IMG/VR virus record: IMGVR_UViG_3300027759_000050
Coordinates: 1 to 64,000 of that record
Strand: one strand, 5' to 3'
Length of the DNA stretch: 64,000 nt
Source: a virus
Positions 1 to 64,000 of the stretch are shown here, piece by piece. The position numbers and the translations under genes are program-made. Every line of letters starts with the position of its first letter. The first letter of the stretch is position 1. Under the pieces are notes generated by a model that did not search any database, was not told where the DNA came from, and saw only the letters and a list, made by a program, of their open reading frames with translations.

Positions 1-854
1 TATTGTTCTGCTTTCAACTTAGGTAGATTACCCACATCGATATAGAAAATACGGCGTTCAGGTGCTCTAGAGATACGATAGATAACTGTCGCATCTTCAA
101 TCATACGCAACTGATTTAACGGTTTGATTGCTTTGTGTAAATATGATAAGACAACAGCCCTACGAGAATCCATAAGACCAGAAACCACAGAAACCACTGA
201 ATCTGTAGTAATTCTTGTACCAACTGGGCCATAATTTGTAGAACTCCCTGTAGTTACTTTGTCGTTGTAGATATAATACTCATTCACAACATTCATAACT
301 TCTACACCGGTACGCTCATCTTTTTGTTTCTTAACTTCACGAATCTTACGCATTTTTCGTGGGTCAATATATCTTAATTCTCTAATACCTTTTGTTGGTT
401 CTTCACGGTCAACAATAATATGATAATAAAGTTTTCCGTCAATATAGTATCTACGGAATATGTCTTGTGCCATTTTCGTATAATTCAACATACGCAAAAT
501 AGTACCGAATTCGTCTTTGATAGCCTTCTTAATTTTATCAGGCTGTTCTAGGTCATCTAAGATAATCTGAATGTTTTTGCCATCATCATCTTGGCATATT
601 GCTTCATTCACAATATCATCTATTGCAGATTCAATTTCTGGTTGCATTGCCATTTCACGATAACGAGAAATTAATTCAACTTCATTCTTTGCAGTGCCAT
701 CTAAGTCAACATAAGTTCCATAATATGCGGCAGATGTAATCGTTAATGCACCATCATCATTGCTCGGAGGTGAGAATGATTGTTGAGTATCTTGTTTGTC
801 CTCATTCTCTTGACGAGATATTGTGAAGCCAAAAAGTGAAAATTTATTTGCCAT
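1..854 (-). CDS. gp20: Portal vertex protein, truncated by the window edge
   Basis: My translation from the ATG at 854 gives MANKFSLFGFTI...YREMAMQPEIESAIDDIVNEAI...IFRRYYIDGKLYYH...IRELRYIDPRKMRKIRE...IYRISRAPERRIFYIDVGNLPKLKAEQ, which are hallmark T4 gp20 motifs. It follows gp19. Not in the ORF track because it runs off the edge. Confidence 0.96.
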   Translation of the reverse strand, partial: MANKFSLFGFTISRQENEDKQDTQQSFSPPSNDDGALTITSAAYYGTYVDLDGTAKNEVELISRYREMAMQPEIESAIDDIVNEAICQDDDGKNIQIILDDLEQPDKIKKAIKDEFGTILRMLNYTKMAQDIFRRYYIDGKLYYHIIVDREEPTKGIRELRYIDPRKMRKIREVKKQKDERTGVEVMNVVNEYYIYNDKVTTGSSTNYGPVGTRITTDSVVSVVSGLMDSRRAVVLSYLHKAIKPLNQLRMIEDATVIYRISRAPERRIFYIDVGNLPKLKAEQ

Positions 855-883
855 TTATTTTTAAGTCCGTTCAAAAAATCATT

Positions 884-906
884 AAAAGAGGACCGAAGTC
901 CTCTTT
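884..906 (-). terminator. Rho-independent terminator with cUUCGg tetraloop after gp19
   Basis: Minus strand reads AAAGAGGAC-TTCG-GTCCTCTTTT: a perfect 9-bp stem, the UUCG loop typical of T4 terminators, and a U tail. Confidence 0.85.
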
Positions 907-921
907 ATATAGTAGACTAAA

Positions 922-1506
922 TTACGTTGTAATTCCTAAAGTTTGTCCGTTCTGACCTGTTGTCCAGTATTGGTACGCAAATGTAACTGAAAATTCTTCA
1001 ATTGAATCATTTGATGCCCAATCCAAATCAATTGGTGACAAATCAACAGGGAACATACCAACAAAATTATAACCTTTTAATGCACCATTTGCTGCGTTTG
1101 CAGAAGTTGGTCCAGCTTTTCCGTATTGGAAAACCTGTGCATCGGTTGTGTAATTTTGTCCTGTTTCAGAAATAGAAACACCTGGATTGCCCCTAACATT
1201 GGACTCATTGCTATTGATAGCATTCATCCAACTCTCAAAGGCGTTGCGGATCATAAAATCTTCATCGTTAATAATGGTGATTGTCCAGTCCGCGAATGTT
1301 CTGTTTCCCGCAAACTTCATTTCACGACCAAAGTAATACATAGGAACTGTACCAATTGTTGATCCAGGTAACTGTGCAGACTTTGCCATGAAAGATAGTT
1401 TGTTTCCCGTAATTCCAGGAATGTTAGACATAACAACCTGGAATAAATTAGGACGAGCGCCATCTCCTGTTAATCTTTGCGTAAAATCGCTAATTTGAAA
1501 AGCCAT
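922..1506 (-). CDS. gp19: Tail tube protein
   Basis: GARPNLF...LPGSTIG...YFGREMKFAGNRTFADWTITIINDEDF...FPVDLSPIDLDW...IEEFSVTFAYQYW; lies between sheath and portal. Confidence 0.96.
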   Translation of the reverse strand: MAFQISDFTQRLTGDGARPNLFQVVMSNIPGITGNKLSFMAKSAQLPGSTIGTVPMYYFGREMKFAGNRTFADWTITIINDEDFMIRNAFESWMNAINSNESNVRGNPGVSISETGQNYTTDAQVFQYGKAGPTSANAANGALKGYNFVGMFPVDLSPIDLDWASNDSIEEFSVTFAYQYWTTGQNGQTLGITT

Positions 1507-1528
1507 TTTTTTCTCCTATTCGTTGGTT

Positions 1529-1536
1529 TATTTATT
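1529..1536 (-). promoter_or_regulatory. T4-type late promoter box (AATAAATA) for gp19
   Basis: Near match to TATAAATA in the intergenic gap, followed by an AGGAG RBS. Confidence 0.6.
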
Positions 1537-3304
1537 ACGCTGTGGTGTTAGTAATTGTTGTAAAATTAACACCTGTGCCAACCGCAACAAAATTCAACTG
1601 GATAAAGTTAATAGAACGAGCAGGTTGAATGTAAATATCACCAACAAACTGGTTATTATTAACAACAGATGGTGTGTTATTTGTAGAATCACATACAACT
1701 TGGAATGCATTGATACCTCTTTGCGCTTGTACAGAACGAAGATAAGGAGTTACCAATGAAACAAACTGTGCTTGTGTAAACGCATCGTTAAATTCGAATA
1801 GTGAATATTTAGCAGCTCTTGCAATTGCTTGCTCAAGTACGATAAACAATCTACGAACATTGATACGGTCAAATGCAGAAGGTTGTGTTTGCATGGTCTT
1901 GTCACCAAACAGAATTGTACCTGAACCAGGGAATGAAACAACTGGGTTTACAGCAACTTGATACAATGCATCACGGTTTGCTTGAGTTGGATTCCATGCC
2001 AATTTAATGACATTTTTGATTGCACCGCGAGTATAACCAGCAGGTGAGTACCATGGACTTGTAGTTACATCGGTGTTAACACACAAACCTGCAATGTCAC
2101 CATTTAATGGAACATAAACATATTTGTTATTGTAACGGTCAAACAGATATTTCCAACCAGAATCTGCAAATGCGTATGATCCTGCTGGTCCACCAGATAA
2201 TGAGGAAAGTTCTGTCATCCAAGCTAGTACAGCTGTTTGTTCACTTCCTGAGTTATTAGCAACTGCACCTTTGTGCGGTGAAACAAACGCTACACAATCT
2301 TTACGAGTTGATGCTATGTTAATAGCTGCTGTCTGAACGGCTACATTTGTATATGGACCAGTCATCAATAATGAAATTGATGTTTGTGCAGTATCTGTGA
2401 AACTCGCCATTGCAGAAATAACATTTGCATTTGATACAGCAACATCAACACCACCAGCCAGGTTGCAACTTACTATTCCAACATTTTGAAAATTTATGTT
2501 AGCCGAAGTTTGTCCCCATGTTGTGTTTGAATTAGCATAATCTACAGGATCAACTGCATAAATATACCTTGAGTTATTGAAAATCGCATTCTTGTAGTAA
2601 TTTGACTGTCCTAATGAATCAAGAGAATCGACGGCTTTAGAAAGATATGAATAAGTTTCTAGAACTGTACCTTTTGTTCCAGAGAACAAACCACCAGTGT
2701 CAACAACTGCAACGTGAATTTGGTCATTTGCACCACCAACTTGTTTTGTATTGTAACTTGTACTTGGTAGTCCATTGAAATAACCTGCAAGAGATACATT
2801 CGCGTAGTTTGTTCCCGCAACATTGACCAATGCGATATTCCAAGAATTGAATTGTACAGTATTTGCACCAGCATCAATTACAGAAACGGTCAATGAATTA
2901 CCAAGTGCCCCTGGGTATCTTCCCATAAATGCACCATGAGCATTTGCATTGTTACCATTCAATAGTGTATATTGGAAAGCGTCTTTATTGAGAACCTGAA
3001 ACCCTGTACCACCATCACTAACAGAATTCAAGGTTCCTGTGTTAACTGCACGAACAACTTGAAGATTATTGCCGTAAGCCAAGAAAGAAGCCGCTGTCCA
3101 GAAAGATGCTTCAGTGTTGGAATCTGGGGTTGTAAAAATGTTAACAAGCGTTCTTTCACTGTCAACTGATGTAATTGTTAGTCCTGGTCCCCATTTAAAG
3201 GCTCCAGCATACGCACCGGCTGTAGTCAAAACTGAAGGAACAACTGTTGTTAAGTTGGTTTCGGTTGTAATTACGCCTGGAGATAATTGAGCTATTTGCG
3301 CCAT
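1535..3304 (-). CDS. gp18: Tail sheath protein
   Basis: LSPGV...F.WGP N-terminus; WYSPAG..RG, GDKT, FDRINVRRLF, FEFND.FT, CD.TNNTP, IYIQPARSINFIQLNFVA. Confidence 0.97.
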   Translation of the reverse strand: MAQIAQLSPGVITTETNLTTVVPSVLTTAGAYAGAFKWGPGLTITSVDSERTLVNIFTTPDSNTEASFWTAASFLAYGNNLQVVRAVNTGTLNSVSDGGTGFQVLNKDAFQYTLLNGNNANAHGAFMGRYPGALGNSLTVSVIDAGANTVQFNSWNIALVNVAGTNYANVSLAGYFNGLPSTSYNTKQVGGANDQIHVAVVDTGGLFSGTKGTVLETYSYLSKAVDSLDSLGQSNYYKNAIFNNSRYIYAVDPVDYANSNTTWGQTSANINFQNVGIVSCNLAGGVDVAVSNANVISAMASFTDTAQTSISLLMTGPYTNVAVQTAAINIASTRKDCVAFVSPHKGAVANNSGSEQTAVLAWMTELSSLSGGPAGSYAFADSGWKYLFDRYNNKYVYVPLNGDIAGLCVNTDVTTSPWYSPAGYTRGAIKNVIKLAWNPTQANRDALYQVAVNPVVSFPGSGTILFGDKTMQTQPSAFDRINVRRLFIVLEQAIARAAKYSLFEFNDAFTQAQFVSLVTPYLRSVQAQRGINAFQVVCDSTNNTPSVVNNNQFVGDIYIQPARSINFIQLNFVAVGTGVNFTTITNTTA

Positions 3305-3357
3305 TTGTTTCTTCTCCTTGATTTTATTCTGTTAGTTGGCAGTCTATACCAATGAAT

Positions 3358-3365
3358 TATTTATG
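3358..3365 (-). promoter_or_regulatory. Late promoter box (CATAAATA) for gp18
   Basis: Intergenic TAAATA motif about 55 nt upstream of the gp18 ATG; AGGAG RBS present. Confidence 0.6.
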
Positions 3366-3376
3366 AAACATTATTT

Positions 3377-5059
3377 TTACATATTTCTAATCATATCTCG
3401 CACGAAGGAACCATAGGTATCTCCTCCAACGCTAGAATCCCACAAATCACCACCAATCAATTCAAGTTCCGTTTGTCTACCGTCGTCCATTATCATTTCT
3501 GGTAGACCCTCATCGTCAACTTGATTCATTCTTTCTAATTGAATCTGTTTACGAATGTCGTGGCTTACAATTTCTTTGAAATAGGTTTGAGTAGTCAACC
3601 ATGCAAAAATCACTAAAGACATAACTAAGTCATCATTTGAACCTTCTTCCGCACAGAAGGAGTTTTTCTCTGCAACAAAAGTGGTCAATTCGGAAATGGT
3701 ATCAAAATCATTGATTAAAAGTTTATCACCCTCAATCAACATTTTAAGATTAGAACAACCAATTCGTTTGACTTGTGGTGACATTTTCAGACCTAACTGG
3801 ATACCTCTTGCAAATCCAGCCGACAGTTGTTGTGGTTTCTTATTGCCTGTGAACACTTTCCAAAGATTTTCATATTCCAAATCATTGTGTAAAGTTTCAG
3901 CCACCTGTGGTGTGTTGTTAATCTCGACAAGAACATACGCATCATTGTACAATTTTGCGGTATTATAGATTACAGTTGGAAATAACACAGGTGAAATAGA
4001 TGAACTGTGATATGTTGCAACCTGTTTATATGGTGTATGTGAAATGTCCATTACATTAAATGCCGAACAGTCCATGTTTCTACCTTCAGAAACGTCAACT
4101 GTTATTGCATACAGATGGTCTTTTTGATTGTCTCCGTCGGACTCTTTGATGGGTTGTTCGTAGATTTTAACCTTGTCGTGTTCATAGATAGCATCCATGT
4201 AAGCCAATTGTTGGAGTTTTTCACCTGAGATAAGAGTATTGGTAGAACCCAAGAACTCACATTCAAACTCTTGCCTGAACTGTTCAAGTGAGGTATTTTT
4301 GATAGTTTCTTCTTTCCACTTTTCATCACGACCTGGAACCATGGACCAATGAATAGAGAAAGTCTTGTATCCATTCTTCTTACCAATTGCATCCATCCAC
4401 AATTTGTAGAATAGATTCATGCCGTTTGGTGTAGATACAATAATAATCTTGGTAGATTTACCAGATGAGATAACAGGATAAACTGAGTTAAAGAATTCGT
4501 TTGCGATATTTGCAGGAACGAAAGCAAATTCATCTAAGAATACTACATTGAAAGAACCTCCACGAACTGCGGATGATGAGGTTGATGCGGCAATAATCTT
4601 AGAACCATTTTCTAATTCAACATTACCTTTGTTCCAAGTAATGATACCTTGTTGCAACCACATTGGAAGGTTCTCATAAGCCAATTGATACTTAGCCAGA
4701 ATGTCTCTTGCAAGCGATCCTTTGTTTGCCAGGACTGCAATGTTCTGTGAGTCTGTGAACAGAGTCAACCAAAGAAGATATGCTACCGAGGTTGTTGTTT
4801 TGCCAACCTGACGAGGACATTTTGTAATGGCAAATCGATTCTCATGGTATAAACGAATCATGTCTTTCTGGAATGGCCACATATTGAACGGCATTAAACC
4901 TTGGTCTACGTTGACAATCTTAATGTAGGTTTCTGCAAAGTAAACTGGATCCTTTGCACATTTCATGTATTCTTCTACTTGCTCTTTGGAGAACTTGATT
5001 TGCACTCCTGCTTTTTTTAGAAGTGGATTATCGCGGTATGACGATTTAGGATCCAGCAT
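3377..5059 (-). CDS. gp17: Terminase large subunit
   Basis: Walker A PRQVGKTT, Walker B VFLDEFAF, IIVSTPNG, nuclease motifs TVDVSEG and DDLVMSL. Confidence 0.97.
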   Translation of the reverse strand: MLDPKSSYRDNPLLKKAGVQIKFSKEQVEEYMKCAKDPVYFAETYIKIVNVDQGLMPFNMWPFQKDMIRLYHENRFAITKCPRQVGKTTTSVAYLLWLTLFTDSQNIAVLANKGSLARDILAKYQLAYENLPMWLQQGIITWNKGNVELENGSKIIAASTSSSAVRGGSFNVVFLDEFAFVPANIANEFFNSVYPVISSGKSTKIIIVSTPNGMNLFYKLWMDAIGKKNGYKTFSIHWSMVPGRDEKWKEETIKNTSLEQFRQEFECEFLGSTNTLISGEKLQQLAYMDAIYEHDKVKIYEQPIKESDGDNQKDHLYAITVDVSEGRNMDCSAFNVMDISHTPYKQVATYHSSSISPVLFPTVIYNTAKLYNDAYVLVEINNTPQVAETLHNDLEYENLWKVFTGNKKPQQLSAGFARGIQLGLKMSPQVKRIGCSNLKMLIEGDKLLINDFDTISELTTFVAEKNSFCAEEGSNDDLVMSLVIFAWLTTQTYFKEIVSHDIRKQIQLERMNQVDDEGLPEMIMDDGRQTELELIGGDLWDSSVGGDTYGSFVRDMIRNM

Positions 5060-5061
5060 TT

Positions 5062-5478
5062 TTATTCTTTGCCCTTAATTAATTTGTTGAGTTCAGAAGT
5101 TGAACCAACAAATATGGCTTTATCTATATGTGTTGCACCTGATGGTTGATTTTGTTTATTCATTTCTCGCATCTGCTTCTGTACTGCAAGAAGTTCTTTG
5201 TTTGCATCTACAACATTTTTAAGTAGAGTTCCGTACACTTCAAATGCTCTTGGATGTTGACCTGCTTTTGCAATATTTAAAATTTCTTCCATTGCATCTT
5301 TGCCTTGGTCAATTAGGTCTTGAAGATTGGTTTTAGTCTGCTCATATGCATCTGTTAAATCTTCTTCTAAATTAGAATCCAATATTGAAATTGGTGTTTC
5401 TTCTTTTGGAACAATTGGTGTTTCTGGTTTCGGAGCAATATCAAATATTTCTTCCATGTTTTTTTCAAATGTGTTCAT
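5062..5478 (-). CDS. gp16: Terminase small subunit
   Basis: HPRAFEV motif and C-terminal IFVGSTSEL; directly upstream of gp17. Confidence 0.9.
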   Translation of the reverse strand: MNTFEKNMEEIFDIAPKPETPIVPKEETPISILDSNLEEDLTDAYEQTKTNLQDLIDQGKDAMEEILNIAKAGQHPRAFEVYGTLLKNVVDANKELLAVQKQMREMNKQNQPSGATHIDKAIFVGSTSELNKLIKGKE

Positions 5479-5505
5479 ATTGTTTTCTCATCAAAATTAA
5501 TGGTT

Positions 5506-6375
5506 TTAGAATGATATTGACCCCGAACCTGAAGTGAAAGTGTAAACTCTGTAACCTGGACGGCTTGTGGTACTAACAGAATATGTCAATCCAGTTATTG
5601 TTGGTAAAGCCGGTAATGTTGCCATGTAAGCAATAATGACAACACCTGATCCTCCTGCACCGCCAGCACCGTTAGATGTTCTGCCGCCACCGCCGCCACC
5701 GCCTTTGTTTGTTGCACCCGCCGCAACAACTGTCGTTTGGTCACCGCCTCGGCCGCCGGTACCATTTACACTACCTAAACCACCAGCAGAACCATTGGCG
5801 CCGCCACCTCCGCCGCCAGCATACCATACTAATGATCCTGTTATTGTTGAAGAAGCATCTGGGCCACCTCTTCCCGATCCGGTGTAAGTTGCATTAAAAC
5901 CAACACCACCGGCGCCGCCGCCGCCTGCCGCGAAAGCTGTTCCTGAACCTTGATTTAAACCTGAACCACCATTATATCCCTGTGAACCTAAACCATAATT
6001 GTTTATTAAAGTTCCTGGACTGGCTGTTCCGTTTGCTGCGCCACCACCACCGCCACCGGAACCTCCATTCAAACCTGCGAAGCCGGTTCCTCCACTATTA
6101 TAACCACCGCCGCCGCCACCTAAAGCGGTAAATGAACCTAAGGTTGATGGATTACCTGTTACTCCGAAATTTGATCCTGCAGCACCTCCGGTACCAATAC
6201 TTAATGAAATGCTTCCTAACGGTTTACCTATAAATCCTGTTAAGAAACCGCCTCCACCGCCACCTCCACCCCAGTTAAGGCCGCCACCTCCACCGCCACC
6301 AACAATCAAATATTGAATTGATTCGGGAGATATTGTTATTCCATTTCCAATTGTTATGCCTGGTCCTATTATCAT
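5506..6375 (-). CDS. Glycine-rich virion accessory protein
   Basis: YLIVGGGGGGG, many poly-Gly runs, GGSGVVII and RVYTFTSGSGSISF ends typical of phage Gly-rich (polyglycine-II) domains; overlaps the gp15 stop (ATGA-like coupling). Confidence 0.75.
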   Translation of the reverse strand: MIIGPGITIGNGITISPESIQYLIVGGGGGGGLNWGGGGGGGGFLTGFIGKPLGSISLSIGTGGAAGSNFGVTGNPSTLGSFTALGGGGGGYNSGGTGFAGLNGGSGGGGGGAANGTASPGTLINNYGLGSQGYNGGSGLNQGSGTAFAAGGGGAGGVGFNATYTGSGRGGPDASSTITGSLVWYAGGGGGGANGSAGGLGSVNGTGGRGGDQTTVVAAGATNKGGGGGGGRTSNGAGGAGGSGVVIIAYMATLPALPTITGLTYSVSTTSRPGYRVYTFTSGSGSISF

Positions 6376-7358
6376 AAATTTTCCTGTATAACAGTGGTAT
6401 ATGTATAATTTGAATTTGCGTTTGCTGTTGTTGGATTTGGTGTTATTGTTATTGTTGCATAATTTTTCTGTACAATATTATATGAATTAAACACCCATTT
6501 TGCATTCGATGTTCCACCAATAAGTGGTGAATTATTTGATACAAAATTCCCCGAGATGTTTGTTAGTGTCAATTGATTGTTCGCAGGCAACCAAGCAACA
6601 ACCTTACCGGATGCTGTTGAAAGGGAAGGATTCATTCCCTGATAAACTAATTCGTTGAGTAAGTAACTACCATTTCCACCAGAATTCATGTTGAAAACAA
6701 TATTTTGGTCTTCTGGAATATTATTGAGAATGTTTGTGATAGATGTTTTTATCAAACCAGCAGTAGATGTTGCACCAAATATGAAACCTTTGACAGTGAA
6801 ATTCAATGTCCAAATAACAGACCTAGTGTCTGATGTAAAATCACCTTCATATGTTACTTCATATTTTGTGTCGTTCAATATTACAGGCACTTCTTTGACT
6901 ATTCCCATTTCAGGAATCATATTAACTTTAATTGTATAGTCTGGTGCAAAGTATGGTAAAATATGTTCTATGATTTGATTACCATCTTCAATGTTTCTTA
7001 CATAAAGATATAAAGAAAAATCAAAATTGTAAGGAACAGGTACATATTGGGAAGATGTTGTATTTCCATTTTGGTTAAAATGTTTGATATTTGTCATCTG
7101 TTTTCTAGATGAATCATATTCTATGCCATTCAACTCATATGACATCCTAGGCAAAGTCATCATAACCTTTTTGTCAAGGTTTGGGTCACCTTGTATACGC
7201 ATAACATAAAGTTCTTTGGCTGCATAATCAATTGGAACAATGAATCTTTCTTGTTCCGTATCATCAGAATTATAACGAACCAATGTTATGTTATTGAACA
7301 AATCACCAAAGGCGACTGTTATTTTCCTTATCATTCTGTTGTAAAATGTACTAGCCAT
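6372..7358 (-). CDS. gp15: Tail sheath stabilizer / tail terminator
   Basis: FYNRMIRK..VAFG.LFNNI, TLPRMSYE, VPVPYN..F.L, QIIEHILPYF.P, WTLNFTVKG. Confidence 0.93.
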   Translation of the reverse strand: MASTFYNRMIRKITVAFGDLFNNITLVRYNSDDTEQERFIVPIDYAAKELYVMRIQGDPNLDKKVMMTLPRMSYELNGIEYDSSRKQMTNIKHFNQNGNTTSSQYVPVPYNFDFSLYLYVRNIEDGNQIIEHILPYFAPDYTIKVNMIPEMGIVKEVPVILNDTKYEVTYEGDFTSDTRSVIWTLNFTVKGFIFGATSTAGLIKTSITNILNNIPEDQNIVFNMNSGGNGSYLLNELVYQGMNPSLSTASGKVVAWLPANNQLTLTNISGNFVSNNSPLIGGTSNAKWVFNSYNIVQKNYATITITPNPTTANANSNYTYTTVIQENL

Positions 7359-8260
7359 TATAATCCCCCAATCGGATTAGTTTCTGTAGTATTTACATAT
7401 GTTTCAGAATCGGTTTCAATTAACTTATTTGCATATGGTTCTAGATGACTTGGGTTCTCTAATGGATCAGTTGGTAAACCGTTGAAATAGTAATAAGCTT
7501 TACTATTCACACCGATAACGGGAGAAATATCATTTACCAAAAATTCACCCCAAATATTGGTAATTGATAGTATTCCTGTTGTTGTGGACCAAGAAGAAAT
7601 TGTACCTTTGGCGTGTGCATTTCCGAGTGTATTATCTATAGATTGATAAACTTCTTCTTTAATGATATATATTCCTAAACCTAAATTTTGATTCAAGTTC
7701 AGATGTAAGGTGTATGCGGAATCTGTAGACGCAATATCTATGTCTGCCATACCTGTAGAAATAACTTCTTGTGAGTATTTGAATTTTTCCATTTCTAGTT
7801 CATAGTAGTATGGATTTTTTCTTCCTAGGGTAAAACCGTCTTTATTTTGGTCAACATACTTAATCTCATACAACTCACCGCCGCCGTTTAGGAATGGAAC
7901 ATATACCAAATCACCCTCTAACGGTCTTAGATATGTTGTTTGCGGTGTTCTCTGATAAAAAGCTTTGCGAGAAACTAGAACGTGTACTTGGTTGCGAATC
8001 TCTAAACCAAATTTAGAAAAGAAATCTTTTTGACCTTCATGACCCATAACACTAGATAGATACATTTCAACAGGAAAAGCCGATGTGAATTTCTTTACAG
8101 GATCTTCACCATACAATAAATCTCTGGCAATTGCATTATTATTGGGAATATAATACGCATCAAACCCTTGAATCTTAATTGATTCTGAAATCAAATCATC
8201 AACGAGCCTTTGTTCGTTGTATTTGGCTTTATAGTTATTGAAATAATTACTTGTTGCCAT
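7358..8260 (-). CDS. gp14: Neck protein
   Basis: EQRLVDDLISESIKIQG, YGED...F, FSKFGLEIR, RPLEGDLVY.P. Confidence 0.93.
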   Translation of the reverse strand: MATSNYFNNYKAKYNEQRLVDDLISESIKIQGFDAYYIPNNNAIARDLLYGEDPVKKFTSAFPVEMYLSSVMGHEGQKDFFSKFGLEIRNQVHVLVSRKAFYQRTPQTTYLRPLEGDLVYVPFLNGGGELYEIKYVDQNKDGFTLGRKNPYYYELEMEKFKYSQEVISTGMADIDIASTDSAYTLHLNLNQNLGLGIYIIKEEVYQSIDNTLGNAHAKGTISSWSTTTGILSITNIWGEFLVNDISPVIGVNSKAYYYFNGLPTDPLENPSHLEPYANKLIETDSETYVNTTETNPIGGL

Positions 8261-8261
8261 A

Positions 8262-9035
8262 TTAGCTCATGAACCATTCTAGTGCGCCGCCGTAATTGTT
8301 TTCCATTTCATCATGCAGTTGTTTGATTTCTTCAACAGCTTCATCAAACACTTCTTTGCCGTTTAATGTTATTCCACCTGGAAGTTGAATGCCACCAAAT
8401 TTCTTCATGTTCTCACCCCAATTTTTCTTAATTAGGGCGGTAGCATAAAGTTTTAGGAAACGGTCTTGCCAAATATTGGGATATGATTCTGGGTTAATAC
8501 CACCATAAGCTTCAGCCACAACTATTGTACCAACAGGAGCTTCTTGGTCACCCCAAGCCCAATCGATATGTAGTCTTTGTGTTACTCTATTCCAACGAAT
8601 AGGAACTTCACCTGTGAACATTATCTCTAAGGAACGAAGATGTTGTTGAGTTAGAACATAATTGACGTAGGACGCTGAGGTGAAGTCATACAGTTCATTT
8701 AGGCGAAGTTGGTATCTCAAGTCAAACATGTTAACATTGGCCTGAGAATCATTCACTGGAAATATACGAGAAATGCCAACAATCTGTATCGCATTGTTGC
8801 TTTCATCCAAAACTCCTGCGGCTGACAAATACTTGTTATCAATATCTTCTTGAGTTACAGAATGAATCCAATAGAATTTTTGAGTACCATCAAAATGGTA
8901 ATCTTGCCAATATTGAATTGCATCGTCAAGCCTATCTTCAACTTGGTCATCATCCATATTGATGTCAATAACAGGCGCACCTAATCTACGAAGGCAGTAA
9001 TCTTTGAATTCTTGTCTATTGTTAATTGTTGGCAT
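8262..9035 (-). CDS. gp13: Neck protein
   Basis: YCLRRLGAPVIDIN..DDQVEDR, DYHFDG, YATALIK..WG.N..KFGGIQLPGGITLNG. Confidence 0.95.
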   Translation of the reverse strand: MPTINNRQEFKDYCLRRLGAPVIDINMDDDQVEDRLDDAIQYWQDYHFDGTQKFYWIHSVTQEDIDNKYLSAAGVLDESNNAIQIVGISRIFPVNDSQANVNMFDLRYQLRLNELYDFTSASYVNYVLTQQHLRSLEIMFTGEVPIRWNRVTQRLHIDWAWGDQEAPVGTIVVAEAYGGINPESYPNIWQDRFLKLYATALIKKNWGENMKKFGGIQLPGGITLNGKEVFDEAVEEIKQLHDEMENNYGGALEWFMS

Positions 9036-9055
9036 GAGAAACTCCTATTATCTTC

Positions 9056-9063
9056 TATTTATC
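9056..9063 (-). promoter_or_regulatory. Late promoter box (GATAAATA) for the gp13-gp17 block
   Basis: TAAATA followed by AGGAG RBS and ATG. Confidence 0.6.
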
Positions 9064-9080
9064 TAACATAAAATGTATCA

Positions 9081-12000
9081 TTAAAAGAAAGCAAAGAAGT
9101 TGCCACTATAAGTGACACCTGAAGGAGCACCGGAAAAAACCCATCCTGAATTGTTTGAGACATTAACGGAGTATGCACCAGCATACCATGAAGCACCTCC
9201 GGTTGCAATAGAATCTTGAATGTACAAATCATCGACATTAACTATACCACTGGATTTGGATAATGTTGCAGCAATTCCTGGTATTGTTGAATTGATGTAA
9301 ACCTTGAAAGGTTGGAAAGATGAAGTAACAACAACACCAACATTGGTTACAGTCAAAGCACCGGAACTAGTGTCTGTAAGGAAAGATGCACTATTTGGTG
9401 TATTCAATAACAATGAAGTTTGTGTACCAGTTACTGCAACTATATTTGTTCCAGATGATTGTGTGGTGTCCAATGGATTCATCGGAACAGTGAAATTACC
9501 TGTATATACACCAACTCCTTTAGTTATGCGAATATTGGAAAAAGTCGCACTAAGAAAACCTGTACCGCCTGCACCAGATGAGTTGTGTGCTATAGCTGGA
9601 GTACCACAAAGATAAGTGTTTGTATCTGTATATGTTGTTCCAACTTGAACACCATCCACAAACATTCTTGTGGATGATCCACTTTTTGAAATTGCTAAAT
9701 GATACCAAGTGTCAGTTGTCAATGTTCTTGTTGGATTTGCACCTCCGCCACCTAAAACTGCAACATTATTAACCATAAAAGATGGTTGTCCACTTGACAT
9801 ATAAAAATATGGTGCTACAGAAGTAGCAGCAGTTCTTGCATCATATATTGTTCCATCAGTTAATGAATTTAATCTACACCAACATTCAAATGTAAATTCG
9901 CCTGTACCAAATGTGAGCGTTGCCGGAGCCGCAGGCAATGTCAAATACTGTGATGTACCATTAAAAGTTACGGAGCCTAATGGATATGCACCTGCTGGCC
10001 CACCATTGTTGAGACCTACACCTGATATATTAAAATTACTAACTGTTTGAGTTGTACCCGATTGAAATGTTACATTCATTCCTTTATTTGCAGATGTGGT
10101 AATATCATAAAAAGTATTATTACCTCTTATGGTTAGTGTTCCACCACCACCTTGATTTAATGTTCCGTAAGATCCTCCACCTCCTGAAAATATTTTTGAA
10201 TTATTGCTCGTCAAGCTTATTGTAGAAGAAACGGTAAGATTAGGATTTATCTGTATTAATGGAGGCGCGAATGGCACAAAAGTTACGCCGCCAACATTTT
10301 CTGTACGCTTAGGCAATGCACTACTATCCGCTAAGTAAGTCAACGGAGAACTCATTGTCATTAATACAACTGTTTGTGCTCCATAAATTCCTCTTATATT
10401 TGTACTAGGGCTTTGTGTTACAGTTAATACTGTATTTGGTGGCGTAAAATTTCCATAATATACAGCATTATTTGAAGTATATCTAAAATTAGTCAAATAA
10501 CCAACCCAACAACTTGGTGAACTTCTATCAGAACCCAACATTAACATATTGCTTGCATTATTAAATGTATCTGAACCAGCTAAGTAAGAACCAACATTTT
10601 TTCCATTAAACCAAAGTGTTACTCTATTTGTTGGTGTTGAAGTTCTTGTAACTGCGTAATGGTTCCATCTATTAATTAATGGAACATAAGGAGTTTCAAC
10701 AGAACCGGTTTCTAATCTAATACTAGAACCATACCAAAGTTGCCAATGGCCGTTTTGCATATTAATAACACTTCTGAGAGAACCTGACGAAGAAGTACCC
10801 GTATCTCCCCAAGAAAAATGATGTTGCGCGGTTGTGTTACTTGTACCATAAGCCCACACCTCAAGTGTAAAATCATTAAGGTCTGCGAATGGAGCACTAG
10901 GAATACTAACAAGATTTGCTGTTGTTGGATTGGAATTAAATATACTACCTCCAACTCCATTAGCTTCCCAAGATGCAGCAAGTGAATTAATAGTATTTCC
11001 ATTAACAACTATATCTGAACCTGTAATTGTTCTTGTAATTGTACCTGTAGTATATACATTCTTGCTTGTTAAAGGTCCGGAAAGAGTTAATGAACCACTT
11101 GAAAATGTTATTGTATTTGCTGTTGTAGCATCCAATGAAGCGGTTGAGGTGGTATTAATATATAATGTGGATAGTGGTTTATTATTTGTTTCGATAACTT
11201 TGTCGGTACCAAAAACATTTGCAGAAAAATCTGTATAAGTTCCTGTAGCTGATAAAGTTAAATTGCCTTGCACAGATACAGTATTAGCTGGTATCAATGA
11301 ACTACTTCCTGTAAAATCTAAATTATTAAAATAACTATTAAGACCAAACGTAGGTGAACTCGAACCGCCGTTAATAGACAAATCTACTAATTTTCCACCA
11401 ATTGGTAATGAAGCTTCAAACGGTGATGAAGTTGATGATGATGTTCCGACATTTGTTATTGTAAAATTATTTAAACTATTATCTACTAAATAAGTGCTAG
11501 CGCCTGGAACTGTATTTAATAACAAGGTTGTCTGTGATGCAAGTATAGAATTAACATTGGTACTTGCACTTTGAGAAGTTGTTAGTGGGCTGGTGGGAAC
11601 TGTGAAATTTCCAACATATGCACCAACGCCTTTAACTATACGCACATTAGAAAAATATGCAAATAGGGTTCCATCACCTGCACCACCCGATGAATTGTGT
11701 CCTATTGCTGGTATAGCACCTGATACATTATAATTAGTTGTATCCGTAAATTCAAGGTCTTTTATACCATTCAGAAATATTCTTGTTGTAGTTCCAGTTC
11801 TACAAAGCGCCACATGATACCAATTAGTTCTAAATAACTTTGTTGAAGCTGTAGTAAATGTACCATTAATTAAAATATTAAGTCTATTTCCGCCAACACC
11901 AAAATAAGGTCCAGGTGAAGTGGAGCCAGTTCTTAAATCAACAACGGCACCATCACCAGGCGCCACAAGACGAATATAAGCTTCAATTGTAAAATCACCT

Positions 12001-15000
12001 GTGCCAAATACAAATCCAGCATTAGCTGGAGCTGTTACATATTGACCTGCAGAAATAGCTGAAATACTACCGGTAGTAGTGGTGCTTATGGTATTTGCAC
12101 CATTATATGAACGAGCAACAGACATATTGCTAGTGAATCCACCTAGGCCAGTCCAAGTGAAATTATTGGAATTACTTATATCTAATGCAGTTGTTCCAGC
12201 GGTTGAATGTATAAGATTGATGTTACCTGCACTTGTACTACCAAATGCAATTGAACGGACATTACTATTACTTGAACTGAATGCACCTACACTTAATGTT
12301 ACTCCGTCCGCTAATGTTATTGTACCTGTGGTGAAAGTATATGTACTGGTTGCTCCTAAAGATCCTGTGTTGTTGAATGTTACCGAACCTGAGGTGTGTG
12401 TAAATATTGGTATTGAACCAAGAGTTACTGAACTACCAAAATTAATTGAACCTGAATTCAATATAAGACTAGTGCTAGCACTAAATGTACCAGGACCAAT
12501 AACACTAATTGTAGATCCATTAACTGTAAATGTTGTACAATTACAGTCTATAATTGTAATTGCAAATGCACCTGCTGTAATTGTTGATGTTGTTTTTCCG
12601 TTATATGTTAATGTTCCTGAAGCAAATAAGATTAAAATTAATGCAGTATATGTACCACCGGATGATAATGTTAAACCTTTTATATTTAATGTTGTTGCAG
12701 GTAATGTAAATGATGTGGTGCCAAAATCAATTGTACCAAACCAACTACCGGATGTTATTGTTGCAACACCGGCCCCTGTAGTAAATGTAAGATTTCGCGC
12801 ACTGGCTGCAAACCCTGCGGCCGATCCAAAAGTAAATGTCCTAGCAACTGACATGTCATTTACAGTGAATCCACCTGGACCTGTAGTCGTAAGTGAATTC
12901 GTATCAGCCATACTCAATACTGTTGTGGCCGCGGTGGTATGTGTGAGATTGATGTTACCTGCACTTGCACTACCAAATGCAATTGTTCTGGTAGAACTAT
13001 TAGATGAACTGAATATGCCTGTAGTTAATGTTACCCCATTGGCTAGTGTCAGTGTACCCGCCGATAGTGTGTAAGTACCTGTGGTTGTTAGTGCGTATGA
13101 TTGATTCAATGTAACAGTACCAGCACTATGAGTAAATAACGGTGTTGCACCTAATGTGGCGGTTCCTCCATATGTAAATGATCCTGATGTTAGAACAAAA
13201 CTAACTGATGCATTAATCGTACCACTTGTAAAGTTAAATGTTGGACCATTGATGGTAAAAGTTGTACATGATATAGTTCCAATATTACTTAAAGTGCCGG
13301 CGGTATATGTTGCTGTACTTGAACAAGTTAAGTTAAATGTGGCAAAATCAATAGTACCTAATGTTTGTGTCCAAGTTGTCACACCTAATGCAGCAGCTAA
13401 AGTAACAGTACCTGCGGTATTAACTGTAAGTGCTGCAATAGTTTTACCGTTAGGTGTAATAGTTCCGGTTCCAATTGCATTGATACTTAATCCAGTATAA
13501 GTTCCAGTAGCTGACAATGTAAAACCTTTTACATTTAATGTTGTTGCAGGTACTGCAAATGATGTGGTGCCAAAATCAATTGTACCAAACCAACCTCCTG
13601 AAGTTATTGTTGCAATACTAGCCCCTGTAGTAAATGTAAGATTGGGTGCTTGGAATACGGCGCCAGCTGCGCTACCGCAAGTCAATGTTTTTGTAGCTGA
13701 CATTGCGGCCACAGTAAAACCACCCGGACCTGTAGGCGTAAAAGAATTCAAATCAGCCATACTCAATACTGTTGTGGCCGCGGTGGTATGTGTGAGATTA
13801 ATATTGCCTGCACTTGCACTACCAAATGCAATTGTTCGGACATTACTATTAGATGAACTGAATATACCTGTTGATAGTGTAACACCACTACTTATATTCA
13901 ATGTGCCTATTGTAAAAGTATAAGTGGAAGTTACCGGCAATGTACATGTTGCTGTTATTGTTACCGAACCTGCGGTATGTACAAATGACGGTGTTGTAAT
14001 TGTACCACCACTGTATGTAAATGAACCAGAGGTTACTGTAAAACTGGTGGAAGCTGATATTGTACCAGATGATAATGTAAATGTAGAACCCGCAGAATGT
14101 GTCCAAGTAGTACATGATATAGTTCCAATATTACTTAAAGTGCCAGCTGTATATGTTGCTGCACCTGAACTAGTTAAGTTAAATGTGGCAAAATTGATAG
14201 TACCGGCTGTCTGTACATACGATGTACATCCAAACGCCGCAGCCAATGTAACTGTACCTGCGGTATTAACTGTGAGTGCTGCAATAGTTTTACCGTTAGG
14301 TGTGATGGTTCCAGTACCAACAGCATTGACACCTAAAGCAGTAAAAGTTCCACCAGATGATAGTGTTAAAGCATTTAAGTTTACTGTTGTAGATGCTATG
14401 GTGCTTGTAGTGGTACCAAAACTTAATGTATCGAACCAGCTACCTGAACCAAATGTGAGCACGGCAGAACCGGTTCCTGTAAATGATAAATTCGGTGAGT
14501 TTGTTGTTGTGCCACCCGTGGTGCCCCATACAAATGTGCGGGTAACAGATGCATCAGAAATAAATGTTTGAGTACCAGTAAAGGTATAATTGGTAAGATC
14601 GGGTACATTTAATATAAATTGTGCAGCTGTACTATGATTCAATGTCATCGAGTATATGTTCCATGCAATACTTCGGACATTAGTATTATTTGAAATAAAT
14701 GAAGCAGTTGTTAAATTCGCACCTAATGTTATTGTGCCTGCTGTGAATGTATAAACACAAGTTGCAGGTAATGTCCATGATACCGTTGTTGTTACCGAAC
14801 CTGCGGTATGTACAAATGACGGTGTTGTAATTGTACCACCACTGTATGTAAATGAACCAGAGGTTACTGTAAAACTGGTGGAAGCTGATATTGTACCAGA
14901 TGATAGTGTAAATGTAGCTGAAGCTGCATGAGTCCAAGTAGTACAACTTATAGTTCCAATATTACTTAAAGTGCCAGCTGTATATGTTGCTGCACCTGAA

Positions 15001-17396
15001 CCTGTTAAGTTAAATGTGGCAAAATTAATAGTACCAGCTGTTTGAGTATATGTTGTACAACCTAAAGCCGCAGCCAATGTAACTGTACCTGCGGTATTAA
15101 CTGTGAGTGCTGCAATAGTTTTACCGTTAGGTGTGATGGTTCCAGTACCAACAGCATTCATACCTAAAGAAGTGTAGGTTCCAGTAGCTGATAATGTCAA
15201 ACTATTCAAGTTTAACACCGTTGCTGGCACAGCAAATGCAGTAGTACCAAAACTTAATGTATTGAACCAACTTGCAGTTGTGAAAGTTGCTATTGCTGTG
15301 CCGCTACCAGTTAATGATAAATTCGGTGAGTTTGTTGTTGTACCACCCGTTGTACCAAATACATATGTTCTAGTGACCGCCGCATCACTAATGAATGATT
15401 GTGTTCCAGTAAAAGTGTAACTAGTAACAATAGCCATGTTCAATACAGTTGTTGCAGCTGTACTATGATTCAATGTAATGGTATAAGTGCTCCATGCAAT
15501 AGAACGAATATTGGCATTTGTAGAACTAAAAGCACCAGTTGATAAATTACCACCTAATGTTATTGTACCTGCTGTAAATGTATAGGTGCAAGTTGCTGCT
15601 AATGTCCATGTTGCTGTTGTTGTTACTGTACCGGCAGTATGTACAAAAGATGGTGTTGTAATTGTTCCACCACTATATGTAAATGAACCAGAGGTTACTG
15701 TAAAACTGGTAGAAGCAGATATTGTACCAGATGATAAAACAAATGTAGCTAAAGCTGCATGGGTCCATGTTGTACAAGATATAGTTCCAATATTACTTAA
15801 TGTTCCAGCTGTATATGTTGCTGCACCTGAACTAGTTAAGTTAAATGTGGCAAAATTGATAGTACCAGCTGTTTGAGTATATGTTGTGCATCCAAAGGCG
15901 GCCGCCAATGTAACTGTACCAGCACCATTATTTACAGTAAATGCTGCTATAGTTTTACCGTTAGGTGTAATGGTTCCAGTACCAACAGCATTCATACCTA
16001 AAGAAGTAAAAGTTCCACCACTCGATAATGTTAAACCATTCAAGTTTAATGTGGTCGCAGCCATAGCAAAAACTGTTGTACCAAAACTCAATGTATTGAA
16101 CCAACTAGCGGTTGTTATGGTAGCGATTGCAGTACCCGTACCTGTTAAAGAAAGGTTTGGTGCATTGGTTGTTGTACCGCCGGTTGTACCAAAAGTAAAT
16201 GTTCTGGTAATTGAAGCATCAGCTGAAAATCCACCCGCACCTGTAAAAGTAAATCCAGTTGCATTAGCAAAATTCAATACAGTTGTTAAAGCTGTTGTAT
16301 GTGTTAGTAATATATTACCTACACCAAACAAAATAGAACGTGTAGCTGTACCTGTGGAAGTAAATATACCAGTATTTAAATTGAAATCATTGAGTGCTAA
16401 TGTACCACTTGTTATTGTTGTGGTTGCATTAGTAACTAAAGTTAATGCATCACCAAGTGTAGTTGTACCTGATGTACTATTAATGTTTAAAGCTGCTATA
16501 GTCTTAGCAACGGAAACTATAGTACCTGTACCAACCATGTTAATAGTTAATCCAGTATATGTTCCACCAGTCGCAAGTGTTAAATTTCCAGCTATATTTA
16601 ATGTCGCTGCTGGTGGTGTGGTACTACTGCCTGTAAAAACTAAACTCTTAAACCAACTGGCTGTGGTGAGTGTTGATACCGCAGCACCACTTGGAATAAA
16701 TAAATTGGCTGTAGTTGTTGCTGAACCTCCAGTTGTGCCAATAGTATATGTTCTAGTAATTGAAGCATCAGCTTTAAAACCACCCGTACCTGAAGAAGAA
16801 AACAAGGTACTATTCGCCATACTCACGACAACGGATCCCACAGTTGTGGTAATCAAATTAATAAAATTTGCGCCAAATGCAACAGACCTTGCGCTGGCCA
16901 CATTTGAACTGAATATACCAGTGGACCAATCAAATCCATTAAGTGTCAATGCACCGTTGGTCAATGTAGTGGTGAGTGTTGCACCAGTTACTAATGCGCT
17001 ACCTAAACTCCAACCACCACCTACACCGTTGAATGTGATTGCACCATTTATCGTTGTACCATTGGTCGTAATTGTTTTGCCGGTGGTTGTGGCGTTGAAT
17101 GTTATTGCACCGGTACTTGTCCAAACAGTTCCTGCAACCAATGACATAGAACCGGTAACGGCCAAGGTGGGTGTTGTGCCTGTTGCGAAAGTTACGACAC
17201 CTGCACTAACTGTAATATCTAAACACAGTAAAGCACCTGTCATTGTGACGGTGTATGTACCTGCTTGATTAAAGAAAACGGAATCTGCGGCTGTAGGTAC
17301 AGATGCACCACCACCTCCACCCGAAGTCGCAGACCAGTTGGTGGTTAATGTGGTATTCCAAGTACCTGCGCCGCCTACCCAATATCTATCTGCCAT
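9081..17396 (-). CDS. Giant (2771 aa) Thr/Gly/Ala-rich repetitive beta-solenoid adhesin-like protein with three LamG/ConA-like domains
   Basis: N-terminal DRYWVGG.GTW; ~280-aa tandem repeats; three copies of (G)DFT.E.W/Y...W.H.A..R/K......F.NG...SN.R..KG...Y.GNFT.P (LamG-like); ends GNFFAFF. Confidence 0.75.
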   Translation of the reverse strand: MADRYWVGGAGTWNTTLTTNWSATSGGGGGASVPTAADSVFFNQAGTYTVTMTGALLCLDITVSAGVVTFATGTTPTLAVTGSMSLVAGTVWTSTGAITFNATTTGKTITTNGTTINGAITFNGVGGGWSLGSALVTGATLTTTLTNGALTLNGFDWSTGIFSSNVASARSVAFGANFINLITTTVGSVVVSMANSTLFSSSGTGGFKADASITRTYTIGTTGGSATTTANLFIPSGAAVSTLTTASWFKSLVFTGSSTTPPAATLNIAGNLTLATGGTYTGLTINMVGTGTIVSVAKTIAALNINSTSGTTTLGDALTLVTNATTTITSGTLALNDFNLNTGIFTSTGTATRSILFGVGNILLTHTTALTTVLNFANATGFTFTGAGGFSADASITRTFTFGTTGGTTTNAPNLSLTGTGTAIATITTASWFNTLSFGTTVFAMAATTLNLNGLTLSSGGTFTSLGMNAVGTGTITPNGKTIAAFTVNNGAGTVTLAAAFGCTTYTQTAGTINFATFNLTSSGAATYTAGTLSNIGTISCTTWTHAALATFVLSSGTISASTSFTVTSGSFTYSGGTITTPSFVHTAGTVTTTATWTLAATCTYTFTAGTITLGGNLSTGAFSSTNANIRSIAWSTYTITLNHSTAATTVLNMAIVTSYTFTGTQSFISDAAVTRTYVFGTTGGTTTNSPNLSLTGSGTAIATFTTASWFNTLSFGTTAFAVPATVLNLNSLTLSATGTYTSLGMNAVGTGTITPNGKTIAALTVNTAGTVTLAAALGCTTYTQTAGTINFATFNLTGSGAATYTAGTLSNIGTISCTTWTHAASATFTLSSGTISASTSFTVTSGSFTYSGGTITTPSFVHTAGSVTTTVSWTLPATCVYTFTAGTITLGANLTTASFISNNTNVRSIAWNIYSMTLNHSTAAQFILNVPDLTNYTFTGTQTFISDASVTRTFVWGTTGGTTTNSPNLSFTGTGSAVLTFGSGSWFDTLSFGTTTSTIASTTVNLNALTLSSGGTFTALGVNAVGTGTITPNGKTIAALTVNTAGTVTLAAAFGCTSYVQTAGTINFATFNLTSSGAATYTAGTLSNIGTISCTTWTHSAGSTFTLSSGTISASTSFTVTSGSFTYSGGTITTPSFVHTAGSVTITATCTLPVTSTYTFTIGTLNISSGVTLSTGIFSSSNSNVRTIAFGSASAGNINLTHTTAATTVLSMADLNSFTPTGPGGFTVAAMSATKTLTCGSAAGAVFQAPNLTFTTGASIATITSGGWFGTIDFGTTSFAVPATTLNVKGFTLSATGTYTGLSINAIGTGTITPNGKTIAALTVNTAGTVTLAAALGVTTWTQTLGTIDFATFNLTCSSTATYTAGTLSNIGTISCTTFTINGPTFNFTSGTINASVSFVLTSGSFTYGGTATLGATPLFTHSAGTVTLNQSYALTTTGTYTLSAGTLTLANGVTLTTGIFSSSNSSTRTIAFGSASAGNINLTHTTAATTVLSMADTNSLTTTGPGGFTVNDMSVARTFTFGSAAGFAASARNLTFTTGAGVATITSGSWFGTIDFGTTSFTLPATTLNIKGLTLSSGGTYTALILILFASGTLTYNGKTTSTITAGAFAITIIDCNCTTFTVNGSTISVIGPGTFSASTSLILNSGSINFGSSVTLGSIPIFTHTSGSVTFNNTGSLGATSTYTFTTGTITLADGVTLSVGAFSSSNSNVRSIAFGSTSAGNINLIHSTAGTTALDISNSNNFTWTGLGGFTSNMSVARSYNGANTISTTTTGSISAISAGQYVTAPANAGFVFGTGDFTIEAYIRLVAPGDGAVVDLRTGSTSPGPYFGVGGNRLNILINGTFTTASTKLFRTNWYHVALCRTGTTTRIFLNGIKDLEFTDTTNYNVSGAIPAIGHNSSGGAGDGTLFAYFSNVRIVKGVGAYVGNFTVPTSPLTTSQSASTNVNSILASQTTLLLNTVPGASTYLVDNSLNNFTITNVGTSSSTSSPFEASLPIGGKLVDLSINGGSSSPTFGLNSYFNNLDFTGSSSLIPANTVSVQGNLTLSATGTYTDFSANVFGTDKVIETNNKPLSTLYINTTSTASLDATTANTITFSSGSLTLSGPLTSKNVYTTGTITRTITGSDIVVNGNTINSLAASWEANGVGGSIFNSNPTTANLVSIPSAPFADLNDFTLEVWAYGTSNTTAQHHFSWGDTGTSSSGSLRSVINMQNGHWQLWYGSSIRLETGSVETPYVPLINRWNHYAVTRTSTPTNRVTLWFNGKNVGSYLAGSDTFNNASNMLMLGSDRSSPSCWVGYLTNFRYTSNNAVYYGNFTPPNTVLTVTQSPSTNIRGIYGAQTVVLMTMSSPLTYLADSSALPKRTENVGGVTFVPFAPPLIQINPNLTVSSTISLTSNNSKIFSGGGGSYGTLNQGGGGTLTIRGNNTFYDITTSANKGMNVTFQSGTTQTVSNFNISGVGLNNGGPAGAYPLGSVTFNGTSQYLTLPAAPATLTFGTGEFTFECWCRLNSLTDGTIYDARTAATSVAPYFYMSSGQPSFMVNNVAVLGGGGANPTRTLTTDTWYHLAISKSGSSTRMFVDGVQVGTTYTDTNTYLCGTPAIAHNSSGAGGTGFLSATFSNIRITKGVGVYTGNFTVPMNPLDTTQSSGTNIVAVTGTQTSLLLNTPNSASFLTDTSSGALTVTNVGVVVTSSFQPFKVYINSTIPGIAATLSKSSGIVNVDDLYIQDSIATGGASWYAGAYSVNVSNNSGWVFSGAPSGVTYSGNFFAFF
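12590..16400 (-). repeat. Tandem ~830-850-bp coding repeats in the giant adhesin
   Basis: Anchor TTACCGTTAGGTGT (PNGK) at 13444, 14290, 15121 and 15955 (spacings 846/831/834); degenerate copy near 12595; long identical stretches between copies. Confidence 0.9.
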
Positions 17397-17402
17397 TAAT
17401 TA

Positions 17403-17630
17403 TTACTCAGTTGGTGTTGTTTCTGAAATAATTTCTTCTGTTGGCAATGAATTAACAATAACCAACCAATTATCAAATCTTTCTTGTTGCATTGTTGAAA
17501 TTTGTTCAGGTGTTAATGCATCATATTCTTCTTGTTTAAACCACAGAGCATCTCTATATGTTTTATCTCCGTCTGTCTTTTCAAAAATTATTTGGACTTG
17601 TCCGTCAATTTGATTTATAATATCTTCCAT
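17403..17630 (-). CDS. Small acidic hypothetical protein (possible chaperone/adaptor of the giant adhesin)
   Basis: 75 aa with AAGGA RBS, tightly packed between the stalk gene and the adhesin; motif YRDAL....EEY...MQQERFDNW. Confidence 0.7.
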   Translation of the reverse strand: MEDIINQIDGQVQIIFEKTDGDKTYRDALWFKQEEYDALTPEQISTMQQERFDNWLVIVNSLPTEEIISETTPTE

Positions 17631-17651
17631 TTTATTTTCCTTAACAAGTGA

Positions 17652-20546
17652 TTAGAAACCAAAATTCTTAGCTATTATGTGCCATTTTGTGGTATCTGAA
17701 TTATATATGAAACCCATATAATCAGTCTTAGTTGAACCTGAAGAAACTGTTGGTAAAGTTAAATCAGTTGAACCGAGAAAAACTGGATTCCAAGAAAATG
17801 TTTGTATATTTGTTGATTTAAGTTTAAGAATAATTTTTTGGCCATCAGTCAATGTACCCGAAACAGTATTAATTGTTAATGTTCCAGCAGTTTGTGTATT
17901 TATCTGATAAGCAATATCTGTAGTATCGCCATCCATAGTAATTGAAGTTCCATCGGTTATTGATACCACTCTGGTTGGTGTTGAAGTATTAGCTTGTAAG
18001 AATGCTGCATTAGCAAATAGTGCTCCAGAATTGGCTGCATCAAAAGAAGAATTAGCTTTAATAAAAGCACCGTTAGCGAATGTGCCAGCTGAATTGGCTT
18101 TATCAAAAGCAGCATTAGCAAATAAACCATCTGAATTGGCTTTAAGATAGGAAGCATTGGCAAATAATGCTCCGGAATTGGCTGTATCAAAAGCAGAATT
18201 AGCAAATAAACCATCCGAATTGGCTTTAAGATAAGAAGCATTCGCAAATAATGCTCCGGAATTGGCTTTATCGAATCCTGAATTTGCTGTAACAAAAGCA
18301 CCGTTAGCAAATATGCCTGATGAATTGGCTGTATCAAAAGCTCCATTAGCAAAGATACCAGCTGAATTGGCTTTATCAAATCCAGAATTGGCTTTAACAA
18401 AAGCACCATTAGCAAAGATACCAGCTGAATTGGCTTTATCAAAAGCAGAATTAGCAAATAAACCATTCGAATTGGCTTTAAGATAGGAAGCATTGGCAAA
18501 TAAAGCTGCTGAGTTAGCTGTATCAAAAGCAGCATTAGAAAAGACACTAGTTACAGCTGCTGTAGTTTGTACTGTTGAGTCTGAAAATGTTATGCCTGCT
18601 GATGTATTTGCAAAAAATCCATTTGCGTATATTGCACTAGCACCAGTGATACTTCCAGAAGTACCTAATGTGTTAATCGAGTCAACATAAAATACACCAG
18701 AAACTGTTAAGTCAGCGTTGGTTACTATTGAAGCTGTGTTTTGTAAAGATGTATTGGCCTTGTCAAAAGCACTGTTAGCAAATACACCAGCTGAATTAGC
18801 TTTATCGAATCCTGAATTTGCCTTAACAAAAGCCCCATTAGCAAATATACCAGCTGAATTGGCTTTATCGAATCCTGAATTTGCTGTAACAAAAGCCCCA
18901 TTAGCAAATACACCAGCTGAATTGGCCTTGTCAAAAGCACTGTTAGCAAATACACCAGCTGAATTAGCTTTATCAAACGCGCCGTTGGCTGTTTCTCTGG
19001 CGTAAGTGTCTATTGAAGAAGATACTAATGTATTAGCTAAAGCAAAAGCACCATTAGCAAAGATACCAGCTGAGTTAGCTTTATCGAAAGCTGCATTAGC
19101 CCAAACACCAGAACTACCTCCAGTATTTGCTTGCAAGAATGCTGCATTGGCAAATAATGCTCCAGAATTTGCTGTATCGAATCCAGAGTTTGCTGTAAGA
19201 AAAGAACCATTGGCGAAAGTACCAGCTGAATTGGCTTTATCGAATCCCGAATTTGCCTTAACAAAAGCCCCATTAGCAAATATACCAGCTGAATTGGCTT
19301 TATCGAATCCAGAGTTTGCTGTAAGAAAAGAACCATTGGCGAAAGTACCAGCTGAATTGGCTTTATCAAAAGCACCATTAGCAAAGATACCAGCTGAGTT
19401 AGCTTTATCGAAAGCACTGTTAGCAAATAAAGCTGCTGAGTTAGCTGTATCAAAAGCAGCATTGGCCCAAAGACTAGCACTTCCTCCAGTATTTGCCTGA
19501 AGGAAAGCCGCATTAGCAAATAAAGCTGCTGAGTTAGCTGTATCAAATCCAGAATTTGCTGTTAAAAAAGCTCCATTAGCAAATAAAGCTGCTGAGTTAG
19601 CTTTATCAAATCCAGAGTTTGCTTTAGTGAAGGCACCATTAGCAAATAAAGCTGCTGAGTTAGCTGCAACAAAAGCTCCATTAGCAAATAAAGCTGCTGA
19701 GTTAGCTGTATCAAAAGCAGCATTGGCCCAAAGACTAGCACTTCCTCCAGTATTTGCTTGCAAGAATGCTGCATTGGCAAATAAAGCTGCTGAGTTAGCT
19801 GTATCAAAAGCAGCATTAGAAAAGACACTAGTTACAGCTGCTGTAGTTTGTACTGTTGAGTCTGAAAATGTTATGCCTGCTGATGTATTTGCAATAAAAC
19901 TATTTGCATATATTAAGCTGGCGCCAGTAATACTTCCGTAGGATCCTGTTGTGTTAATCGAGTCAACATAAAATACACCAGAAACTGTTAAGTCAGCGTT
20001 GGTTACTATTGAAGCTGTGTTTTGTAAAGATGTATTGGCCAAATCAAAAGCACTATTGGCAAATACACCATCTGAGTTAGCTTTATCAAAAGCAGCATTG
20101 GCAAAAGTGCCAGCAGAGTTGGCTTTATCGAAACTGGAATTAGCTTTTACAAAAGCAGCATTAGCAAATATACCATCAGAATTTGCCTTAACAAAAGCAC
20201 CATTTGCAAATATACCAGCTGAATTGGCTTTATCGAAACTGGAGTTTGCTGTAATGAAGGCACCATTGGCCGTTTCTCTAGCATAATTATCTACAGAAGA
20301 TGTTACCAATGTATTAGCTAAATCGAAAGCTGCATTGGCAAACAATGATCCAGAATTGGCTGTATCAAAAGCAGCATTAGCAAATATGCCATCGGAATTT
20401 GCCTTAACAAAAGCACCATTTGCAAATATACCAGCTGAATTGGCTTTATCAAATCCTGAATTTGCTGTAATGAAGGCACCGTTAGCAAATAATCCAGCTG
20501 TGTTTGCTTCTTTATTTTGTTGATTGCCAATATAAGTAAATGTCAT
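17652..20546 (-). CDS. Fibre stalk protein built of A-N-x-A heptads with a C-terminal beta adaptor domain
   Basis: Continuous 7-aa repeats (ANSAFDK/ANGAFVK/ANSAGIF); N-terminal YIGN; non-repetitive ~108-aa C-terminus (DGQKIILK...TDYMGFIYN...KWHIIA). Confidence 0.75.
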   Translation of the reverse strand: MTFTYIGNQQNKEANTAGLFANGAFITANSGFDKANSAGIFANGAFVKANSDGIFANAAFDTANSGSLFANAAFDLANTLVTSSVDNYARETANGAFITANSSFDKANSAGIFANGAFVKANSDGIFANAAFVKANSSFDKANSAGTFANAAFDKANSDGVFANSAFDLANTSLQNTASIVTNADLTVSGVFYVDSINTTGSYGSITGASLIYANSFIANTSAGITFSDSTVQTTAAVTSVFSNAAFDTANSAALFANAAFLQANTGGSASLWANAAFDTANSAALFANGAFVAANSAALFANGAFTKANSGFDKANSAALFANGAFLTANSGFDTANSAALFANAAFLQANTGGSASLWANAAFDTANSAALFANSAFDKANSAGIFANGAFDKANSAGTFANGSFLTANSGFDKANSAGIFANGAFVKANSGFDKANSAGTFANGSFLTANSGFDTANSGALFANAAFLQANTGGSSGVWANAAFDKANSAGIFANGAFALANTLVSSSIDTYARETANGAFDKANSAGVFANSAFDKANSAGVFANGAFVTANSGFDKANSAGIFANGAFVKANSGFDKANSAGVFANSAFDKANTSLQNTASIVTNADLTVSGVFYVDSINTLGTSGSITGASAIYANGFFANTSAGITFSDSTVQTTAAVTSVFSNAAFDTANSAALFANASYLKANSNGLFANSAFDKANSAGIFANGAFVKANSGFDKANSAGIFANGAFDTANSSGIFANGAFVTANSGFDKANSGALFANASYLKANSDGLFANSAFDTANSGALFANASYLKANSDGLFANAAFDKANSAGTFANGAFIKANSSFDAANSGALFANAAFLQANTSTPTRVVSITDGTSITMDGDTTDIAYQINTQTAGTLTINTVSGTLTDGQKIILKLKSTNIQTFSWNPVFLGSTDLTLPTVSSGSTKTDYMGFIYNSDTTKWHIIAKNFGF
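18490..20040 (-). repeat. Internal ~270-bp duplication in the stalk gene
   Basis: ~18490-18760 vs ~19770-20040 encode TSLQNTASIVTNADLTVSGVFYVDSINT...GITFSDSTVQTTAAVTSVFSNAAF; more than 120 bp are identical. Confidence 0.9.
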
Positions 20547-20547
20547 C

Positions 20548-20874
20548 TTAACTTATTTCCAATAAGCTCAATATAACATCCGCAGATGAAGCATTACTTG
20601 TTGATACTACAATATAGTCACCTGCTTCTAACACCAATTTCTGGTCTCCACCAATTGGAACTAAAGAATTTCCTGGATCTATTGATGCTTTTTTTACCAT
20701 ATAGTAATTTGAACTACCTATATTCACAATAACATTTGCAGTTATTGATGTTTCTAAAATATTAGATACAGTCATACCAATAACTGTGGCTTGAACACCT
20801 CCGCCAGCTGTGTATATTGTGGTAGGACTTGTTCCTACCGCAGCTTGACCAAAATTTTTAAAATTGTTTGCCAT
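20548..20874 (-). CDS. Small beta-sandwich virion protein (putative fibre connector)
   Basis: MANNFKN...TVIGMTVSN...I.PG.SLV..GGDQKLVLEAGD...ADVILSLLEIS; own RBS and late box. Confidence 0.75.
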   Translation of the reverse strand: MANNFKNFGQAAVGTSPTTIYTAGGGVQATVIGMTVSNILETSITANVIVNIGSSNYYMVKKASIDPGNSLVPIGGDQKLVLEAGDYIVVSTSNASSADVILSLLEIS

Positions 20875-20894
20875 TTTTAATTCCTAGTATCTTG

Positions 20895-20902
20895 TATTTA
20901 TG
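20895..20902 (-). promoter_or_regulatory. Late promoter box (CATAAATA)
   Basis: Intergenic, upstream of AGGA RBS of the 108-aa gene. Confidence 0.55.
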
Positions 20903-20904
20903 TC

Positions 20905-23900
20905 TTAACCTAAAGCTATAGAATAGGCCAACGCATCTGAAATTGCTGTGTTTGCTTGATTAAAAGCTCCATTAGCAAAAACACCAGCTGATACCGCTGT
21001 TGAGTTTGCTGTGTTTGCTTGAATGAAAGCTGAATTTGCAAAAACACCAGCTGATACCGCTGTTGAGTTTGCTGTGTTTGCTTGGTTAAAAGCACCATTG
21101 GCAAAAACACCAGCTGATACCGCTGTTGAGTTTGCTGTGTTTGCTTGAATGAAAGCTGAATTTGCAAAAATTGCTGTGTTATTCTGTGCATCAAAAGCAC
21201 TATTGGCTTGTAAGAAAGCTGAATTCGCTGTGGTGTAGGAGTCAATTAGATTGTTTGACCATACAGTGTCATAGTTAGTAGAACTGTTTTTGATTAGGAC
21301 TTGTCCTACTGTTCCTCCTGAAGACACGCCGTTACCTGTAGCGCCTGTTGCACCGGTAGCACCAGTCGGTCCTCTTGGTCCTTGTGGTCCTTGGTAAGAT
21401 TGTTCAAGTGCAATGTAATCAATACTTGTTTGATGTGCAGCATTTCCTGCGTTACTGTGATATAATCTTAATTGTACTTTGGATAATCCACTAACATAGG
21501 CCGTTTCATCAATTACTTCTAAAGCGAATGCATAATATGAACCAAGACCAGTATATGTTCCAATATTGTCCCAAGCACTTGTTACAAAATTATACAGTTG
21601 AACATATATTGTATGTCCTGAAGCTTGAGTGTAATTGATATTCATTACAACTCTATTGAATTTCACAACATTAATAAAGTCAAAATCGATATACCAAGCA
21701 GGTGCTGAACCTGTACCGTCTGTTAGAACATAAACACCATTTGTAGCTGTATAGTCACCAAATACTTGTGTACTCCACAAATTACCAGAAACATATACGC
21801 CGTTTGTTTGTATTAATGTGTTTGCTAAATAAGTAACGGTGTTTGGTGTTGGTAGGTCAATAAAACTAATATTACCTGTTCCATCTGTTGTCAATAGTTG
21901 ACCAGTGTTACCACCGTAGATGTGAACATTACTTACATTACCCAATGCAACATTTGCGGATGATGTTGATATTAAGTTACCTTTAAATACAATGTTTCTC
22001 TGCGTATTGATACGAAGAACTTCATCTTCCACATTCAATGAACCTGCACCACCTGTAGCAAATACAATATCGTTATGGATACTACCAATGATAGTGTTAC
22101 CACCATTAGTAACTGTATTACCATGAACGAAGAAATAACCATCATTTGGTTTGATTAAGGTAAATGGATCACCATAGTTATATGTACTGCTTCCTAAACC
22201 TATATCCAAATAACCTTCAAGAGAAGTTCCGTTATCTGCGGTTATGAACATATCAAATGAAGCATTTGGTGCTGTATTAATATTTTGCATATTAATACTG
22301 GTATAACCATCATAATTGGAAGTTAGTTGTTGTACAGTTTGTGGTTGTACCAAATATCCTGTTGGAACACCAGCATATAACGCATTGAAACCATTTGCAG
22401 CATAACCAAAGAATTGACCTGTGTTACCTGTAATTTGATAAGATGTTGCATTACCGGTGAAGGTAACATTACCTTGCACCGTAAAATTTTGTTGTATTAC
22501 CACATCACCTGATATTGTTCCACCAGTTAATGGCAATGCATTGTTAGCTTTTACAAAAGCGCCATTTGCAAATAGTCCAGCTGATGTAGCTGAAGAATTA
22601 GCCGTATTCGCTTGTGTGAATGCAGTAGTGGTGTATGCAAATAAATCAACACCGTTACTGGTTATAGAATAACCAGCAATATTTGCAATCAAAGTTCCTA
22701 CATTGGATGATGTTGCGGTTCCAGGTGTTATTACATTTGTTGATGGGTCTTGAGTTAACCCTTTAAATAACAAGAAATTATTTGATCCGGCTTGTCTAGC
22801 AAGACCATGATATGTTGGTGCTGTAGAACCTGATGTTAATGCAGTTCCATAAAATCCAATATCAAGTGTATCACTGTATATGTTATTATTTGCTAATTTA
22901 ATTAATGAGTCGGTTGTTTGAACAACTGTTGTATTAATTGATGTGGTTGTTCCATTGATAAACAAATTTCCAGTAACAGTTACATCACCGGTGATTGTTC
23001 CTCCAGTTTGAACATTGAGTGAATTATTCGCTCTACTAAAAGCACCATTAGCAAATATGCCAGATGAATTTGCTGTTATAAAAGCTCCATTAGCAAATAA
23101 AGCTGCTGAGTTAGCTTTATCGAATCCAGAATTTGCTTTAACGAAGGTTCCATTAGCAAATATACCAGCTGAATTAGCTGTATCAAAAGCCCCATTAGCA
23201 AAAATACCAGCTGAGTTAGCTGTATCAAATCCAGAATTTGCTGTTATAAAAGCTCCATTAGCAAATAAAGCTGCTGAGTTAGCTTTATCGAATCCAGAAT
23301 TTGCTTTAACGAAGGCTCCATTTGAGAAGGTACCAGCTGAGTTAGCTTTATCGAAACCTGAGTTTGCTTTGATGAAGGCGCCATTAGCAAATGTACCAGA
23401 TGAATTTGCTGTATTAAATCCAGAATTTGCTGTTTCAAAAGCACCATTGGCAAATAGTGCAGCTGTGTTAGCGGTATCGAAAGCACTAACAACAAATTCA
23501 CTAAATGTATTGGCTAAATCAAAAGCACCATTGGCGAATAGTGCAGCTGAGTTAGCCGCATCAAATCCTGAGTTTGCTTTGATAAAAGCAGCATTAGCAA
23601 ATAAACCATCCGAATTGGCTTTAAGATAAGAAGCATTCGCAAATAATGCTCCGGAATTGGCTTTAACAAAAGCTCCATTAGCAAAATTACCGGATGAGTT
23701 AGCTTTAAGATAAGAAGAATTGGCCGTATCGAAAGCACTATTAGCAAATACACCAGCTGAGTTAGCAGATTCAAAACCTGCATTAGCCGTTTCAAAAGCA
23801 CCATTAGCCACATCGAAAGCACCAGTGGAATAAATGTTGATTGAATTGGCAGTTTCAAAAGCACTGTTAGCAAAAATACCTGCTGAATTGGCTGCACCAA

Positions 23901-25467
23901 AACTTGAATTGGCTTTAACAAAAGCACCATTGGCAAATGTACCAGAAGAATTGGCCTTGTCGAATCCAGAATTTGCTTTTACAAAAGATGCATTAGCAAA
24001 GATGCCATCGGAATTGGCTTTAAGATAAGCTGCATTGGCCGTTTCTCTAGCGTAAGTGTCCACTAAAGATGAAGATAGTGTATTTGCTAATTCGAAAGCA
24101 CCATTTGCGAACAATGCGGCCGAATTAGCTTTATCGAATCCTGAATTTGCTGTAACAAAAGCACCGTTAGCAAATAGTCCAGCTGAATTGGCTTTAAGAA
24201 AAGCTCCATTGGCCGTTTCTCTAGCATAACTATCTACAGAAGATGTTACCAATGTATTAGCTAAATCAAAAGCCGCATTGGCTTTAACGAAAGCTCCGTT
24301 AGCAAAATTACCGGATGAATTGGCTGTGTTGAAACCTGAATTTGCTTTAATAAAAGCACCATTAGCAAATGTGCCAGCTGAATTGGCTGTATCATAACCT
24401 GAATTCGCTGTAACGAAAGCACCATTTGCAAAGGTTCCAGCTGAATTGGCTTTATCGAATCCAGAATTTGCTGTAACAAAAGCTGCATTGGCAAATACAC
24501 CAGCTGAGTTAGCTTTATCAAATCCTGAGTTTGCTGTAACAAAAGCTGCATTAGCAAAAATTGCTGTGGTGTTTTGTGCGTCAAAAGATGCATTAGCTTG
24601 ATTATAAGAACCATTTGCACTACCAACAATGTCAATCGAGTCTCCTGTATTCGCAGTAATAATCAATGCACCACTAGTATTACTTAAAACGATACCGTCA
24701 ACATCAATAGAGCCTGGACCAACGAATAAAGATTTGAAAGGCTTCGCTTTTGAACCAAGAAAATAAGTATTTGCTGTTGTCGGAATAATATTTCCAGTCA
24801 TCAACAAATCACCCTGCATTGTATCGCCGGCTCTATTTAATTTTGTGTTTGAACTGATGAAAGCTGCTTGAGCTAAAATATTTGCACTGTTTGCTTTATT
24901 GAAAGCTGCATTAGCTTGAGAGTAGGCTAAATTGGCTTGTGGAAATACAACAGTTGATGAGTAGGTGTAAACTGAATTTGAATTTGCAAAAATGGTGTTA
25001 GCATATGCATAGACTGAATTAACATTTGATGTTGCGGAATTTGCTTGAAGATACGCTGCATTAGCTCTTTCTCTAGCATAATTATCTACAGAAGATGTTA
25101 CCAATGTATTAGCTAAATCGAAAGCTGCATTAGCAAATATTCCAGTGGTATTTTGTGCAGCAAAAGCTGCATTAGCTACTGCTCTCGCTTCAACGTCAAC
25201 CCCAGAATTGGAAATTGTATTAGCTAAAGCGTAAGCTGCATTAGTTTTATCATAAACTTCCGTTGTATAGACTAATGCAGTATTTGCATTACTTTCTATT
25301 TCAGTTTGTAGAATTGCAACATTTGAAGCAAGTTCTTGTTCCAATCTAATTGTATTTGCGGTTTGGTCGGGACCTGTAAAAGTCGCAATCGATTGTACAG
25401 CAGCAGGAGAACCAGGACCAACCCTTACACTAATTTGATTTACTGGTTGTACTATAATATTTGGCAT
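20905..25467 (-). CDS. Large mosaic fibre protein (A-N heptad stalk, beta modules, short collagen segment)
   Basis: Heptad repeats; G.I.P.....Y.LGS...F.SLFVG and TG.L...G.TT..N...DSLI.LA..N...D.GFYG fibre modules; GPQGPRGPTGATGATG; ends ALAYSIALG. Confidence 0.75.
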   Translation of the reverse strand: MPNIIVQPVNQISVRVGPGSPAAVQSIATFTGPDQTANTIRLEQELASNVAILQTEIESNANTALVYTTEVYDKTNAAYALANTISNSGVDVEARAVANAAFAAQNTTGIFANAAFDLANTLVTSSVDNYARERANAAYLQANSATSNVNSVYAYANTIFANSNSVYTYSSTVVFPQANLAYSQANAAFNKANSANILAQAAFISSNTKLNRAGDTMQGDLLMTGNIIPTTANTYFLGSKAKPFKSLFVGPGSIDVDGIVLSNTSGALIITANTGDSIDIVGSANGSYNQANASFDAQNTTAIFANAAFVTANSGFDKANSAGVFANAAFVTANSGFDKANSAGTFANGAFVTANSGYDTANSAGTFANGAFIKANSGFNTANSSGNFANGAFVKANAAFDLANTLVTSSVDSYARETANGAFLKANSAGLFANGAFVTANSGFDKANSAALFANGAFELANTLSSSLVDTYARETANAAYLKANSDGIFANASFVKANSGFDKANSSGTFANGAFVKANSSFGAANSAGIFANSAFETANSINIYSTGAFDVANGAFETANAGFESANSAGVFANSAFDTANSSYLKANSSGNFANGAFVKANSGALFANASYLKANSDGLFANAAFIKANSGFDAANSAALFANGAFDLANTFSEFVVSAFDTANTAALFANGAFETANSGFNTANSSGTFANGAFIKANSGFDKANSAGTFSNGAFVKANSGFDKANSAALFANGAFITANSGFDTANSAGIFANGAFDTANSAGIFANGTFVKANSGFDKANSAALFANGAFITANSSGIFANGAFSRANNSLNVQTGGTITGDVTVTGNLFINGTTTSINTTVVQTTDSLIKLANNNIYSDTLDIGFYGTALTSGSTAPTYHGLARQAGSNNFLLFKGLTQDPSTNVITPGTATSSNVGTLIANIAGYSITSNGVDLFAYTTTAFTQANTANSSATSAGLFANGAFVKANNALPLTGGTISGDVVIQQNFTVQGNVTFTGNATSYQITGNTGQFFGYAANGFNALYAGVPTGYLVQPQTVQQLTSNYDGYTSINMQNINTAPNASFDMFITADNGTSLEGYLDIGLGSSTYNYGDPFTLIKPNDGYFFVHGNTVTNGGNTIIGSIHNDIVFATGGAGSLNVEDEVLRINTQRNIVFKGNLISTSSANVALGNVSNVHIYGGNTGQLLTTDGTGNISFIDLPTPNTVTYLANTLIQTNGVYVSGNLWSTQVFGDYTATNGVYVLTDGTGSAPAWYIDFDFINVVKFNRVVMNINYTQASGHTIYVQLYNFVTSAWDNIGTYTGLGSYYAFALEVIDETAYVSGLSKVQLRLYHSNAGNAAHQTSIDYIALEQSYQGPQGPRGPTGATGATGATGNGVSSGGTVGQVLIKNSSTNYDTVWSNNLIDSYTTANSAFLQANSAFDAQNNTAIFANSAFIQANTANSTAVSAGVFANGAFNQANTANSTAVSAGVFANSAFIQANTANSTAVSAGVFANGAFNQANTAISDALAYSIALG
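20943..21170 (-). repeat. 63-bp tandem coding repeat (~3.5 copies, alternating A/B variants)
   Basis: GCAAAAACACCAGCTGATACCGCTGTTGAGTTTGCTGTGTTTGCTTG recurs every 63 bp and encodes ANTANSTAVSAGVFAN(S/G)AF(I/N)Q. Confidence 0.9.
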
Positions 25468-25835
25468 TATGCATCGGTACCATAGGAATTAATTACTCCA
25501 GTCACACCAGGTGCAACATATATTTGCCCTTCAAGAACCCTAGTTATTAAATTAGTGTCTGGCGCCTGAATAGTCACATCATATACATATTTACCATAAG
25601 GTACATTTGCAGTTGTGGCTGCATCTAAAGATAGTGTTATTATTCCATTATAAGGATCGGTAACTTGTGCATCAAAAGTGAAAGCAACATTAGCTGTCGT
25701 ATAAGATTTTTTTGCTCTTGAATTTATGATAAAACCCTGTAGGTCATAATTAGCACCATAATCATCCTTTAATGTTAACTGTGTGTTGAATGAAGCCCCT
25801 TGTTCCAAATATTGGTCTGAGTATCCTGCGGCCAT
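25467..25835 (-). CDS. Small Ig-like virion protein (putative fibre anchor)
   Basis: LEQGASF...YDL.G......KKSY.......F......GIITLSL....TA....GKYVYDV.I......TRVLEG.I.V.PGVT, a motif set recurrent in T4-like structural clusters; TAATG coupling to the next gene. Confidence 0.7.
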   Translation of the reverse strand: MAAGYSDQYLEQGASFNTQLTLKDDYGANYDLQGFIINSRAKKSYTTANVAFTFDAQVTDPYNGIITLSLDAATTANVPYGKYVYDVTIQAPDTNLITRVLEGQIYVAPGVTGVINSYGTDA

Positions 25836-25866
25836 TTGTTGTACCTTTTATTTGATGCGTTAATCA

Positions 25867-25874
25867 TATTTATG
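25867..25874 (-). promoter_or_regulatory. Late promoter box (CATAAATA)
   Basis: Intergenic, upstream of AAGGT RBS of the 122-aa gene. Confidence 0.55.
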
Positions 25875-25901
25875 ATTCTTATTGTTCACCAAATCATATT
25901 T

Positions 25902-26192
25902 TTATTGTTTTGGGTATTTAGCTTTCACCGCCAAACAAGCATCAATATATGCCTGCATTTGTTCTGCATCACCCTTTACAAGTCCATCGAGGTAATCGGT
26001 CATAGGAGGATATTCTCCAACACGTTTTTCTACATAAGATAAGGTATTAAAATTGGATAATTGTTTTTGAGATATGATTTCATCCGCCTGTTCTTTGGTG
26101 ATGGAAACCATGTCAGATTTGATTAAGTGGTCTTGACTACCATCCAGTTCAAATGCACATACTGTATTGTTTGAATCTTTAAATAATTTCAT
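25902..26192 (-). CDS. Putative tail-fibre assembly chaperone (copy 2)
   Basis: MKLFKDS....AFELDGSQDHLI...; paralog of 26975-27256; directly follows a fibre-tip gene. Confidence 0.65.
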   Translation of the reverse strand: MKLFKDSNNTVCAFELDGSQDHLIKSDMVSITKEQADEIISQKQLSNFNTLSYVEKRVGEYPPMTDYLDGLVKGDAEQMQAYIDACLAVKAKYPKQ

Positions 26193-26204
26193 AATTTTTA
26201 CCTT

Positions 26205-26972
26205 TTATCTTAATTCCCACCAATTAGTTATACCAGAACCACCTTGGAATAAATCGAATTGGTAAGTGGCACCAACTGGAATTAGAAACGTGTTTCCACC
26301 ATAATAATCACCACCACCAGTACCAGCAATAAACAGTTGACCTAATGTTACACCGTTAATGATTGGTCGAATATTCATCATAGCTTGATTAGAAGAATGG
26401 CCCGAAATGAAAACAACAATCGGTCTACCTGTTGTATTTGTGTATTGTGCTCCTAAGGCTCTTTGTGATCCTGTGGTGAATTGTGTCCAAGTCTGATTTA
26501 TACCTATAGAAGCTAATGTGTTTAGTGCTGAACCTGCAGCTTGCGAACCCCAAATAGTTCCATCACTAACTAAAAGATTACCTGAAGTTGACGGAACTGG
26601 TAAAATATAAGGTGAAATAGCTGTGAAAGGATACCAAGTTAATTTGTTTGAATTATAAACATATGATACGGCCGTTTTAGCTTGAAATGGTGTTCCAGTA
26701 AAACCACCAGAAACTGATTGCCCTACACTACCTGAAACAGTAAATGCAGTAATCTGTTGTGTTGTACTAATAGATACAGTCATTCCATCAACTGCACTTG
26801 CAGGTAGAATAACAGCTCCTAATGCAAAAGTGTTAGGAGGATTCAATATAACTTTCTGAACACCAGAAGGAACTGTATATGAGAAGTTGTTTGCTATGGA
26901 TGGAGTTGTTGTTCCATCCAAATAAATGTAATTTTGTATTAGACCATTTGTTCCGTCAATTTTTGATGCCAT
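26205..26972 (-). CDS. Tail-fibre tip / receptor-binding protein (copy 2)
   Basis: C-terminal G.NQTW...QRALG..YTNTTGRPI.V.I...IP.GATY...WWELR, a phage fibre-tip domain. Confidence 0.7.
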   Translation of the reverse strand: MASKIDGTNGLIQNYIYLDGTTTPSIANNFSYTVPSGVQKVILNPPNTFALGAVILPASAVDGMTVSISTTQQITAFTVSGSVGQSVSGGFTGTPFQAKTAVSYVYNSNKLTWYPFTAISPYILPVPSTSGNLLVSDGTIWGSQAAGSALNTLASIGINQTWTQFTTGSQRALGAQYTNTTGRPIVVFISGHSSNQAMMNIRPIINGVTLGQLFIAGTGGGDYYGGNTFLIPVGATYQFDLFQGGSGITNWWELR

Positions 26973-26974
26973 GT

Positions 26975-27256
26975 TTAACCCTTAGGATATTTTGTTTTGA
27001 TTGTATCTATAACTTCTTTCCATGATTCAATACCACCATGATATATCAAATCTAATTGGTCTGTTATGGATGGATATTCAGCAGCACGTTTTTCCGCATA
27101 AGATAATGCATTGTATTGATCCAGTTGTTTTTGGTGTGTGATTGCATCAGCTTCTTCTTCGGTAACGGAAACCATATCAGGTCTGATTAAATGGTCTTGA
27201 CTACCATCTAGTTCAAAAGCCCACATTTCATTTGTTGAATCTTTAAATAACTTCAT
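26975..27256 (-). CDS. Putative tail-fibre assembly chaperone (copy 1)
   Basis: MKLFKDS..AFELDGSQDHLI...SYAEKRAAEYPSITDQLD...KTKYPK. Confidence 0.65.
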   Translation of the reverse strand: MKLFKDSTNEMWAFELDGSQDHLIRPDMVSVTEEEADAITHQKQLDQYNALSYAEKRAAEYPSITDQLDLIYHGGIESWKEVIDTIKTKYPKG

Positions 27257-27265
27257 ATTTTTTCC

Positions 27266-28192
27266 TTACCTCAATTCATTCCAAGATTGCACACCACCAC
27301 CAAGGTTTTGCACAAATCTATAATTGCTGCCGTTTGGTACTATACCTCCACCGTATCCATTGGCATTTGAAGCGCTTGCGTACCAACCTGAACGTACTGC
27401 GCCGTCGATATAAAAATCTCCGCCTGCATCACCAGTGCCTGATCCTCGAAGGCTTACAAATATAGGTCTGCCAGTAGTATTATAGTATGTTGTTCCATAA
27501 ACTCGTTGTAGGGCCGCATTAGTGCCAGTCGTAAAAGTTTGCCAACTCTGATTATAACCTAATGAATTCATGGAAGCCAACGCTTGGCCGCCAATACCCT
27601 GAACTGTTGTTGTTCCTGATGGTGCTGGAATAATCCAATAACCAGCAGTTGTTTGTGTTGATTGTATAAGACCTACAACTCTATATGGCACAGATGTACG
27701 AGCTGTTGTGGAATATACGGCAGTATTTGAAGAAGAAGATGCGCCTATAGCTATTGTAGTGAGTAAATTAGTTTCATCCAATCTATTACTTCCTGATCCA
27801 TTGGTTAAAGCTAATTCAACTGTTCCTGCATTATCTATAGCGAGAACCATAATGCTCGATAAATTTGCTCCAATTGTTCCTAATGTTGAACCTTGAAGTA
27901 CAGTTATTGATATTGCACTATTAATATTTCTTGTATTGACTGCACCACTTGATGTCGTGGCAGAACGAAAATCCAATACAGTCGGATTAAGAGTTACTGT
28001 CATTGAACCTGCACCATTAGTGATTGCATCTATAGGTTGTATTTTACTTCCTAAATTAACAGTTGAACCAGAAGTTAATAGTGTTCCATTTTCCGCAGGT
28101 AGGTTTAAAGTGTAATTTGTTGAAGTTGAAGGAGTGGCTATTGTAAAAACTCCTGCTCCTCCAGAATTTGGTTGTATTGATACTGAACTCAT
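27266..28192 (-). CDS. Tail-fibre tip / receptor-binding protein (copy 1)
   Basis: C-terminal GYNQSWQ...QRVYGTTYYNTTGRPIFV...IVPNGSNY...WNELR; N-terminal TIATP...YTLNLP. Confidence 0.7.
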   Translation of the reverse strand: MSSVSIQPNSGGAGVFTIATPSTSTNYTLNLPAENGTLLTSGSTVNLGSKIQPIDAITNGAGSMTVTLNPTVLDFRSATTSSGAVNTRNINSAISITVLQGSTLGTIGANLSSIMVLAIDNAGTVELALTNGSGSNRLDETNLLTTIAIGASSSSNTAVYSTTARTSVPYRVVGLIQSTQTTAGYWIIPAPSGTTTVQGIGGQALASMNSLGYNQSWQTFTTGTNAALQRVYGTTYYNTTGRPIFVSLRGSGTGDAGGDFYIDGAVRSGWYASASNANGYGGGIVPNGSNYRFVQNLGGGVQSWNELR

Positions 28193-28201
28193 TTTTTTCC
28201 T

Positions 28202-31200
28202 TTAAACGATTGTCCAAACAGCACCAGAAGAAACGGTAACAATTCTATTGGAAGGTACTGTTATCGGTCCGGCTGATAGTCCATTATTTCCTGCAGCAAT
28301 TGTGGCGTTAGCTGATACTGTATTACTATTCTGAATCATTCCGTTAGTTGCAATGAAAGTATTTGAACTAAATTCACCAGTAGATGGTTTATATAGTAAC
28401 CTTGCATTGGCGGTGTATAATGAGGACGCAGCACCCGTTGTAACAGATGAGAATAGTGGATACAACTGTGTTGCTGTTGCTATATCATTACTGAATGAAA
28501 CTGTTGGTGCTGCAGCACCTGAGTACCAATTTGTACCATCAGACATTACAACATTTCCTGATGATCCTGGCGCAACTAAACTCATTGCACCTGTTCCATT
28601 TGCAACCAGTAAACTATTAGCTGTGGGTGAAGAAATACCTGTACCACCCGATGCAGCATCAATTGCTACAGTGGATGTTATTGAGCCAGCTTCAATATTT
28701 GATTTAAGTGTTCCGTAATCTGAAGGTGATATAGTACCAACTGTATTGCCTGTTGGATTTGTAGTAATTCCATCAAACAATATCCAACCGTTAGCTGGTT
28801 GTTTAACTAAACCAGAATACTTTACTCCTCCAGAATTGTATTTGCCGTAGAAACCAATATCAATCGTATCTGATAATGAATTATTTGATGCCAACGAAAT
28901 CAGTGAATCAACTGTCTGTATTGTTTGAACATTTAAAGTTGTTGTATTGCCGTTAACTATTAAATTGCCTGTAATACTCAAATCACCAGTCATTATACCA
29001 CCAGCTTTTGGTAATGCATTATTGGCTGTTGTAAAAGCTGCATTAGCAAAGGTACCAGATGAGTTAGCTTTTTCGAAAGCAATATTGGCTGTTGAAAAAG
29101 CTGCCACAGCAATATTTTGAGCCGTTGGTGAACCTGCTGTATATTGTATGGTACCATCAGGGAATGTTATACTATTGTTTGCACCTGTAATTACAACATT
29201 ACCAGTGTATACATTACCTCTGACACCTAAACCGCCTGCAATCACTACAGCACCAGTGGTGTTTGAAATTGAACTGCTTCCGTTAGCGAAAGTAAAGATG
29301 GTGTTGCCATTAGCTATCACTGATGCGCCAATATTAGCTATACCTGATGTGATTTGTCTAGTGCCGTCTTGGAAAGTAATACCATTAGAAGTACCACCAG
29401 TGATTACAATGTTACCTGTATAAACATTACCTTTAACGCCAAGACCACCAGTAATCACTACAGCACCAGTGGTGTTTGAAATTGAATTACTTGTGTTAGC
29501 AAAAGTAAAGATGGTGTTACCATTTGCTATTACTGATGCACCAATATTAGCTATACCTGATGTGATTTGTCTGGTGCCGTCTTGGAATGTAATACCATTG
29601 GCTGATCCACCTGTGATTACGATGTTACCGGTATATACATTACCCCTGACACCAAGACCACCAGTAATTACTACAGCACCAGTAGTATTCGATATAGCAC
29701 TATTAGCATTAGCAAAAGTATAGATGGTATTACCATTAGCTGTCACCAATGTACCAGTATTAGCCAATGCACTATTAGCTACTTCAAAGGCACCATTAGC
29801 AAATATACCAGCTGAATTAGCTGTATCCCAAGCAGAATTAGCAGTATTTGCTGCTGTTGGTGAACCTGCTGTAAATTGTATGGTACCATCGGGGAATGTT
29901 AAACCATTGTTTGCACCTGTGATTACAACATTACCGGTATATACATTACCTTTAACACCAAGACCACCTGAAATCACTACAGCACCAGTGGTGTTTGAAA
30001 TTGCACTGTTAGTATTAGCGAAAGTAAAGATGGTATTACCATTAGCTGTTACCAATGTACCTGTATTGGCTATAGCTGTTGTAATTTGTCTGGTGCCGTC
30101 TTGGAATGTAATACCATTAGAAGTACCACCTGTGATTACAATGTTACCGGTATAGACATTACCCCTAACGCCTAAACCACCAGTAATCACTACAGCACCG
30201 GTAGTATTTGAAATTGAATTACTTGTGTTAGCAAAAGTAAAGATGGTATTACCATTAGCTGTTACCAATGTACCTGTGTTCGCCAATGCACTATTAGCTA
30301 CATCAAAGGCACTGTTAGCAAATATACCAGCTGAATTAGCTTTTCCATAAGATAGAGTTAAAACTTTGTTTGTTGGTACTGTTGTTGTACTTGTAGATGT
30401 TGTATTATCTGAAATCATATTCGCAGTCATAATTTGCGAATATTGTGTGTATGTATTACTGTTATTTACATCAATAATATCAAAATATTTACCTGATTCA
30501 TTCCAACGAATCGAAGCATTTGCATTTGGAATACCATTATATTGATTATTTGCAGTACCTCTATTAACACTAAAATAACTTGTAATAGGTGTAAATGTAT
30601 TTGCGTTTATTGTAAAATTATTTGTTGTATAGATTGTGGTTCCATTAATAGTGAAAGAACCACCAACAGTCAAACCACCAGTTGTAGTCAATGATTGGAA
30701 TGCACCAACAGCATTTGTTGCTGATAATGATGCACCTGAAATGGTCATTGTACTGGCAGTAATACTATTATTAGACGATATTTCATTGGCGTAAACATTT
30801 CCTGTCACGGATAAAGTGGTTGTATTAACAGAAGTATTAGCTTGAATTGTTCCTGTTACTATACTCACATTAGCTTGTAAACTTTTGCCGTAAATTGCAT
30901 TATTAACGGACAATGTGGAGGTATTGACACTTAGGTTAGCTTGAAGTGTGTTAGCATAAACTCCACCAGTTACTGTTAGAATGGATGTATTAACAGAAGT
31001 ATTAGCTTGAATTGTTCCTGTTATTACACTGGTATTAGCTTGAAGTGTGTTACTGTAAATTGCATTATTAACGGACAACACATAAGTATTGACACTTAGA
31101 TTAGCCTGAAGTGTGTTGGCGTAAAGTGTATTGGTTGTTATGATGGATGTATTAACGGAAGTATTAGCTTGAATTGTTCCTGTTATTACACTGGTATTAG

Positions 31201-32173
31201 CTTGAAGTGTGTTACTGTAAATTGCATTATTAACGGACAACACATAAGTATTGACACTTAGATTAGCCTGAAGTGTGTTAGCATAAACTCCAGTCACTAC
31301 TGACAGTACAGATGTATTAACGGAAGTATTAGCTTGAATTGTTCCTGTTATTACACTGGTATTAGCTTGAAGTGCATTGGCGTAAATGGTATTATTAACC
31401 GATAGGGTTGATGTATTGACACTTAGGTTAGCTTGAAGTGTGTTAGCATAAACTCCACCAGTTACAGATATAACAGATGTATTAACACTGGTATTAGCCT
31501 GTAATGTATTTGTGTATGTTCCACCAGTTACAGATATAACAGCTGTATTAACAGAAGTGTTAGCTTGCAATGAATTTGTATAACTGGAACCACTAACTGA
31601 TGAAGTTGCAGCTTTAATGACATTATTTACTTGCAATGAATTTGTATAAGTGTCGAGTGTGGTATTTAAATTACCTGTAATTATTGTATCTGCACCAACA
31701 CTCAATGTATTTTGGAGAACTGTTGCTTTGGTTACAGTTAACGTATTTGAAATTAGTGTTGAACCACTTACAGATAATGGACCACCTACTGTTAATGAAC
31801 CACCTATTGTAGTATTATTTGCAACAGCTAAACCAGTTCCTGTGTTACTAGCGTATACTGTACCATTTGCAGTAACTGAACCACTTGCAGTCAAACTCTG
31901 TGAAGTATTTGTAAAATATACTTGTTTACCAACTGTTAAGTTGTTGTCTATCGTTGCGGAAGAACCTGTACCAGTAACCTGTAGTTGACCTTGAACGATT
32001 GCATTATTACCAACAGATAATGAGGTTCCTGTTCCATTTAATGTTAGTGTGCCTGAATCTTTGGTCCAATCATATTTACCGATAGAATTGATTTCATTTG
32101 AATCGGCATTAGTTGCAACAATCCAATCACCAAATGTGTTGGCGTAACCTAAAATATTGACTGTATTTGCCAT
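28202..32173 (-). CDS. Long tail-fibre-like protein (1323 aa) with several repeat classes
   Basis: N-terminal NTF..W...TN; 16/10-aa LQAN(T/L)SVNT repeats; five ~70-aa GAVVI.GGLGV.GNVY...GITF.DGT.Q units; C-terminal SAGPITV....VTV..G.VWTIV. Confidence 0.75.
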   Translation of the reverse strand: MANTVNILGYANTFGDWIVATNADSNEINSIGKYDWTKDSGTLTLNGTGTSLSVGNNAIVQGQLQVTGTGSSATIDNNLTVGKQVYFTNTSQSLTASGSVTANGTVYASNTGTGLAVANNTTIGGSLTVGGPLSVSGSTLISNTLTVTKATVLQNTLSVGADTIITGNLNTTLDTYTNSLQVNNVIKAATSSVSGSSYTNSLQANTSVNTAVISVTGGTYTNTLQANTSVNTSVISVTGGVYANTLQANLSVNTSTLSVNNTIYANALQANTSVITGTIQANTSVNTSVLSVVTGVYANTLQANLSVNTYVLSVNNAIYSNTLQANTSVITGTIQANTSVNTSIITTNTLYANTLQANLSVNTYVLSVNNAIYSNTLQANTSVITGTIQANTSVNTSILTVTGGVYANTLQANLSVNTSTLSVNNAIYGKSLQANVSIVTGTIQANTSVNTTTLSVTGNVYANEISSNNSITASTMTISGASLSATNAVGAFQSLTTTGGLTVGGSFTINGTTIYTTNNFTINANTFTPITSYFSVNRGTANNQYNGIPNANASIRWNESGKYFDIIDVNNSNTYTQYSQIMTANMISDNTTSTSTTTVPTNKVLTLSYGKANSAGIFANSAFDVANSALANTGTLVTANGNTIFTFANTSNSISNTTGAVVITGGLGVRGNVYTGNIVITGGTSNGITFQDGTRQITTAIANTGTLVTANGNTIFTFANTNSAISNTTGAVVISGGLGVKGNVYTGNVVITGANNGLTFPDGTIQFTAGSPTAANTANSAWDTANSAGIFANGAFEVANSALANTGTLVTANGNTIYTFANANSAISNTTGAVVITGGLGVRGNVYTGNIVITGGSANGITFQDGTRQITSGIANIGASVIANGNTIFTFANTSNSISNTTGAVVITGGLGVKGNVYTGNIVITGGTSNGITFQDGTRQITSGIANIGASVIANGNTIFTFANGSSSISNTTGAVVIAGGLGVRGNVYTGNVVITGANNSITFPDGTIQYTAGSPTAQNIAVAAFSTANIAFEKANSSGTFANAAFTTANNALPKAGGIMTGDLSITGNLIVNGNTTTLNVQTIQTVDSLISLASNNSLSDTIDIGFYGKYNSGGVKYSGLVKQPANGWILFDGITTNPTGNTVGTISPSDYGTLKSNIEAGSITSTVAIDAASGGTGISSPTANSLLVANGTGAMSLVAPGSSGNVVMSDGTNWYSGAAAPTVSFSNDIATATQLYPLFSSVTTGAASSLYTANARLLYKPSTGEFSSNTFIATNGMIQNSNTVSANATIAAGNNGLSAGPITVPSNRIVTVSSGAVWTIV
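29130..30285 (-). repeat. Five ~210-bp coding repeats
   Basis: AN(TGTL/IGAS)V.ANGNTIFTFAN....ISNTTGAVVI.GGLGV.GNVYTGN.VITG..NG.TF.DGT.Q five times. Confidence 0.9.
30820..31650 (-). repeat. LQAN(T/L)SV tandem repeats with a 126-bp higher-order unit
   Basis: GTATTAGCTTGAATTGTTCCTGTTATTACACTGGTATTAGCTTGAAGTG recurs near 31000, 31160 and 31325; ~31000-31118 and ~31160-31280 are near-identical. Confidence 0.85.
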
Positions 32174-32174
32174 C

Positions 32175-32396
32175 TTAACCTTTTATTAGTAATTGTTGCA
32201 ACAGGGATTTTATCTCATCCATATCCGACTTGATGCAATCTATTTCTGACTTTACTTTATTTATTTCATCTTTTTGCATCTTAACCAACCTAAGTTTAGC
32301 ATAGTACTCATTTTTTTCCGTGTTATCTGTAGGCATTATAACTCTACTGTTTATATCACGGACAAAATTTGTACCGGTAACTCTTACTAGTTCCAT
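32175..32396 (-). CDS. Small conserved coiled-coil protein downstream of the VrlC-like gene
   Basis: V.V.G...VRD..S..I...D..E...Y followed by a C-terminal coiled coil (EI..IKSDM.EIKSLL). Confidence 0.7.
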   Translation of the reverse strand: MELVRVTGTNFVRDINSRVIMPTDNTEKNEYYAKLRLVKMQKDEINKVKSEIDCIKSDMDEIKSLLQQLLIKG

Positions 32397-32397
32397 T

Positions 32398-35300
32398 TTA
32401 TAATCCTGTTCCTGCTGGTAACGCTAATGCGCGGATGTCTGTTAGGAATGGAACAAGAGTATTATCACTTGTTGCCAAAACTACCTTGATTGCAAATTGG
32501 ATGAATGAATCGTATGTCTGACCTGTTGTTGAATTGGTGTAACTGATACTATTGTTAGCTTGATTGCTTGCAAAAATACCAGGAGCACACTCATATTCAT
32601 ACAAGTCGGTTCTAGATTTGGAATATGTATTTGGATTTTGGAGAGTGGTCATTAATTGCCAATTTCCAGATTCAAATGGTGATGTATCCGCTGAATTTAG
32701 AATCTTATAATAAACATAAACAGCTGTTCCCAGTGGTTTATATGCAGTATAAAACACACGCAAATCACCTGAATCATTTCCTGGTGCAAGTACAACTTTC
32801 TTGGTGAAATATTTTGCAATTGCATTACCACCTGAAGGTGATGTTTCACCTGCAACGGTTATAACAACATTTGCATTTCCTCCGCGTGTTGTTGGATTTG
32901 AAATTGTAATTGTTGGTGTGTTTATGTAACCAGCTCCCGATGTAATTGTGTATACCGAAGTGATTGCACCATTCGCATTTGCGGTTAATCCTAATGTTGC
33001 AACATTGGAACCAATGTCGGGACTTGAAATTGATATTGTGGTCGCAAGAACATTATAACCATAACCAGGATCCGCGATTGAAATGATGTTATTACCAATA
33101 CCCATGTTGTTAATATTGTAGGAAACAGTATACAATGTAAGGCCGTCATCGGAAATGATTGGAGACACATCAGGATCACTTGTACTTAATGTTGCACTCA
33201 ATGAGAATGAAGTGTTTGTGTGTTTTAATAGGACTCTTTCCCCATTTCCATCAGCCAAGTAAATATCTTCTGAAGTCGGACTTCCTAATCTACCAGGATT
33301 TACTGAATTATATCCTGTTGGAACATTTCCAGAACTTAGTGTTGTTGCATATGTGTAATTAACACCAGTTCCTGTGGGTGCAAGGTCTGTTGTAGTGATG
33401 TTTAATGCACCATATCTTCTATTTGGTGAATAATTTCCAAATAGATTTGAAGCACTGTTTGCATCCAATTTGTTCAAAATGTCTTGGCTTCCCATTTTTC
33501 GATATGGTAAATTCTTAGGAATAAGAAAAGGTATTGAAGCTGTAGTTGTTGAGAATAAACATTTTTCTATAATAAACATTAAATCTTTAGTTTGGTCTGC
33601 TGTCCATGTTATACTATTCTGCGATTCAAATAAAGCACCAACATATGGAGCTGCACCAATTTTTGTCGGATTGGTTGGATTTGGATCAGTTACTTTAGCT
33701 TTTGCTGTAGATGGTATCGCAGTTTGATTTTGTTGACCATAATAAACCACATAATCTTTGGATGTTGATTTTACTATGAAAGCATAAAGAACCCCTGATT
33801 GAATATACACAGGTGCTGCAAAAACAAATTCGGTGTAAGATGATGGGTCCAAATAATGTGGAGAAGTTGAAACATTAACTTTACTTGGTTCCAAAGTCAC
33901 TGTTGAATAATCTAATGTATCTCCTGTTGGATAACCATTGAGTGTCGGCACAACACTAATTGTTACTGGTGAATTATCTGTTGCTTTTGAATAGAAAAAT
34001 ATTTTAATAGAATATAAGAAAATTCCATTAGGATAATTATCTTTAGATACAATGAAAGTTTGTGCAAGAGGATCTGAATTATTGGGTCTGTTATCCCAAG
34101 ATGTTGTTCGGCTAGTTGTTGATGAACTAATGAATTGATTTGATATTTGACTTACTTGCGTAAACACCGATGTAGATGAATCTATTGAAGGCGCAAAATT
34201 TAATTTTTGTACTGTTGTTGATAAACCGGAAGCAGTAAATGTAGCTTCAGCAAATGTTGTTGCGGTTGTAAAATCGGTTGCAACAGTTCTATTGTCTATG
34301 CGGAACACTCTACTTCCTGTTTTGAATATTCCTGATGGTATATTGAAAATTGCAACAAAATTACCAGCTTCATCTGTAGATGGTTTAGCTAATGCAGTTC
34401 CTGCTTGAACTGCAGCATTAATTTTAGTCAAACTACCAGAAATAGAATAAACAGATGTTAAATCTCCACCAACTTGTGAATTTGTTCCCAATGATAAATT
34501 AACTGGTGTACTTAATGTGACTAATTTTGTTGAAACATCATAAGCAGTAATCACTGATTTGAATGTTTGAATTTTGTCATAATACTTGTTATTGTAAATA
34601 TAAACATATTTTGATGTGACACTTATATTTGAACCAACATAATAATTTGAAGTGTTGGAAGCTTTTGATGGATCCAATCTTAATTGTGTTGCATCAATAA
34701 ACCATTCGCCACCACCTGGCATTGCTACTTTTGTACCTGCATTTACATATGAAATTGGCGGATTGATTGTTGAATAAACAATATTACTTCCAGAATCTTT
34801 GATTGTCATACCAAAAGATGAGGTTGTTGTGCCCGAACTTGTTGCTGCGAAACCAATTTTTACTACAACTGGAGCAGTTGCAACTGTATATGTAAATGTT
34901 GTTGTCGATGCTGGTGTGCTTGATAAAGATGCACCAATACTTGTTCCATTTGCGTAAACAAAAGCTGAACCAGATGCACCAACTTCTATGGTGTATGTTC
35001 CTGCGGATGTGAATGTTACAGGTGAAGTAAAATTAAATGATGTTCCATTAGTTGCATCACCCCAAATACCATAATTATTCAGTAATGTTGAATAATTTTG
35101 TACAACAGGTGTTGCATATAATTGAGTTGTTGTACTGCCATTTAATGTATTCGACCAACCTCCACCAACACCACTAATTTTTCCTGATGGGCTTATATTT
35201 ACTATTGCTCCAGCAGGTACAGTTCCTGACGCAGAAGAAGAAACATAATTACCATTAACATCAAAAGTTGCATTTCTTAATGTTGTTGAACCTAGTGAAT

Positions 35301-38300
35301 TTGGTACACCAACCATGTCAGCAACATATAAACGAATTTTTGTTGTGTTTGGATAATAATATACGTTAATTACACGAGCAACTGGATAGAAAACATTTGC
35401 TATATAGAAACCAACAATATCATTTTTATTAAATGTTCCAGATACGCCAGTTAATTCGATGGTATTTGGATTAGACAAATACTGAGATACATCTACACCA
35501 TCAAAATATGTTGATACATTTGAATTGACTAACAGATTGGTAGCACTAATAATAATTGATTGGTTTTTAATATATGGTAATATTGCAATGTTTGTCAAAT
35601 AACCATTATTTATCCCAAAAGTTGATGATGTTGGATTATAAGTTCCTGAAACAGTATTTTTTATTTGACTAGCATAAGTTTCGGTTACAGTTGTTGTTGT
35701 TGATGATCCTTGTTCTCCATTGCCGGTTGTCGAGGTGGATGAACTGGTTTTAAAAGTTGTTGTTCCTGGTATTGTTTGATAATCACCTGAACTCAATAAA
35801 TTAACACCATCACTGGATTGATACACTTGAAAATTAGGATCAGTTACTAGAACCGCAGGAGCTTGAGTGACATCCACCCAATTATCCATTGGAGGATTTA
35901 AATTTAGAATTCCTTCTTTTACAGAAACATTAAAAGGATTAACTGAAACTGTACTACTTGCAAGTGGTTGAAACGCAACATTTTCTGTTGTAAATGGTAA
36001 AGTAAATAGATTTGTTTGAGCATTATTAATACTATTAATTCTATAACTACCTGTATTTGCCACTGTACCTAAACCAGCAAGAACAACAGGATTTTGCAAT
36101 TGGAAATTTTGAACAGATTGTAATGCCGTCATTTGATTTTTGCGTACATTGATATTTGCGGCGTAATCTGGATTATAAGTATCTGCTGTTCCAAACGATG
36201 AAAAATCATCTACTAAAATACCATTTTTAAATCTATTCAAACCATTAGCATCAGCAATTTGTTGAGAACTGGCTTTCTGTTCCAAAATACTTAAAGAAGT
36301 ATAGTATTCTAAATTATTAACACGAGTTTCTAAATCTGTAATATCTTCTTTTGCCCAACGCTTGTGGAGAACTTTATTAATCGACAGATTAGAAGTTACA
36401 CCCGGAGTACCTTCACCTGGAACAAAAGCTGTGTAAGGATCATGTGATAGATTTGCTATTACTAAAGAACCAGAAGGTTCATTTGGTAAAGAAGGATTGA
36501 CAGAAGATGTTCCTTGAATGATATTAAAACTTTTGTCTGTTGTTAAGACCAATTTATCTTTTCTACCCAAATAATATTGATAGAAACCTGTGAAGTTTGA
36601 TAGATTATTAGGTATCAACATACCAAGGTCATTGCTACTAGATTGTGCGCCTGAATATTCCCAAATGTAGGAAGTTTGGCCATTAACACGACAAGGCCTA
36701 AAGTCAATACAATCTCTTAATGCATAGTTAACACCATCTTTAGCTGTGTATGTTCCAATTTGTGCATATGCTTCCGGAGAACTTGATACGCCACCATATG
36801 TTGAACCTGAGGAATTGTATGATTGAATACTGAAATAACCATCACCAGATGATGCTTGACTGTGTGAATAGTAATCTACAACAACTAAGATGTTGCCGGC
36901 CGGTCTAGGTGCACCAGGAATCAATGATACAGATGCATGGTCGTAATAATTATCCCTTTGACCATTATCTAATGTATAGTAAGAAGTGACATCTGTGTAA
37001 CCAGATAATGATCCCGTTGGATTTGTACCTGCTACACCTGAATCAATAACTTTTGTAATTTTCTTAACATCATTCACATATAAAGACATTTTTCCGGTGG
37101 TGGCAATGTCTGAATTTTTAATTGTAATTTGGCCTGTTGTTAGGTCTTGATAGGAATTTGTACCAGAAATTAATGAAAGTGAACCAACAGTTGTAGTATT
37201 TCCTGTAACTAAACTCTTAGATTTTAGAACATAACTTGCAGAATCACCACTACTTACTTGAACTTGTGCAATAATTGTAACATTTTTACCTGTACCTACA
37301 CCTGAACCAACCGTAAATGTTGCTGTAGTTTTATCACCCGAAATGGAAATTGTATTACCTGATGTGGTAAAATCCATAACACTACCTGTTGAATTATCAA
37401 TAACCATGAACAGTTGTTGAGCTGTTGAACTATCTAAAGTTCCGGTACCTTGAAATTTTAATGGATTACTTGCATTTCCTGAAGTTGATTGTAAAGTTAA
37501 TGTTGTTCCTGTGAATGTTTTTGAACGATATACTCTTTGTGTGTAATATGAAGTTGTAATTAATTGAGCAACATAAGGATATCCAATTTGGAATATCATT
37601 TCAGGTGATACTTGTGAGTATAATATGGTATCAGAATTTGCTAGACCATTAACCTTACCACTGGATGCATTGATATTAACATTTGCGGTCATTGCATATG
37701 AACCTGAACCCGCTGTTTTAATAATGGACTCAATATCAGCATTTTTGAATATTAGGGAGAATTTTGAACTAGCTGTTGGAGTAACAGTAAAAGGTGAATC
37801 GACTGTGGCAATTTTGGTGGAACCACTATAACTTACAATTCTTCTAGAATCAATTAAACCACCTGTATTCATACTAACAGTTATTCCATAATATGCATTT
37901 GCAACCGGTGAGAAGGAACCAGTTGTATCTGTGATAGTGAATGTATTTGCAGTACCTGAAGTAACATTTCCAGTTAATGTATTTGCAGAAAAATCTGAAA
38001 TGTATGCGTTGTAAATATAATTTTTTGTAGTTGAACCTGTGCCTGAAACATATTTCATATTGCGGATAAATGCACTGCCAGCCAATGTTGCTGAATATGT
38101 TTTAGTGTTGGTTGAAACAACATTAGATGCGGGAACACAATGAAAATCAACTTGTGGCATTGTCGAAATGTCAAAAACACCATTTGAAGTATCAACAACA
38201 AAGTAATTTCCATAATCAATAAAGACTGGATTGTTACTAATATTTGCAACAGATTGTGCTCTATCGTTTGTTAATTTAATATCTGATTGACTTTCCACTC

Positions 38301-39333
38301 TATAACCATGAACATATGCAACACCTTTACCTATGTTTAAATCATATTTTGTCGATGAGATTGAGTTTGCAGAAGGTGTCAGTTTAAATTCATTTACAAT
38401 GTAATCACCGTTAGTTTCATAATCACGCTTTGCAAAGTAATCATCGATGGTTGAATAAACTGTACCGTCAACTTGTTTAAGAATACTTCCGTTTTCGATG
38501 CGAACTAATTCAATAAAATTATCATCGTTACCTAGTGTTAGTGGTAATGTTACCAGTGTTAGTGTAATAACATAACGGTCTGCACCTGGTGCTTGGTAAT
38601 TTGAAGCACCAACAGCCGGATCCAATAAAGAAGAATCATTTATATAATCATAAATCGTTTCTGTTATTTGGAGACCGACACGATAAGATGGTACATTATC
38701 ATACTTGTCTAAGATGATTGTTTGTGGGTCGACCTGTACGAAGTTACCAATTGAATATTTGATACCGGTTATGTCTGAAACGGAATAACCATTAACAATA
38801 TAGAAGACACCACTGGAAATTGAGGCAACCGAAGATAGTCCTGTAGATACACTTGATGCTGTAGTAGTTGCAACAGAAGCATAATATGTTGATCCTGATG
38901 TTGTTACAATAACAGTACCGTCTGTAAATTGAGCTCCGGATAAGTATGTTACAATCAATGTAGGTGGATCACCAGTCGTGGAACCACTGGATGTAGTTTC
39001 GGCTGTGGCTAGAACTCTAGCTAGAATTGTTCCACTTGCATCTTGAATTATTTGACCTGCAAAATTTTCAGCAGTAACAGTTAATCCATTATATGTGTTG
39101 TTTAACTTGATAAAATAACAATTTTGATTAACTGTTACTTGGCCACCAGAAACTGGAGTATTTTGGGAGAAAATTGCAGAAGCAAAATTTGAAATTTGAT
39201 TTTGCAGAATAGTCTGCGATTGGGTTAATTCACGAGCTTGAACCGCGGATCCGGGTTTAAAAAGTATGCGGTGAAAGTTTTTTGATGGATCAAAATCGTC
39301 AAAATAGGGGCCAACATTGAAATTTAAAGACAT
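32398..39333 (-). CDS. VrlC-like large baseplate structural protein (DUF4815 type)
   Basis: NV.PYFDDFD..KNFHRILFKPG.AVQARELTQ.QTILQNQ, APGADR, KGVAYV.GY, LE.RV.NLEYYTSLS.LE, RFKNGILVDDF, DPLAQTF, W.ADQ.KDL.F, FAIKVVL. Confidence 0.88.
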   Translation of the reverse strand: MSLNFNVGPYFDDFDPSKNFHRILFKPGSAVQARELTQSQTILQNQISNFASAIFSQNTPVSGGQVTVNQNCYFIKLNNTYNGLTVTAENFAGQIIQDASGTILARVLATAETTSSGSTTGDPPTLIVTYLSGAQFTDGTVIVTTSGSTYYASVATTTASSVSTGLSSVASISSGVFYIVNGYSVSDITGIKYSIGNFVQVDPQTIILDKYDNVPSYRVGLQITETIYDYINDSSLLDPAVGASNYQAPGADRYVITLTLVTLPLTLGNDDNFIELVRIENGSILKQVDGTVYSTIDDYFAKRDYETNGDYIVNEFKLTPSANSISSTKYDLNIGKGVAYVHGYRVESQSDIKLTNDRAQSVANISNNPVFIDYGNYFVVDTSNGVFDISTMPQVDFHCVPASNVVSTNTKTYSATLAGSAFIRNMKYVSGTGSTTKNYIYNAYISDFSANTLTGNVTSGTANTFTITDTTGSFSPVANAYYGITVSMNTGGLIDSRRIVSYSGSTKIATVDSPFTVTPTASSKFSLIFKNADIESIIKTAGSGSYAMTANVNINASSGKVNGLANSDTILYSQVSPEMIFQIGYPYVAQLITTSYYTQRVYRSKTFTGTTLTLQSTSGNASNPLKFQGTGTLDSSTAQQLFMVIDNSTGSVMDFTTSGNTISISGDKTTATFTVGSGVGTGKNVTIIAQVQVSSGDSASYVLKSKSLVTGNTTTVGSLSLISGTNSYQDLTTGQITIKNSDIATTGKMSLYVNDVKKITKVIDSGVAGTNPTGSLSGYTDVTSYYTLDNGQRDNYYDHASVSLIPGAPRPAGNILVVVDYYSHSQASSGDGYFSIQSYNSSGSTYGGVSSSPEAYAQIGTYTAKDGVNYALRDCIDFRPCRVNGQTSYIWEYSGAQSSSNDLGMLIPNNLSNFTGFYQYYLGRKDKLVLTTDKSFNIIQGTSSVNPSLPNEPSGSLVIANLSHDPYTAFVPGEGTPGVTSNLSINKVLHKRWAKEDITDLETRVNNLEYYTSLSILEQKASSQQIADANGLNRFKNGILVDDFSSFGTADTYNPDYAANINVRKNQMTALQSVQNFQLQNPVVLAGLGTVANTGSYRINSINNAQTNLFTLPFTTENVAFQPLASSTVSVNPFNVSVKEGILNLNPPMDNWVDVTQAPAVLVTDPNFQVYQSSDGVNLLSSGDYQTIPGTTTFKTSSSTSTTGNGEQGSSTTTTVTETYASQIKNTVSGTYNPTSSTFGINNGYLTNIAILPYIKNQSIIISATNLLVNSNVSTYFDGVDVSQYLSNPNTIELTGVSGTFNKNDIVGFYIANVFYPVARVINVYYYPNTTKIRLYVADMVGVPNSLGSTTLRNATFDVNGNYVSSSASGTVPAGAIVNISPSGKISGVGGGWSNTLNGSTTTQLYATPVVQNYSTLLNNYGIWGDATNGTSFNFTSPVTFTSAGTYTIEVGASGSAFVYANGTSIGASLSSTPASTTTFTYTVATAPVVVKIGFAATSSGTTTSSFGMTIKDSGSNIVYSTINPPISYVNAGTKVAMPGGGEWFIDATQLRLDPSKASNTSNYYVGSNISVTSKYVYIYNNKYYDKIQTFKSVITAYDVSTKLVTLSTPVNLSLGTNSQVGGDLTSVYSISGSLTKINAAVQAGTALAKPSTDEAGNFVAIFNIPSGIFKTGSRVFRIDNRTVATDFTTATTFAEATFTASGLSTTVQKLNFAPSIDSSTSVFTQVSQISNQFISSSTTSRTTSWDNRPNNSDPLAQTFIVSKDNYPNGIFLYSIKIFFYSKATDNSPVTISVVPTLNGYPTGDTLDYSTVTLEPSKVNVSTSPHYLDPSSYTEFVFAAPVYIQSGVLYAFIVKSTSKDYVVYYGQQNQTAIPSTAKAKVTDPNPTNPTKIGAAPYVGALFESQNSITWTADQTKDLMFIIEKCLFSTTTASIPFLIPKNLPYRKMGSQDILNKLDANSASNLFGNYSPNRRYGALNITTTDLAPTGTGVNYTYATTLSSGNVPTGYNSVNPGRLGSPTSEDIYLADGNGERVLLKHTNTSFSLSATLSTSDPDVSPIISDDGLTLYTVSYNINNMGIGNNIISIADPGYGYNVLATTISISSPDIGSNVATLGLTANANGAITSVYTITSGAGYINTPTITISNPTTRGGNANVVITVAGETSPSGGNAIAKYFTKKVVLAPGNDSGDLRVFYTAYKPLGTAVYVYYKILNSADTSPFESGNWQLMTTLQNPNTYSKSRTDLYEYECAPGIFASNQANNSISYTNSTTGQTYDSFIQFAIKVVLATSDNTLVPFLTDIRALALPAGTGL

Positions 39334-39342
39334 TTTTTTCCT

Positions 39343-40767
39343 TTAGTATCCTAGTACAAATTTAAATTGTTCGATGCCATCATTACTTCTTTGAACACCA
39401 ACTCTATTCTCAACATAGGTTATATATCCTGAGAATGGAACGAGAGATGGTTCAGTTACAGATAAAACAACCCTAGACGCACCTGAGGTTGCACCAATAA
39501 TTGTTTGGCCAACAGTATAAGTTCCACTTGTATTTATCAACTGTAAAATATTACTTGATGTATTAAAATTTAAAACGGTTGCGTAGTAAGTTATATTACC
39601 ATTTGCATCTTTTTGTTGCACAATCTCATCGGCCGTGTATACATTTCCTTGGCCAGAAGAAAGAAGGAATTGTGTTGTTGTATTATAAATTGCACCGTTT
39701 GCTAAAACAGGACCTGATGTTCCATAAGTCTGTGGATTAACAAGTATGCCAACCTGATGATAGTTTACACCAGTTGTTGGTAAAACTCCACTCTCAGTTC
39801 CATTAAATTCAACCGAGTACATAACATGATTACAACCCAATTCAGAAATTGGATCATATGCGTGGCCACCAACTGGAGAAATTGGTGAAATTGCTGTTGC
39901 TCCAGTGCCTAAAGGTGAAATAAAAGATAAATTTGATGAGGTGTATGCAGTTATTGTGACATTTGCGCTAGTGTAATTTTTACCTGCAAAACCAGGTTTC
40001 ACTACAACATCCTTAATTACACCTGCGGTTATTTCAGAACTAGATATATTTGCAACACATCCTGTACCGTCTCCTGTAACAGAAACAACAATAAACGTAT
40101 TAACTGCATCATAACCTGTGCCACCGTTTGTTATATTGATTACCTCAACGTCTCCATAACCTGCATTGGTCAAGTAAGGTTGTGGTGTATTTGCACCTAT
40201 TGGGATAGGCATCCAATCAGTGTCTAAGAAATTTTTCTTGAGGTTGGCATCAACGGTATACATGTACTTCCACTTATACAGGTCATTACCTTGATAGATG
40301 TTGTTTGTTCCATATGAACCTGGTTGAAAATATGGTTCAGAGGTGGATAATCCGCCGTTATTATTCGCTAGACACTTGAAGACTTGGTCGTATCTATTCT
40401 TTACATAAAAATTATACATTGGAAACCCATTGGCATCCTTTGCATTCATGTTCACGGTGCCTGAATAGGCAAAAAAGTTGGTGTTATTTGCCCAATTGAT
40501 TCTTTGGATTACCGGTGAAATATTACTGGCATTTAACAATTTAACCGCAAACATATTCTTAAAGATTTTCTTTAATGAATACTGGTCTTCTTGTGGTTGT
40601 ATTGGAGTTTCTACAGAACCAACTAATGGCCATGGATCTTCTTGGCCAAGAAATATATAAGTTGAATTAATCGAAGCACCATTGAGTTTCACTGACGGAT
40701 TGTAATAATCCGTCTCAACCCTGATTACTTTTGCTTGATTTGTGAGGATGTTTTTATTTGTAGCCAT
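39343..40767 (-). CDS. gp8: Baseplate wedge subunit
   Basis: YIFLG...PW, VIQRINW, FYV.N...VFKCL.NN, D.YKWKYMY, W.PIP, P.GGH..DP..ELG, YVENR..V.R..D..E..K.VL. Confidence 0.88.
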   Translation of the reverse strand: MATNKNILTNQAKVIRVETDYYNPSVKLNGASINSTYIFLGQEDPWPLVGSVETPIQPQEDQYSLKKIFKNMFAVKLLNASNISPVIQRINWANNTNFFAYSGTVNMNAKDANGFPMYNFYVKNRYDQVFKCLANNNGGLSTSEPYFQPGSYGTNNIYQGNDLYKWKYMYTVDANLKKNFLDTDWMPIPIGANTPQPYLTNAGYGDVEVINITNGGTGYDAVNTFIVVSVTGDGTGCVANISSSEITAGVIKDVVVKPGFAGKNYTSANVTITAYTSSNLSFISPLGTGATAISPISPVGGHAYDPISELGCNHVMYSVEFNGTESGVLPTTGVNYHQVGILVNPQTYGTSGPVLANGAIYNTTTQFLLSSGQGNVYTADEIVQQKDANGNITYYATVLNFNTSSNILQLINTSGTYTVGQTIIGATSGASRVVLSVTEPSLVPFSGYITYVENRVGVQRSNDGIEQFKFVLGY

Positions 40768-40771
40768 GATT

Positions 40772-40779
40772 TATTTATT
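40772..40779 (-). promoter_or_regulatory. Late promoter box (AATAAATA) 4 nt before the gp8 ATG
   Basis: TAATAAATA-AATC-ATG; no SD sequence. Confidence 0.55.
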
Positions 40780-42418
40780 AAGCGTGTACAACAGAAACAA
40801 GAGTATTTGCAAGGTCACCATCTATAGAAAAGTATCTCATGTATGCAGCACTAGTCGCAGGAATAGTGAATGTTGTGGAGTTTGTTGTGGAATTAAGTGC
40901 AGAAATACCGTGTGTTACCGTTCTATTGGTACCGCTTGTATTGATTAACCACAATTCCACCACTTTACCTGCGGTAAAGTTACTATGTGAAACCGTTAAA
41001 TCTGCAACCAAATTGGCTTTAATCAAAGCGTCTGTAGCATAATCAATGGTAATTGTTGTTTGATTTCCAACAGGAAGTCTAGGTGTGTAGATGAAACCTT
41101 TTTGTGGATTAACAACACCTGTAAATTCAGCAGAATTTCCGTTTAAGGTTAGAATGTTTGTCAGTGTATTTGAACCTGTTGTGCAATTCCAAAATTTAAT
41201 CTGTGAACCTGTATTTGCATCTGTATAGTTTTCGGCCGCCATAAAATCTATGCGACCTGTTCCAAAAGCTTGATATTTTGTTGTTCCGTAACCATTGCCG
41301 GAGAATCTACATAATATATCACCAGTTTGAACAGCTGTTGGATTAGATACATTACCTCTTGCTGCACGACCTGCATATACAGCATATGCGCCGGTGCCAT
41401 AAGAATCTGAAACAATCCTTGATGGAATGCCATTTTTACCTGAAATATGAAGCATATAACCATCGTTTGATGGTGTTGCAACTGTTGGTGATGCTGTAAT
41501 TGTCACGGCAGCTTCTGTCGCAGTGAAATTTGAATTTGCAAGTATCATAGTACCATTAACAGTCAAATTGTTCAAGATGTTTAACGAACCATTAAAATTC
41601 CCTGTAGTATTTGCAAGTGCGTTATTTGCTTTAACAAACGCTGAGTTAGCAAATAAAGCTCCCGAATTTGCTGTAACAAAAGAACCATTGGCAAATAATG
41701 CTCCAGAATTTGCTGTATCGAAAGCTGAAGTAATACTTGTGTTCTGTGTGGTATTGATTGCTGATTGTGTTGTAACAGTTGTATTAGCTAACGCAAATGC
41801 AGCCTGAGAGTATGCATTAGAAGCGGCCGCAGTTGTCTGTGTTGTACCATCCGAAAAAGTAATGTAAGACTGTGTATTTAATTTCAATCCAGTGTTTGTC
41901 ATCCATGCAACAATATTTTGACTCATTGTTCCACCTGCAATGAATTGAATTCTTGCGTTTGCAGATGCTGTACCTAAGATTAGATTACCCTGAGCGCTGG
42001 CATCTGTAACTCCATGAACATACAGATACCCGTCATAAGGTTTGAATGCAGAATAATAAACTGGATCATTATATTGTGGATTACCAATACCCATGTCGAT
42101 GTATTTGGTAATATTATCAGAATCTATAGTAGATGCCACAAAATCAGACGATGAATAAATTCCGTTTGCAAAATTTTGTAGGTTTAACTGCACATAACTA
42201 TTAGCCAAACTGGAAAACTGTGCTATTGTATTTGAATAACTAATCCTGTTATTACCCACAATCAATGCAGTATTTGCAAACAGGCCTGCCGCCAATGTTT
42301 CGGCCGAAAACTGGAATGTTTGTGCGGAAGGTATATCAACACCAACAAACAGAGTATTTGCTGTGTTTGCATTGATTGTTGTAAATTGAGGTAATTCTGA
42401 GATTTTAATTGTTGACAT
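40778..42418 (-). CDS. Baseplate-associated fibre-like protein
   Basis: N-terminal IKISELP; modules shared with other fibres (Q.N.QN....SSDFV...YIDMGI...DGYLYV.G; ITFSDGTTQTTA; short A-N heptads; RG....PTAVQ.GD.L..F.G.GY). Confidence 0.7.
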   Translation of the reverse strand: MSTIKISELPQFTTINANTANTLFVGVDIPSAQTFQFSAETLAAGLFANTALIVGNNRISYSNTIAQFSSLANSYVQLNLQNFANGIYSSSDFVASTIDSDNITKYIDMGIGNPQYNDPVYYSAFKPYDGYLYVHGVTDASAQGNLILGTASANARIQFIAGGTMSQNIVAWMTNTGLKLNTQSYITFSDGTTQTTAAASNAYSQAAFALANTTVTTQSAINTTQNTSITSAFDTANSGALFANGSFVTANSGALFANSAFVKANNALANTTGNFNGSLNILNNLTVNGTMILANSNFTATEAAVTITASPTVATPSNDGYMLHISGKNGIPSRIVSDSYGTGAYAVYAGRAARGNVSNPTAVQTGDILCRFSGNGYGTTKYQAFGTGRIDFMAAENYTDANTGSQIKFWNCTTGSNTLTNILTLNGNSAEFTGVVNPQKGFIYTPRLPVGNQTTITIDYATDALIKANLVADLTVSHSNFTAGKVVELWLINTSGTNRTVTHGISALNSTTNSTTFTIPATSAAYMRYFSIDGDLANTLVSVVHA

Positions 42419-42421
42419 TTT

Positions 42422-45400
42422 TTATCCTATTAGAAGCCATTCGTTTGTTTCTGATGTTAATATATCGCCGTTCTCTGTTCCCAATTGTGCAAAATATTGT
42501 GTTCCCACTGGTCCAATGATTTGTACATTATCATATAGAGAAGTGAAACTTCTTCCTACGGAGACATATCCGTTTGCGCCACTTGTCAAAGGACCACTCA
42601 AAACAACTGAAGTAAATGGTGTATTGAATGCTGTTACTGTCTGAGCTACTCCATTAACTGTAATCTTATCTCCAACACGAATAATATCCAATATAGGGTA
42701 TGCGGTGTTACTGTAAGTACCATTATTGACAATATTATAACTCCATGTCAATGACTGTATATTTATTATCTGATTATTACCATTGGCCAAAGAAGATGAT
42801 ACAGCCACATTAGCAAAATACGTCCAAACATTATCTTCCAATGTTACTGTATTCGCGGCATTGTTTACCTTAACAACCATACTATGAACAACATCATTTA
42901 TACCTGTTCCATATGTAAAGACCAATTCTGTGGAGTTTGCAGTAATGAAATCGGAAACATTGGCACCATACATATTATTAAATTTAACAATGTTGTTACT
43001 TGGATTTGCTGCATTTCCTGCTGGAATTGTTACCGTTGCTGCAAGACCGGCATAATAACTTAATCTGTAACCAGTGTCTAAAGCATCAGATACTTCAAAA
43101 TCCATATTACTATTTGAGGCCATTGCAATACGGCCAAGAACTTTTGTTCCAGATGGATGCAATAGATTTAATAATACTTCACGATATTTTTCTATCTCTT
43201 TAGAGAGTGTAATTTGATATGTGTAGTTATTATAGTCAGTGCTTTGTAGTACATCGAACGCACTTGGTTGGCCTGTGGTATCTAAATATTGACCATCTCC
43301 TATAACTAGACCTGACAGGAAAGTTGCATTTGCTTTTGCGAATCCATCACCATATGAAATAATACCGTTAGCTGAATCAAATCTTGTATTTTCTACAGAA
43401 TTGTCAAAAGTTGTATTATGGATGTTTGTATAACCTCCGACCAATGTAACTGCGGCACCCTTTGAATCAATTTTTAATGGTAGATTTTTGTTTGGTATAG
43501 AATTGTAATTGTAAACTCTCAGTTGGTAAATACTGTTATTTGCAGGAACAAAATTCTCTAAGACATTAATCGAATCTACAAAAGCTGTATATGTTGCAGT
43601 ATTTGTATTTGCACCCTGATATATAACATCACCAGCTGAAGGAATCATTGATGAAAAAACATTAGATACAATTAAATCTTGTACTTTAAGTGATACTTTA
43701 GGTGCACCAACATAATCTTCACCGTTATCTATGATATTAAATGATGTGATTGAGCCGACACGATTCAATGCTTGTGAAAATGTTGCACCTGATCCTAAAA
43801 TACCAGGAATTAATAATGATGCTGTTCCTAGATAATACAAATTTGCATTTAGAGTATATGAAGAATTAGAAGTCAAAATCATTGAATTGGAATTTACAAC
43901 AGTCTTAACTGTTCCAATAATGATATTAGTATTAGAAACCAATAAAGCACCGTTGCTGAATTGTGATGTAAAGTTTGTTCCGTTTCCTGTAACCACATTG
44001 CTCGTGGTTGAAACTGTTACATTACCACTACCGGTGCGACCAACTACAATTGTGGGTAAATTAAAGTAACCCATTCCACCCAGTGTCATTCTGTTTGTTG
44101 AATTACTTACATAATCGACAGAAACAATTGAACCGGTACCGTTTACGGTCACATTTGCAAATGCACCATAACCTGAACCACCAATGAAAACAATTTTGTC
44201 GTTGTTAGAATAACCAGAACCTGGATTAATAATTTGGATTGGTGCAAGAATACCTAAATTTTGAAGCTTGGTCTGTGAATAAACATCAGTGGTATATTCT
44301 GAGATTGCTTGAATATCTGGCGGAGCAGAAAAACCACCACCTTGATTTTCAACAATAATAGAGGATAAAGGAAACGTAGAAAAACTAGCAAAACTGAGTG
44401 CATTTGCTAAAGTTGTATTTGCATTTGCACTGGATAGGTTTGCAAACTGATATACCTGTTGTGTCCATAGGCCAGTAGATGAGTTATATGTGTTTGCACC
44501 AGAACTGCCTGCAATATTGCCCAAATAGTGATACTGTTTTAACTGAATACTATCTGTGGGTATAAATGTTACATTTGCAATACCTACAGGATTTAAAGAA
44601 CCAACAACAGCAATAGGTGCTTGTGGATTTGTACCGACTAAATTTGAAAATTTAATAAATGTATTGGCGCCGCCTATTTGTGTATTAGCTATAGAAGTTG
44701 TATAACCATAACCTTCTGAAACAACACTAATACGTTGAATGGAACCTGAAGTAACTGAACCAACCTCAACTGTAGCTCCAGTAGGATTAGATACATTTGA
44801 ATTTAAACCACCATAAACAACAACTGGATCTTTTGCTTGATAAGCTAAACCTCTATTGTTTGGATCAATCTTAACTTGACTAATTTGACCAACAATTTGA
44901 GCTACTAATGTTTCTGATCCTGCTGTTCCAGCTGGTACAATTTCGCTGTTTAAAAAGTAAACAGGTTGATTTGCAGAATCTACAACTATTACATTTTCAC
45001 CAGATTGGAAAAGTCTTTCGATGTTTGAAATGAATACTTCGGTTTTAAGACCGTCATAAATTGCCGCTTCAACTGTTCCTATAGATTTTGAGGTTTGGCC
45101 AAACAATCTGAGATTTTGAATAGATAAGAAGTTTTTATTACTGGTCGCCAACTTCAAACTTCTAGGTACATACCATTTACCTGAAGAAGCTTTAAGAACT
45201 GCATCTTTTGTGTAGAAAAAATCTACATCAGAATTATAAAGTATTCTAAACAAAAATTTATAGGATGCAGGCGTACCTTTACTTTGATACAGTTGCTTTG
45301 CTATCTTGATTGCTTTTGTTTTGTCTGCCAATATTTCTTGTGGAAAATATGACATAAAATCATTCACATAATACTGTAAAAACTGTTCTGTGGTTGTATC

Positions 45401-45577
45401 CACATCCATGTAGTTAAGTAAATTCTTGGAAAAATCTAATGTGTTATTTTGTTGTTCCAACCACTCATAGTAAGCTTGTATGAATAGAACAAAATTGGCG
45501 TAATTTGGGTCCTCGCTAATGAATTTAGGAAGCTGAAAAGGGACCAGTAACGATGTTTTATTGGTACTTTGTAACAT
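42422..45577 (-). CDS. gp7: Baseplate wedge initiator (gp7-like)
   Basis: QLP.FI.ED...FV.FI.AYYEWLE, D.D.T...F, K....LY.SKGT..SY.FLFRILY, ASSGKW, LQ..DY..Y.Y.I......KY...L.NLLHPSGTK; lies between gp6 and gp8. Confidence 0.8.
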   Translation of the reverse strand: MLQSTNKTSLLVPFQLPKFISEDPNYANFVLFIQAYYEWLEQQNNTLDFSKNLLNYMDVDTTTEQFLQYYVNDFMSYFPQEILADKTKAIKIAKQLYQSKGTPASYKFLFRILYNSDVDFFYTKDAVLKASSGKWYVPRSLKLATSNKNFLSIQNLRLFGQTSKSIGTVEAAIYDGLKTEVFISNIERLFQSGENVIVVDSANQPVYFLNSEIVPAGTAGSETLVAQIVGQISQVKIDPNNRGLAYQAKDPVVVYGGLNSNVSNPTGATVEVGSVTSGSIQRISVVSEGYGYTTSIANTQIGGANTFIKFSNLVGTNPQAPIAVVGSLNPVGIANVTFIPTDSIQLKQYHYLGNIAGSSGANTYNSSTGLWTQQVYQFANLSSANANTTLANALSFASFSTFPLSSIIVENQGGGFSAPPDIQAISEYTTDVYSQTKLQNLGILAPIQIINPGSGYSNNDKIVFIGGSGYGAFANVTVNGTGSIVSVDYVSNSTNRMTLGGMGYFNLPTIVVGRTGSGNVTVSTTSNVVTGNGTNFTSQFSNGALLVSNTNIIIGTVKTVVNSNSMILTSNSSYTLNANLYYLGTASLLIPGILGSGATFSQALNRVGSITSFNIIDNGEDYVGAPKVSLKVQDLIVSNVFSSMIPSAGDVIYQGANTNTATYTAFVDSINVLENFVPANNSIYQLRVYNYNSIPNKNLPLKIDSKGAAVTLVGGYTNIHNTTFDNSVENTRFDSANGIISYGDGFAKANATFLSGLVIGDGQYLDTTGQPSAFDVLQSTDYNNYTYQITLSKEIEKYREVLLNLLHPSGTKVLGRIAMASNSNMDFEVSDALDTGYRLSYYAGLAATVTIPAGNAANPSNNIVKFNNMYGANVSDFITANSTELVFTYGTGINDVVHSMVVKVNNAANTVTLEDNVWTYFANVAVSSSLANGNNQIINIQSLTWSYNIVNNGTYSNTAYPILDIIRVGDKITVNGVAQTVTAFNTPFTSVVLSGPLTSGANGYVSVGRSFTSLYDNVQIIGPVGTQYFAQLGTENGDILTSETNEWLLIG

Positions 45578-45581
45578 TTAA

Positions 45582-47657
45582 TTAACTTTTCTTAGCTGTA
45601 ACAGAAACACTTACCGCAGCTGGATCATAAGGATCGATTGTGATTATCCTATTTAACGAAGAAGAAATAATGGTGGTTGTTGGTTGCATTGAAATAGTCA
45701 GTTGACCTAAATCGTTTTCTACAGAAATAGGATTTAAATTTGCCAATGTTATTATTCCGTTTTCATAATCAATTGTGCCCACATCATTTGTAACTATAAT
45801 CTTACCCTTTACAGTATCGTTGTAATAACTTCTAACTGTACCATATTGACCTTGTAGTTTTAAAACAACAGAAGCACCTGTTCCTGTTGTGTCTCCAATC
45901 GCAGGAACAATTGTGGCTAATGCGGATGTGTAACCAACACCAGGATTCGTTACGGTGACTGAATACAACTTGTTATTCACTATCGTAGCTACAGCGACTG
46001 CACCTGTACCATCTCCATTAATTACAACAGTTGGTGTTGCGGTATAGTTGTAACCTGTGTTAATTACTGAAATTGAATCAACACCAACGGTTGAAACTGG
46101 AACTTCCTCAAAGTAAACACCAGACAATGTTGTTTCTATGTTATTTGGATTTACAATTGTTATTCCTGGATAACTAGTCAGAGAACTACCAAAAACACCT
46201 CGCTTTAATGGACTATTATAATATAGATTATAAGTTGTTGGAATACCAAGAGATGGATAAAATTTCTTTTGGACATTTATGGTAAAATCAGAAGAAATAA
46301 CCGATTTATCATATGAATTGATTGTGTTTAGAACATCATATGAACTGAAACTTGAATTAAAAGTGTTCAAATTTGTTGAAGAATAACCATAAATTGCCAT
46401 TTGTAATCCAGTTTTCAGTGAACTGGAATTCAACGTAGTTTGTGTTGCGTTATAAAGTACGTTTGCTAAAATCTGAATGTATGTATAATCAGGATCAACT
46501 ATAGTGGGTTCAACCGTCATCATACTAATTGGTTTAATTACTTGAGACAACAGTATCGATTTTTGTGTTTGCGTTAAATCATATGCACCAGTTGGTTTCA
46601 ATGAAATAAACACTTGGCCATAAACGGGTGGAACATTTTCCTCACCACCCCAAACAGATACTGCATCAAAGGTGATGCCTAAATTATTTTGTTGGAGAGC
46701 TGTGATATAATCATTTTTACTTACTGCACGGCCTTGTGATGCAAAAGCTTTTGGTGCCTGAAATTTGATAGAAGAAATTGATTCTCTGTTTCTACCTTGG
46801 GTGGCTGCATCTCTCGGGTTTATGACCAAACTGGAATAAGAACCAATGTTATCCATTAAAACAAAATTGTTTGCCAATCCACCCAATGTTCCACTGGTTG
46901 AAAGATAAGTCACACCTACAATGTTTCCGTCGGATAGTTGTTTACCTAAAACACCATCACCAAAGTAAATTTGGTAATTGCCATTTACCGCCTCTTGAAC
47001 AAAATAGACTTTATCTGTTGGTCCTAATTCCAAATAACTTGTCTCAACACTATAAACTTCATAATAACTATTTGAAGATGATTCTTGTACTGTAACACTC
47101 ATAGTTGAAATATCAATATTGGTGTCTGGTATTTCAAAGATATATTCTGAATTGGTTGTTGAATTAACAGTAAAGCTATAACTTCCAATTCTACCTTGTT
47201 TTAATTCAACTGCTGTAAAATTTGCAACATTTGCAGAAACATTAACAGTGGTATCTGTCGTAGTCACATAGTTGTAGTTTGCGTTATTGATGGGTTCAGA
47301 TAGAAAATTTGTGTATTTTGGAACAGTAAAAGTGGATGTAGTAACTCCGTTGAAAGTCATATCAATTGTTGCAACTGGACCAATTGCTGATTTTGGAACA
47401 TAGTTCATCAGTTTTGCATGAGACACAACGGAAGAACGCTGTAATGCTGAATCCAAAAACATTTCATTTGCAACCATGTTCAAATAGAAAGCATTGTATT
47501 GTGTATTGTATGCAAGAACATCCAACAAGACTGACAGGGCTGAACCAGTGAAGTTGTAATCTTTAAACGTATCTTGAGACTGCAAATAGGTAATGAAATT
47601 TTGCTTAATGTCCGCAAAATCTAGATTAGCTACTTGTATATTTGTATTTGATGCCAT
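45582..47657 (-). CDS. gp6: Baseplate wedge subunit
   Basis: LDF..IK.N...YL..Q..FKDYNF.GS.LS.LLDVLAYNT.YNAFY.NM..NE.FLDSA..RSSVVSHAK, FGDGVLG, Q.RAV...DY, WGGEEN.PP.YG.VFIS.KP. Confidence 0.95.
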   Translation of the reverse strand: MASNTNIQVANLDFADIKQNFITYLQSQDTFKDYNFTGSALSVLLDVLAYNTQYNAFYLNMVANEMFLDSALQRSSVVSHAKLMNYVPKSAIGPVATIDMTFNGVTTSTFTVPKYTNFLSEPINNANYNYVTTTDTTVNVSANVANFTAVELKQGRIGSYSFTVNSTTNSEYIFEIPDTNIDISTMSVTVQESSSNSYYEVYSVETSYLELGPTDKVYFVQEAVNGNYQIYFGDGVLGKQLSDGNIVGVTYLSTSGTLGGLANNFVLMDNIGSYSSLVINPRDAATQGRNRESISSIKFQAPKAFASQGRAVSKNDYITALQQNNLGITFDAVSVWGGEENVPPVYGQVFISLKPTGAYDLTQTQKSILLSQVIKPISMMTVEPTIVDPDYTYIQILANVLYNATQTTLNSSSLKTGLQMAIYGYSSTNLNTFNSSFSSYDVLNTINSYDKSVISSDFTINVQKKFYPSLGIPTTYNLYYNSPLKRGVFGSSLTSYPGITIVNPNNIETTLSGVYFEEVPVSTVGVDSISVINTGYNYTATPTVVINGDGTGAVAVATIVNNKLYSVTVTNPGVGYTSALATIVPAIGDTTGTGASVVLKLQGQYGTVRSYYNDTVKGKIIVTNDVGTIDYENGIITLANLNPISVENDLGQLTISMQPTTTIISSSLNRIITIDPYDPAAVSVSVTAKKS

Positions 47658-48049
47658 TATCTGGACCTTTGAAGAATTAGGTTAACTGCTGTTGGTACTG
47701 TATTATTGCCAATGAAGAAACTCAAATAAACTGAAAATGAATTTTTATCGGGATTAAGAGTTACTTGTAAACTATCAATAGAAACTCTAGGTTCATAATT
47801 GTTGATAACATTCCTTATCTCGGATTCTAAAATGTTCGCAGTCAAGCTTGTTGCGGGTTCAAACAATAACTTATCCAAATTTGAACCAACATCAGGTTGA
47901 AAAGGTCTTTCATAGAAATTAGTTAATAAAAGACTTCTAACAGAAGCAATCACCGAATTCTCGTCATATCTCATAGCAACGTCATTGGTACCAGGCACTC
48001 TTTTGAATGTCAGGTCTAAGTCTGAATATATTTTTTTTAGTGTTGCCAT
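47657..48049 (-). CDS. gp25: Baseplate wedge subunit (sheath initiator)
   Basis: YSDLDL.F, SV..LLLTNFYERPFQP..GS....LFE, NYEPRV. Confidence 0.95.
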   Translation of the reverse strand: MATLKKIYSDLDLTFKRVPGTNDVAMRYDENSVIASVRSLLLTNFYERPFQPDVGSNLDKLLFEPATSLTANILESEIRNVINNYEPRVSIDSLQVTLNPDKNSFSVYLSFFIGNNTVPTAVNLILQRSR

Positions 48050-48053
48050 CTTC

Positions 48054-48061
48054 TATTTATT
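48054..48061 (-). promoter_or_regulatory. Late promoter box (AATAAATA) 4 nt before the gp25 ATG
   Basis: TAATAAATA-GAAG-ATG. Confidence 0.55.
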
Positions 48062-48068
48062 ACTCTTA

Positions 48069-48911
48069 TTAAGAGATATTTGCGGTTTGTGTCTGAGATA
48101 GTATTCGAGTTTTCAATTTATTTGTTCCGATATAGTTATTTACCAAAAGTGTTTCAGTCGCACCCATATCACCTAATGGGGAAACTGTAGAATAATCTGC
48201 CATGACATTCTTTGTATTTGTAAAGAATGCATTATCTTGTGCAGGATAAGTTGTCATTAGTGTGTTGATTGAACTTACAGTGCTTTGTAACGCTTGGGTT
48301 TGAGCCAGTGTAAAATCTGATGTATTTGGTGAACCCATTGTAATGCTAGCGGATAATGCAATTTGTTGTGAGGATAATGAATTACTAAGTGTATTTAATG
48401 TATTACCTAAGGTTATACTAGTAAAGTTGCCCATGATTGGTGAGTTATTTTGTACATTGTCTGACTGGTAAGTGATATAGGACATTATTTTACCATATCC
48501 TATCGCCATCTTATAGTGTACTGTCGTAACATCTGTACCAGGATCAACTACATTTGATTCTCGGTTAGTAACATACAGGTAATTTGAAGCTGTTGATACA
48601 GCTGCAGCGGCTGTATTACCCAAATCATGGAGGGCCTGTGTCACAGTTGAAGAAATCGTGGACTGCACATTGACACCAATTGTTGCAGCGTTTATAGAAT
48701 TCATTGTGGATGATATTGTTGCCGTTACACCCGCAACTGGATTAACAAAATAACTACCAACATTTGATGTGGATATATCTTCGGTTTGCCAGGCGTTCAA
48801 CAACGGCGGCATTAATGCCATGTTATTTGCAACAGAACTACTGTAATTACTGACTGTTGCGTTAGTTGTTGGATCTGATGAATTAAACCCTAATCTTCCA
48901 TAAATACTCAT
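48069..48911 (-). CDS. Hypothetical helical protein in the spike locus
   Basis: 280-aa ORF with AAGGA RBS between the gp5 C-part and gp25; no recognisable motif. Confidence 0.7.
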   Translation of the reverse strand: MSIYGRLGFNSSDPTTNATVSNYSSSVANNMALMPPLLNAWQTEDISTSNVGSYFVNPVAGVTATISSTMNSINAATIGVNVQSTISSTVTQALHDLGNTAAAAVSTASNYLYVTNRESNVVDPGTDVTTVHYKMAIGYGKIMSYITYQSDNVQNNSPIMGNFTSITLGNTLNTLSNSLSSQQIALSASITMGSPNTSDFTLAQTQALQSTVSSINTLMTTYPAQDNAFFTNTKNVMADYSTVSPLGDMGATETLLVNNYIGTNKLKTRILSQTQTANIS

Positions 48912-48920
48912 AATATATCC

Positions 48921-49751
48921 TTAAGCTGTAGTTTCAGAGGTTGTTGGTGGACTTGTTGGTCCATAAGGTGCAATATGTATCTGCATATTTCTTATGATAC
49001 CATTTACAATATCTTTAGATAAGAATGCTGTTGATATACCTGAAGTTATCAGTGGTGCAGACATTGAAACCTTTGAATTGATTGGGCCAGTACAGTTAAT
49101 CTCTAATGGAATAGGCGCCTCTAATGGGCCAACAGATACACCACCAAACTCGGTTGTAAAACCACCAGATGTGGCTGACATACCAGTGAGGCAATCTACA
49201 CGACCTTTAGAAAAAATCTTCTCGGCAGTAATCTCTCCTCGGACCTTTAAATCACCACGAACACTTACATATTCACCTGGAGTAATGAATAAACCTCCAG
49301 ATAATGCACCGCCCGCTTTAATGTCCATGTCACCCTGTGAAACGAAACTAGTCAATCCTTCAACTACTGTGGTATAATTCCCCTTGACATGCAGTTCATA
49401 ATTACCATCAACTTGTTCAACCACGTTTCCTAGTGTGTATAAGTTTGCATTACCTAGAACGGTAATGTTCATATTTCCATTAATCAGTATGTTTTTATCT
49501 TTGATAGTTATTTCATATCCGTCACCGTAAACCTTATGCACCTCATCACCATTAGGATGCATTTCTATGAATGTCTTTGAACGGTGTTGCAACCTGATGC
49601 GTTCCCTTGTTGGAGTGTCATCCAATTCAAAAGCGTGACCACTGGGTGTCTGGGTTGAATTGTTGAATGGAAAAATTGGTTGGTAATCTGTATTTGCCGC
49701 AGATTCAGGTTCTGTCCATCCTGCGAAGAAACTTGGTTTTTGTTCAGGCAT
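48921..49751 (-). CDS. gp5: gp5 C-terminal part (beta-helix spike), encoded separately
   Basis: W.EP....YQP..P.N....T.SGH.FELDDTP..ERI...H...TF.E.HP.G..V.KV.GD.Y, then V.GN-type 8-mer repeats; start moved to ATG 49751 (GGA RBS, removes overlap). Confidence 0.85.
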   Translation of the reverse strand: MPEQKPSFFAGWTEPESAANTDYQPIFPFNNSTQTPSGHAFELDDTPTRERIRLQHRSKTFIEMHPNGDEVHKVYGDGYEITIKDKNILINGNMNITVLGNANLYTLGNVVEQVDGNYELHVKGNYTTVVEGLTSFVSQGDMDIKAGGALSGGLFITPGEYVSVRGDLKVRGEITAEKIFSKGRVDCLTGMSATSGGFTTEFGGVSVGPLEAPIPLEINCTGPINSKVSMSAPLITSGISTAFLSKDIVNGIIRNMQIHIAPYGPTSPPTTSETTA

Positions 49752-49764
49752 TATAAATTTTCCA

Positions 49765-50610
49765 TTAAGGTTTACTTGAGTTACTGAACTTGGAACCAAA
49801 GTAATCAGCTGCAGCAGCCTTACCTGATTCTATTCCAGAATTAATTGATGCACTTAGTCCATCTATTTTAGCGTTCAATGGATCAGTCACATATGATGTT
49901 ACTGTGGTCGGTTGTGGTGCTTCATCTTCATTCACTAATCCCAGTGTAAGAAGGTTTTGTGTTTGACTTAAACTTGTTGAGAATTGTGTACCAACCGAAG
50001 CAATTGCTGAATTGAAATTCAATACACAATCTTCTAGTATTTTTCTAACTCTATCCGGTAGAGATTTAATCCAATCTGTAATTTGTTGTATTTCTTGTAT
50101 TAAATAATAAACCATCGCAACATCAGCTATAACTTGAGCTACAATTTTTAATTTTTCGTTAATCTCTCTCACCTTCTCTTTAAGAAAAGAAAAATTAGCC
50201 GAAATGAGACCTGTTACGTCAGCGTTAAGAGCACCTAAAATTGCGTCGATTGCAAGCCTAAACAACTCATTTAGTTTTGTTATTGCTGTGCGAATTGCCG
50301 CTGACGCAGCATTTTTACCATTCTTGATTGCTCCAGTTAAAATTCCTAAATTTGGAATTAAAGCGGACAAAGATAGGTTTGTACTTAATCTAAATTTAAA
50401 ATCACAAACGTGAGCAACTTGACTGTTGGTAATATAAACACCTGTGTTTATTAAAGCACCTCTAGCAATACCGGGAGTAGTTTGAACACCACCAACAGAA
50501 AAAGAACCAGTCCAAGACCACTTTGGTGAATCTTTTTCTATGATTTTTCCGTTTATTACTTCAGTTTGAGCTGTATTAGTAAAACTTTGTGAGAGATTAA
50601 GAAGTGCCAT
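49765..50610 (-). CDS. Middle segment of the split gp5 locus (helical, no T4-lysozyme motifs)
   Basis: Own AGGG RBS after TAA TAG; TPGIARG...HVCD then amphipathic helices. Confidence 0.65.
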   Translation of the reverse strand: MALLNLSQSFTNTAQTEVINGKIIEKDSPKWSWTGSFSVGGVQTTPGIARGALINTGVYITNSQVAHVCDFKFRLSTNLSLSALIPNLGILTGAIKNGKNAASAAIRTAITKLNELFRLAIDAILGALNADVTGLISANFSFLKEKVREINEKLKIVAQVIADVAMVYYLIQEIQQITDWIKSLPDRVRKILEDCVLNFNSAIASVGTQFSTSLSQTQNLLTLGLVNEDEAPQPTTVTSYVTDPLNAKIDGLSASINSGIESGKAAAADYFGSKFSNSSKP

Positions 50611-50620
50611 ATTTTCCCTA

Positions 50621-50950
50621 TTATACAGAGTAACCAGCTTGAGGAACAGGTGCTATTCCAGGTAAGACACCCATCATAACAGGATACTGGCCACTTTCAC
50701 CATCCATAAAGAAACCAACAACCCAGTCATTGAGTTCAGGTGTATAGTAAGTTTTAGAGTTATTTATTGATAACATTGGTGTTGCCCAAGGTAGGTGGTC
50801 ATCAGGTATTAAAGTAACGTCATCGGTGTGCCAACCAAATATTCTGACCTTACAACGGCCAACACCCAATGGGTCCGCTCGGTCTCTTATTACACCAACC
50901 CACCAAATGAATCCATTCAAACCTGCAAAATTACTGGTAACCTTAGACAT
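50621..50950 (-). CDS. gp5: gp5 N-terminal OB-fold domain, encoded separately
   Basis: GFIWWVGV...R.DPL..GRCKVRIFGWH....IP...LPWA.P......WVVGFFMDGESGQ.P.MMG.LPG. Confidence 0.9.
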   Translation of the reverse strand: MSKVTSNFAGLNGFIWWVGVIRDRADPLGVGRCKVRIFGWHTDDVTLIPDDHLPWATPMLSINNSKTYYTPELNDWVVGFFMDGESGQYPVMMGVLPGIAPVPQAGYSV

Positions 50951-52338
50951 TACATATTTCCTTTAACTGCATTAGTCCAACCCGGAGAACTATTTTTAAC
51001 TGACGCATATGGTTCAGTTGTACTTTCTTTACACAATTCCAAAACTGTTCTGTATTGAAACGGTGTCAATAGGTGCCTAACCGCAGTCACCAAATAGTTA
51101 CCTGAATAAAACTTATCGGTTGCTTTTAATTGCGGGTCTGGATTTTTTGAGGTCAGATTGAAATTAATAACAACACCCGCCGTCAATGCTGGATCACCTG
51201 GAACAGAAATCTTCACTCTTGTATAGTTAGCCAAAGGTATTTGTGCTGTTCTATTCGGTATGTAGGTCTCTGCAAAAATATCATGTGCAACAGAACCTGG
51301 ATTAGATTTAACTAATGATGAGTCATTTTGGTTTGAATTAGAAAAAACCAATTTGAATGATGCTTCAGGTGTTTCGTATAGTTTATCACCAAAACGATTC
51401 TGATAGTTGTTTATGATTGGCCAAGTGTTTAGGTGCGTAGCCTTTCCTGCATACTCATTATAACTGAAATCTGTTTTCTGATACCTTCTCAAAAGAACAT
51501 CAAGTGATAATACACGGTTTGCAAAAACACCTTGATTGATTGCACCCAAGGTATCAAAAGAATCCATTATTTCATATGATAGTGCATTAGATAGGTTATA
51601 AGCCATATCTGTTACATTCAAATTCTTTGGATTGTAAAAGTATTGTCTCATTGGACTTTGAGAATACAAAGACTGCAATGACCTAAAGTTGTAACCAAAT
51701 TTATCTTCATAGAATACCATATCAGCACCAATCATACTCCAAGAACCAAAGTTGTTTTCACCTGGTCTTGCGTATGTTGATAACCAATTGATTGCATCGA
51801 AAGGTTTTAGATATGGAACAATGAAGTCATAGATGCCATATGTCTGGTCAATCTTTGAGATTTTCTTTTCAGGAACTTGAAGGTGTGTTTTCAGTATGTC
51901 TTTTATATTCGATGTTATGTCTGAACCTTTGTAGGATTTACTGATTTTGTATTGTTCCGATAAAAGCAATTCTTCCGAACAAAAGTAGATTGAGTAGGTT
52001 TCTGTACTACCTTCATTCTTAGGTTCTCGCCTTGTTATGTTGAATACACGGAAGGTTTTGTCTACAATGTTTGTGGTCGTGTCACCTTTACCAAATGATA
52101 TACGGATAAACTCGTTACCATTAAGGTGAAGATTATTGATGAAACCCATAGAATCAACAACCATCAAATAGCCAGATGCAGTATTGTTGAAAACATCTTC
52201 ATTATATGATAGTTCAACGAGAATGGAACTTACATCCATGTTGGTGATGGATGTAAATAGTGTTAGGTGTATTAATGTAAAATCATTCGGATATCTTATA
52301 CCCGGAACGCTAGGTTCAATGCTCCATGTATCTGCCAT
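50950..52338 (-). CDS. gp27: Baseplate hub protein (gp27-like)
   Basis: E..Y.ED.F....SG...V.D, G.E.I.I, IVPY.KPF.AI.WL, FYE...GYNF.SL..L, VPGD....AG..I, D..YSG.YLVTAVRH; between gp53 and gp5. Confidence 0.75.
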   Translation of the reverse strand: MADTWSIEPSVPGIRYPNDFTLIHLTLFTSITNMDVSSILVELSYNEDVFNNTASGYLMVVDSMGFINNLHLNGNEFIRISFGKGDTTTNIVDKTFRVFNITRREPKNEGSTETYSIYFCSEELLLSEQYKISKSYKGSDITSNIKDILKTHLQVPEKKISKIDQTYGIYDFIVPYLKPFDAINWLSTYARPGENNFGSWSMIGADMVFYEDKFGYNFRSLQSLYSQSPMRQYFYNPKNLNVTDMAYNLSNALSYEIMDSFDTLGAINQGVFANRVLSLDVLLRRYQKTDFSYNEYAGKATHLNTWPIINNYQNRFGDKLYETPEASFKLVFSNSNQNDSSLVKSNPGSVAHDIFAETYIPNRTAQIPLANYTRVKISVPGDPALTAGVVINFNLTSKNPDPQLKATDKFYSGNYLVTAVRHLLTPFQYRTVLELCKESTTEPYASVKNSSPGWTNAVKGNM

Positions 52339-52339
52339 A

Positions 52340-52999
52340 TTATAGATTCATTAATGAGTAGAATTGTGATTCAAAACTGGAAACATAAGATGAGTTTACC
52401 AAATTGATTGACCTACGGGTTTCATTCAATTCAACTTCATATTCATAGATGGTCTGTGTGTATTTTGTAATAATCTCAGTAACTTGAGCACCTGTTGTAA
52501 AATTTCTAACTTCTTCTGATTCGATGATGTTGTTATAAGAATCTAAATCCAAATAGTAATCTGTTGTTTTAGATTCTAACGAAGTGCTGTCTATTGTTGT
52601 TACATTCTTTATATAATTTTTTATTGTACTTTGCGTGTATACTATGACCTGTGTATCTGTTATTGTGTTTACGGGAATGGCCAGTGCGGCCGCAGCCTCA
52701 CTTTTGTATTTTTCCACAATATAGTTTGTTAACAGGCTTGAATTCATTGGCCAATTCCATTGCGGATCAATTAATTGGTTTGCAAACAATACAATCCAAT
52801 AACGATACGGATCACCATAGTATTTGGATGCAATTATCTCTGGTGTATCACCATCTCTTATATCATAAGAATAGAATAATAATGGATTGTTTAGTAGACT
52901 TGGTATAATTTCAGCCCTAACCATAAGATTGGTTAGAACTATGGCATTACCACTGTAATCTATTGTTGCAATTTTAGGTAAAGTATTAAAATAGTTCAT
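52340..52999 (-). CDS. gp53: Baseplate wedge component
   Basis: YF..LP, Y.I.DGDTPEIIA.KYYGD...YWIVL..N...DP...WP, YEYE..LNE..R.I. Confidence 0.92.
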   Translation of the reverse strand: MNYFNTLPKIATIDYSGNAIVLTNLMVRAEIIPSLLNNPLLFYSYDIRDGDTPEIIASKYYGDPYRYWIVLFANQLIDPQWNWPMNSSLLTNYIVEKYKSEAAAALAIPVNTITDTQVIVYTQSTIKNYIKNVTTIDSTSLESKTTDYYLDLDSYNNIIESEEVRNFTTGAQVTEIITKYTQTIYEYEVELNETRRSINLVNSSYVSSFESQFYSLMNL

Positions 53000-54198
53000 T
53001 ATCTTAATCCAGATGTTGGTGAGTTGAAACCCATTTGTAGTCTTGCTTTATCAACAATCTCAACTTCATGGAAACTTAATGTTAAATGTGTTTGTATTGG
53101 AGCCCCATCACCATGCGCAGCCCAACCGTTTGGTGCATAATCGACTGTAATATCTTCTAACACACAATCAGTATATCTTGGTAGATTTTTATTTTCATTT
53201 CCATCATAATAAAACCTAACTTCAAAAAGTGCTGGTGGTGTTAAAAACATTGATTTGTTTGGAGATTGACCTGGTGTTTGTAATGTTGGTGCTGCATAAT
53301 ATTTAAATTGATGTATGATTGCTTCAACATCTCTCGCTTCAACCATCGATTTTGGTGTAAACACAAAATTCAAAGTAAATGGTCTAAAACTTGCACCATG
53401 ATAAATCATTTGTAATTGAGGATTTGAAGTATATCCTTGTGTCTGCAATATTGCATCACTTAGGCCTTGTCCAGCTTCAAACATTCTTCCAAAGGAATCA
53501 ATAGCCCATTTTATTGCCGCTGGATCTGCACCAATTGCATTACCTGCGCCGGTAAGACCATCTTGACCTATGCCTTCAAGGCCTGACCCAGCAATTGAAC
53601 CAATGGTTCTTATTGATTGTAGAGCTTGACCTAATTCATCTCTCATACTAATTGAAGCATAATCTGCGTGGTAGGTTGCTTGTAAGGTATCTGGCATATA
53701 CAGAGAAATGTATGATTTCACTGATGTTCGATTTGCTTTAATATCCATTGAACCATTCAAGGCATCAACCACACCTTTTATTTTTCCTCCGGCCGCTGTT
53801 GATTTCTCCGCTAACAATTTTTGTGTTGCAGCCAATTCAGCTCTAGCCGACTCTAAATCAGTACCTGACAATTCTCTTATTTTTTCTGTGAGATTATTAT
53901 AAGATGATTCCAATTGGGCAACTGTATAATCACGGACTGCTGCGCCAGCGCCAGCCATTCTATCATAAACATTGCTTAAAAATGCTGCACCTTTTGTTCC
54001 TGCTGCATATGATTGTGGTGTAATTTCTTTTGCCAGAAATGTAACATAGTGTTTTTTACTGTCATCTGTACCCAACTCCCTTGGATAACTGAATGTGGAC
54101 ATACCCAAAGTTCTTGAAAGTCCAGCCAAAGGTCCGGTGATAGTCGAATTTGGACCTGTAGGTGTGGAAACGCTTGAGATTTCTATAGATGCTGCCAT
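52999..54198 (-). CDS. gp48: Baseplate tail-tube cap
   Basis: ISLYMP, NPQLQMIY.G..FR.F...F.F.PKS..EA..V..II..FK, P..F, CVL..I.VDYAPNG, G.P....LTL.F.E.E. Confidence 0.88.
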   Translation of the reverse strand: MAASIEISSVSTPTGPNSTITGPLAGLSRTLGMSTFSYPRELGTDDSKKHYVTFLAKEITPQSYAAGTKGAAFLSNVYDRMAGAGAAVRDYTVAQLESSYNNLTEKIRELSGTDLESARAELAATQKLLAEKSTAAGGKIKGVVDALNGSMDIKANRTSVKSYISLYMPDTLQATYHADYASISMRDELGQALQSIRTIGSIAGSGLEGIGQDGLTGAGNAIGADPAAIKWAIDSFGRMFEAGQGLSDAILQTQGYTSNPQLQMIYHGASFRPFTLNFVFTPKSMVEARDVEAIIHQFKYYAAPTLQTPGQSPNKSMFLTPPALFEVRFYYDGNENKNLPRYTDCVLEDITVDYAPNGWAAHGDGAPIQTHLTLSFHEVEIVDKARLQMGFNSPTSGLR

Positions 54199-54232
54199 TT
54201 ATTTTCCAAGAAGATTATACATACTATTTATG
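54199..54232. promoter_or_regulatory. Interdigitated divergent late promoters between gp48 and gp4
   Basis: Minus-strand CATAAATA at 54225-54232 overlaps the gp4 ATG; plus-strand TATACATA at 54216-54223; only 31 bp separate the two start codons. Confidence 0.6.
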
Positions 54233-54664
54233 GCATACTCAGGCAAATTTATTCCCAAATATCCACAGAAGTATGTGGGTGATTACACTAACATTATTTA
54301 TCGCTCTTCCTGGGAAGCGAGAGTTATGTATTGGTTAGACTCAAATCCGAATATTGTTTCATGGGCTTCAGAGGAACTTATAATCCCTTATATATCACCT
54401 GTGGATGGTAAGAGACACAGGTATTTCCCTGATTTTATAGTCAAATCAAAGACAAAAGACAATAAAATTAAAACTATGATTATAGAAGTGAAACCAAAAA
54501 AACAGTCGATTGAACCTGAAAAGAAGAAAAGAGTGACAAAACAATACATCCAAGAGGTTATGACTTGGGGTGTCAATCAGGCAAAATGGAAAGCTGCAAC
54601 AGAATATGCATTGGATAGGGGTTGGGAGTTCATGGTGATAACAGAGGATCACTTGGGCCTCTGA
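54230..54664 (+). CDS. gp4: Head completion protein (TnsA-like nuclease fold)
   Basis: MAYSGKF.P..P.KY.GD...IIYRSSWE, W.SEE..IPY.SP.D...HRYFPDF, IEVKP.KQ, N.AKW.AA, ITE..L; start corrected from 54095 to 54230. Confidence 0.93.
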   Translation: MAYSGKFIPKYPQKYVGDYTNIIYRSSWEARVMYWLDSNPNIVSWASEELIIPYISPVDGKRHRYFPDFIVKSKTKDNKIKTMIIEVKPKKQSIEPEKKKRVTKQYIQEVMTWGVNQAKWKAATEYALDRGWEFMVITEDHLGL

Positions 54665-54671
54665 CTAAATA
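54664..54671 (+). promoter_or_regulatory. Late promoter box (ACTAAATA) 4 nt before the gp2 ATG
   Basis: CTAAATA-GTAC-ATG; no SD sequence. Confidence 0.55.
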
Positions 54672-54675
54672 GTAC

Positions 54676-55296
54676 ATGGCATCTAAATTAACATCACTGG
54701 CAGAACAAAAGACAACGGCAGGTTACAAAACCATGTCGAGGGATTCTATTGCTTGGTTGCAAGAGAAGATTGCTGAGATAAAAAGACCAGACAGAATACC
54801 TGCGGCAATCAATGCTGAAACCTTTAGAAGAAGGTCTACATTTAGTTTGGGAATGATGTATTGTTTCTTTTATGATCCTAAAACAAAAGCAGATTTACCT
54901 TACTGGGATAAGTTTCCTGTCATTTTGGTGTTGGAGAAGTATAACGATGGTTTTCTAGGAATAAATTTACATTATTTGCCAGTAAAAATGAGAATGGCAT
55001 TTATGTCCAAGTTGATGAAATTTGCACAGTTGACACCAGAAGATGACATAAAGCGTATGCGTGTGTCCTACGAAATCCTAAACTCTGCCAAGAGGTACGC
55101 TGAGTTCAGACCTATGTTGAAAAGATACTTATTCTCCCAAGTCAGGTCAAAGATGTTAATGATACAACCAAATGAATGGGATGTGGCAGCAATGTTGCCT
55201 ATACAACAATTCAAGGGTGCTAGAACATCCACTGTATGGAAAGATTCCATGCAACACCATAAAGACCATATGGCTCACTTTAACCAGGAAGAATAA
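54676..55296 (+). CDS. gp2: DNA end protector protein
   Basis: G.MY.F.YDPK.K..LPYWD.FP, GFLGINLHYLP, KRYL...V.S, EW..A..LP..QF. Confidence 0.93.
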   Translation: MASKLTSLAEQKTTAGYKTMSRDSIAWLQEKIAEIKRPDRIPAAINAETFRRRSTFSLGMMYCFFYDPKTKADLPYWDKFPVILVLEKYNDGFLGINLHYLPVKMRMAFMSKLMKFAQLTPEDDIKRMRVSYEILNSAKRYAEFRPMLKRYLFSQVRSKMLMIQPNEWDVAAMLPIQQFKGARTSTVWKDSMQHHKDHMAHFNQEE

Positions 55297-55298
55297 AA

Positions 55299-56000
55299 AT
55301 GCCAAGCATTACCCAATTTAGAAATTCATTTACTTCCGATATTGCTAGACCAAAACTCTTTGATGTTACCTTGACACCACCAACTGGTTTGCAGGATTAC
55401 ATTAAGACAGCAAGAAATCTTACATTCAGGTGTGAGTCTACGCAATTTCCTAGTAGGACTTTTGCAACAACTGAACAAAAGTTTGGTTCCAACCCAACAG
55501 AAAAACACGCATATCACACAACTTACAATGATATTGAAATGAGTTTTATTGTTTCAGAAGATATGTCTGAGAAGAAATTCTTTGATGCATGGATGAACTT
55601 AATCAATCCAACTGCATCTTTTGATTTCAACTATAGAGATGATTACATAACCGACTTCTATGTTTTCCAATATGATGGAACACAAACAGTAAGAACCTAT
55701 TCTATTGCATTACTTGATGCTTTTCCAATTTCCGTAAATCAATTGGACTTAGATTGGTCTAATGATAATTTCCACAAACTGTCTGTTACTTTTGCATACA
55801 GATATTGGAAAAATATAGGTGCTGAAGACCAAGCTAAAGAAACTTTTGTGGTTGCAGATAATATAAGTTCAACGGATCAAACTACTTATAGTGAAGACGG
55901 CCCGAATAGTGTACAAGACCGTAAAAACCAACCGAATTATCAATATGTTTTACAACAAGAAAGAGAAGCGGAAGCAGAACAACGCGGTGCTGACCTTTGA
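55299..56000 (+). CDS. gp54: Baseplate tail-tube initiator (gp54/gp19-like)
   Basis: AR...F.V, RCE....P, FF..WM..I, I.L..AFP.....L.L.W......KL.V.FAY..W. Confidence 0.8.
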   Translation: MPSITQFRNSFTSDIARPKLFDVTLTPPTGLQDYIKTARNLTFRCESTQFPSRTFATTEQKFGSNPTEKHAYHTTYNDIEMSFIVSEDMSEKKFFDAWMNLINPTASFDFNYRDDYITDFYVFQYDGTQTVRTYSIALLDAFPISVNQLDLDWSNDNFHKLSVTFAYRYWKNIGAEDQAKETFVVADNISSTDQTTYSEDGPNSVQDRKNQPNYQYVLQQEREAEAEQRGADL

Positions 56001-56040
56001 ATCAGCAGTACCATAATCATTAATTATTAGGAGTTTTATA

Positions 56041-56769
56041 ATGGCATTACCAAAAATTGATTCACCAGTGTATGAATTGACTTTACCTATGAGCAAGAAA
56101 CAGGTGCGCTTCCGTCCTTTCTTAGTGAAAGAACAGAGAAACTTGATGATGGCGATGGAATCAGACAGTAAAGAAACAATTGAAAAAAATATCAAACAAG
56201 TTCTCCATAATTGTACCTTGACAGAGAATATTGACATTGATGAATTGCCCATCATTGATATTGAATACTATTTCATCCAGTTGAGAGCAAGGTCTGTGGG
56301 TGAGGTTGTTGACAACAAGTACCGTTGTGAGAATCTTGTAAATGAAGATCCGTGTGGTAATTTGATGGAAGTTAAGATAAACCTACTGGACATTCAGATT
56401 ACAGACTCTGGTATTGACAAATCTGAAATTCAAATTACCGATAAGATTGCGATTAAGTTATCTTATCCTAAGTTTTCTGCACTTAATACAGTAAAAAATA
56501 CTGAAAGTGCATCTGATATGGCCTTTGAAATGATTTTGAATAGTGTCGAGCACATCTTTGACGGTGAACAATTCTATTATGCAAAAGAAACAAGCAGGGA
56601 AGAACTGGTCGACTTCATTGAATCCTTGAACCAGGACCAGTTCTCAAGAATAGAAGACTTTTTCGATAACCTTCCTACATTAAATAAGAAGGTTGAAGTA
56701 GATTGTAAGAAGTGTGGCTTTCACCACAGTATTGAAGTGGAGGGCCTCGAAAATTTTTTCGGGTCGTGA
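56041..56769 (+). CDS. gp26: Baseplate hub assembly protein
   Basis: MALPKI..P.YEL.LP, FRPFLVKE...L..A.E, DIEY.F.QLRARSVGE, C..CG......EGL..FF. Confidence 0.93.
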   Translation: MALPKIDSPVYELTLPMSKKQVRFRPFLVKEQRNLMMAMESDSKETIEKNIKQVLHNCTLTENIDIDELPIIDIEYYFIQLRARSVGEVVDNKYRCENLVNEDPCGNLMEVKINLLDIQITDSGIDKSEIQITDKIAIKLSYPKFSALNTVKNTESASDMAFEMILNSVEHIFDGEQFYYAKETSREELVDFIESLNQDQFSRIEDFFDNLPTLNKKVEVDCKKCGFHHSIEVEGLENFFGS

Positions 56770-56957
56770 TGCGGCATGATAACCTAAGAAATTATTATAC
56801 CACTAATTTTGCATTGATGCAGCATCACAAGTACAGTTTGACGGAACTTGAATCGATGTTACCTTGGGAAAGGGACATTTATATTACTTTGTTAACCCAG
56901 TTTATTGAAGAAGAAAATGAGAAAATAAAACAACGGAACGCAGCAAGTAAAAAATGA
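56766..56957 (+). CDS. gp51: Baseplate hub assembly catalyst
   Basis: L.NYY.TNFALMQHHKYSLTELE.M.PWERDIY..LL...I.EEN. Confidence 0.93.
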   Translation: MMRHDNLRNYYTTNFALMQHHKYSLTELESMLPWERDIYITLLTQFIEEENEKIKQRNAASKK

Positions 56958-59446
56958 AAAAAGAAGTATTCGACAAGATGCTCAACTCTGGTGAGTTTGA
57001 GCAAATGTTCAACGAAAACAAAATCAACGACCTGTTGAATGACGGGAGTTTGTCTAAAGAACAGATAGACAAACTCGTCGACCTTGGTAAGAGAATGTCT
57101 AAGGATGAAATACTCAGAAGACAAAGAGACTTGGCTAAACAACCAGGTTACAAAGAGCATGTACTTACTCCGTTGATTAAAAAGATTATTGCACAACAAG
57201 GCCGCGCTCGTGACCCAATAACTGGCAAATACATCAAACAAGAAGTAACGAATCAACAAAAAACTGAAGAACAACCACAGGGTCAACCGCAAGCTGATAC
57301 ACCTAATGCAGAAAAAACAGCTGAAAAAGCTGGCCAGATGGGTCAAAAATTCAAGCCAAAGAGAATGAAAAATATGTTCTCTGGTTCCCGTGGTGCAACC
57401 GCAAAGCCAGCAACATCTAAGGTCAACACAGAGTTATATTCTAAGATAGGTCAGGTTCAAAATCCAAGACTTCTCAAAGGTGACAATGCAGCTACTGTTG
57501 CATCTAAATTATATTCCATAATGAAAAATGACATTAATGAATATAATGTCAGAAGCAAACTAGAAAGAAAGAGGGACAATCAGTACCTCGACAATGAAAG
57601 AATAAGACATAATCAGATAATAGCTGCACTTAATAAAGCTGGTGGTGGACCAGGTGGGCCTTCAACAACTACAGCTAAAACCGGTATGGGCATGGGTACC
57701 AAATTGGCTGTTGGTGCAGGTCTTCTTGGTGCTGCAGGCTTAGCAGCTGCAGGCCAAAAACCAACACCTGAAGTTTTACCATCTGAACCAAAAATTGAAC
57801 CAGTTGTACCTAAAGTTGAAACTCCTCCAGCAACACCAGTACAACCAACGGTCAATGTAGAAGCGGAGACTCGCAAAAAACAATTAGAAGCGGAAAGAGA
57901 AACTGCAGCTCAACAAGAAAAACAAAAGCGTGAACAAGAAAGTCAAGCAAGACAAGCTGAACAAGATAGAAAAGCTGCTGAACAAAAACAAGCAGCTGAA
58001 GATAAAGCAGCTAAAATTGAAGCGGACAAGAAAGCTGCAGCTCAACAAAAAGCTGCAGCGGATGAAGAAGCTCGTAAACAAAAAGAACAACAAGAAGAAG
58101 ATAAGAGAAAAGCTGCTGAAGCAAAGGCTAAAACCGAAAGAGAAGAAAAAGAAAGAAAAGCTTTAGCTGATGAGGAGAAAAGAAAGAAAGACGAAGCTGA
58201 AAGAATCGCTAAAGCTGAGGCAGATAACGAAAGGAGAGAAGCTGAAAGACTTCGTAGAGAGGAAGAAAAAACAGCAAGAGAAGAAGCTGCACGAATTAAA
58301 AAAGAAAGAGAAGATGCGGAAAAGGAAGCTGATGCTCAAAGGAAAGAAACTGCATTACAGAGAAAAAAACAAGCTGAGGCTATAGCTGCCGAAATAGAAA
58401 GACAAAGAGCTCAGAAAGAAGATTATCAACAACCAAGAAACGGTCCAAGAGAATTACCTTTTGATGAATCTATTGGTCGCAGGTATCCTACACCTATTGT
58501 ACGACCAACACCAGCACCACCTGTTGTTACTCCAGTTCCAAGACCAAATCCGCCACGCACTTTAACACCGGTTGAAGAACCTGAACCGGCACCACCTGTT
58601 GTTACCCCAGTTCCAAGACCAGCACCACCGCGCGCATCAGTAACTCGCGTGCCGGGAAGAGGTTTGTCCTTAACGAATGCTATGAAAAAGACTTTTAAGA
58701 ATGAACAAAGAGTGACCACACTTGAAGAAGCGTTAGATGCTGCGGGTAACATAACAGAAGATGTAACTGGTATTTACAATTATGGTGTTTTTGGTTTAAT
58801 TAATAAAAAAAATGAACAAGGAATTTCCAATATTGGAGAATTTGTTAAAAAGAATCCACAACTTAATCTTCCCGATCCTGATAAAGATTCTAAAAAATTT
58901 AACACAGAATGGAAAAAATTGGGAAAAGAAAATCCTGAAAAATTACTTGAAGCTCAATTAAATCGATTCAATGAAGTTTATGTTTCCGCAGCAGTAGGAA
59001 TATTAAAACAATCAAATCTACCTAAAAATATAATTGACGATCCATTGGTACAAGATTACTTAACCGACCAAGTTGTTGTTGGCCAAGCAGGATTAAAAGA
59101 AGCTCTTAAATATATTGAAAAACAAAACGTGAAAACACCTGGAGAATTTGCACTAGCATTAACTGACTGGAATTTAGTTAATACTAATAAAATATTTCCA
59201 TCAGTATATAAAAGTGAGAGTCAACGAAAAAAATGGGAAGCAGGTATCAAAAAGAGAATTACAAACAGATTGGAACAAAATTTCCCAGATATTAATTATA
59301 ATAGAACGGAAATGGAAAAATTGAAAAGAAAAGGGCCTATAGTCATAATCAATAACGGAACAACCGTAGTAGGTTCAACGAATCGTTCCGGACTATCAAT
59401 ACCAACTAGTCCAGATAATAGTGCTTACTATCCTTACGCAGCATAA
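56954..59446 (+). CDS. Hub/tape-measure-like protein with long charged helix and C-terminal VgrG3-like muramidase domain
   Basis: Follows gp51 (gp29-type position); Ala/Gly hydrophobic stretch, Pro-rich linkers, ~190-aa E/K/R/A helix; C-terminal KNE...D..G.YNYG...FN.EWKKL..E.P.....AQ...F...Y. Confidence 0.6.
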   Translation: MKKEVFDKMLNSGEFEQMFNENKINDLLNDGSLSKEQIDKLVDLGKRMSKDEILRRQRDLAKQPGYKEHVLTPLIKKIIAQQGRARDPITGKYIKQEVTNQQKTEEQPQGQPQADTPNAEKTAEKAGQMGQKFKPKRMKNMFSGSRGATAKPATSKVNTELYSKIGQVQNPRLLKGDNAATVASKLYSIMKNDINEYNVRSKLERKRDNQYLDNERIRHNQIIAALNKAGGGPGGPSTTTAKTGMGMGTKLAVGAGLLGAAGLAAAGQKPTPEVLPSEPKIEPVVPKVETPPATPVQPTVNVEAETRKKQLEAERETAAQQEKQKREQESQARQAEQDRKAAEQKQAAEDKAAKIEADKKAAAQQKAAADEEARKQKEQQEEDKRKAAEAKAKTEREEKERKALADEEKRKKDEAERIAKAEADNERREAERLRREEEKTAREEAARIKKEREDAEKEADAQRKETALQRKKQAEAIAAEIERQRAQKEDYQQPRNGPRELPFDESIGRRYPTPIVRPTPAPPVVTPVPRPNPPRTLTPVEEPEPAPPVVTPVPRPAPPRASVTRVPGRGLSLTNAMKKTFKNEQRVTTLEEALDAAGNITEDVTGIYNYGVFGLINKKNEQGISNIGEFVKKNPQLNLPDPDKDSKKFNTEWKKLGKENPEKLLEAQLNRFNEVYVSAAVGILKQSNLPKNIIDDPLVQDYLTDQVVVGQAGLKEALKYIEKQNVKTPGEFALALTDWNLVNTNKIFPSVYKSESQRKKWEAGIKKRITNRLEQNFPDINYNRTEMEKLKRKGPIVIINNGTTVVGSTNRSGLSIPTSPDNSAYYPYAA
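58511..58621 (+). repeat. 36-bp direct repeat encoding PAPPVVTPVPRP
   Basis: CC(A/G)GCACCACCTGTTGTTAC(T/C)CCAGTTCCAAGACCA at 58511 and 58586. Confidence 0.85.
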
Positions 59447-59464
59447 CCATAAAAGAGAAAAGAA

Positions 59465-61003
59465 ATGTCATATCAAAGATCCAGAGGAATAAGAACAACA
59501 AGTCTCAAAGACCTTATCTTAGACAGAACAGTGCAGGGACGTGGTTTAGGTACGTCCATTGTTAGTTCCATCAAGGATAAGACCATCGCTAATGTGAAAG
59601 GTGTAACCGAAAAGTTTGACCCACTAAACATTGCCACAGCTTTTGGTGGTTCTTTGGGTGGTTATGCATTTGGTAAACTCACAGGAAGAAGCAAAGAAGA
59701 CATTTCATATTTCACTGGCAGAGGTGGCCGTGGTTCTTTTATGGATTCCAGAAAGAATAAAAATCCATTAGTTTCAAAAGTTGGTGCAGGTGAAAATAGA
59801 CCAACCAAAAAAGGGGAAGGCCTTGCTGATATAATGGCGAGAATATTCAACCTAATTAAAAAGAACTCGGAACAGGTCAAGAAAAGACAAGAGATAACTG
59901 CAAACTTTGAAGAAGAAAAAGAAGATGAAAGAGCTCTAAGGCATAAAGAGTTACTTGAAGCCATTTCAAATATAGGCGGTGGAACTGCAACACAAGTTGG
60001 ACCCGTAAAAGAAGAAAAAGGCATTTTCAGTAAATTGCTTGGCATGATGAAGAACATGATTGAAAAAGCATTTAAAGCAATCAAACCAATACTAGACTTT
60101 GTTAAAAGTATAATGAAAGCATTAGGTGGTAAAGCAATTCAATTTTTGAAATTTTTAGCTGCATTTGGTGGTGAAGCCGCTTTAGCCTTTTTATTACCTG
60201 CAACCGCAATCATAGCTTTAAAGTTATTAGGTGACCAACAAAAAGAAGATATAAGAAAAAATCCTAATGACCCACGTTGGAAAGATACTCCTTATGCTCG
60301 CACGGTTAGAAAAGAATTTGAAGACTTAGATGCTGCAAGAGCTTTTAATGAAGCTAGAACACTTAAAGTTAAGAATAGAGCGGCTGTTCAGCTAGCTGTT
60401 GATTCTCAAATGACCGATAAACAACTCATGTCGGATCAAAATTTTGGAGCTTCAAGAGAAACTTTAAAGAAATGGTTAAAAGAACATCCTGAAGAAACAG
60501 CAAGATGGCAGGCTCCTGTTAAATATCCTGGCACCGATGTGGTTGTTATGCCTGCTTCGGATTATAAAGAGGCGAAAATTGTAACACCTGATGTATTTAA
60601 AACACCTAATCAATTGGAAATGTATCCGCCGGGTGGATCAAAGAAAACCTATACACGAAATCAGGAATCCACTGTAGGTGAATCTGAAGGTTCACCTATA
60701 GGTGAATCAGTAAGTATTCCACAAAATGAAGACCGTAGTATGTCATCCGTGTCTTCTATAGGTGCAACACAAATGGCCGCAGCACCAAGTCCTGTTACAT
60801 CAAGATATTCAGCATCACAGAGGTCTAATTTTGATTTGAATCTAACATCTGCATCTTCTCCTGAACCTATCATTATTGATAATTCGAAAGTTGTATCTGC
60901 TGGTAGTTCAGGTGGTGTTGACATTATCAAGTCCGCTTCAGTGCGAACAGATAGTCCTACACTAAAAGGCATACAGAAACAAAGCCTTAGGTCGTTTGCA
61001 TAA
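59465..61003 (+). CDS. Second hub/tape-measure-like (gp29-like) protein, partial paralog of the upstream gene
   Basis: Shares SK.G...N....KG...A.....I....K...ER..RH.....A(I/L) and C-terminal PI.I.N...V.. with 56954-59446; contains a hydrophobic segment. Confidence 0.55.
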   Translation: MSYQRSRGIRTTSLKDLILDRTVQGRGLGTSIVSSIKDKTIANVKGVTEKFDPLNIATAFGGSLGGYAFGKLTGRSKEDISYFTGRGGRGSFMDSRKNKNPLVSKVGAGENRPTKKGEGLADIMARIFNLIKKNSEQVKKRQEITANFEEEKEDERALRHKELLEAISNIGGGTATQVGPVKEEKGIFSKLLGMMKNMIEKAFKAIKPILDFVKSIMKALGGKAIQFLKFLAAFGGEAALAFLLPATAIIALKLLGDQQKEDIRKNPNDPRWKDTPYARTVRKEFEDLDAARAFNEARTLKVKNRAAVQLAVDSQMTDKQLMSDQNFGASRETLKKWLKEHPEETARWQAPVKYPGTDVVVMPASDYKEAKIVTPDVFKTPNQLEMYPPGGSKKTYTRNQESTVGESEGSPIGESVSIPQNEDRSMSSVSSIGATQMAAAPSPVTSRYSASQRSNFDLNLTSASSPEPIIIDNSKVVSAGSSGGVDIIKSASVRTDSPTLKGIQKQSLRSFA

Positions 61004-61004
61004 T

Positions 61005-61031
61005 AAAAAACCCCGCACTAGGCGGGGTATT
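61005..61031 (-). terminator. Rho-independent terminator between convergent genes (U-tail on the gp32 strand)
   Basis: Plus strand AAAAAA-CCCCGC-ACTAG-GCGGGG-TATT. Confidence 0.85.
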
Positions 61032-61053
61032 AACTTCCATGAAAGAAAAGAGT

Positions 61054-61944
61054 TTAATCTTCTTCAGCCAACTTTGAGAAGTAGGCCATATCACTATCAT
61101 CATCACTAATTGACAATTCAGGTTCAACATTCTTAGGCTTAAATGCCTCAGGTGTTGCCTTCATTTGTTCAACAGTAGTCTTAGGTTTAATAGTTTCACC
61201 ATTCAAACCAAGAACACGATTTAGGCGAGTCGATAGTTCATCATAAGTTTTGAATTCCTTATCAGCAGTCATCTCTTTCAAAGAGTGTTCTGATTTCCAG
61301 ATTTTCTCAAGCTTTGCATCATCTGTAGACAATGGTGCAGGAGATTCAAATTCAGACTTGTCATAGTTTTGGTAACCCTCAACTTTACGAATCTTCAATT
61401 TGAAGTTAGCGCCGCCCCATAGGTCGAACGGATTGATTGCTTGTTCATCAGCAAACTGTGGGTTCATTGCTTCAGTAATCTTATCAAAGATTTTCTTACC
61501 GAAACGGAACAATTTGATTTGTCCTTCGTTCTCAGGATGTTTTGGATCCGAAACGATATAGACATTTGCAATATAGTTTAGTTTACGCTTTTGTTTGCGT
61601 ACAATTTCTTTGTTGGCTTCAATACCAGAATTCCACAATGAAGAATTGTGTTCACACACAGGACATTGTTGGTTTTTGGTTGTCAAGCAGTTGTCAATAA
61701 GCCAACCACCTGGACCTTGAAAGCCATGAGAGAACATTTTGACCCACGGAAGTGCGTCATCCCCATCTACAGCCGGAGCTGGAAGAAAACGGATAGTAGC
61801 CATGCCGTTACCAGCCTTGTCTACTTCAGGTTTCCAATAATTGTCTGATTTGTCAGAACCCTCGGATGTGTTCAAAGCTTCGATAGCTTTAGAGAGTTTG
61901 TCAAGATTGCCCGAAGAGCGTTTAAGATTTGCGAAATCTACCAT
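61054..61944 (-). CDS. gp32: Single-stranded DNA-binding protein
   Basis: WKP..DKAGNG.A.IRFLPA, H.FQGPGGW.I.NC.TT....CPVCE.N, RKQKRKL.Y..N...V.DP..PENEG, NPFD.W.GANFKLK, YF.KLAEED. Confidence 0.97.
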   Translation of the reverse strand: MVDFANLKRSSGNLDKLSKAIEALNTSEGSDKSDNYWKPEVDKAGNGMATIRFLPAPAVDGDDALPWVKMFSHGFQGPGGWLIDNCLTTKNQQCPVCEHNSSLWNSGIEANKEIVRKQKRKLNYIANVYIVSDPKHPENEGQIKLFRFGKKIFDKITEAMNPQFADEQAINPFDLWGGANFKLKIRKVEGYQNYDKSEFESPAPLSTDDAKLEKIWKSEHSLKEMTADKEFKTYDELSTRLNRVLGLNGETIKPKTTVEQMKATPEAFKPKNVEPELSISDDDSDMAYFSKLAEED

Positions 61945-62013
61945 GATTTTTCCTTTATATAACGGAGTGTAAAAATTTAAAACGGATTATCCACTTTATA
62001 CATAATATAAGTG

Positions 62014-62021
62014 TATTTAGT
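62014..62021 (-). promoter_or_regulatory. Late promoter box (ACTAAATA) upstream of gp32
   Basis: Overlaps the stop of the upstream gene; ~65-nt AU-rich leader with AAGGA RBS. Confidence 0.55.
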
Positions 62022-62508
62022 CGCTCAATAAAGCGTCTAATGAAGCAATAGTAGATGCAGCATCCGTGTGAAGGATTGCTGTACCGCCTGCTTCAACCCA
62101 GTCATTGATAACAGATTGTGTGTCATCAATGATAATGGATTCTGGTGTTGCAAAGGTGTACTTCAGGCTTTTACCTGGTACAAAATTGCGCGGATAGTTG
62201 ATACCATGTGAAATCAACCATACTCTTTTCTGGTCTGAAATATCTGCATGTGCTTCCTGTCTTGCTGTAGAAGAAAGAATCTCTACAGGAAGCTTCAATG
62301 TGTTCAAGTGATCCAATAACATCCTTGCATCAGGCATTATATCAAGGCTTGCAAATTGTTTTGTTGCAATAAAAGTGTTAAAGAAACCACCAAAATTACG
62401 ATTCCTGTCAGCTTGTTGTGGTGTGATATGGAACAACTCTTTGTATCGTTTGGCAAAGTCAGCAATCACGCCGTCTAAATCCAAATAGATTTTTGTATAC
62501 TTACTCAT
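62017..62508 (-). CDS. HAD-superfamily 5'(3')-deoxyribonucleotidase-like protein
   Basis: IYLDLDGVIADF (motif I), ILSS, K..W, IIIDD...I..W..AGG..I.H. Confidence 0.85.
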   Translation of the reverse strand: MSKYTKIYLDLDGVIADFAKRYKELFHITPQQADRNRNFGGFFNTFIATKQFASLDIMPDARMLLDHLNTLKLPVEILSSTARQEAHADISDQKRVWLISHGINYPRNFVPGKSLKYTFATPESIIIDDTQSVINDWVEAGGTAILHTDAASTIASLDALLSD

Positions 62509-63106
62509 TTGTAATTGCCTCTTTTAAAATATTCTTAAACTTAACTTTATCGTATGTAATAAATGGTGCATACTTTTCACACTTCAATTTGTAGGATGGC
62601 CAAATAATGTCATCACTAATCTTTTTATCCCACATGGAAAAGAAGTTCATCATATCATTCAGTATCACCAATGTTTCAATCGAAATTGAATTCTGCATTG
62701 CACCAACTAGTAGGTCAGGATACTCACCAGACCTTACTTTCATCAATTCATCAGGACTATTTACCTGTTCTAAGATGCGTACTATATCAGATTCAAAATT
62801 ATATGTCAAGCTCTGAGAAATCTTTTGCCACTTTTTATATACATCTTCACCACTTGGTCCAGTCATTTCACCAACCCAAGTTGAGTCACCGTATACAAAA
62901 TTGGCCACATAGAAGTTCCTGAGTTCATCCAACGAATATTTCCGTGATAACTTGTAGAAGCTATATTTATCTTTACGCTTCAGAAAGGTATCTTTGCTTA
63001 CATTGGTCTTCCCATGGTACTTAAAGTAATCATAGGAAGACGAGGTGAAATGTAACTTCAAAGCATTATATAACGCAAAGGCCGCAAAGCCTGTACCTTC
63101 ATTCAT
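62501..63106 (-). CDS. gp59: Helicase loader
   Basis: Y.ALKLHFT...YDYFKY.GK......F.KRKD.Y.F.KL, Y..W.K...SL.Y.F..D, IS.ET, KY.PF; T4 33-59-32 synteny. Confidence 0.92.
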   Translation of the reverse strand: MNEGTGFAAFALYNALKLHFTSSSYDYFKYHGKTNVSKDTFLKRKDKYSFYKLSRKYSLDELRNFYVANFVYGDSTWVGEMTGPSGEDVYKKWQKISQSLTYNFESDIVRILEQVNSPDELMKVRSGEYPDLLVGAMQNSISIETLVILNDMMNFFSMWDKKISDDIIWPSYKLKCEKYAPFITYDKVKFKNILKEAITNE

Positions 63107-63324
63107 AGTGGTAGCTTTGCGGCCTTTTTGATTAGATTAACTGATTGTGCTTCTTCACGGATACGAGCCTTGAGAAATGCAGAAACCAATGTTGCTGCAA
63201 TCTCTACCTCGATGCCTGTTTCACTACAATATTGGATAATGACATCCATACAAGGTTGTCCTTGTTCATCAGCCATCTCCAATATTTTAGTGGAGAAATC
63301 GGATATTTCTTCCCTAGTAGCCAT
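63103..63324 (-). CDS. gp33: Late transcription co-activator
   Basis: MD.II.YC....IE.E..A.L....LK..I..EA...NL; upstream of gp59. Confidence 0.88.
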   Translation of the reverse strand: MATREEISDFSTKILEMADEQGQPCMDVIIQYCSETGIEVEIAATLVSAFLKARIREEAQSVNLIKKAAKLPL

Positions 63325-63539
63325 TAGCGTTTACCTAGAGAATAAGCTATGCAAGTTGAAGTGGGAGTTTTTTCATAGGAACATTTAATCGAAAGTGGAT
63401 CAACACCTTTTGAGATTGCTGATTCCATGTTCTTTGCAAAGTTATTTTGTTCGTTTAGGTTACCGATGGTCGCACTTGCAATAATAGAACCAAACAATAT
63501 TGTTAAACAAACGACGGCTGTCATAATATCTTTATTCAT
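63324..63539 (-). CDS. Small membrane-anchored hypothetical protein
   Basis: Likely start ATG 63539 (AGGAG RBS); N-terminal hydrophobic helix; AI.KGVDPL..KC.Y...C. Confidence 0.65.
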   Translation of the reverse strand: MNKDIMTAVVCLTILFGSIIASATIGNLNEQNNFAKNMESAISKGVDPLSIKCSYEKTPTSTCIAYSLGKR

Positions 63540-64000
63540 AAAAACTCCTATTTCTGTCAATTTTATCCACACGGCTTCTATAAAAAATGTGATGACCTAT
63601 TTTCTTCACTTTTTCCAATTTCCATTGTGGATTTACATAGTCGGCATGGTAGTATGTTGCACCTTGTGTAACATCTTCCTTGAGGTCACGGTTTAGAACC
63701 ATGTCCACGGCCAACTCACGAACTTCATTATACAATGAACTATCTCTAATTGTCAAGCGTTTACTGGTAATGTTTTTATCACACAACCAGGAAAACTGAC
63801 AGGTTTCTCCCGTCTTCTGATGAACAACTCCGCAAATATCTTTACTGTAACCGGCTTGAACACGATTAATGGTAACAAAAGCAACAGCTTTCTTACCATC
63901 TAAAGGTTCATGTCCAGCTTCAAAGTAAATGTTCTCTGCAAGGCATGTAACCTGCCTTTTTGTTGCCTCAGTAAGATTTTGATAATCAGCTTTTAGGGGC
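63532..64000 (-). CDS. SleB-like cell wall hydrolase (Hydrolase_2), 5' end outside the window
   Basis: The frame stays open upstream of the tracked ORF: CLAENIYFEAGHEP..GK.AVA.VT.NRV...ICGVV.Q...CQFSW.C...GATYYHADYVNP.W.....IG.HIFY. Confidence 0.9.
   Translation of the reverse strand, partial: PLKADYQNLTEATKRQVTCLAENIYFEAGHEPLDGKKAVAFVTINRVQAGYSKDICGVVHQKTGETCQFSWLCDKNITSKRLTIRDSSLYNEVRELAVDMVLNRDLKEDVTQGATYYHADYVNPQWKLEKVKKIGHHIFYRSRVDKIDRNRSFYE

Follow-up and report, generated by a model that had tools for sequence, protein, structure and literature searches.

A fibre island between VrlC and the neck genes

The window analysed here (64,000 nucleotides) covers the opening 64 kb of a complete virus record of 160,679 nt with direct terminal repeats, and carries on its minus strand a T4-like structural module of gp25, gp6, gp7, gp8, VrlC, a fibre island and gp13-15, with the following landmarks:

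39343-40767, minus strand: gp8
32398-39333, minus strand: VrlC (DUF4815)
8262-9035, minus strand: gp13

The gene order runs from gp7 through a 546-aa gene, gp8, VrlC, a 73-aa gene, a 1323-aa stalk and 308-aa and 255-aa tip genes, each tip gene being followed by a 93-96-aa gene, and continues through genes of 122, 1520, 108, 964 and 75 aa and a 2771-aa adhesin to gp13. All genes lie on the minus strand, each junction motif named in the initial annotation is in place, and the distance from VrlC to gp13, occupied by fibre-like genes and put there at about 23 kb, measures 23.4 kb. The stalks consist of Ala/Asn-rich repeats with PHROG tail-fibre matches, and several junctions are spanned, with no differences, by contigs from the best-matching public run, a freshwater metagenome that may be the source sample. 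As a variable, fibre-rich stretch from VrlC to the neck genes, the island fits the host recognition cluster of T4-like aquatic myophages, already described between VrlC and neck genes in pelagi- and cyanomyophages (PMC7029224), although the accessible part of that account covers the island and not junction motifs or connectors.

Searches of the whole genome with T4 gp9, gp10, gp11, gp12 and wac (tblastn, phmmer) gave no match, and neither did the corresponding Pfam models, run on the complete genome without a true positive control. T4 gp13, gp14 and gp15 match the same genome at E values of 1e-22 to 1e-28; T4 gp8 reached only E 0.013, indicating limited sensitivity, so that gp9-12 and wac are to be called not recognisable rather than absent. 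The earlier proposal that the island replaces these genes is not supported, since a gp9/gp10-like fold still appears to be used, according to the model of the DGQK domain described below. Outside the island, between gp15 and the small terminase gene, positions 5506-6375 encode a 289-aa glycine-rich protein (phrog_2295) that is possibly another appendage part; the gp5 region appears split into several genes (48069-48911, 48921-50950), and no PHROG matches a 280-aa and a 281-aa gene.

The gp7 junction

42422-45577, minus strand: gp7-like baseplate wedge (PHROG baseplate wedge, E 3e-40)
40778-42418, minus strand: 546-aa fibre with conserved N-terminal KISELP head and variable C end

The acidic C-terminal tail of gp7 (42425-42487) comprises two LxTExG-like repeats, is conserved in 41 relatives and is paired with the KISELP head in all of them (41/41). 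As these are all syntenic gp7 genes of one group, the junction does not provide independent evidence, and the docking pair proposed for it has been seen only in syntenic relatives. Fibres with an ..I.QLP head like that of the 546-aa gene are found in non-T4 phages (L088, L124, L126, L136), and at L088 an acidic ITDE motif resembling the gp7 tail closes the gene upstream.

The 1323-aa stalk and its tip genes

32175-32396, minus strand: 73-aa gene (phrog_473), after VrlC and before an anchor N-terminus of NTF..W type
28202-32173, minus strand: 1323-aa stalk, with N-terminal anchor (32078-32173) and C-terminal GP..W.IV domain (28205-28354)
27266-28192, minus strand: tip protein 1 (308 aa), with constant N-terminus and variable body
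26975-27256, minus strand: 93-aa probable tip assembly chaperone (phrog_9114/2687)
26205-26972, minus strand: tip protein 2 (255 aa), sharing its C-domain with tip 1 (phrog_18834)
25902-26192, minus strand: 96-aa probable chaperone, paralogue of the 93-aa gene

The GP..W.IV domain is present in 252 phage records, including P-SSP7 gp17, and has no sequence relative in the PDB. Genes with tip-type N-termini follow it, immediately or one gene on, in six of the seven records examined, the exception being S-CAM7, where no tip genes stand behind the GP..W tail. Four tip genes follow the single tail of P-SSP7 gp17, with starts resembling those of the two tips described here, and the family of the 93-aa gene is represented among them. 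Variation within the tips is concentrated away from the N-terminus, with identities among close relatives of 72-88% (N40) versus 10-35% (C40) for tip 1 and 75-80% versus 35-45% for tip 2. The 93-aa and 96-aa genes match only unnamed PHROGs; their presumed function is probably that of chaperones.

A putative LtfC-like anchor and a proposed free-standing jelly-roll adaptor

25467-25835, minus strand: 122-aa LtfC-like fibre anchor, with a late-promoter-like site upstream at 25874
20905-25467, minus strand: 1520-aa Ala/Asn repeat stalk, with head (25378-25467) and class-A tail (20908-20943)
20895-20902, minus strand: T4 late-promoter-like site between tail gene and adaptor
20548-20874, minus strand: 108-aa jelly-roll adaptor of class A, characterised by model, clusters, fold search, neighbours and complex

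The 122-aa gene is assigned to the homologues of LtfC by its match to phrog_3304 (LtfC assembly, E 4e-17), with a score against PF23926 of 20.7 bits, below the cut-off of 27. In phage DT57C a ring of LtfC on the virion takes up strands from the fibre N-terminus (PMC10713586), and genes following those of the 122-aa type likewise start with strand-like segments. The likeness to the LtfC-LtfA pair of DT57C/T5 thus consists of membership in the LtfC-assembly PHROG and a short strand-like start of the next gene, here in a myophage context, where a dodecameric ring of that kind would sit on the neck or the tail. Judged by its sequence, the 122-aa gene is a putative anchor that starts a new branch. 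The strand-like head and class-A tail of the 1520-aa stalk recur on proteins of 125-1886 aa.

The adaptor is modelled as a single jelly roll (pLDDT 93.6), the fold of C1q/TNF-like or cement-type trimers. The fold search gave KHP40 cement at Z 9.6 (rmsd 2.9, 101 aligned) within a tie at Z 8.5-9.6 of phage cement, turret, Ena and nucleoplasmin chains, none of them outstanding, and pentameric folds score as high as trimeric ones; the predicted oligomer is probably a trimer. No sequence relative of the adaptor is found in the PDB, and a scan of bacterial genomes with one adaptor, an insensitive one, likewise returned none. Relatives number 859 at the 50% cluster level, this genome holding a single copy, and fall into three paralogous classes (A, B and C) that form separate tree clades and occur together at L082; two further adaptor classes appeared unselected within class-A loci. 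In natural fusion proteins the adaptor precedes a body that looks, on inspection, like propeller or lectin domains. The adaptor may be incorporated into the virion, as suggested by a GenBank label for S-TIM5. Two class-B paralogues lie in tandem at both L056:14060-14736 and L070:14049-14725, and a 240-aa protein (P0086) unites a tail-A gene and an adaptor in one frame, either as a natural fusion or through a missed stop.

Tails, adaptors and heads are paired by class

At 80 viral loci the gene upstream of the adaptor, which varies in length from 71 to 1886 aa, has an AIALG-type helix at its end in nearly all cases, and a YIG-type head opens the gene downstream. Among 1,371 non-redundant junctions, tail A precedes a class-A adaptor in 50/52 cases, tail B a class-B adaptor in 18/18 and tail C a class-C adaptor in 15/15, with no cross-class pair; a YIG-type head follows the class-A adaptor in 48/50. 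As the tail and head patterns were written after inspection and most loci were chosen through one partner, these counts overstate sensitivity, and specificity is the meaningful part of the table. Cassettes inherited as a unit can also produce class-specific pairing with no specificity involved. One of the two tails A without an adaptor is separated by an inserted endonuclease-like gene; at L064:9408-10004 a 198-aa gene, GIY-YIG homing endonuclease-like by inspection, lies between a tail-A gene and its adaptor. No tail adjoins the adaptor in 6/24 cases of class B and 4/19 of class C, as at L015, where class B and C adaptors (12216-12554 and 15940-16335) have their usual downstream heads and no cognate tail within the 17.8-kb locus.

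The class-A triad of tail, adaptor and YIG head was found in all 11 cultured podo- and myophages examined, among them T7-like HTVC019P (with the tail at the end of a gp17-like fibre), HTVC010P (two YIG genes per adaptor), HMO-2011, S-TIM5, Melnitz (two copies), PhiW-14 and YerA41, and hence on T7-like, HMO-2011, HTVC010P and myophage scaffolds. YIG heads that do not adjoin an adaptor are in excess in adaptor loci (50/1093 versus 3/974 elsewhere), implying that a single adaptor gene is often accompanied by several heads. Small connector genes and matched terminal motifs travel together; the neighbour recurrence stated in the initial annotation is real and, for four types of junction, far exceeds chance, and across unrelated phages the co-occurrence of motif pairs is class-specific and conserved at the protein level.

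Such linkage would need no protein contact if the ends were self-trimerisation or capping motifs and gene-border DNA, acting as a recombination anchor, kept neighbours together. The promoter and spacing at the junction are indeed conserved (a late-promoter-like site is present in the tail-gene/adaptor gap in 36 of 39 distinct gaps of relatives and absent in the other three), repeat homology among the stalks is extensive, and synteny alone explains the gp7 junction. This account is nevertheless quite improbable: tail codons are synonymously diverse, so that selection acts on the peptide, the triad holds where the promoter is missing and where adaptors share only 30-40% identity, only 2/52 tails lack their partner, and the excess of non-adjacent YIG heads runs against it. 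Read-through from the tail gene into the adaptor was rejected, as the gap, in frame here, varies from 23 to 37 nt across relatives.

The DGQK domain and the giant adhesin

17652-20546, minus strand: 964-aa stalk, with YIGN head (20520-20546) and C-terminal DGQK domain (17655-17978)
17403-17630, minus strand: 75-aa accessory gene
9081-17396, minus strand: 2771-aa repeat adhesin, with three LamG-3 domains and Phe-rich C-terminal tail (9084-9104)

No Pfam or PDB sequence match was found for the DGQK domain, the model of which (pLDDT 96.9) appears to resemble gp10-type branching domains, with 99-100 residues matched to CBA120 TSP4 76-181 (Z 7.3, rmsd 3.7, 100 aligned) and to residues 92-198 of the gp10-size baseplate chain of KP1 (Z 6.9), and a further match to T4 gp9 (Z 5.2). 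The predicted fold is the XD beta-sandwich; the Z values are middling and well above those of unrelated chains, only 7 of 48,161 chains reaching Z 5, and other matches include a depolymerase C-domain (Z 8.5), CpaA (8.0) and a capsid spike (7.8). Profile comparisons of the DGQK domain with the C-domain of the 546-aa protein (probability 0.6%) and the middle of the 255-aa protein (7%) are in register and weak. Domains of the gp10-like XD/branching type dock separately encoded binding proteins (PMC11414711, PMC13352976).

Of 27 complete cases, 16 have a Phe-rich tail on the next large gene after the DGQK domain, several others being near misses, against a background of 21/970 proteins. The common adhesin has a conserved N-terminus as well as this C-terminus, and at L082 the adhesin following the DGQK domain has no Phe tail; adhesins whose N-termini are unrelated also keep the tail, an observation in favour of the C-terminus as the probable plug. 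The 75-aa gene, which matched no known family and had been proposed as a socket, was discarded as such, being optional and absent at several loci: in cultured P19250A the DGQK domain and adhesin are directly adjacent, and in two runs another organism's contig joins the flanks without it (weakly, with 32-base sides). It may instead cap or chaperone the adhesin.

A predicted adaptor/tail complex and the chaperone alternative

In a model of three adaptors and three tails, a stoichiometry that was assumed, the complex scored 0.40 against 0.02 for the best control, with runs agreeing in at least 88% of contacts and partner pLDDT of at least 76. The score mark was reached in the benchmark by 58/80 solved and 2/110 mismatched pairs, and only seven solved pairs and both mismatches lie at or below 0.60; the model weakly supports tail/adaptor binding, the one pair modelled among the docking interfaces proposed in the initial annotation.

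Small genes lying directly behind fibres often encode chaperones, and such a chaperone would be predicted to bind the same tail. An example is given in the accessible part of the work on Pam3 (PMC9608196). The small genes of the island could accordingly be Tfa-type assembly chaperones that bind the C-terminal tail of a fibre, aid its trimerisation and are then released, with neighbouring genes forming separate appendages, as would suit the optional 75-aa gene, the chaperone-like 93/96-aa genes and a late promoter before the adaptor permitting its excess expression. Left unexplained, however, are the N-terminal motif, specific to the class, with which the next gene starts (48/50), the fusions of adaptors to receptor-binding-type domains and the fibres that would otherwise have no tip (HTVC019P, and stalks of 66-132 aa), making this explanation unlikely.

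Probable branched appendages with exchangeable joints

The favoured reading, considered fairly probable, is of several separately anchored appendages in which interchangeable segments are joined end to end, each motif pair being a putative physical joint, to judge from gene ends and models; location of the joints on the virion and orthogonal specificity between them would be expected. As the 122-aa and 73-aa genes each precede a fresh N-terminal anchor, there are probably three or four branches. In the first, an LtfC-like ring would hold the 1520-aa stalk by its N-terminal strands, the hydrophobic C-terminal helix of this stalk would plug into an adaptor oligomer (probably a trimer), the adaptor would hold the YIGN head of the 964-aa stalk, and the gp10-like domain ending that stalk would hold the adhesin, most likely by its Phe-rich C-terminus. 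The second would comprise a baseplate anchor, the 1323-aa stalk, its GP..W.IV domain and two alternative or stacked tips, and the third, the least tested, the gp7 tail with the 546-aa fibre. In relatives, adaptor paralogues B and C would supply further class-specific joints. With only the ends required to match, recombination inside the repeats could change both length and receptor-binding parts.

The initial annotation envisaged a single chain in gene order with one-to-one interfaces. Gene order does match the proposed order of joints within the first branch, and to that extent the claim stands; as a single linear chain it is highly improbable, as the 122-aa and 73-aa genes precede fresh anchors, matching motifs are absent between the tips and the 122-aa gene and between the 546-aa fibre and the next stalk, and LtfC anchors fibres on the virion body (PMC10713586). 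Strict one-to-one pairing is contradicted by the several YIG-start or tip genes that can follow one socket, as in HTVC010P (two per adaptor) and P-SSP7 (four per tail).

The swapping of parts predicted earlier is evident among relatives, in which matched ends are lost, moved or recombined together. Among anchors that follow the 73-aa gene, 27 carry tail A at the other end, 7 a chaperone-type end and 2 GP..W; anchors of gp17 type terminate in tail A or GP..W, and YIG-head genes in tail B, C, GP..W or others. At L092 and L009/L093 another end has taken the place of the GP..W tail, and the tip genes no longer lie behind it; at L009 they are found after a GP..W tail carried by a different gene, and at L092 tail A and adaptor are both missing. 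Tails recombine independently of anchors and, when lost or moved, take their partners with them, as exchangeable joints predict and fixed synteny does not.

Relation to known docking systems

The long tail fibre of T4 (gp34-gp35-gp36-gp37(-gp38)) is likewise assembled in gene order, its segments and a connector being encoded by separate genes and joined end to end. Its interfaces are large, fixed and lineage-specific, with no sequence relation detected to this island, whereas a connector of 110 aa and ends of ten residues, in three paralogous classes, are met repeatedly here among podo- and myophages. By analogy, two of the sockets seem to resemble proven docking parts, namely LtfC and the gp10-like branching domain. 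In the KP32/K11/KP34 (PMC13352976) and Ackermannviridae XD (PMC11414711) systems a gp10-like domain on one fibre, similar to the predicted DGQK fold, docks a separately encoded binding protein, and parts are swappable; the KP32-type docking peptide is N-terminal on a trimeric tailspike, whereas the best-correlated motif here is the C-terminal Phe-rich tail, the DGQK domain lies at the far end of the stalk, unlike in both systems, and a free-standing adaptor is absent from them. The neck fibre of A-1(L) (gp82-gp81-gp80) also chains multi-gene trimers head-to-tail by short terminal elements, although there one bead protein polymerises about 14 times (PMC10966104). The principle of peptide-docked fibres already has precedents in T4 long fibres, KP32/CBA120 branching, LtfC-LtfA and A-1(L). 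A literature search, with subscription papers mostly outside it and absence thus not proven, yielded nothing relevant on the junction motifs or such a connector; a free-standing adaptor family in three classes, with C-terminal plugs and a distribution across podo- and myophages, is apparently undescribed in the literature searched.

A bolder proposal, given slightly less than even credence, is of a portable docking code common to aquatic tailed phages, in which adaptors A, B and C and the GP..W and DGQK sockets would bind only their own short terminal peptides, so that any anchor, stalk and adhesin could be combined in a branched appendage; small unannotated genes behind the 'tail fibre' would encode the true receptor-binding proteins of HTVC010P-, HMO-2011- and P-SSP7-type phages. 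The joints are present in cultured representatives of very abundant marine phages, the annotated fibres of which end in a tail motif and not in a known binding domain; the distal fibre of P-SSP7 is unresolved by cryo-EM, with only 117 aa fitted (doi 10.64898/2026.08.19.745834). Such a code would name candidate host-range genes, predict fibre architecture from gene ends and be open to test with small proteins and peptides, and orthogonal classes would constitute a natural set of trimer-to-trimer couplers. A further pairing, absent from the window, is seen after an LtfC-like gene at L005, L011, L092 and L100-L102, with a DGG.F-type motif closing one gene and an I.I.KRS-type motif opening the next at 20/34 junctions versus 7/1,388 otherwise.
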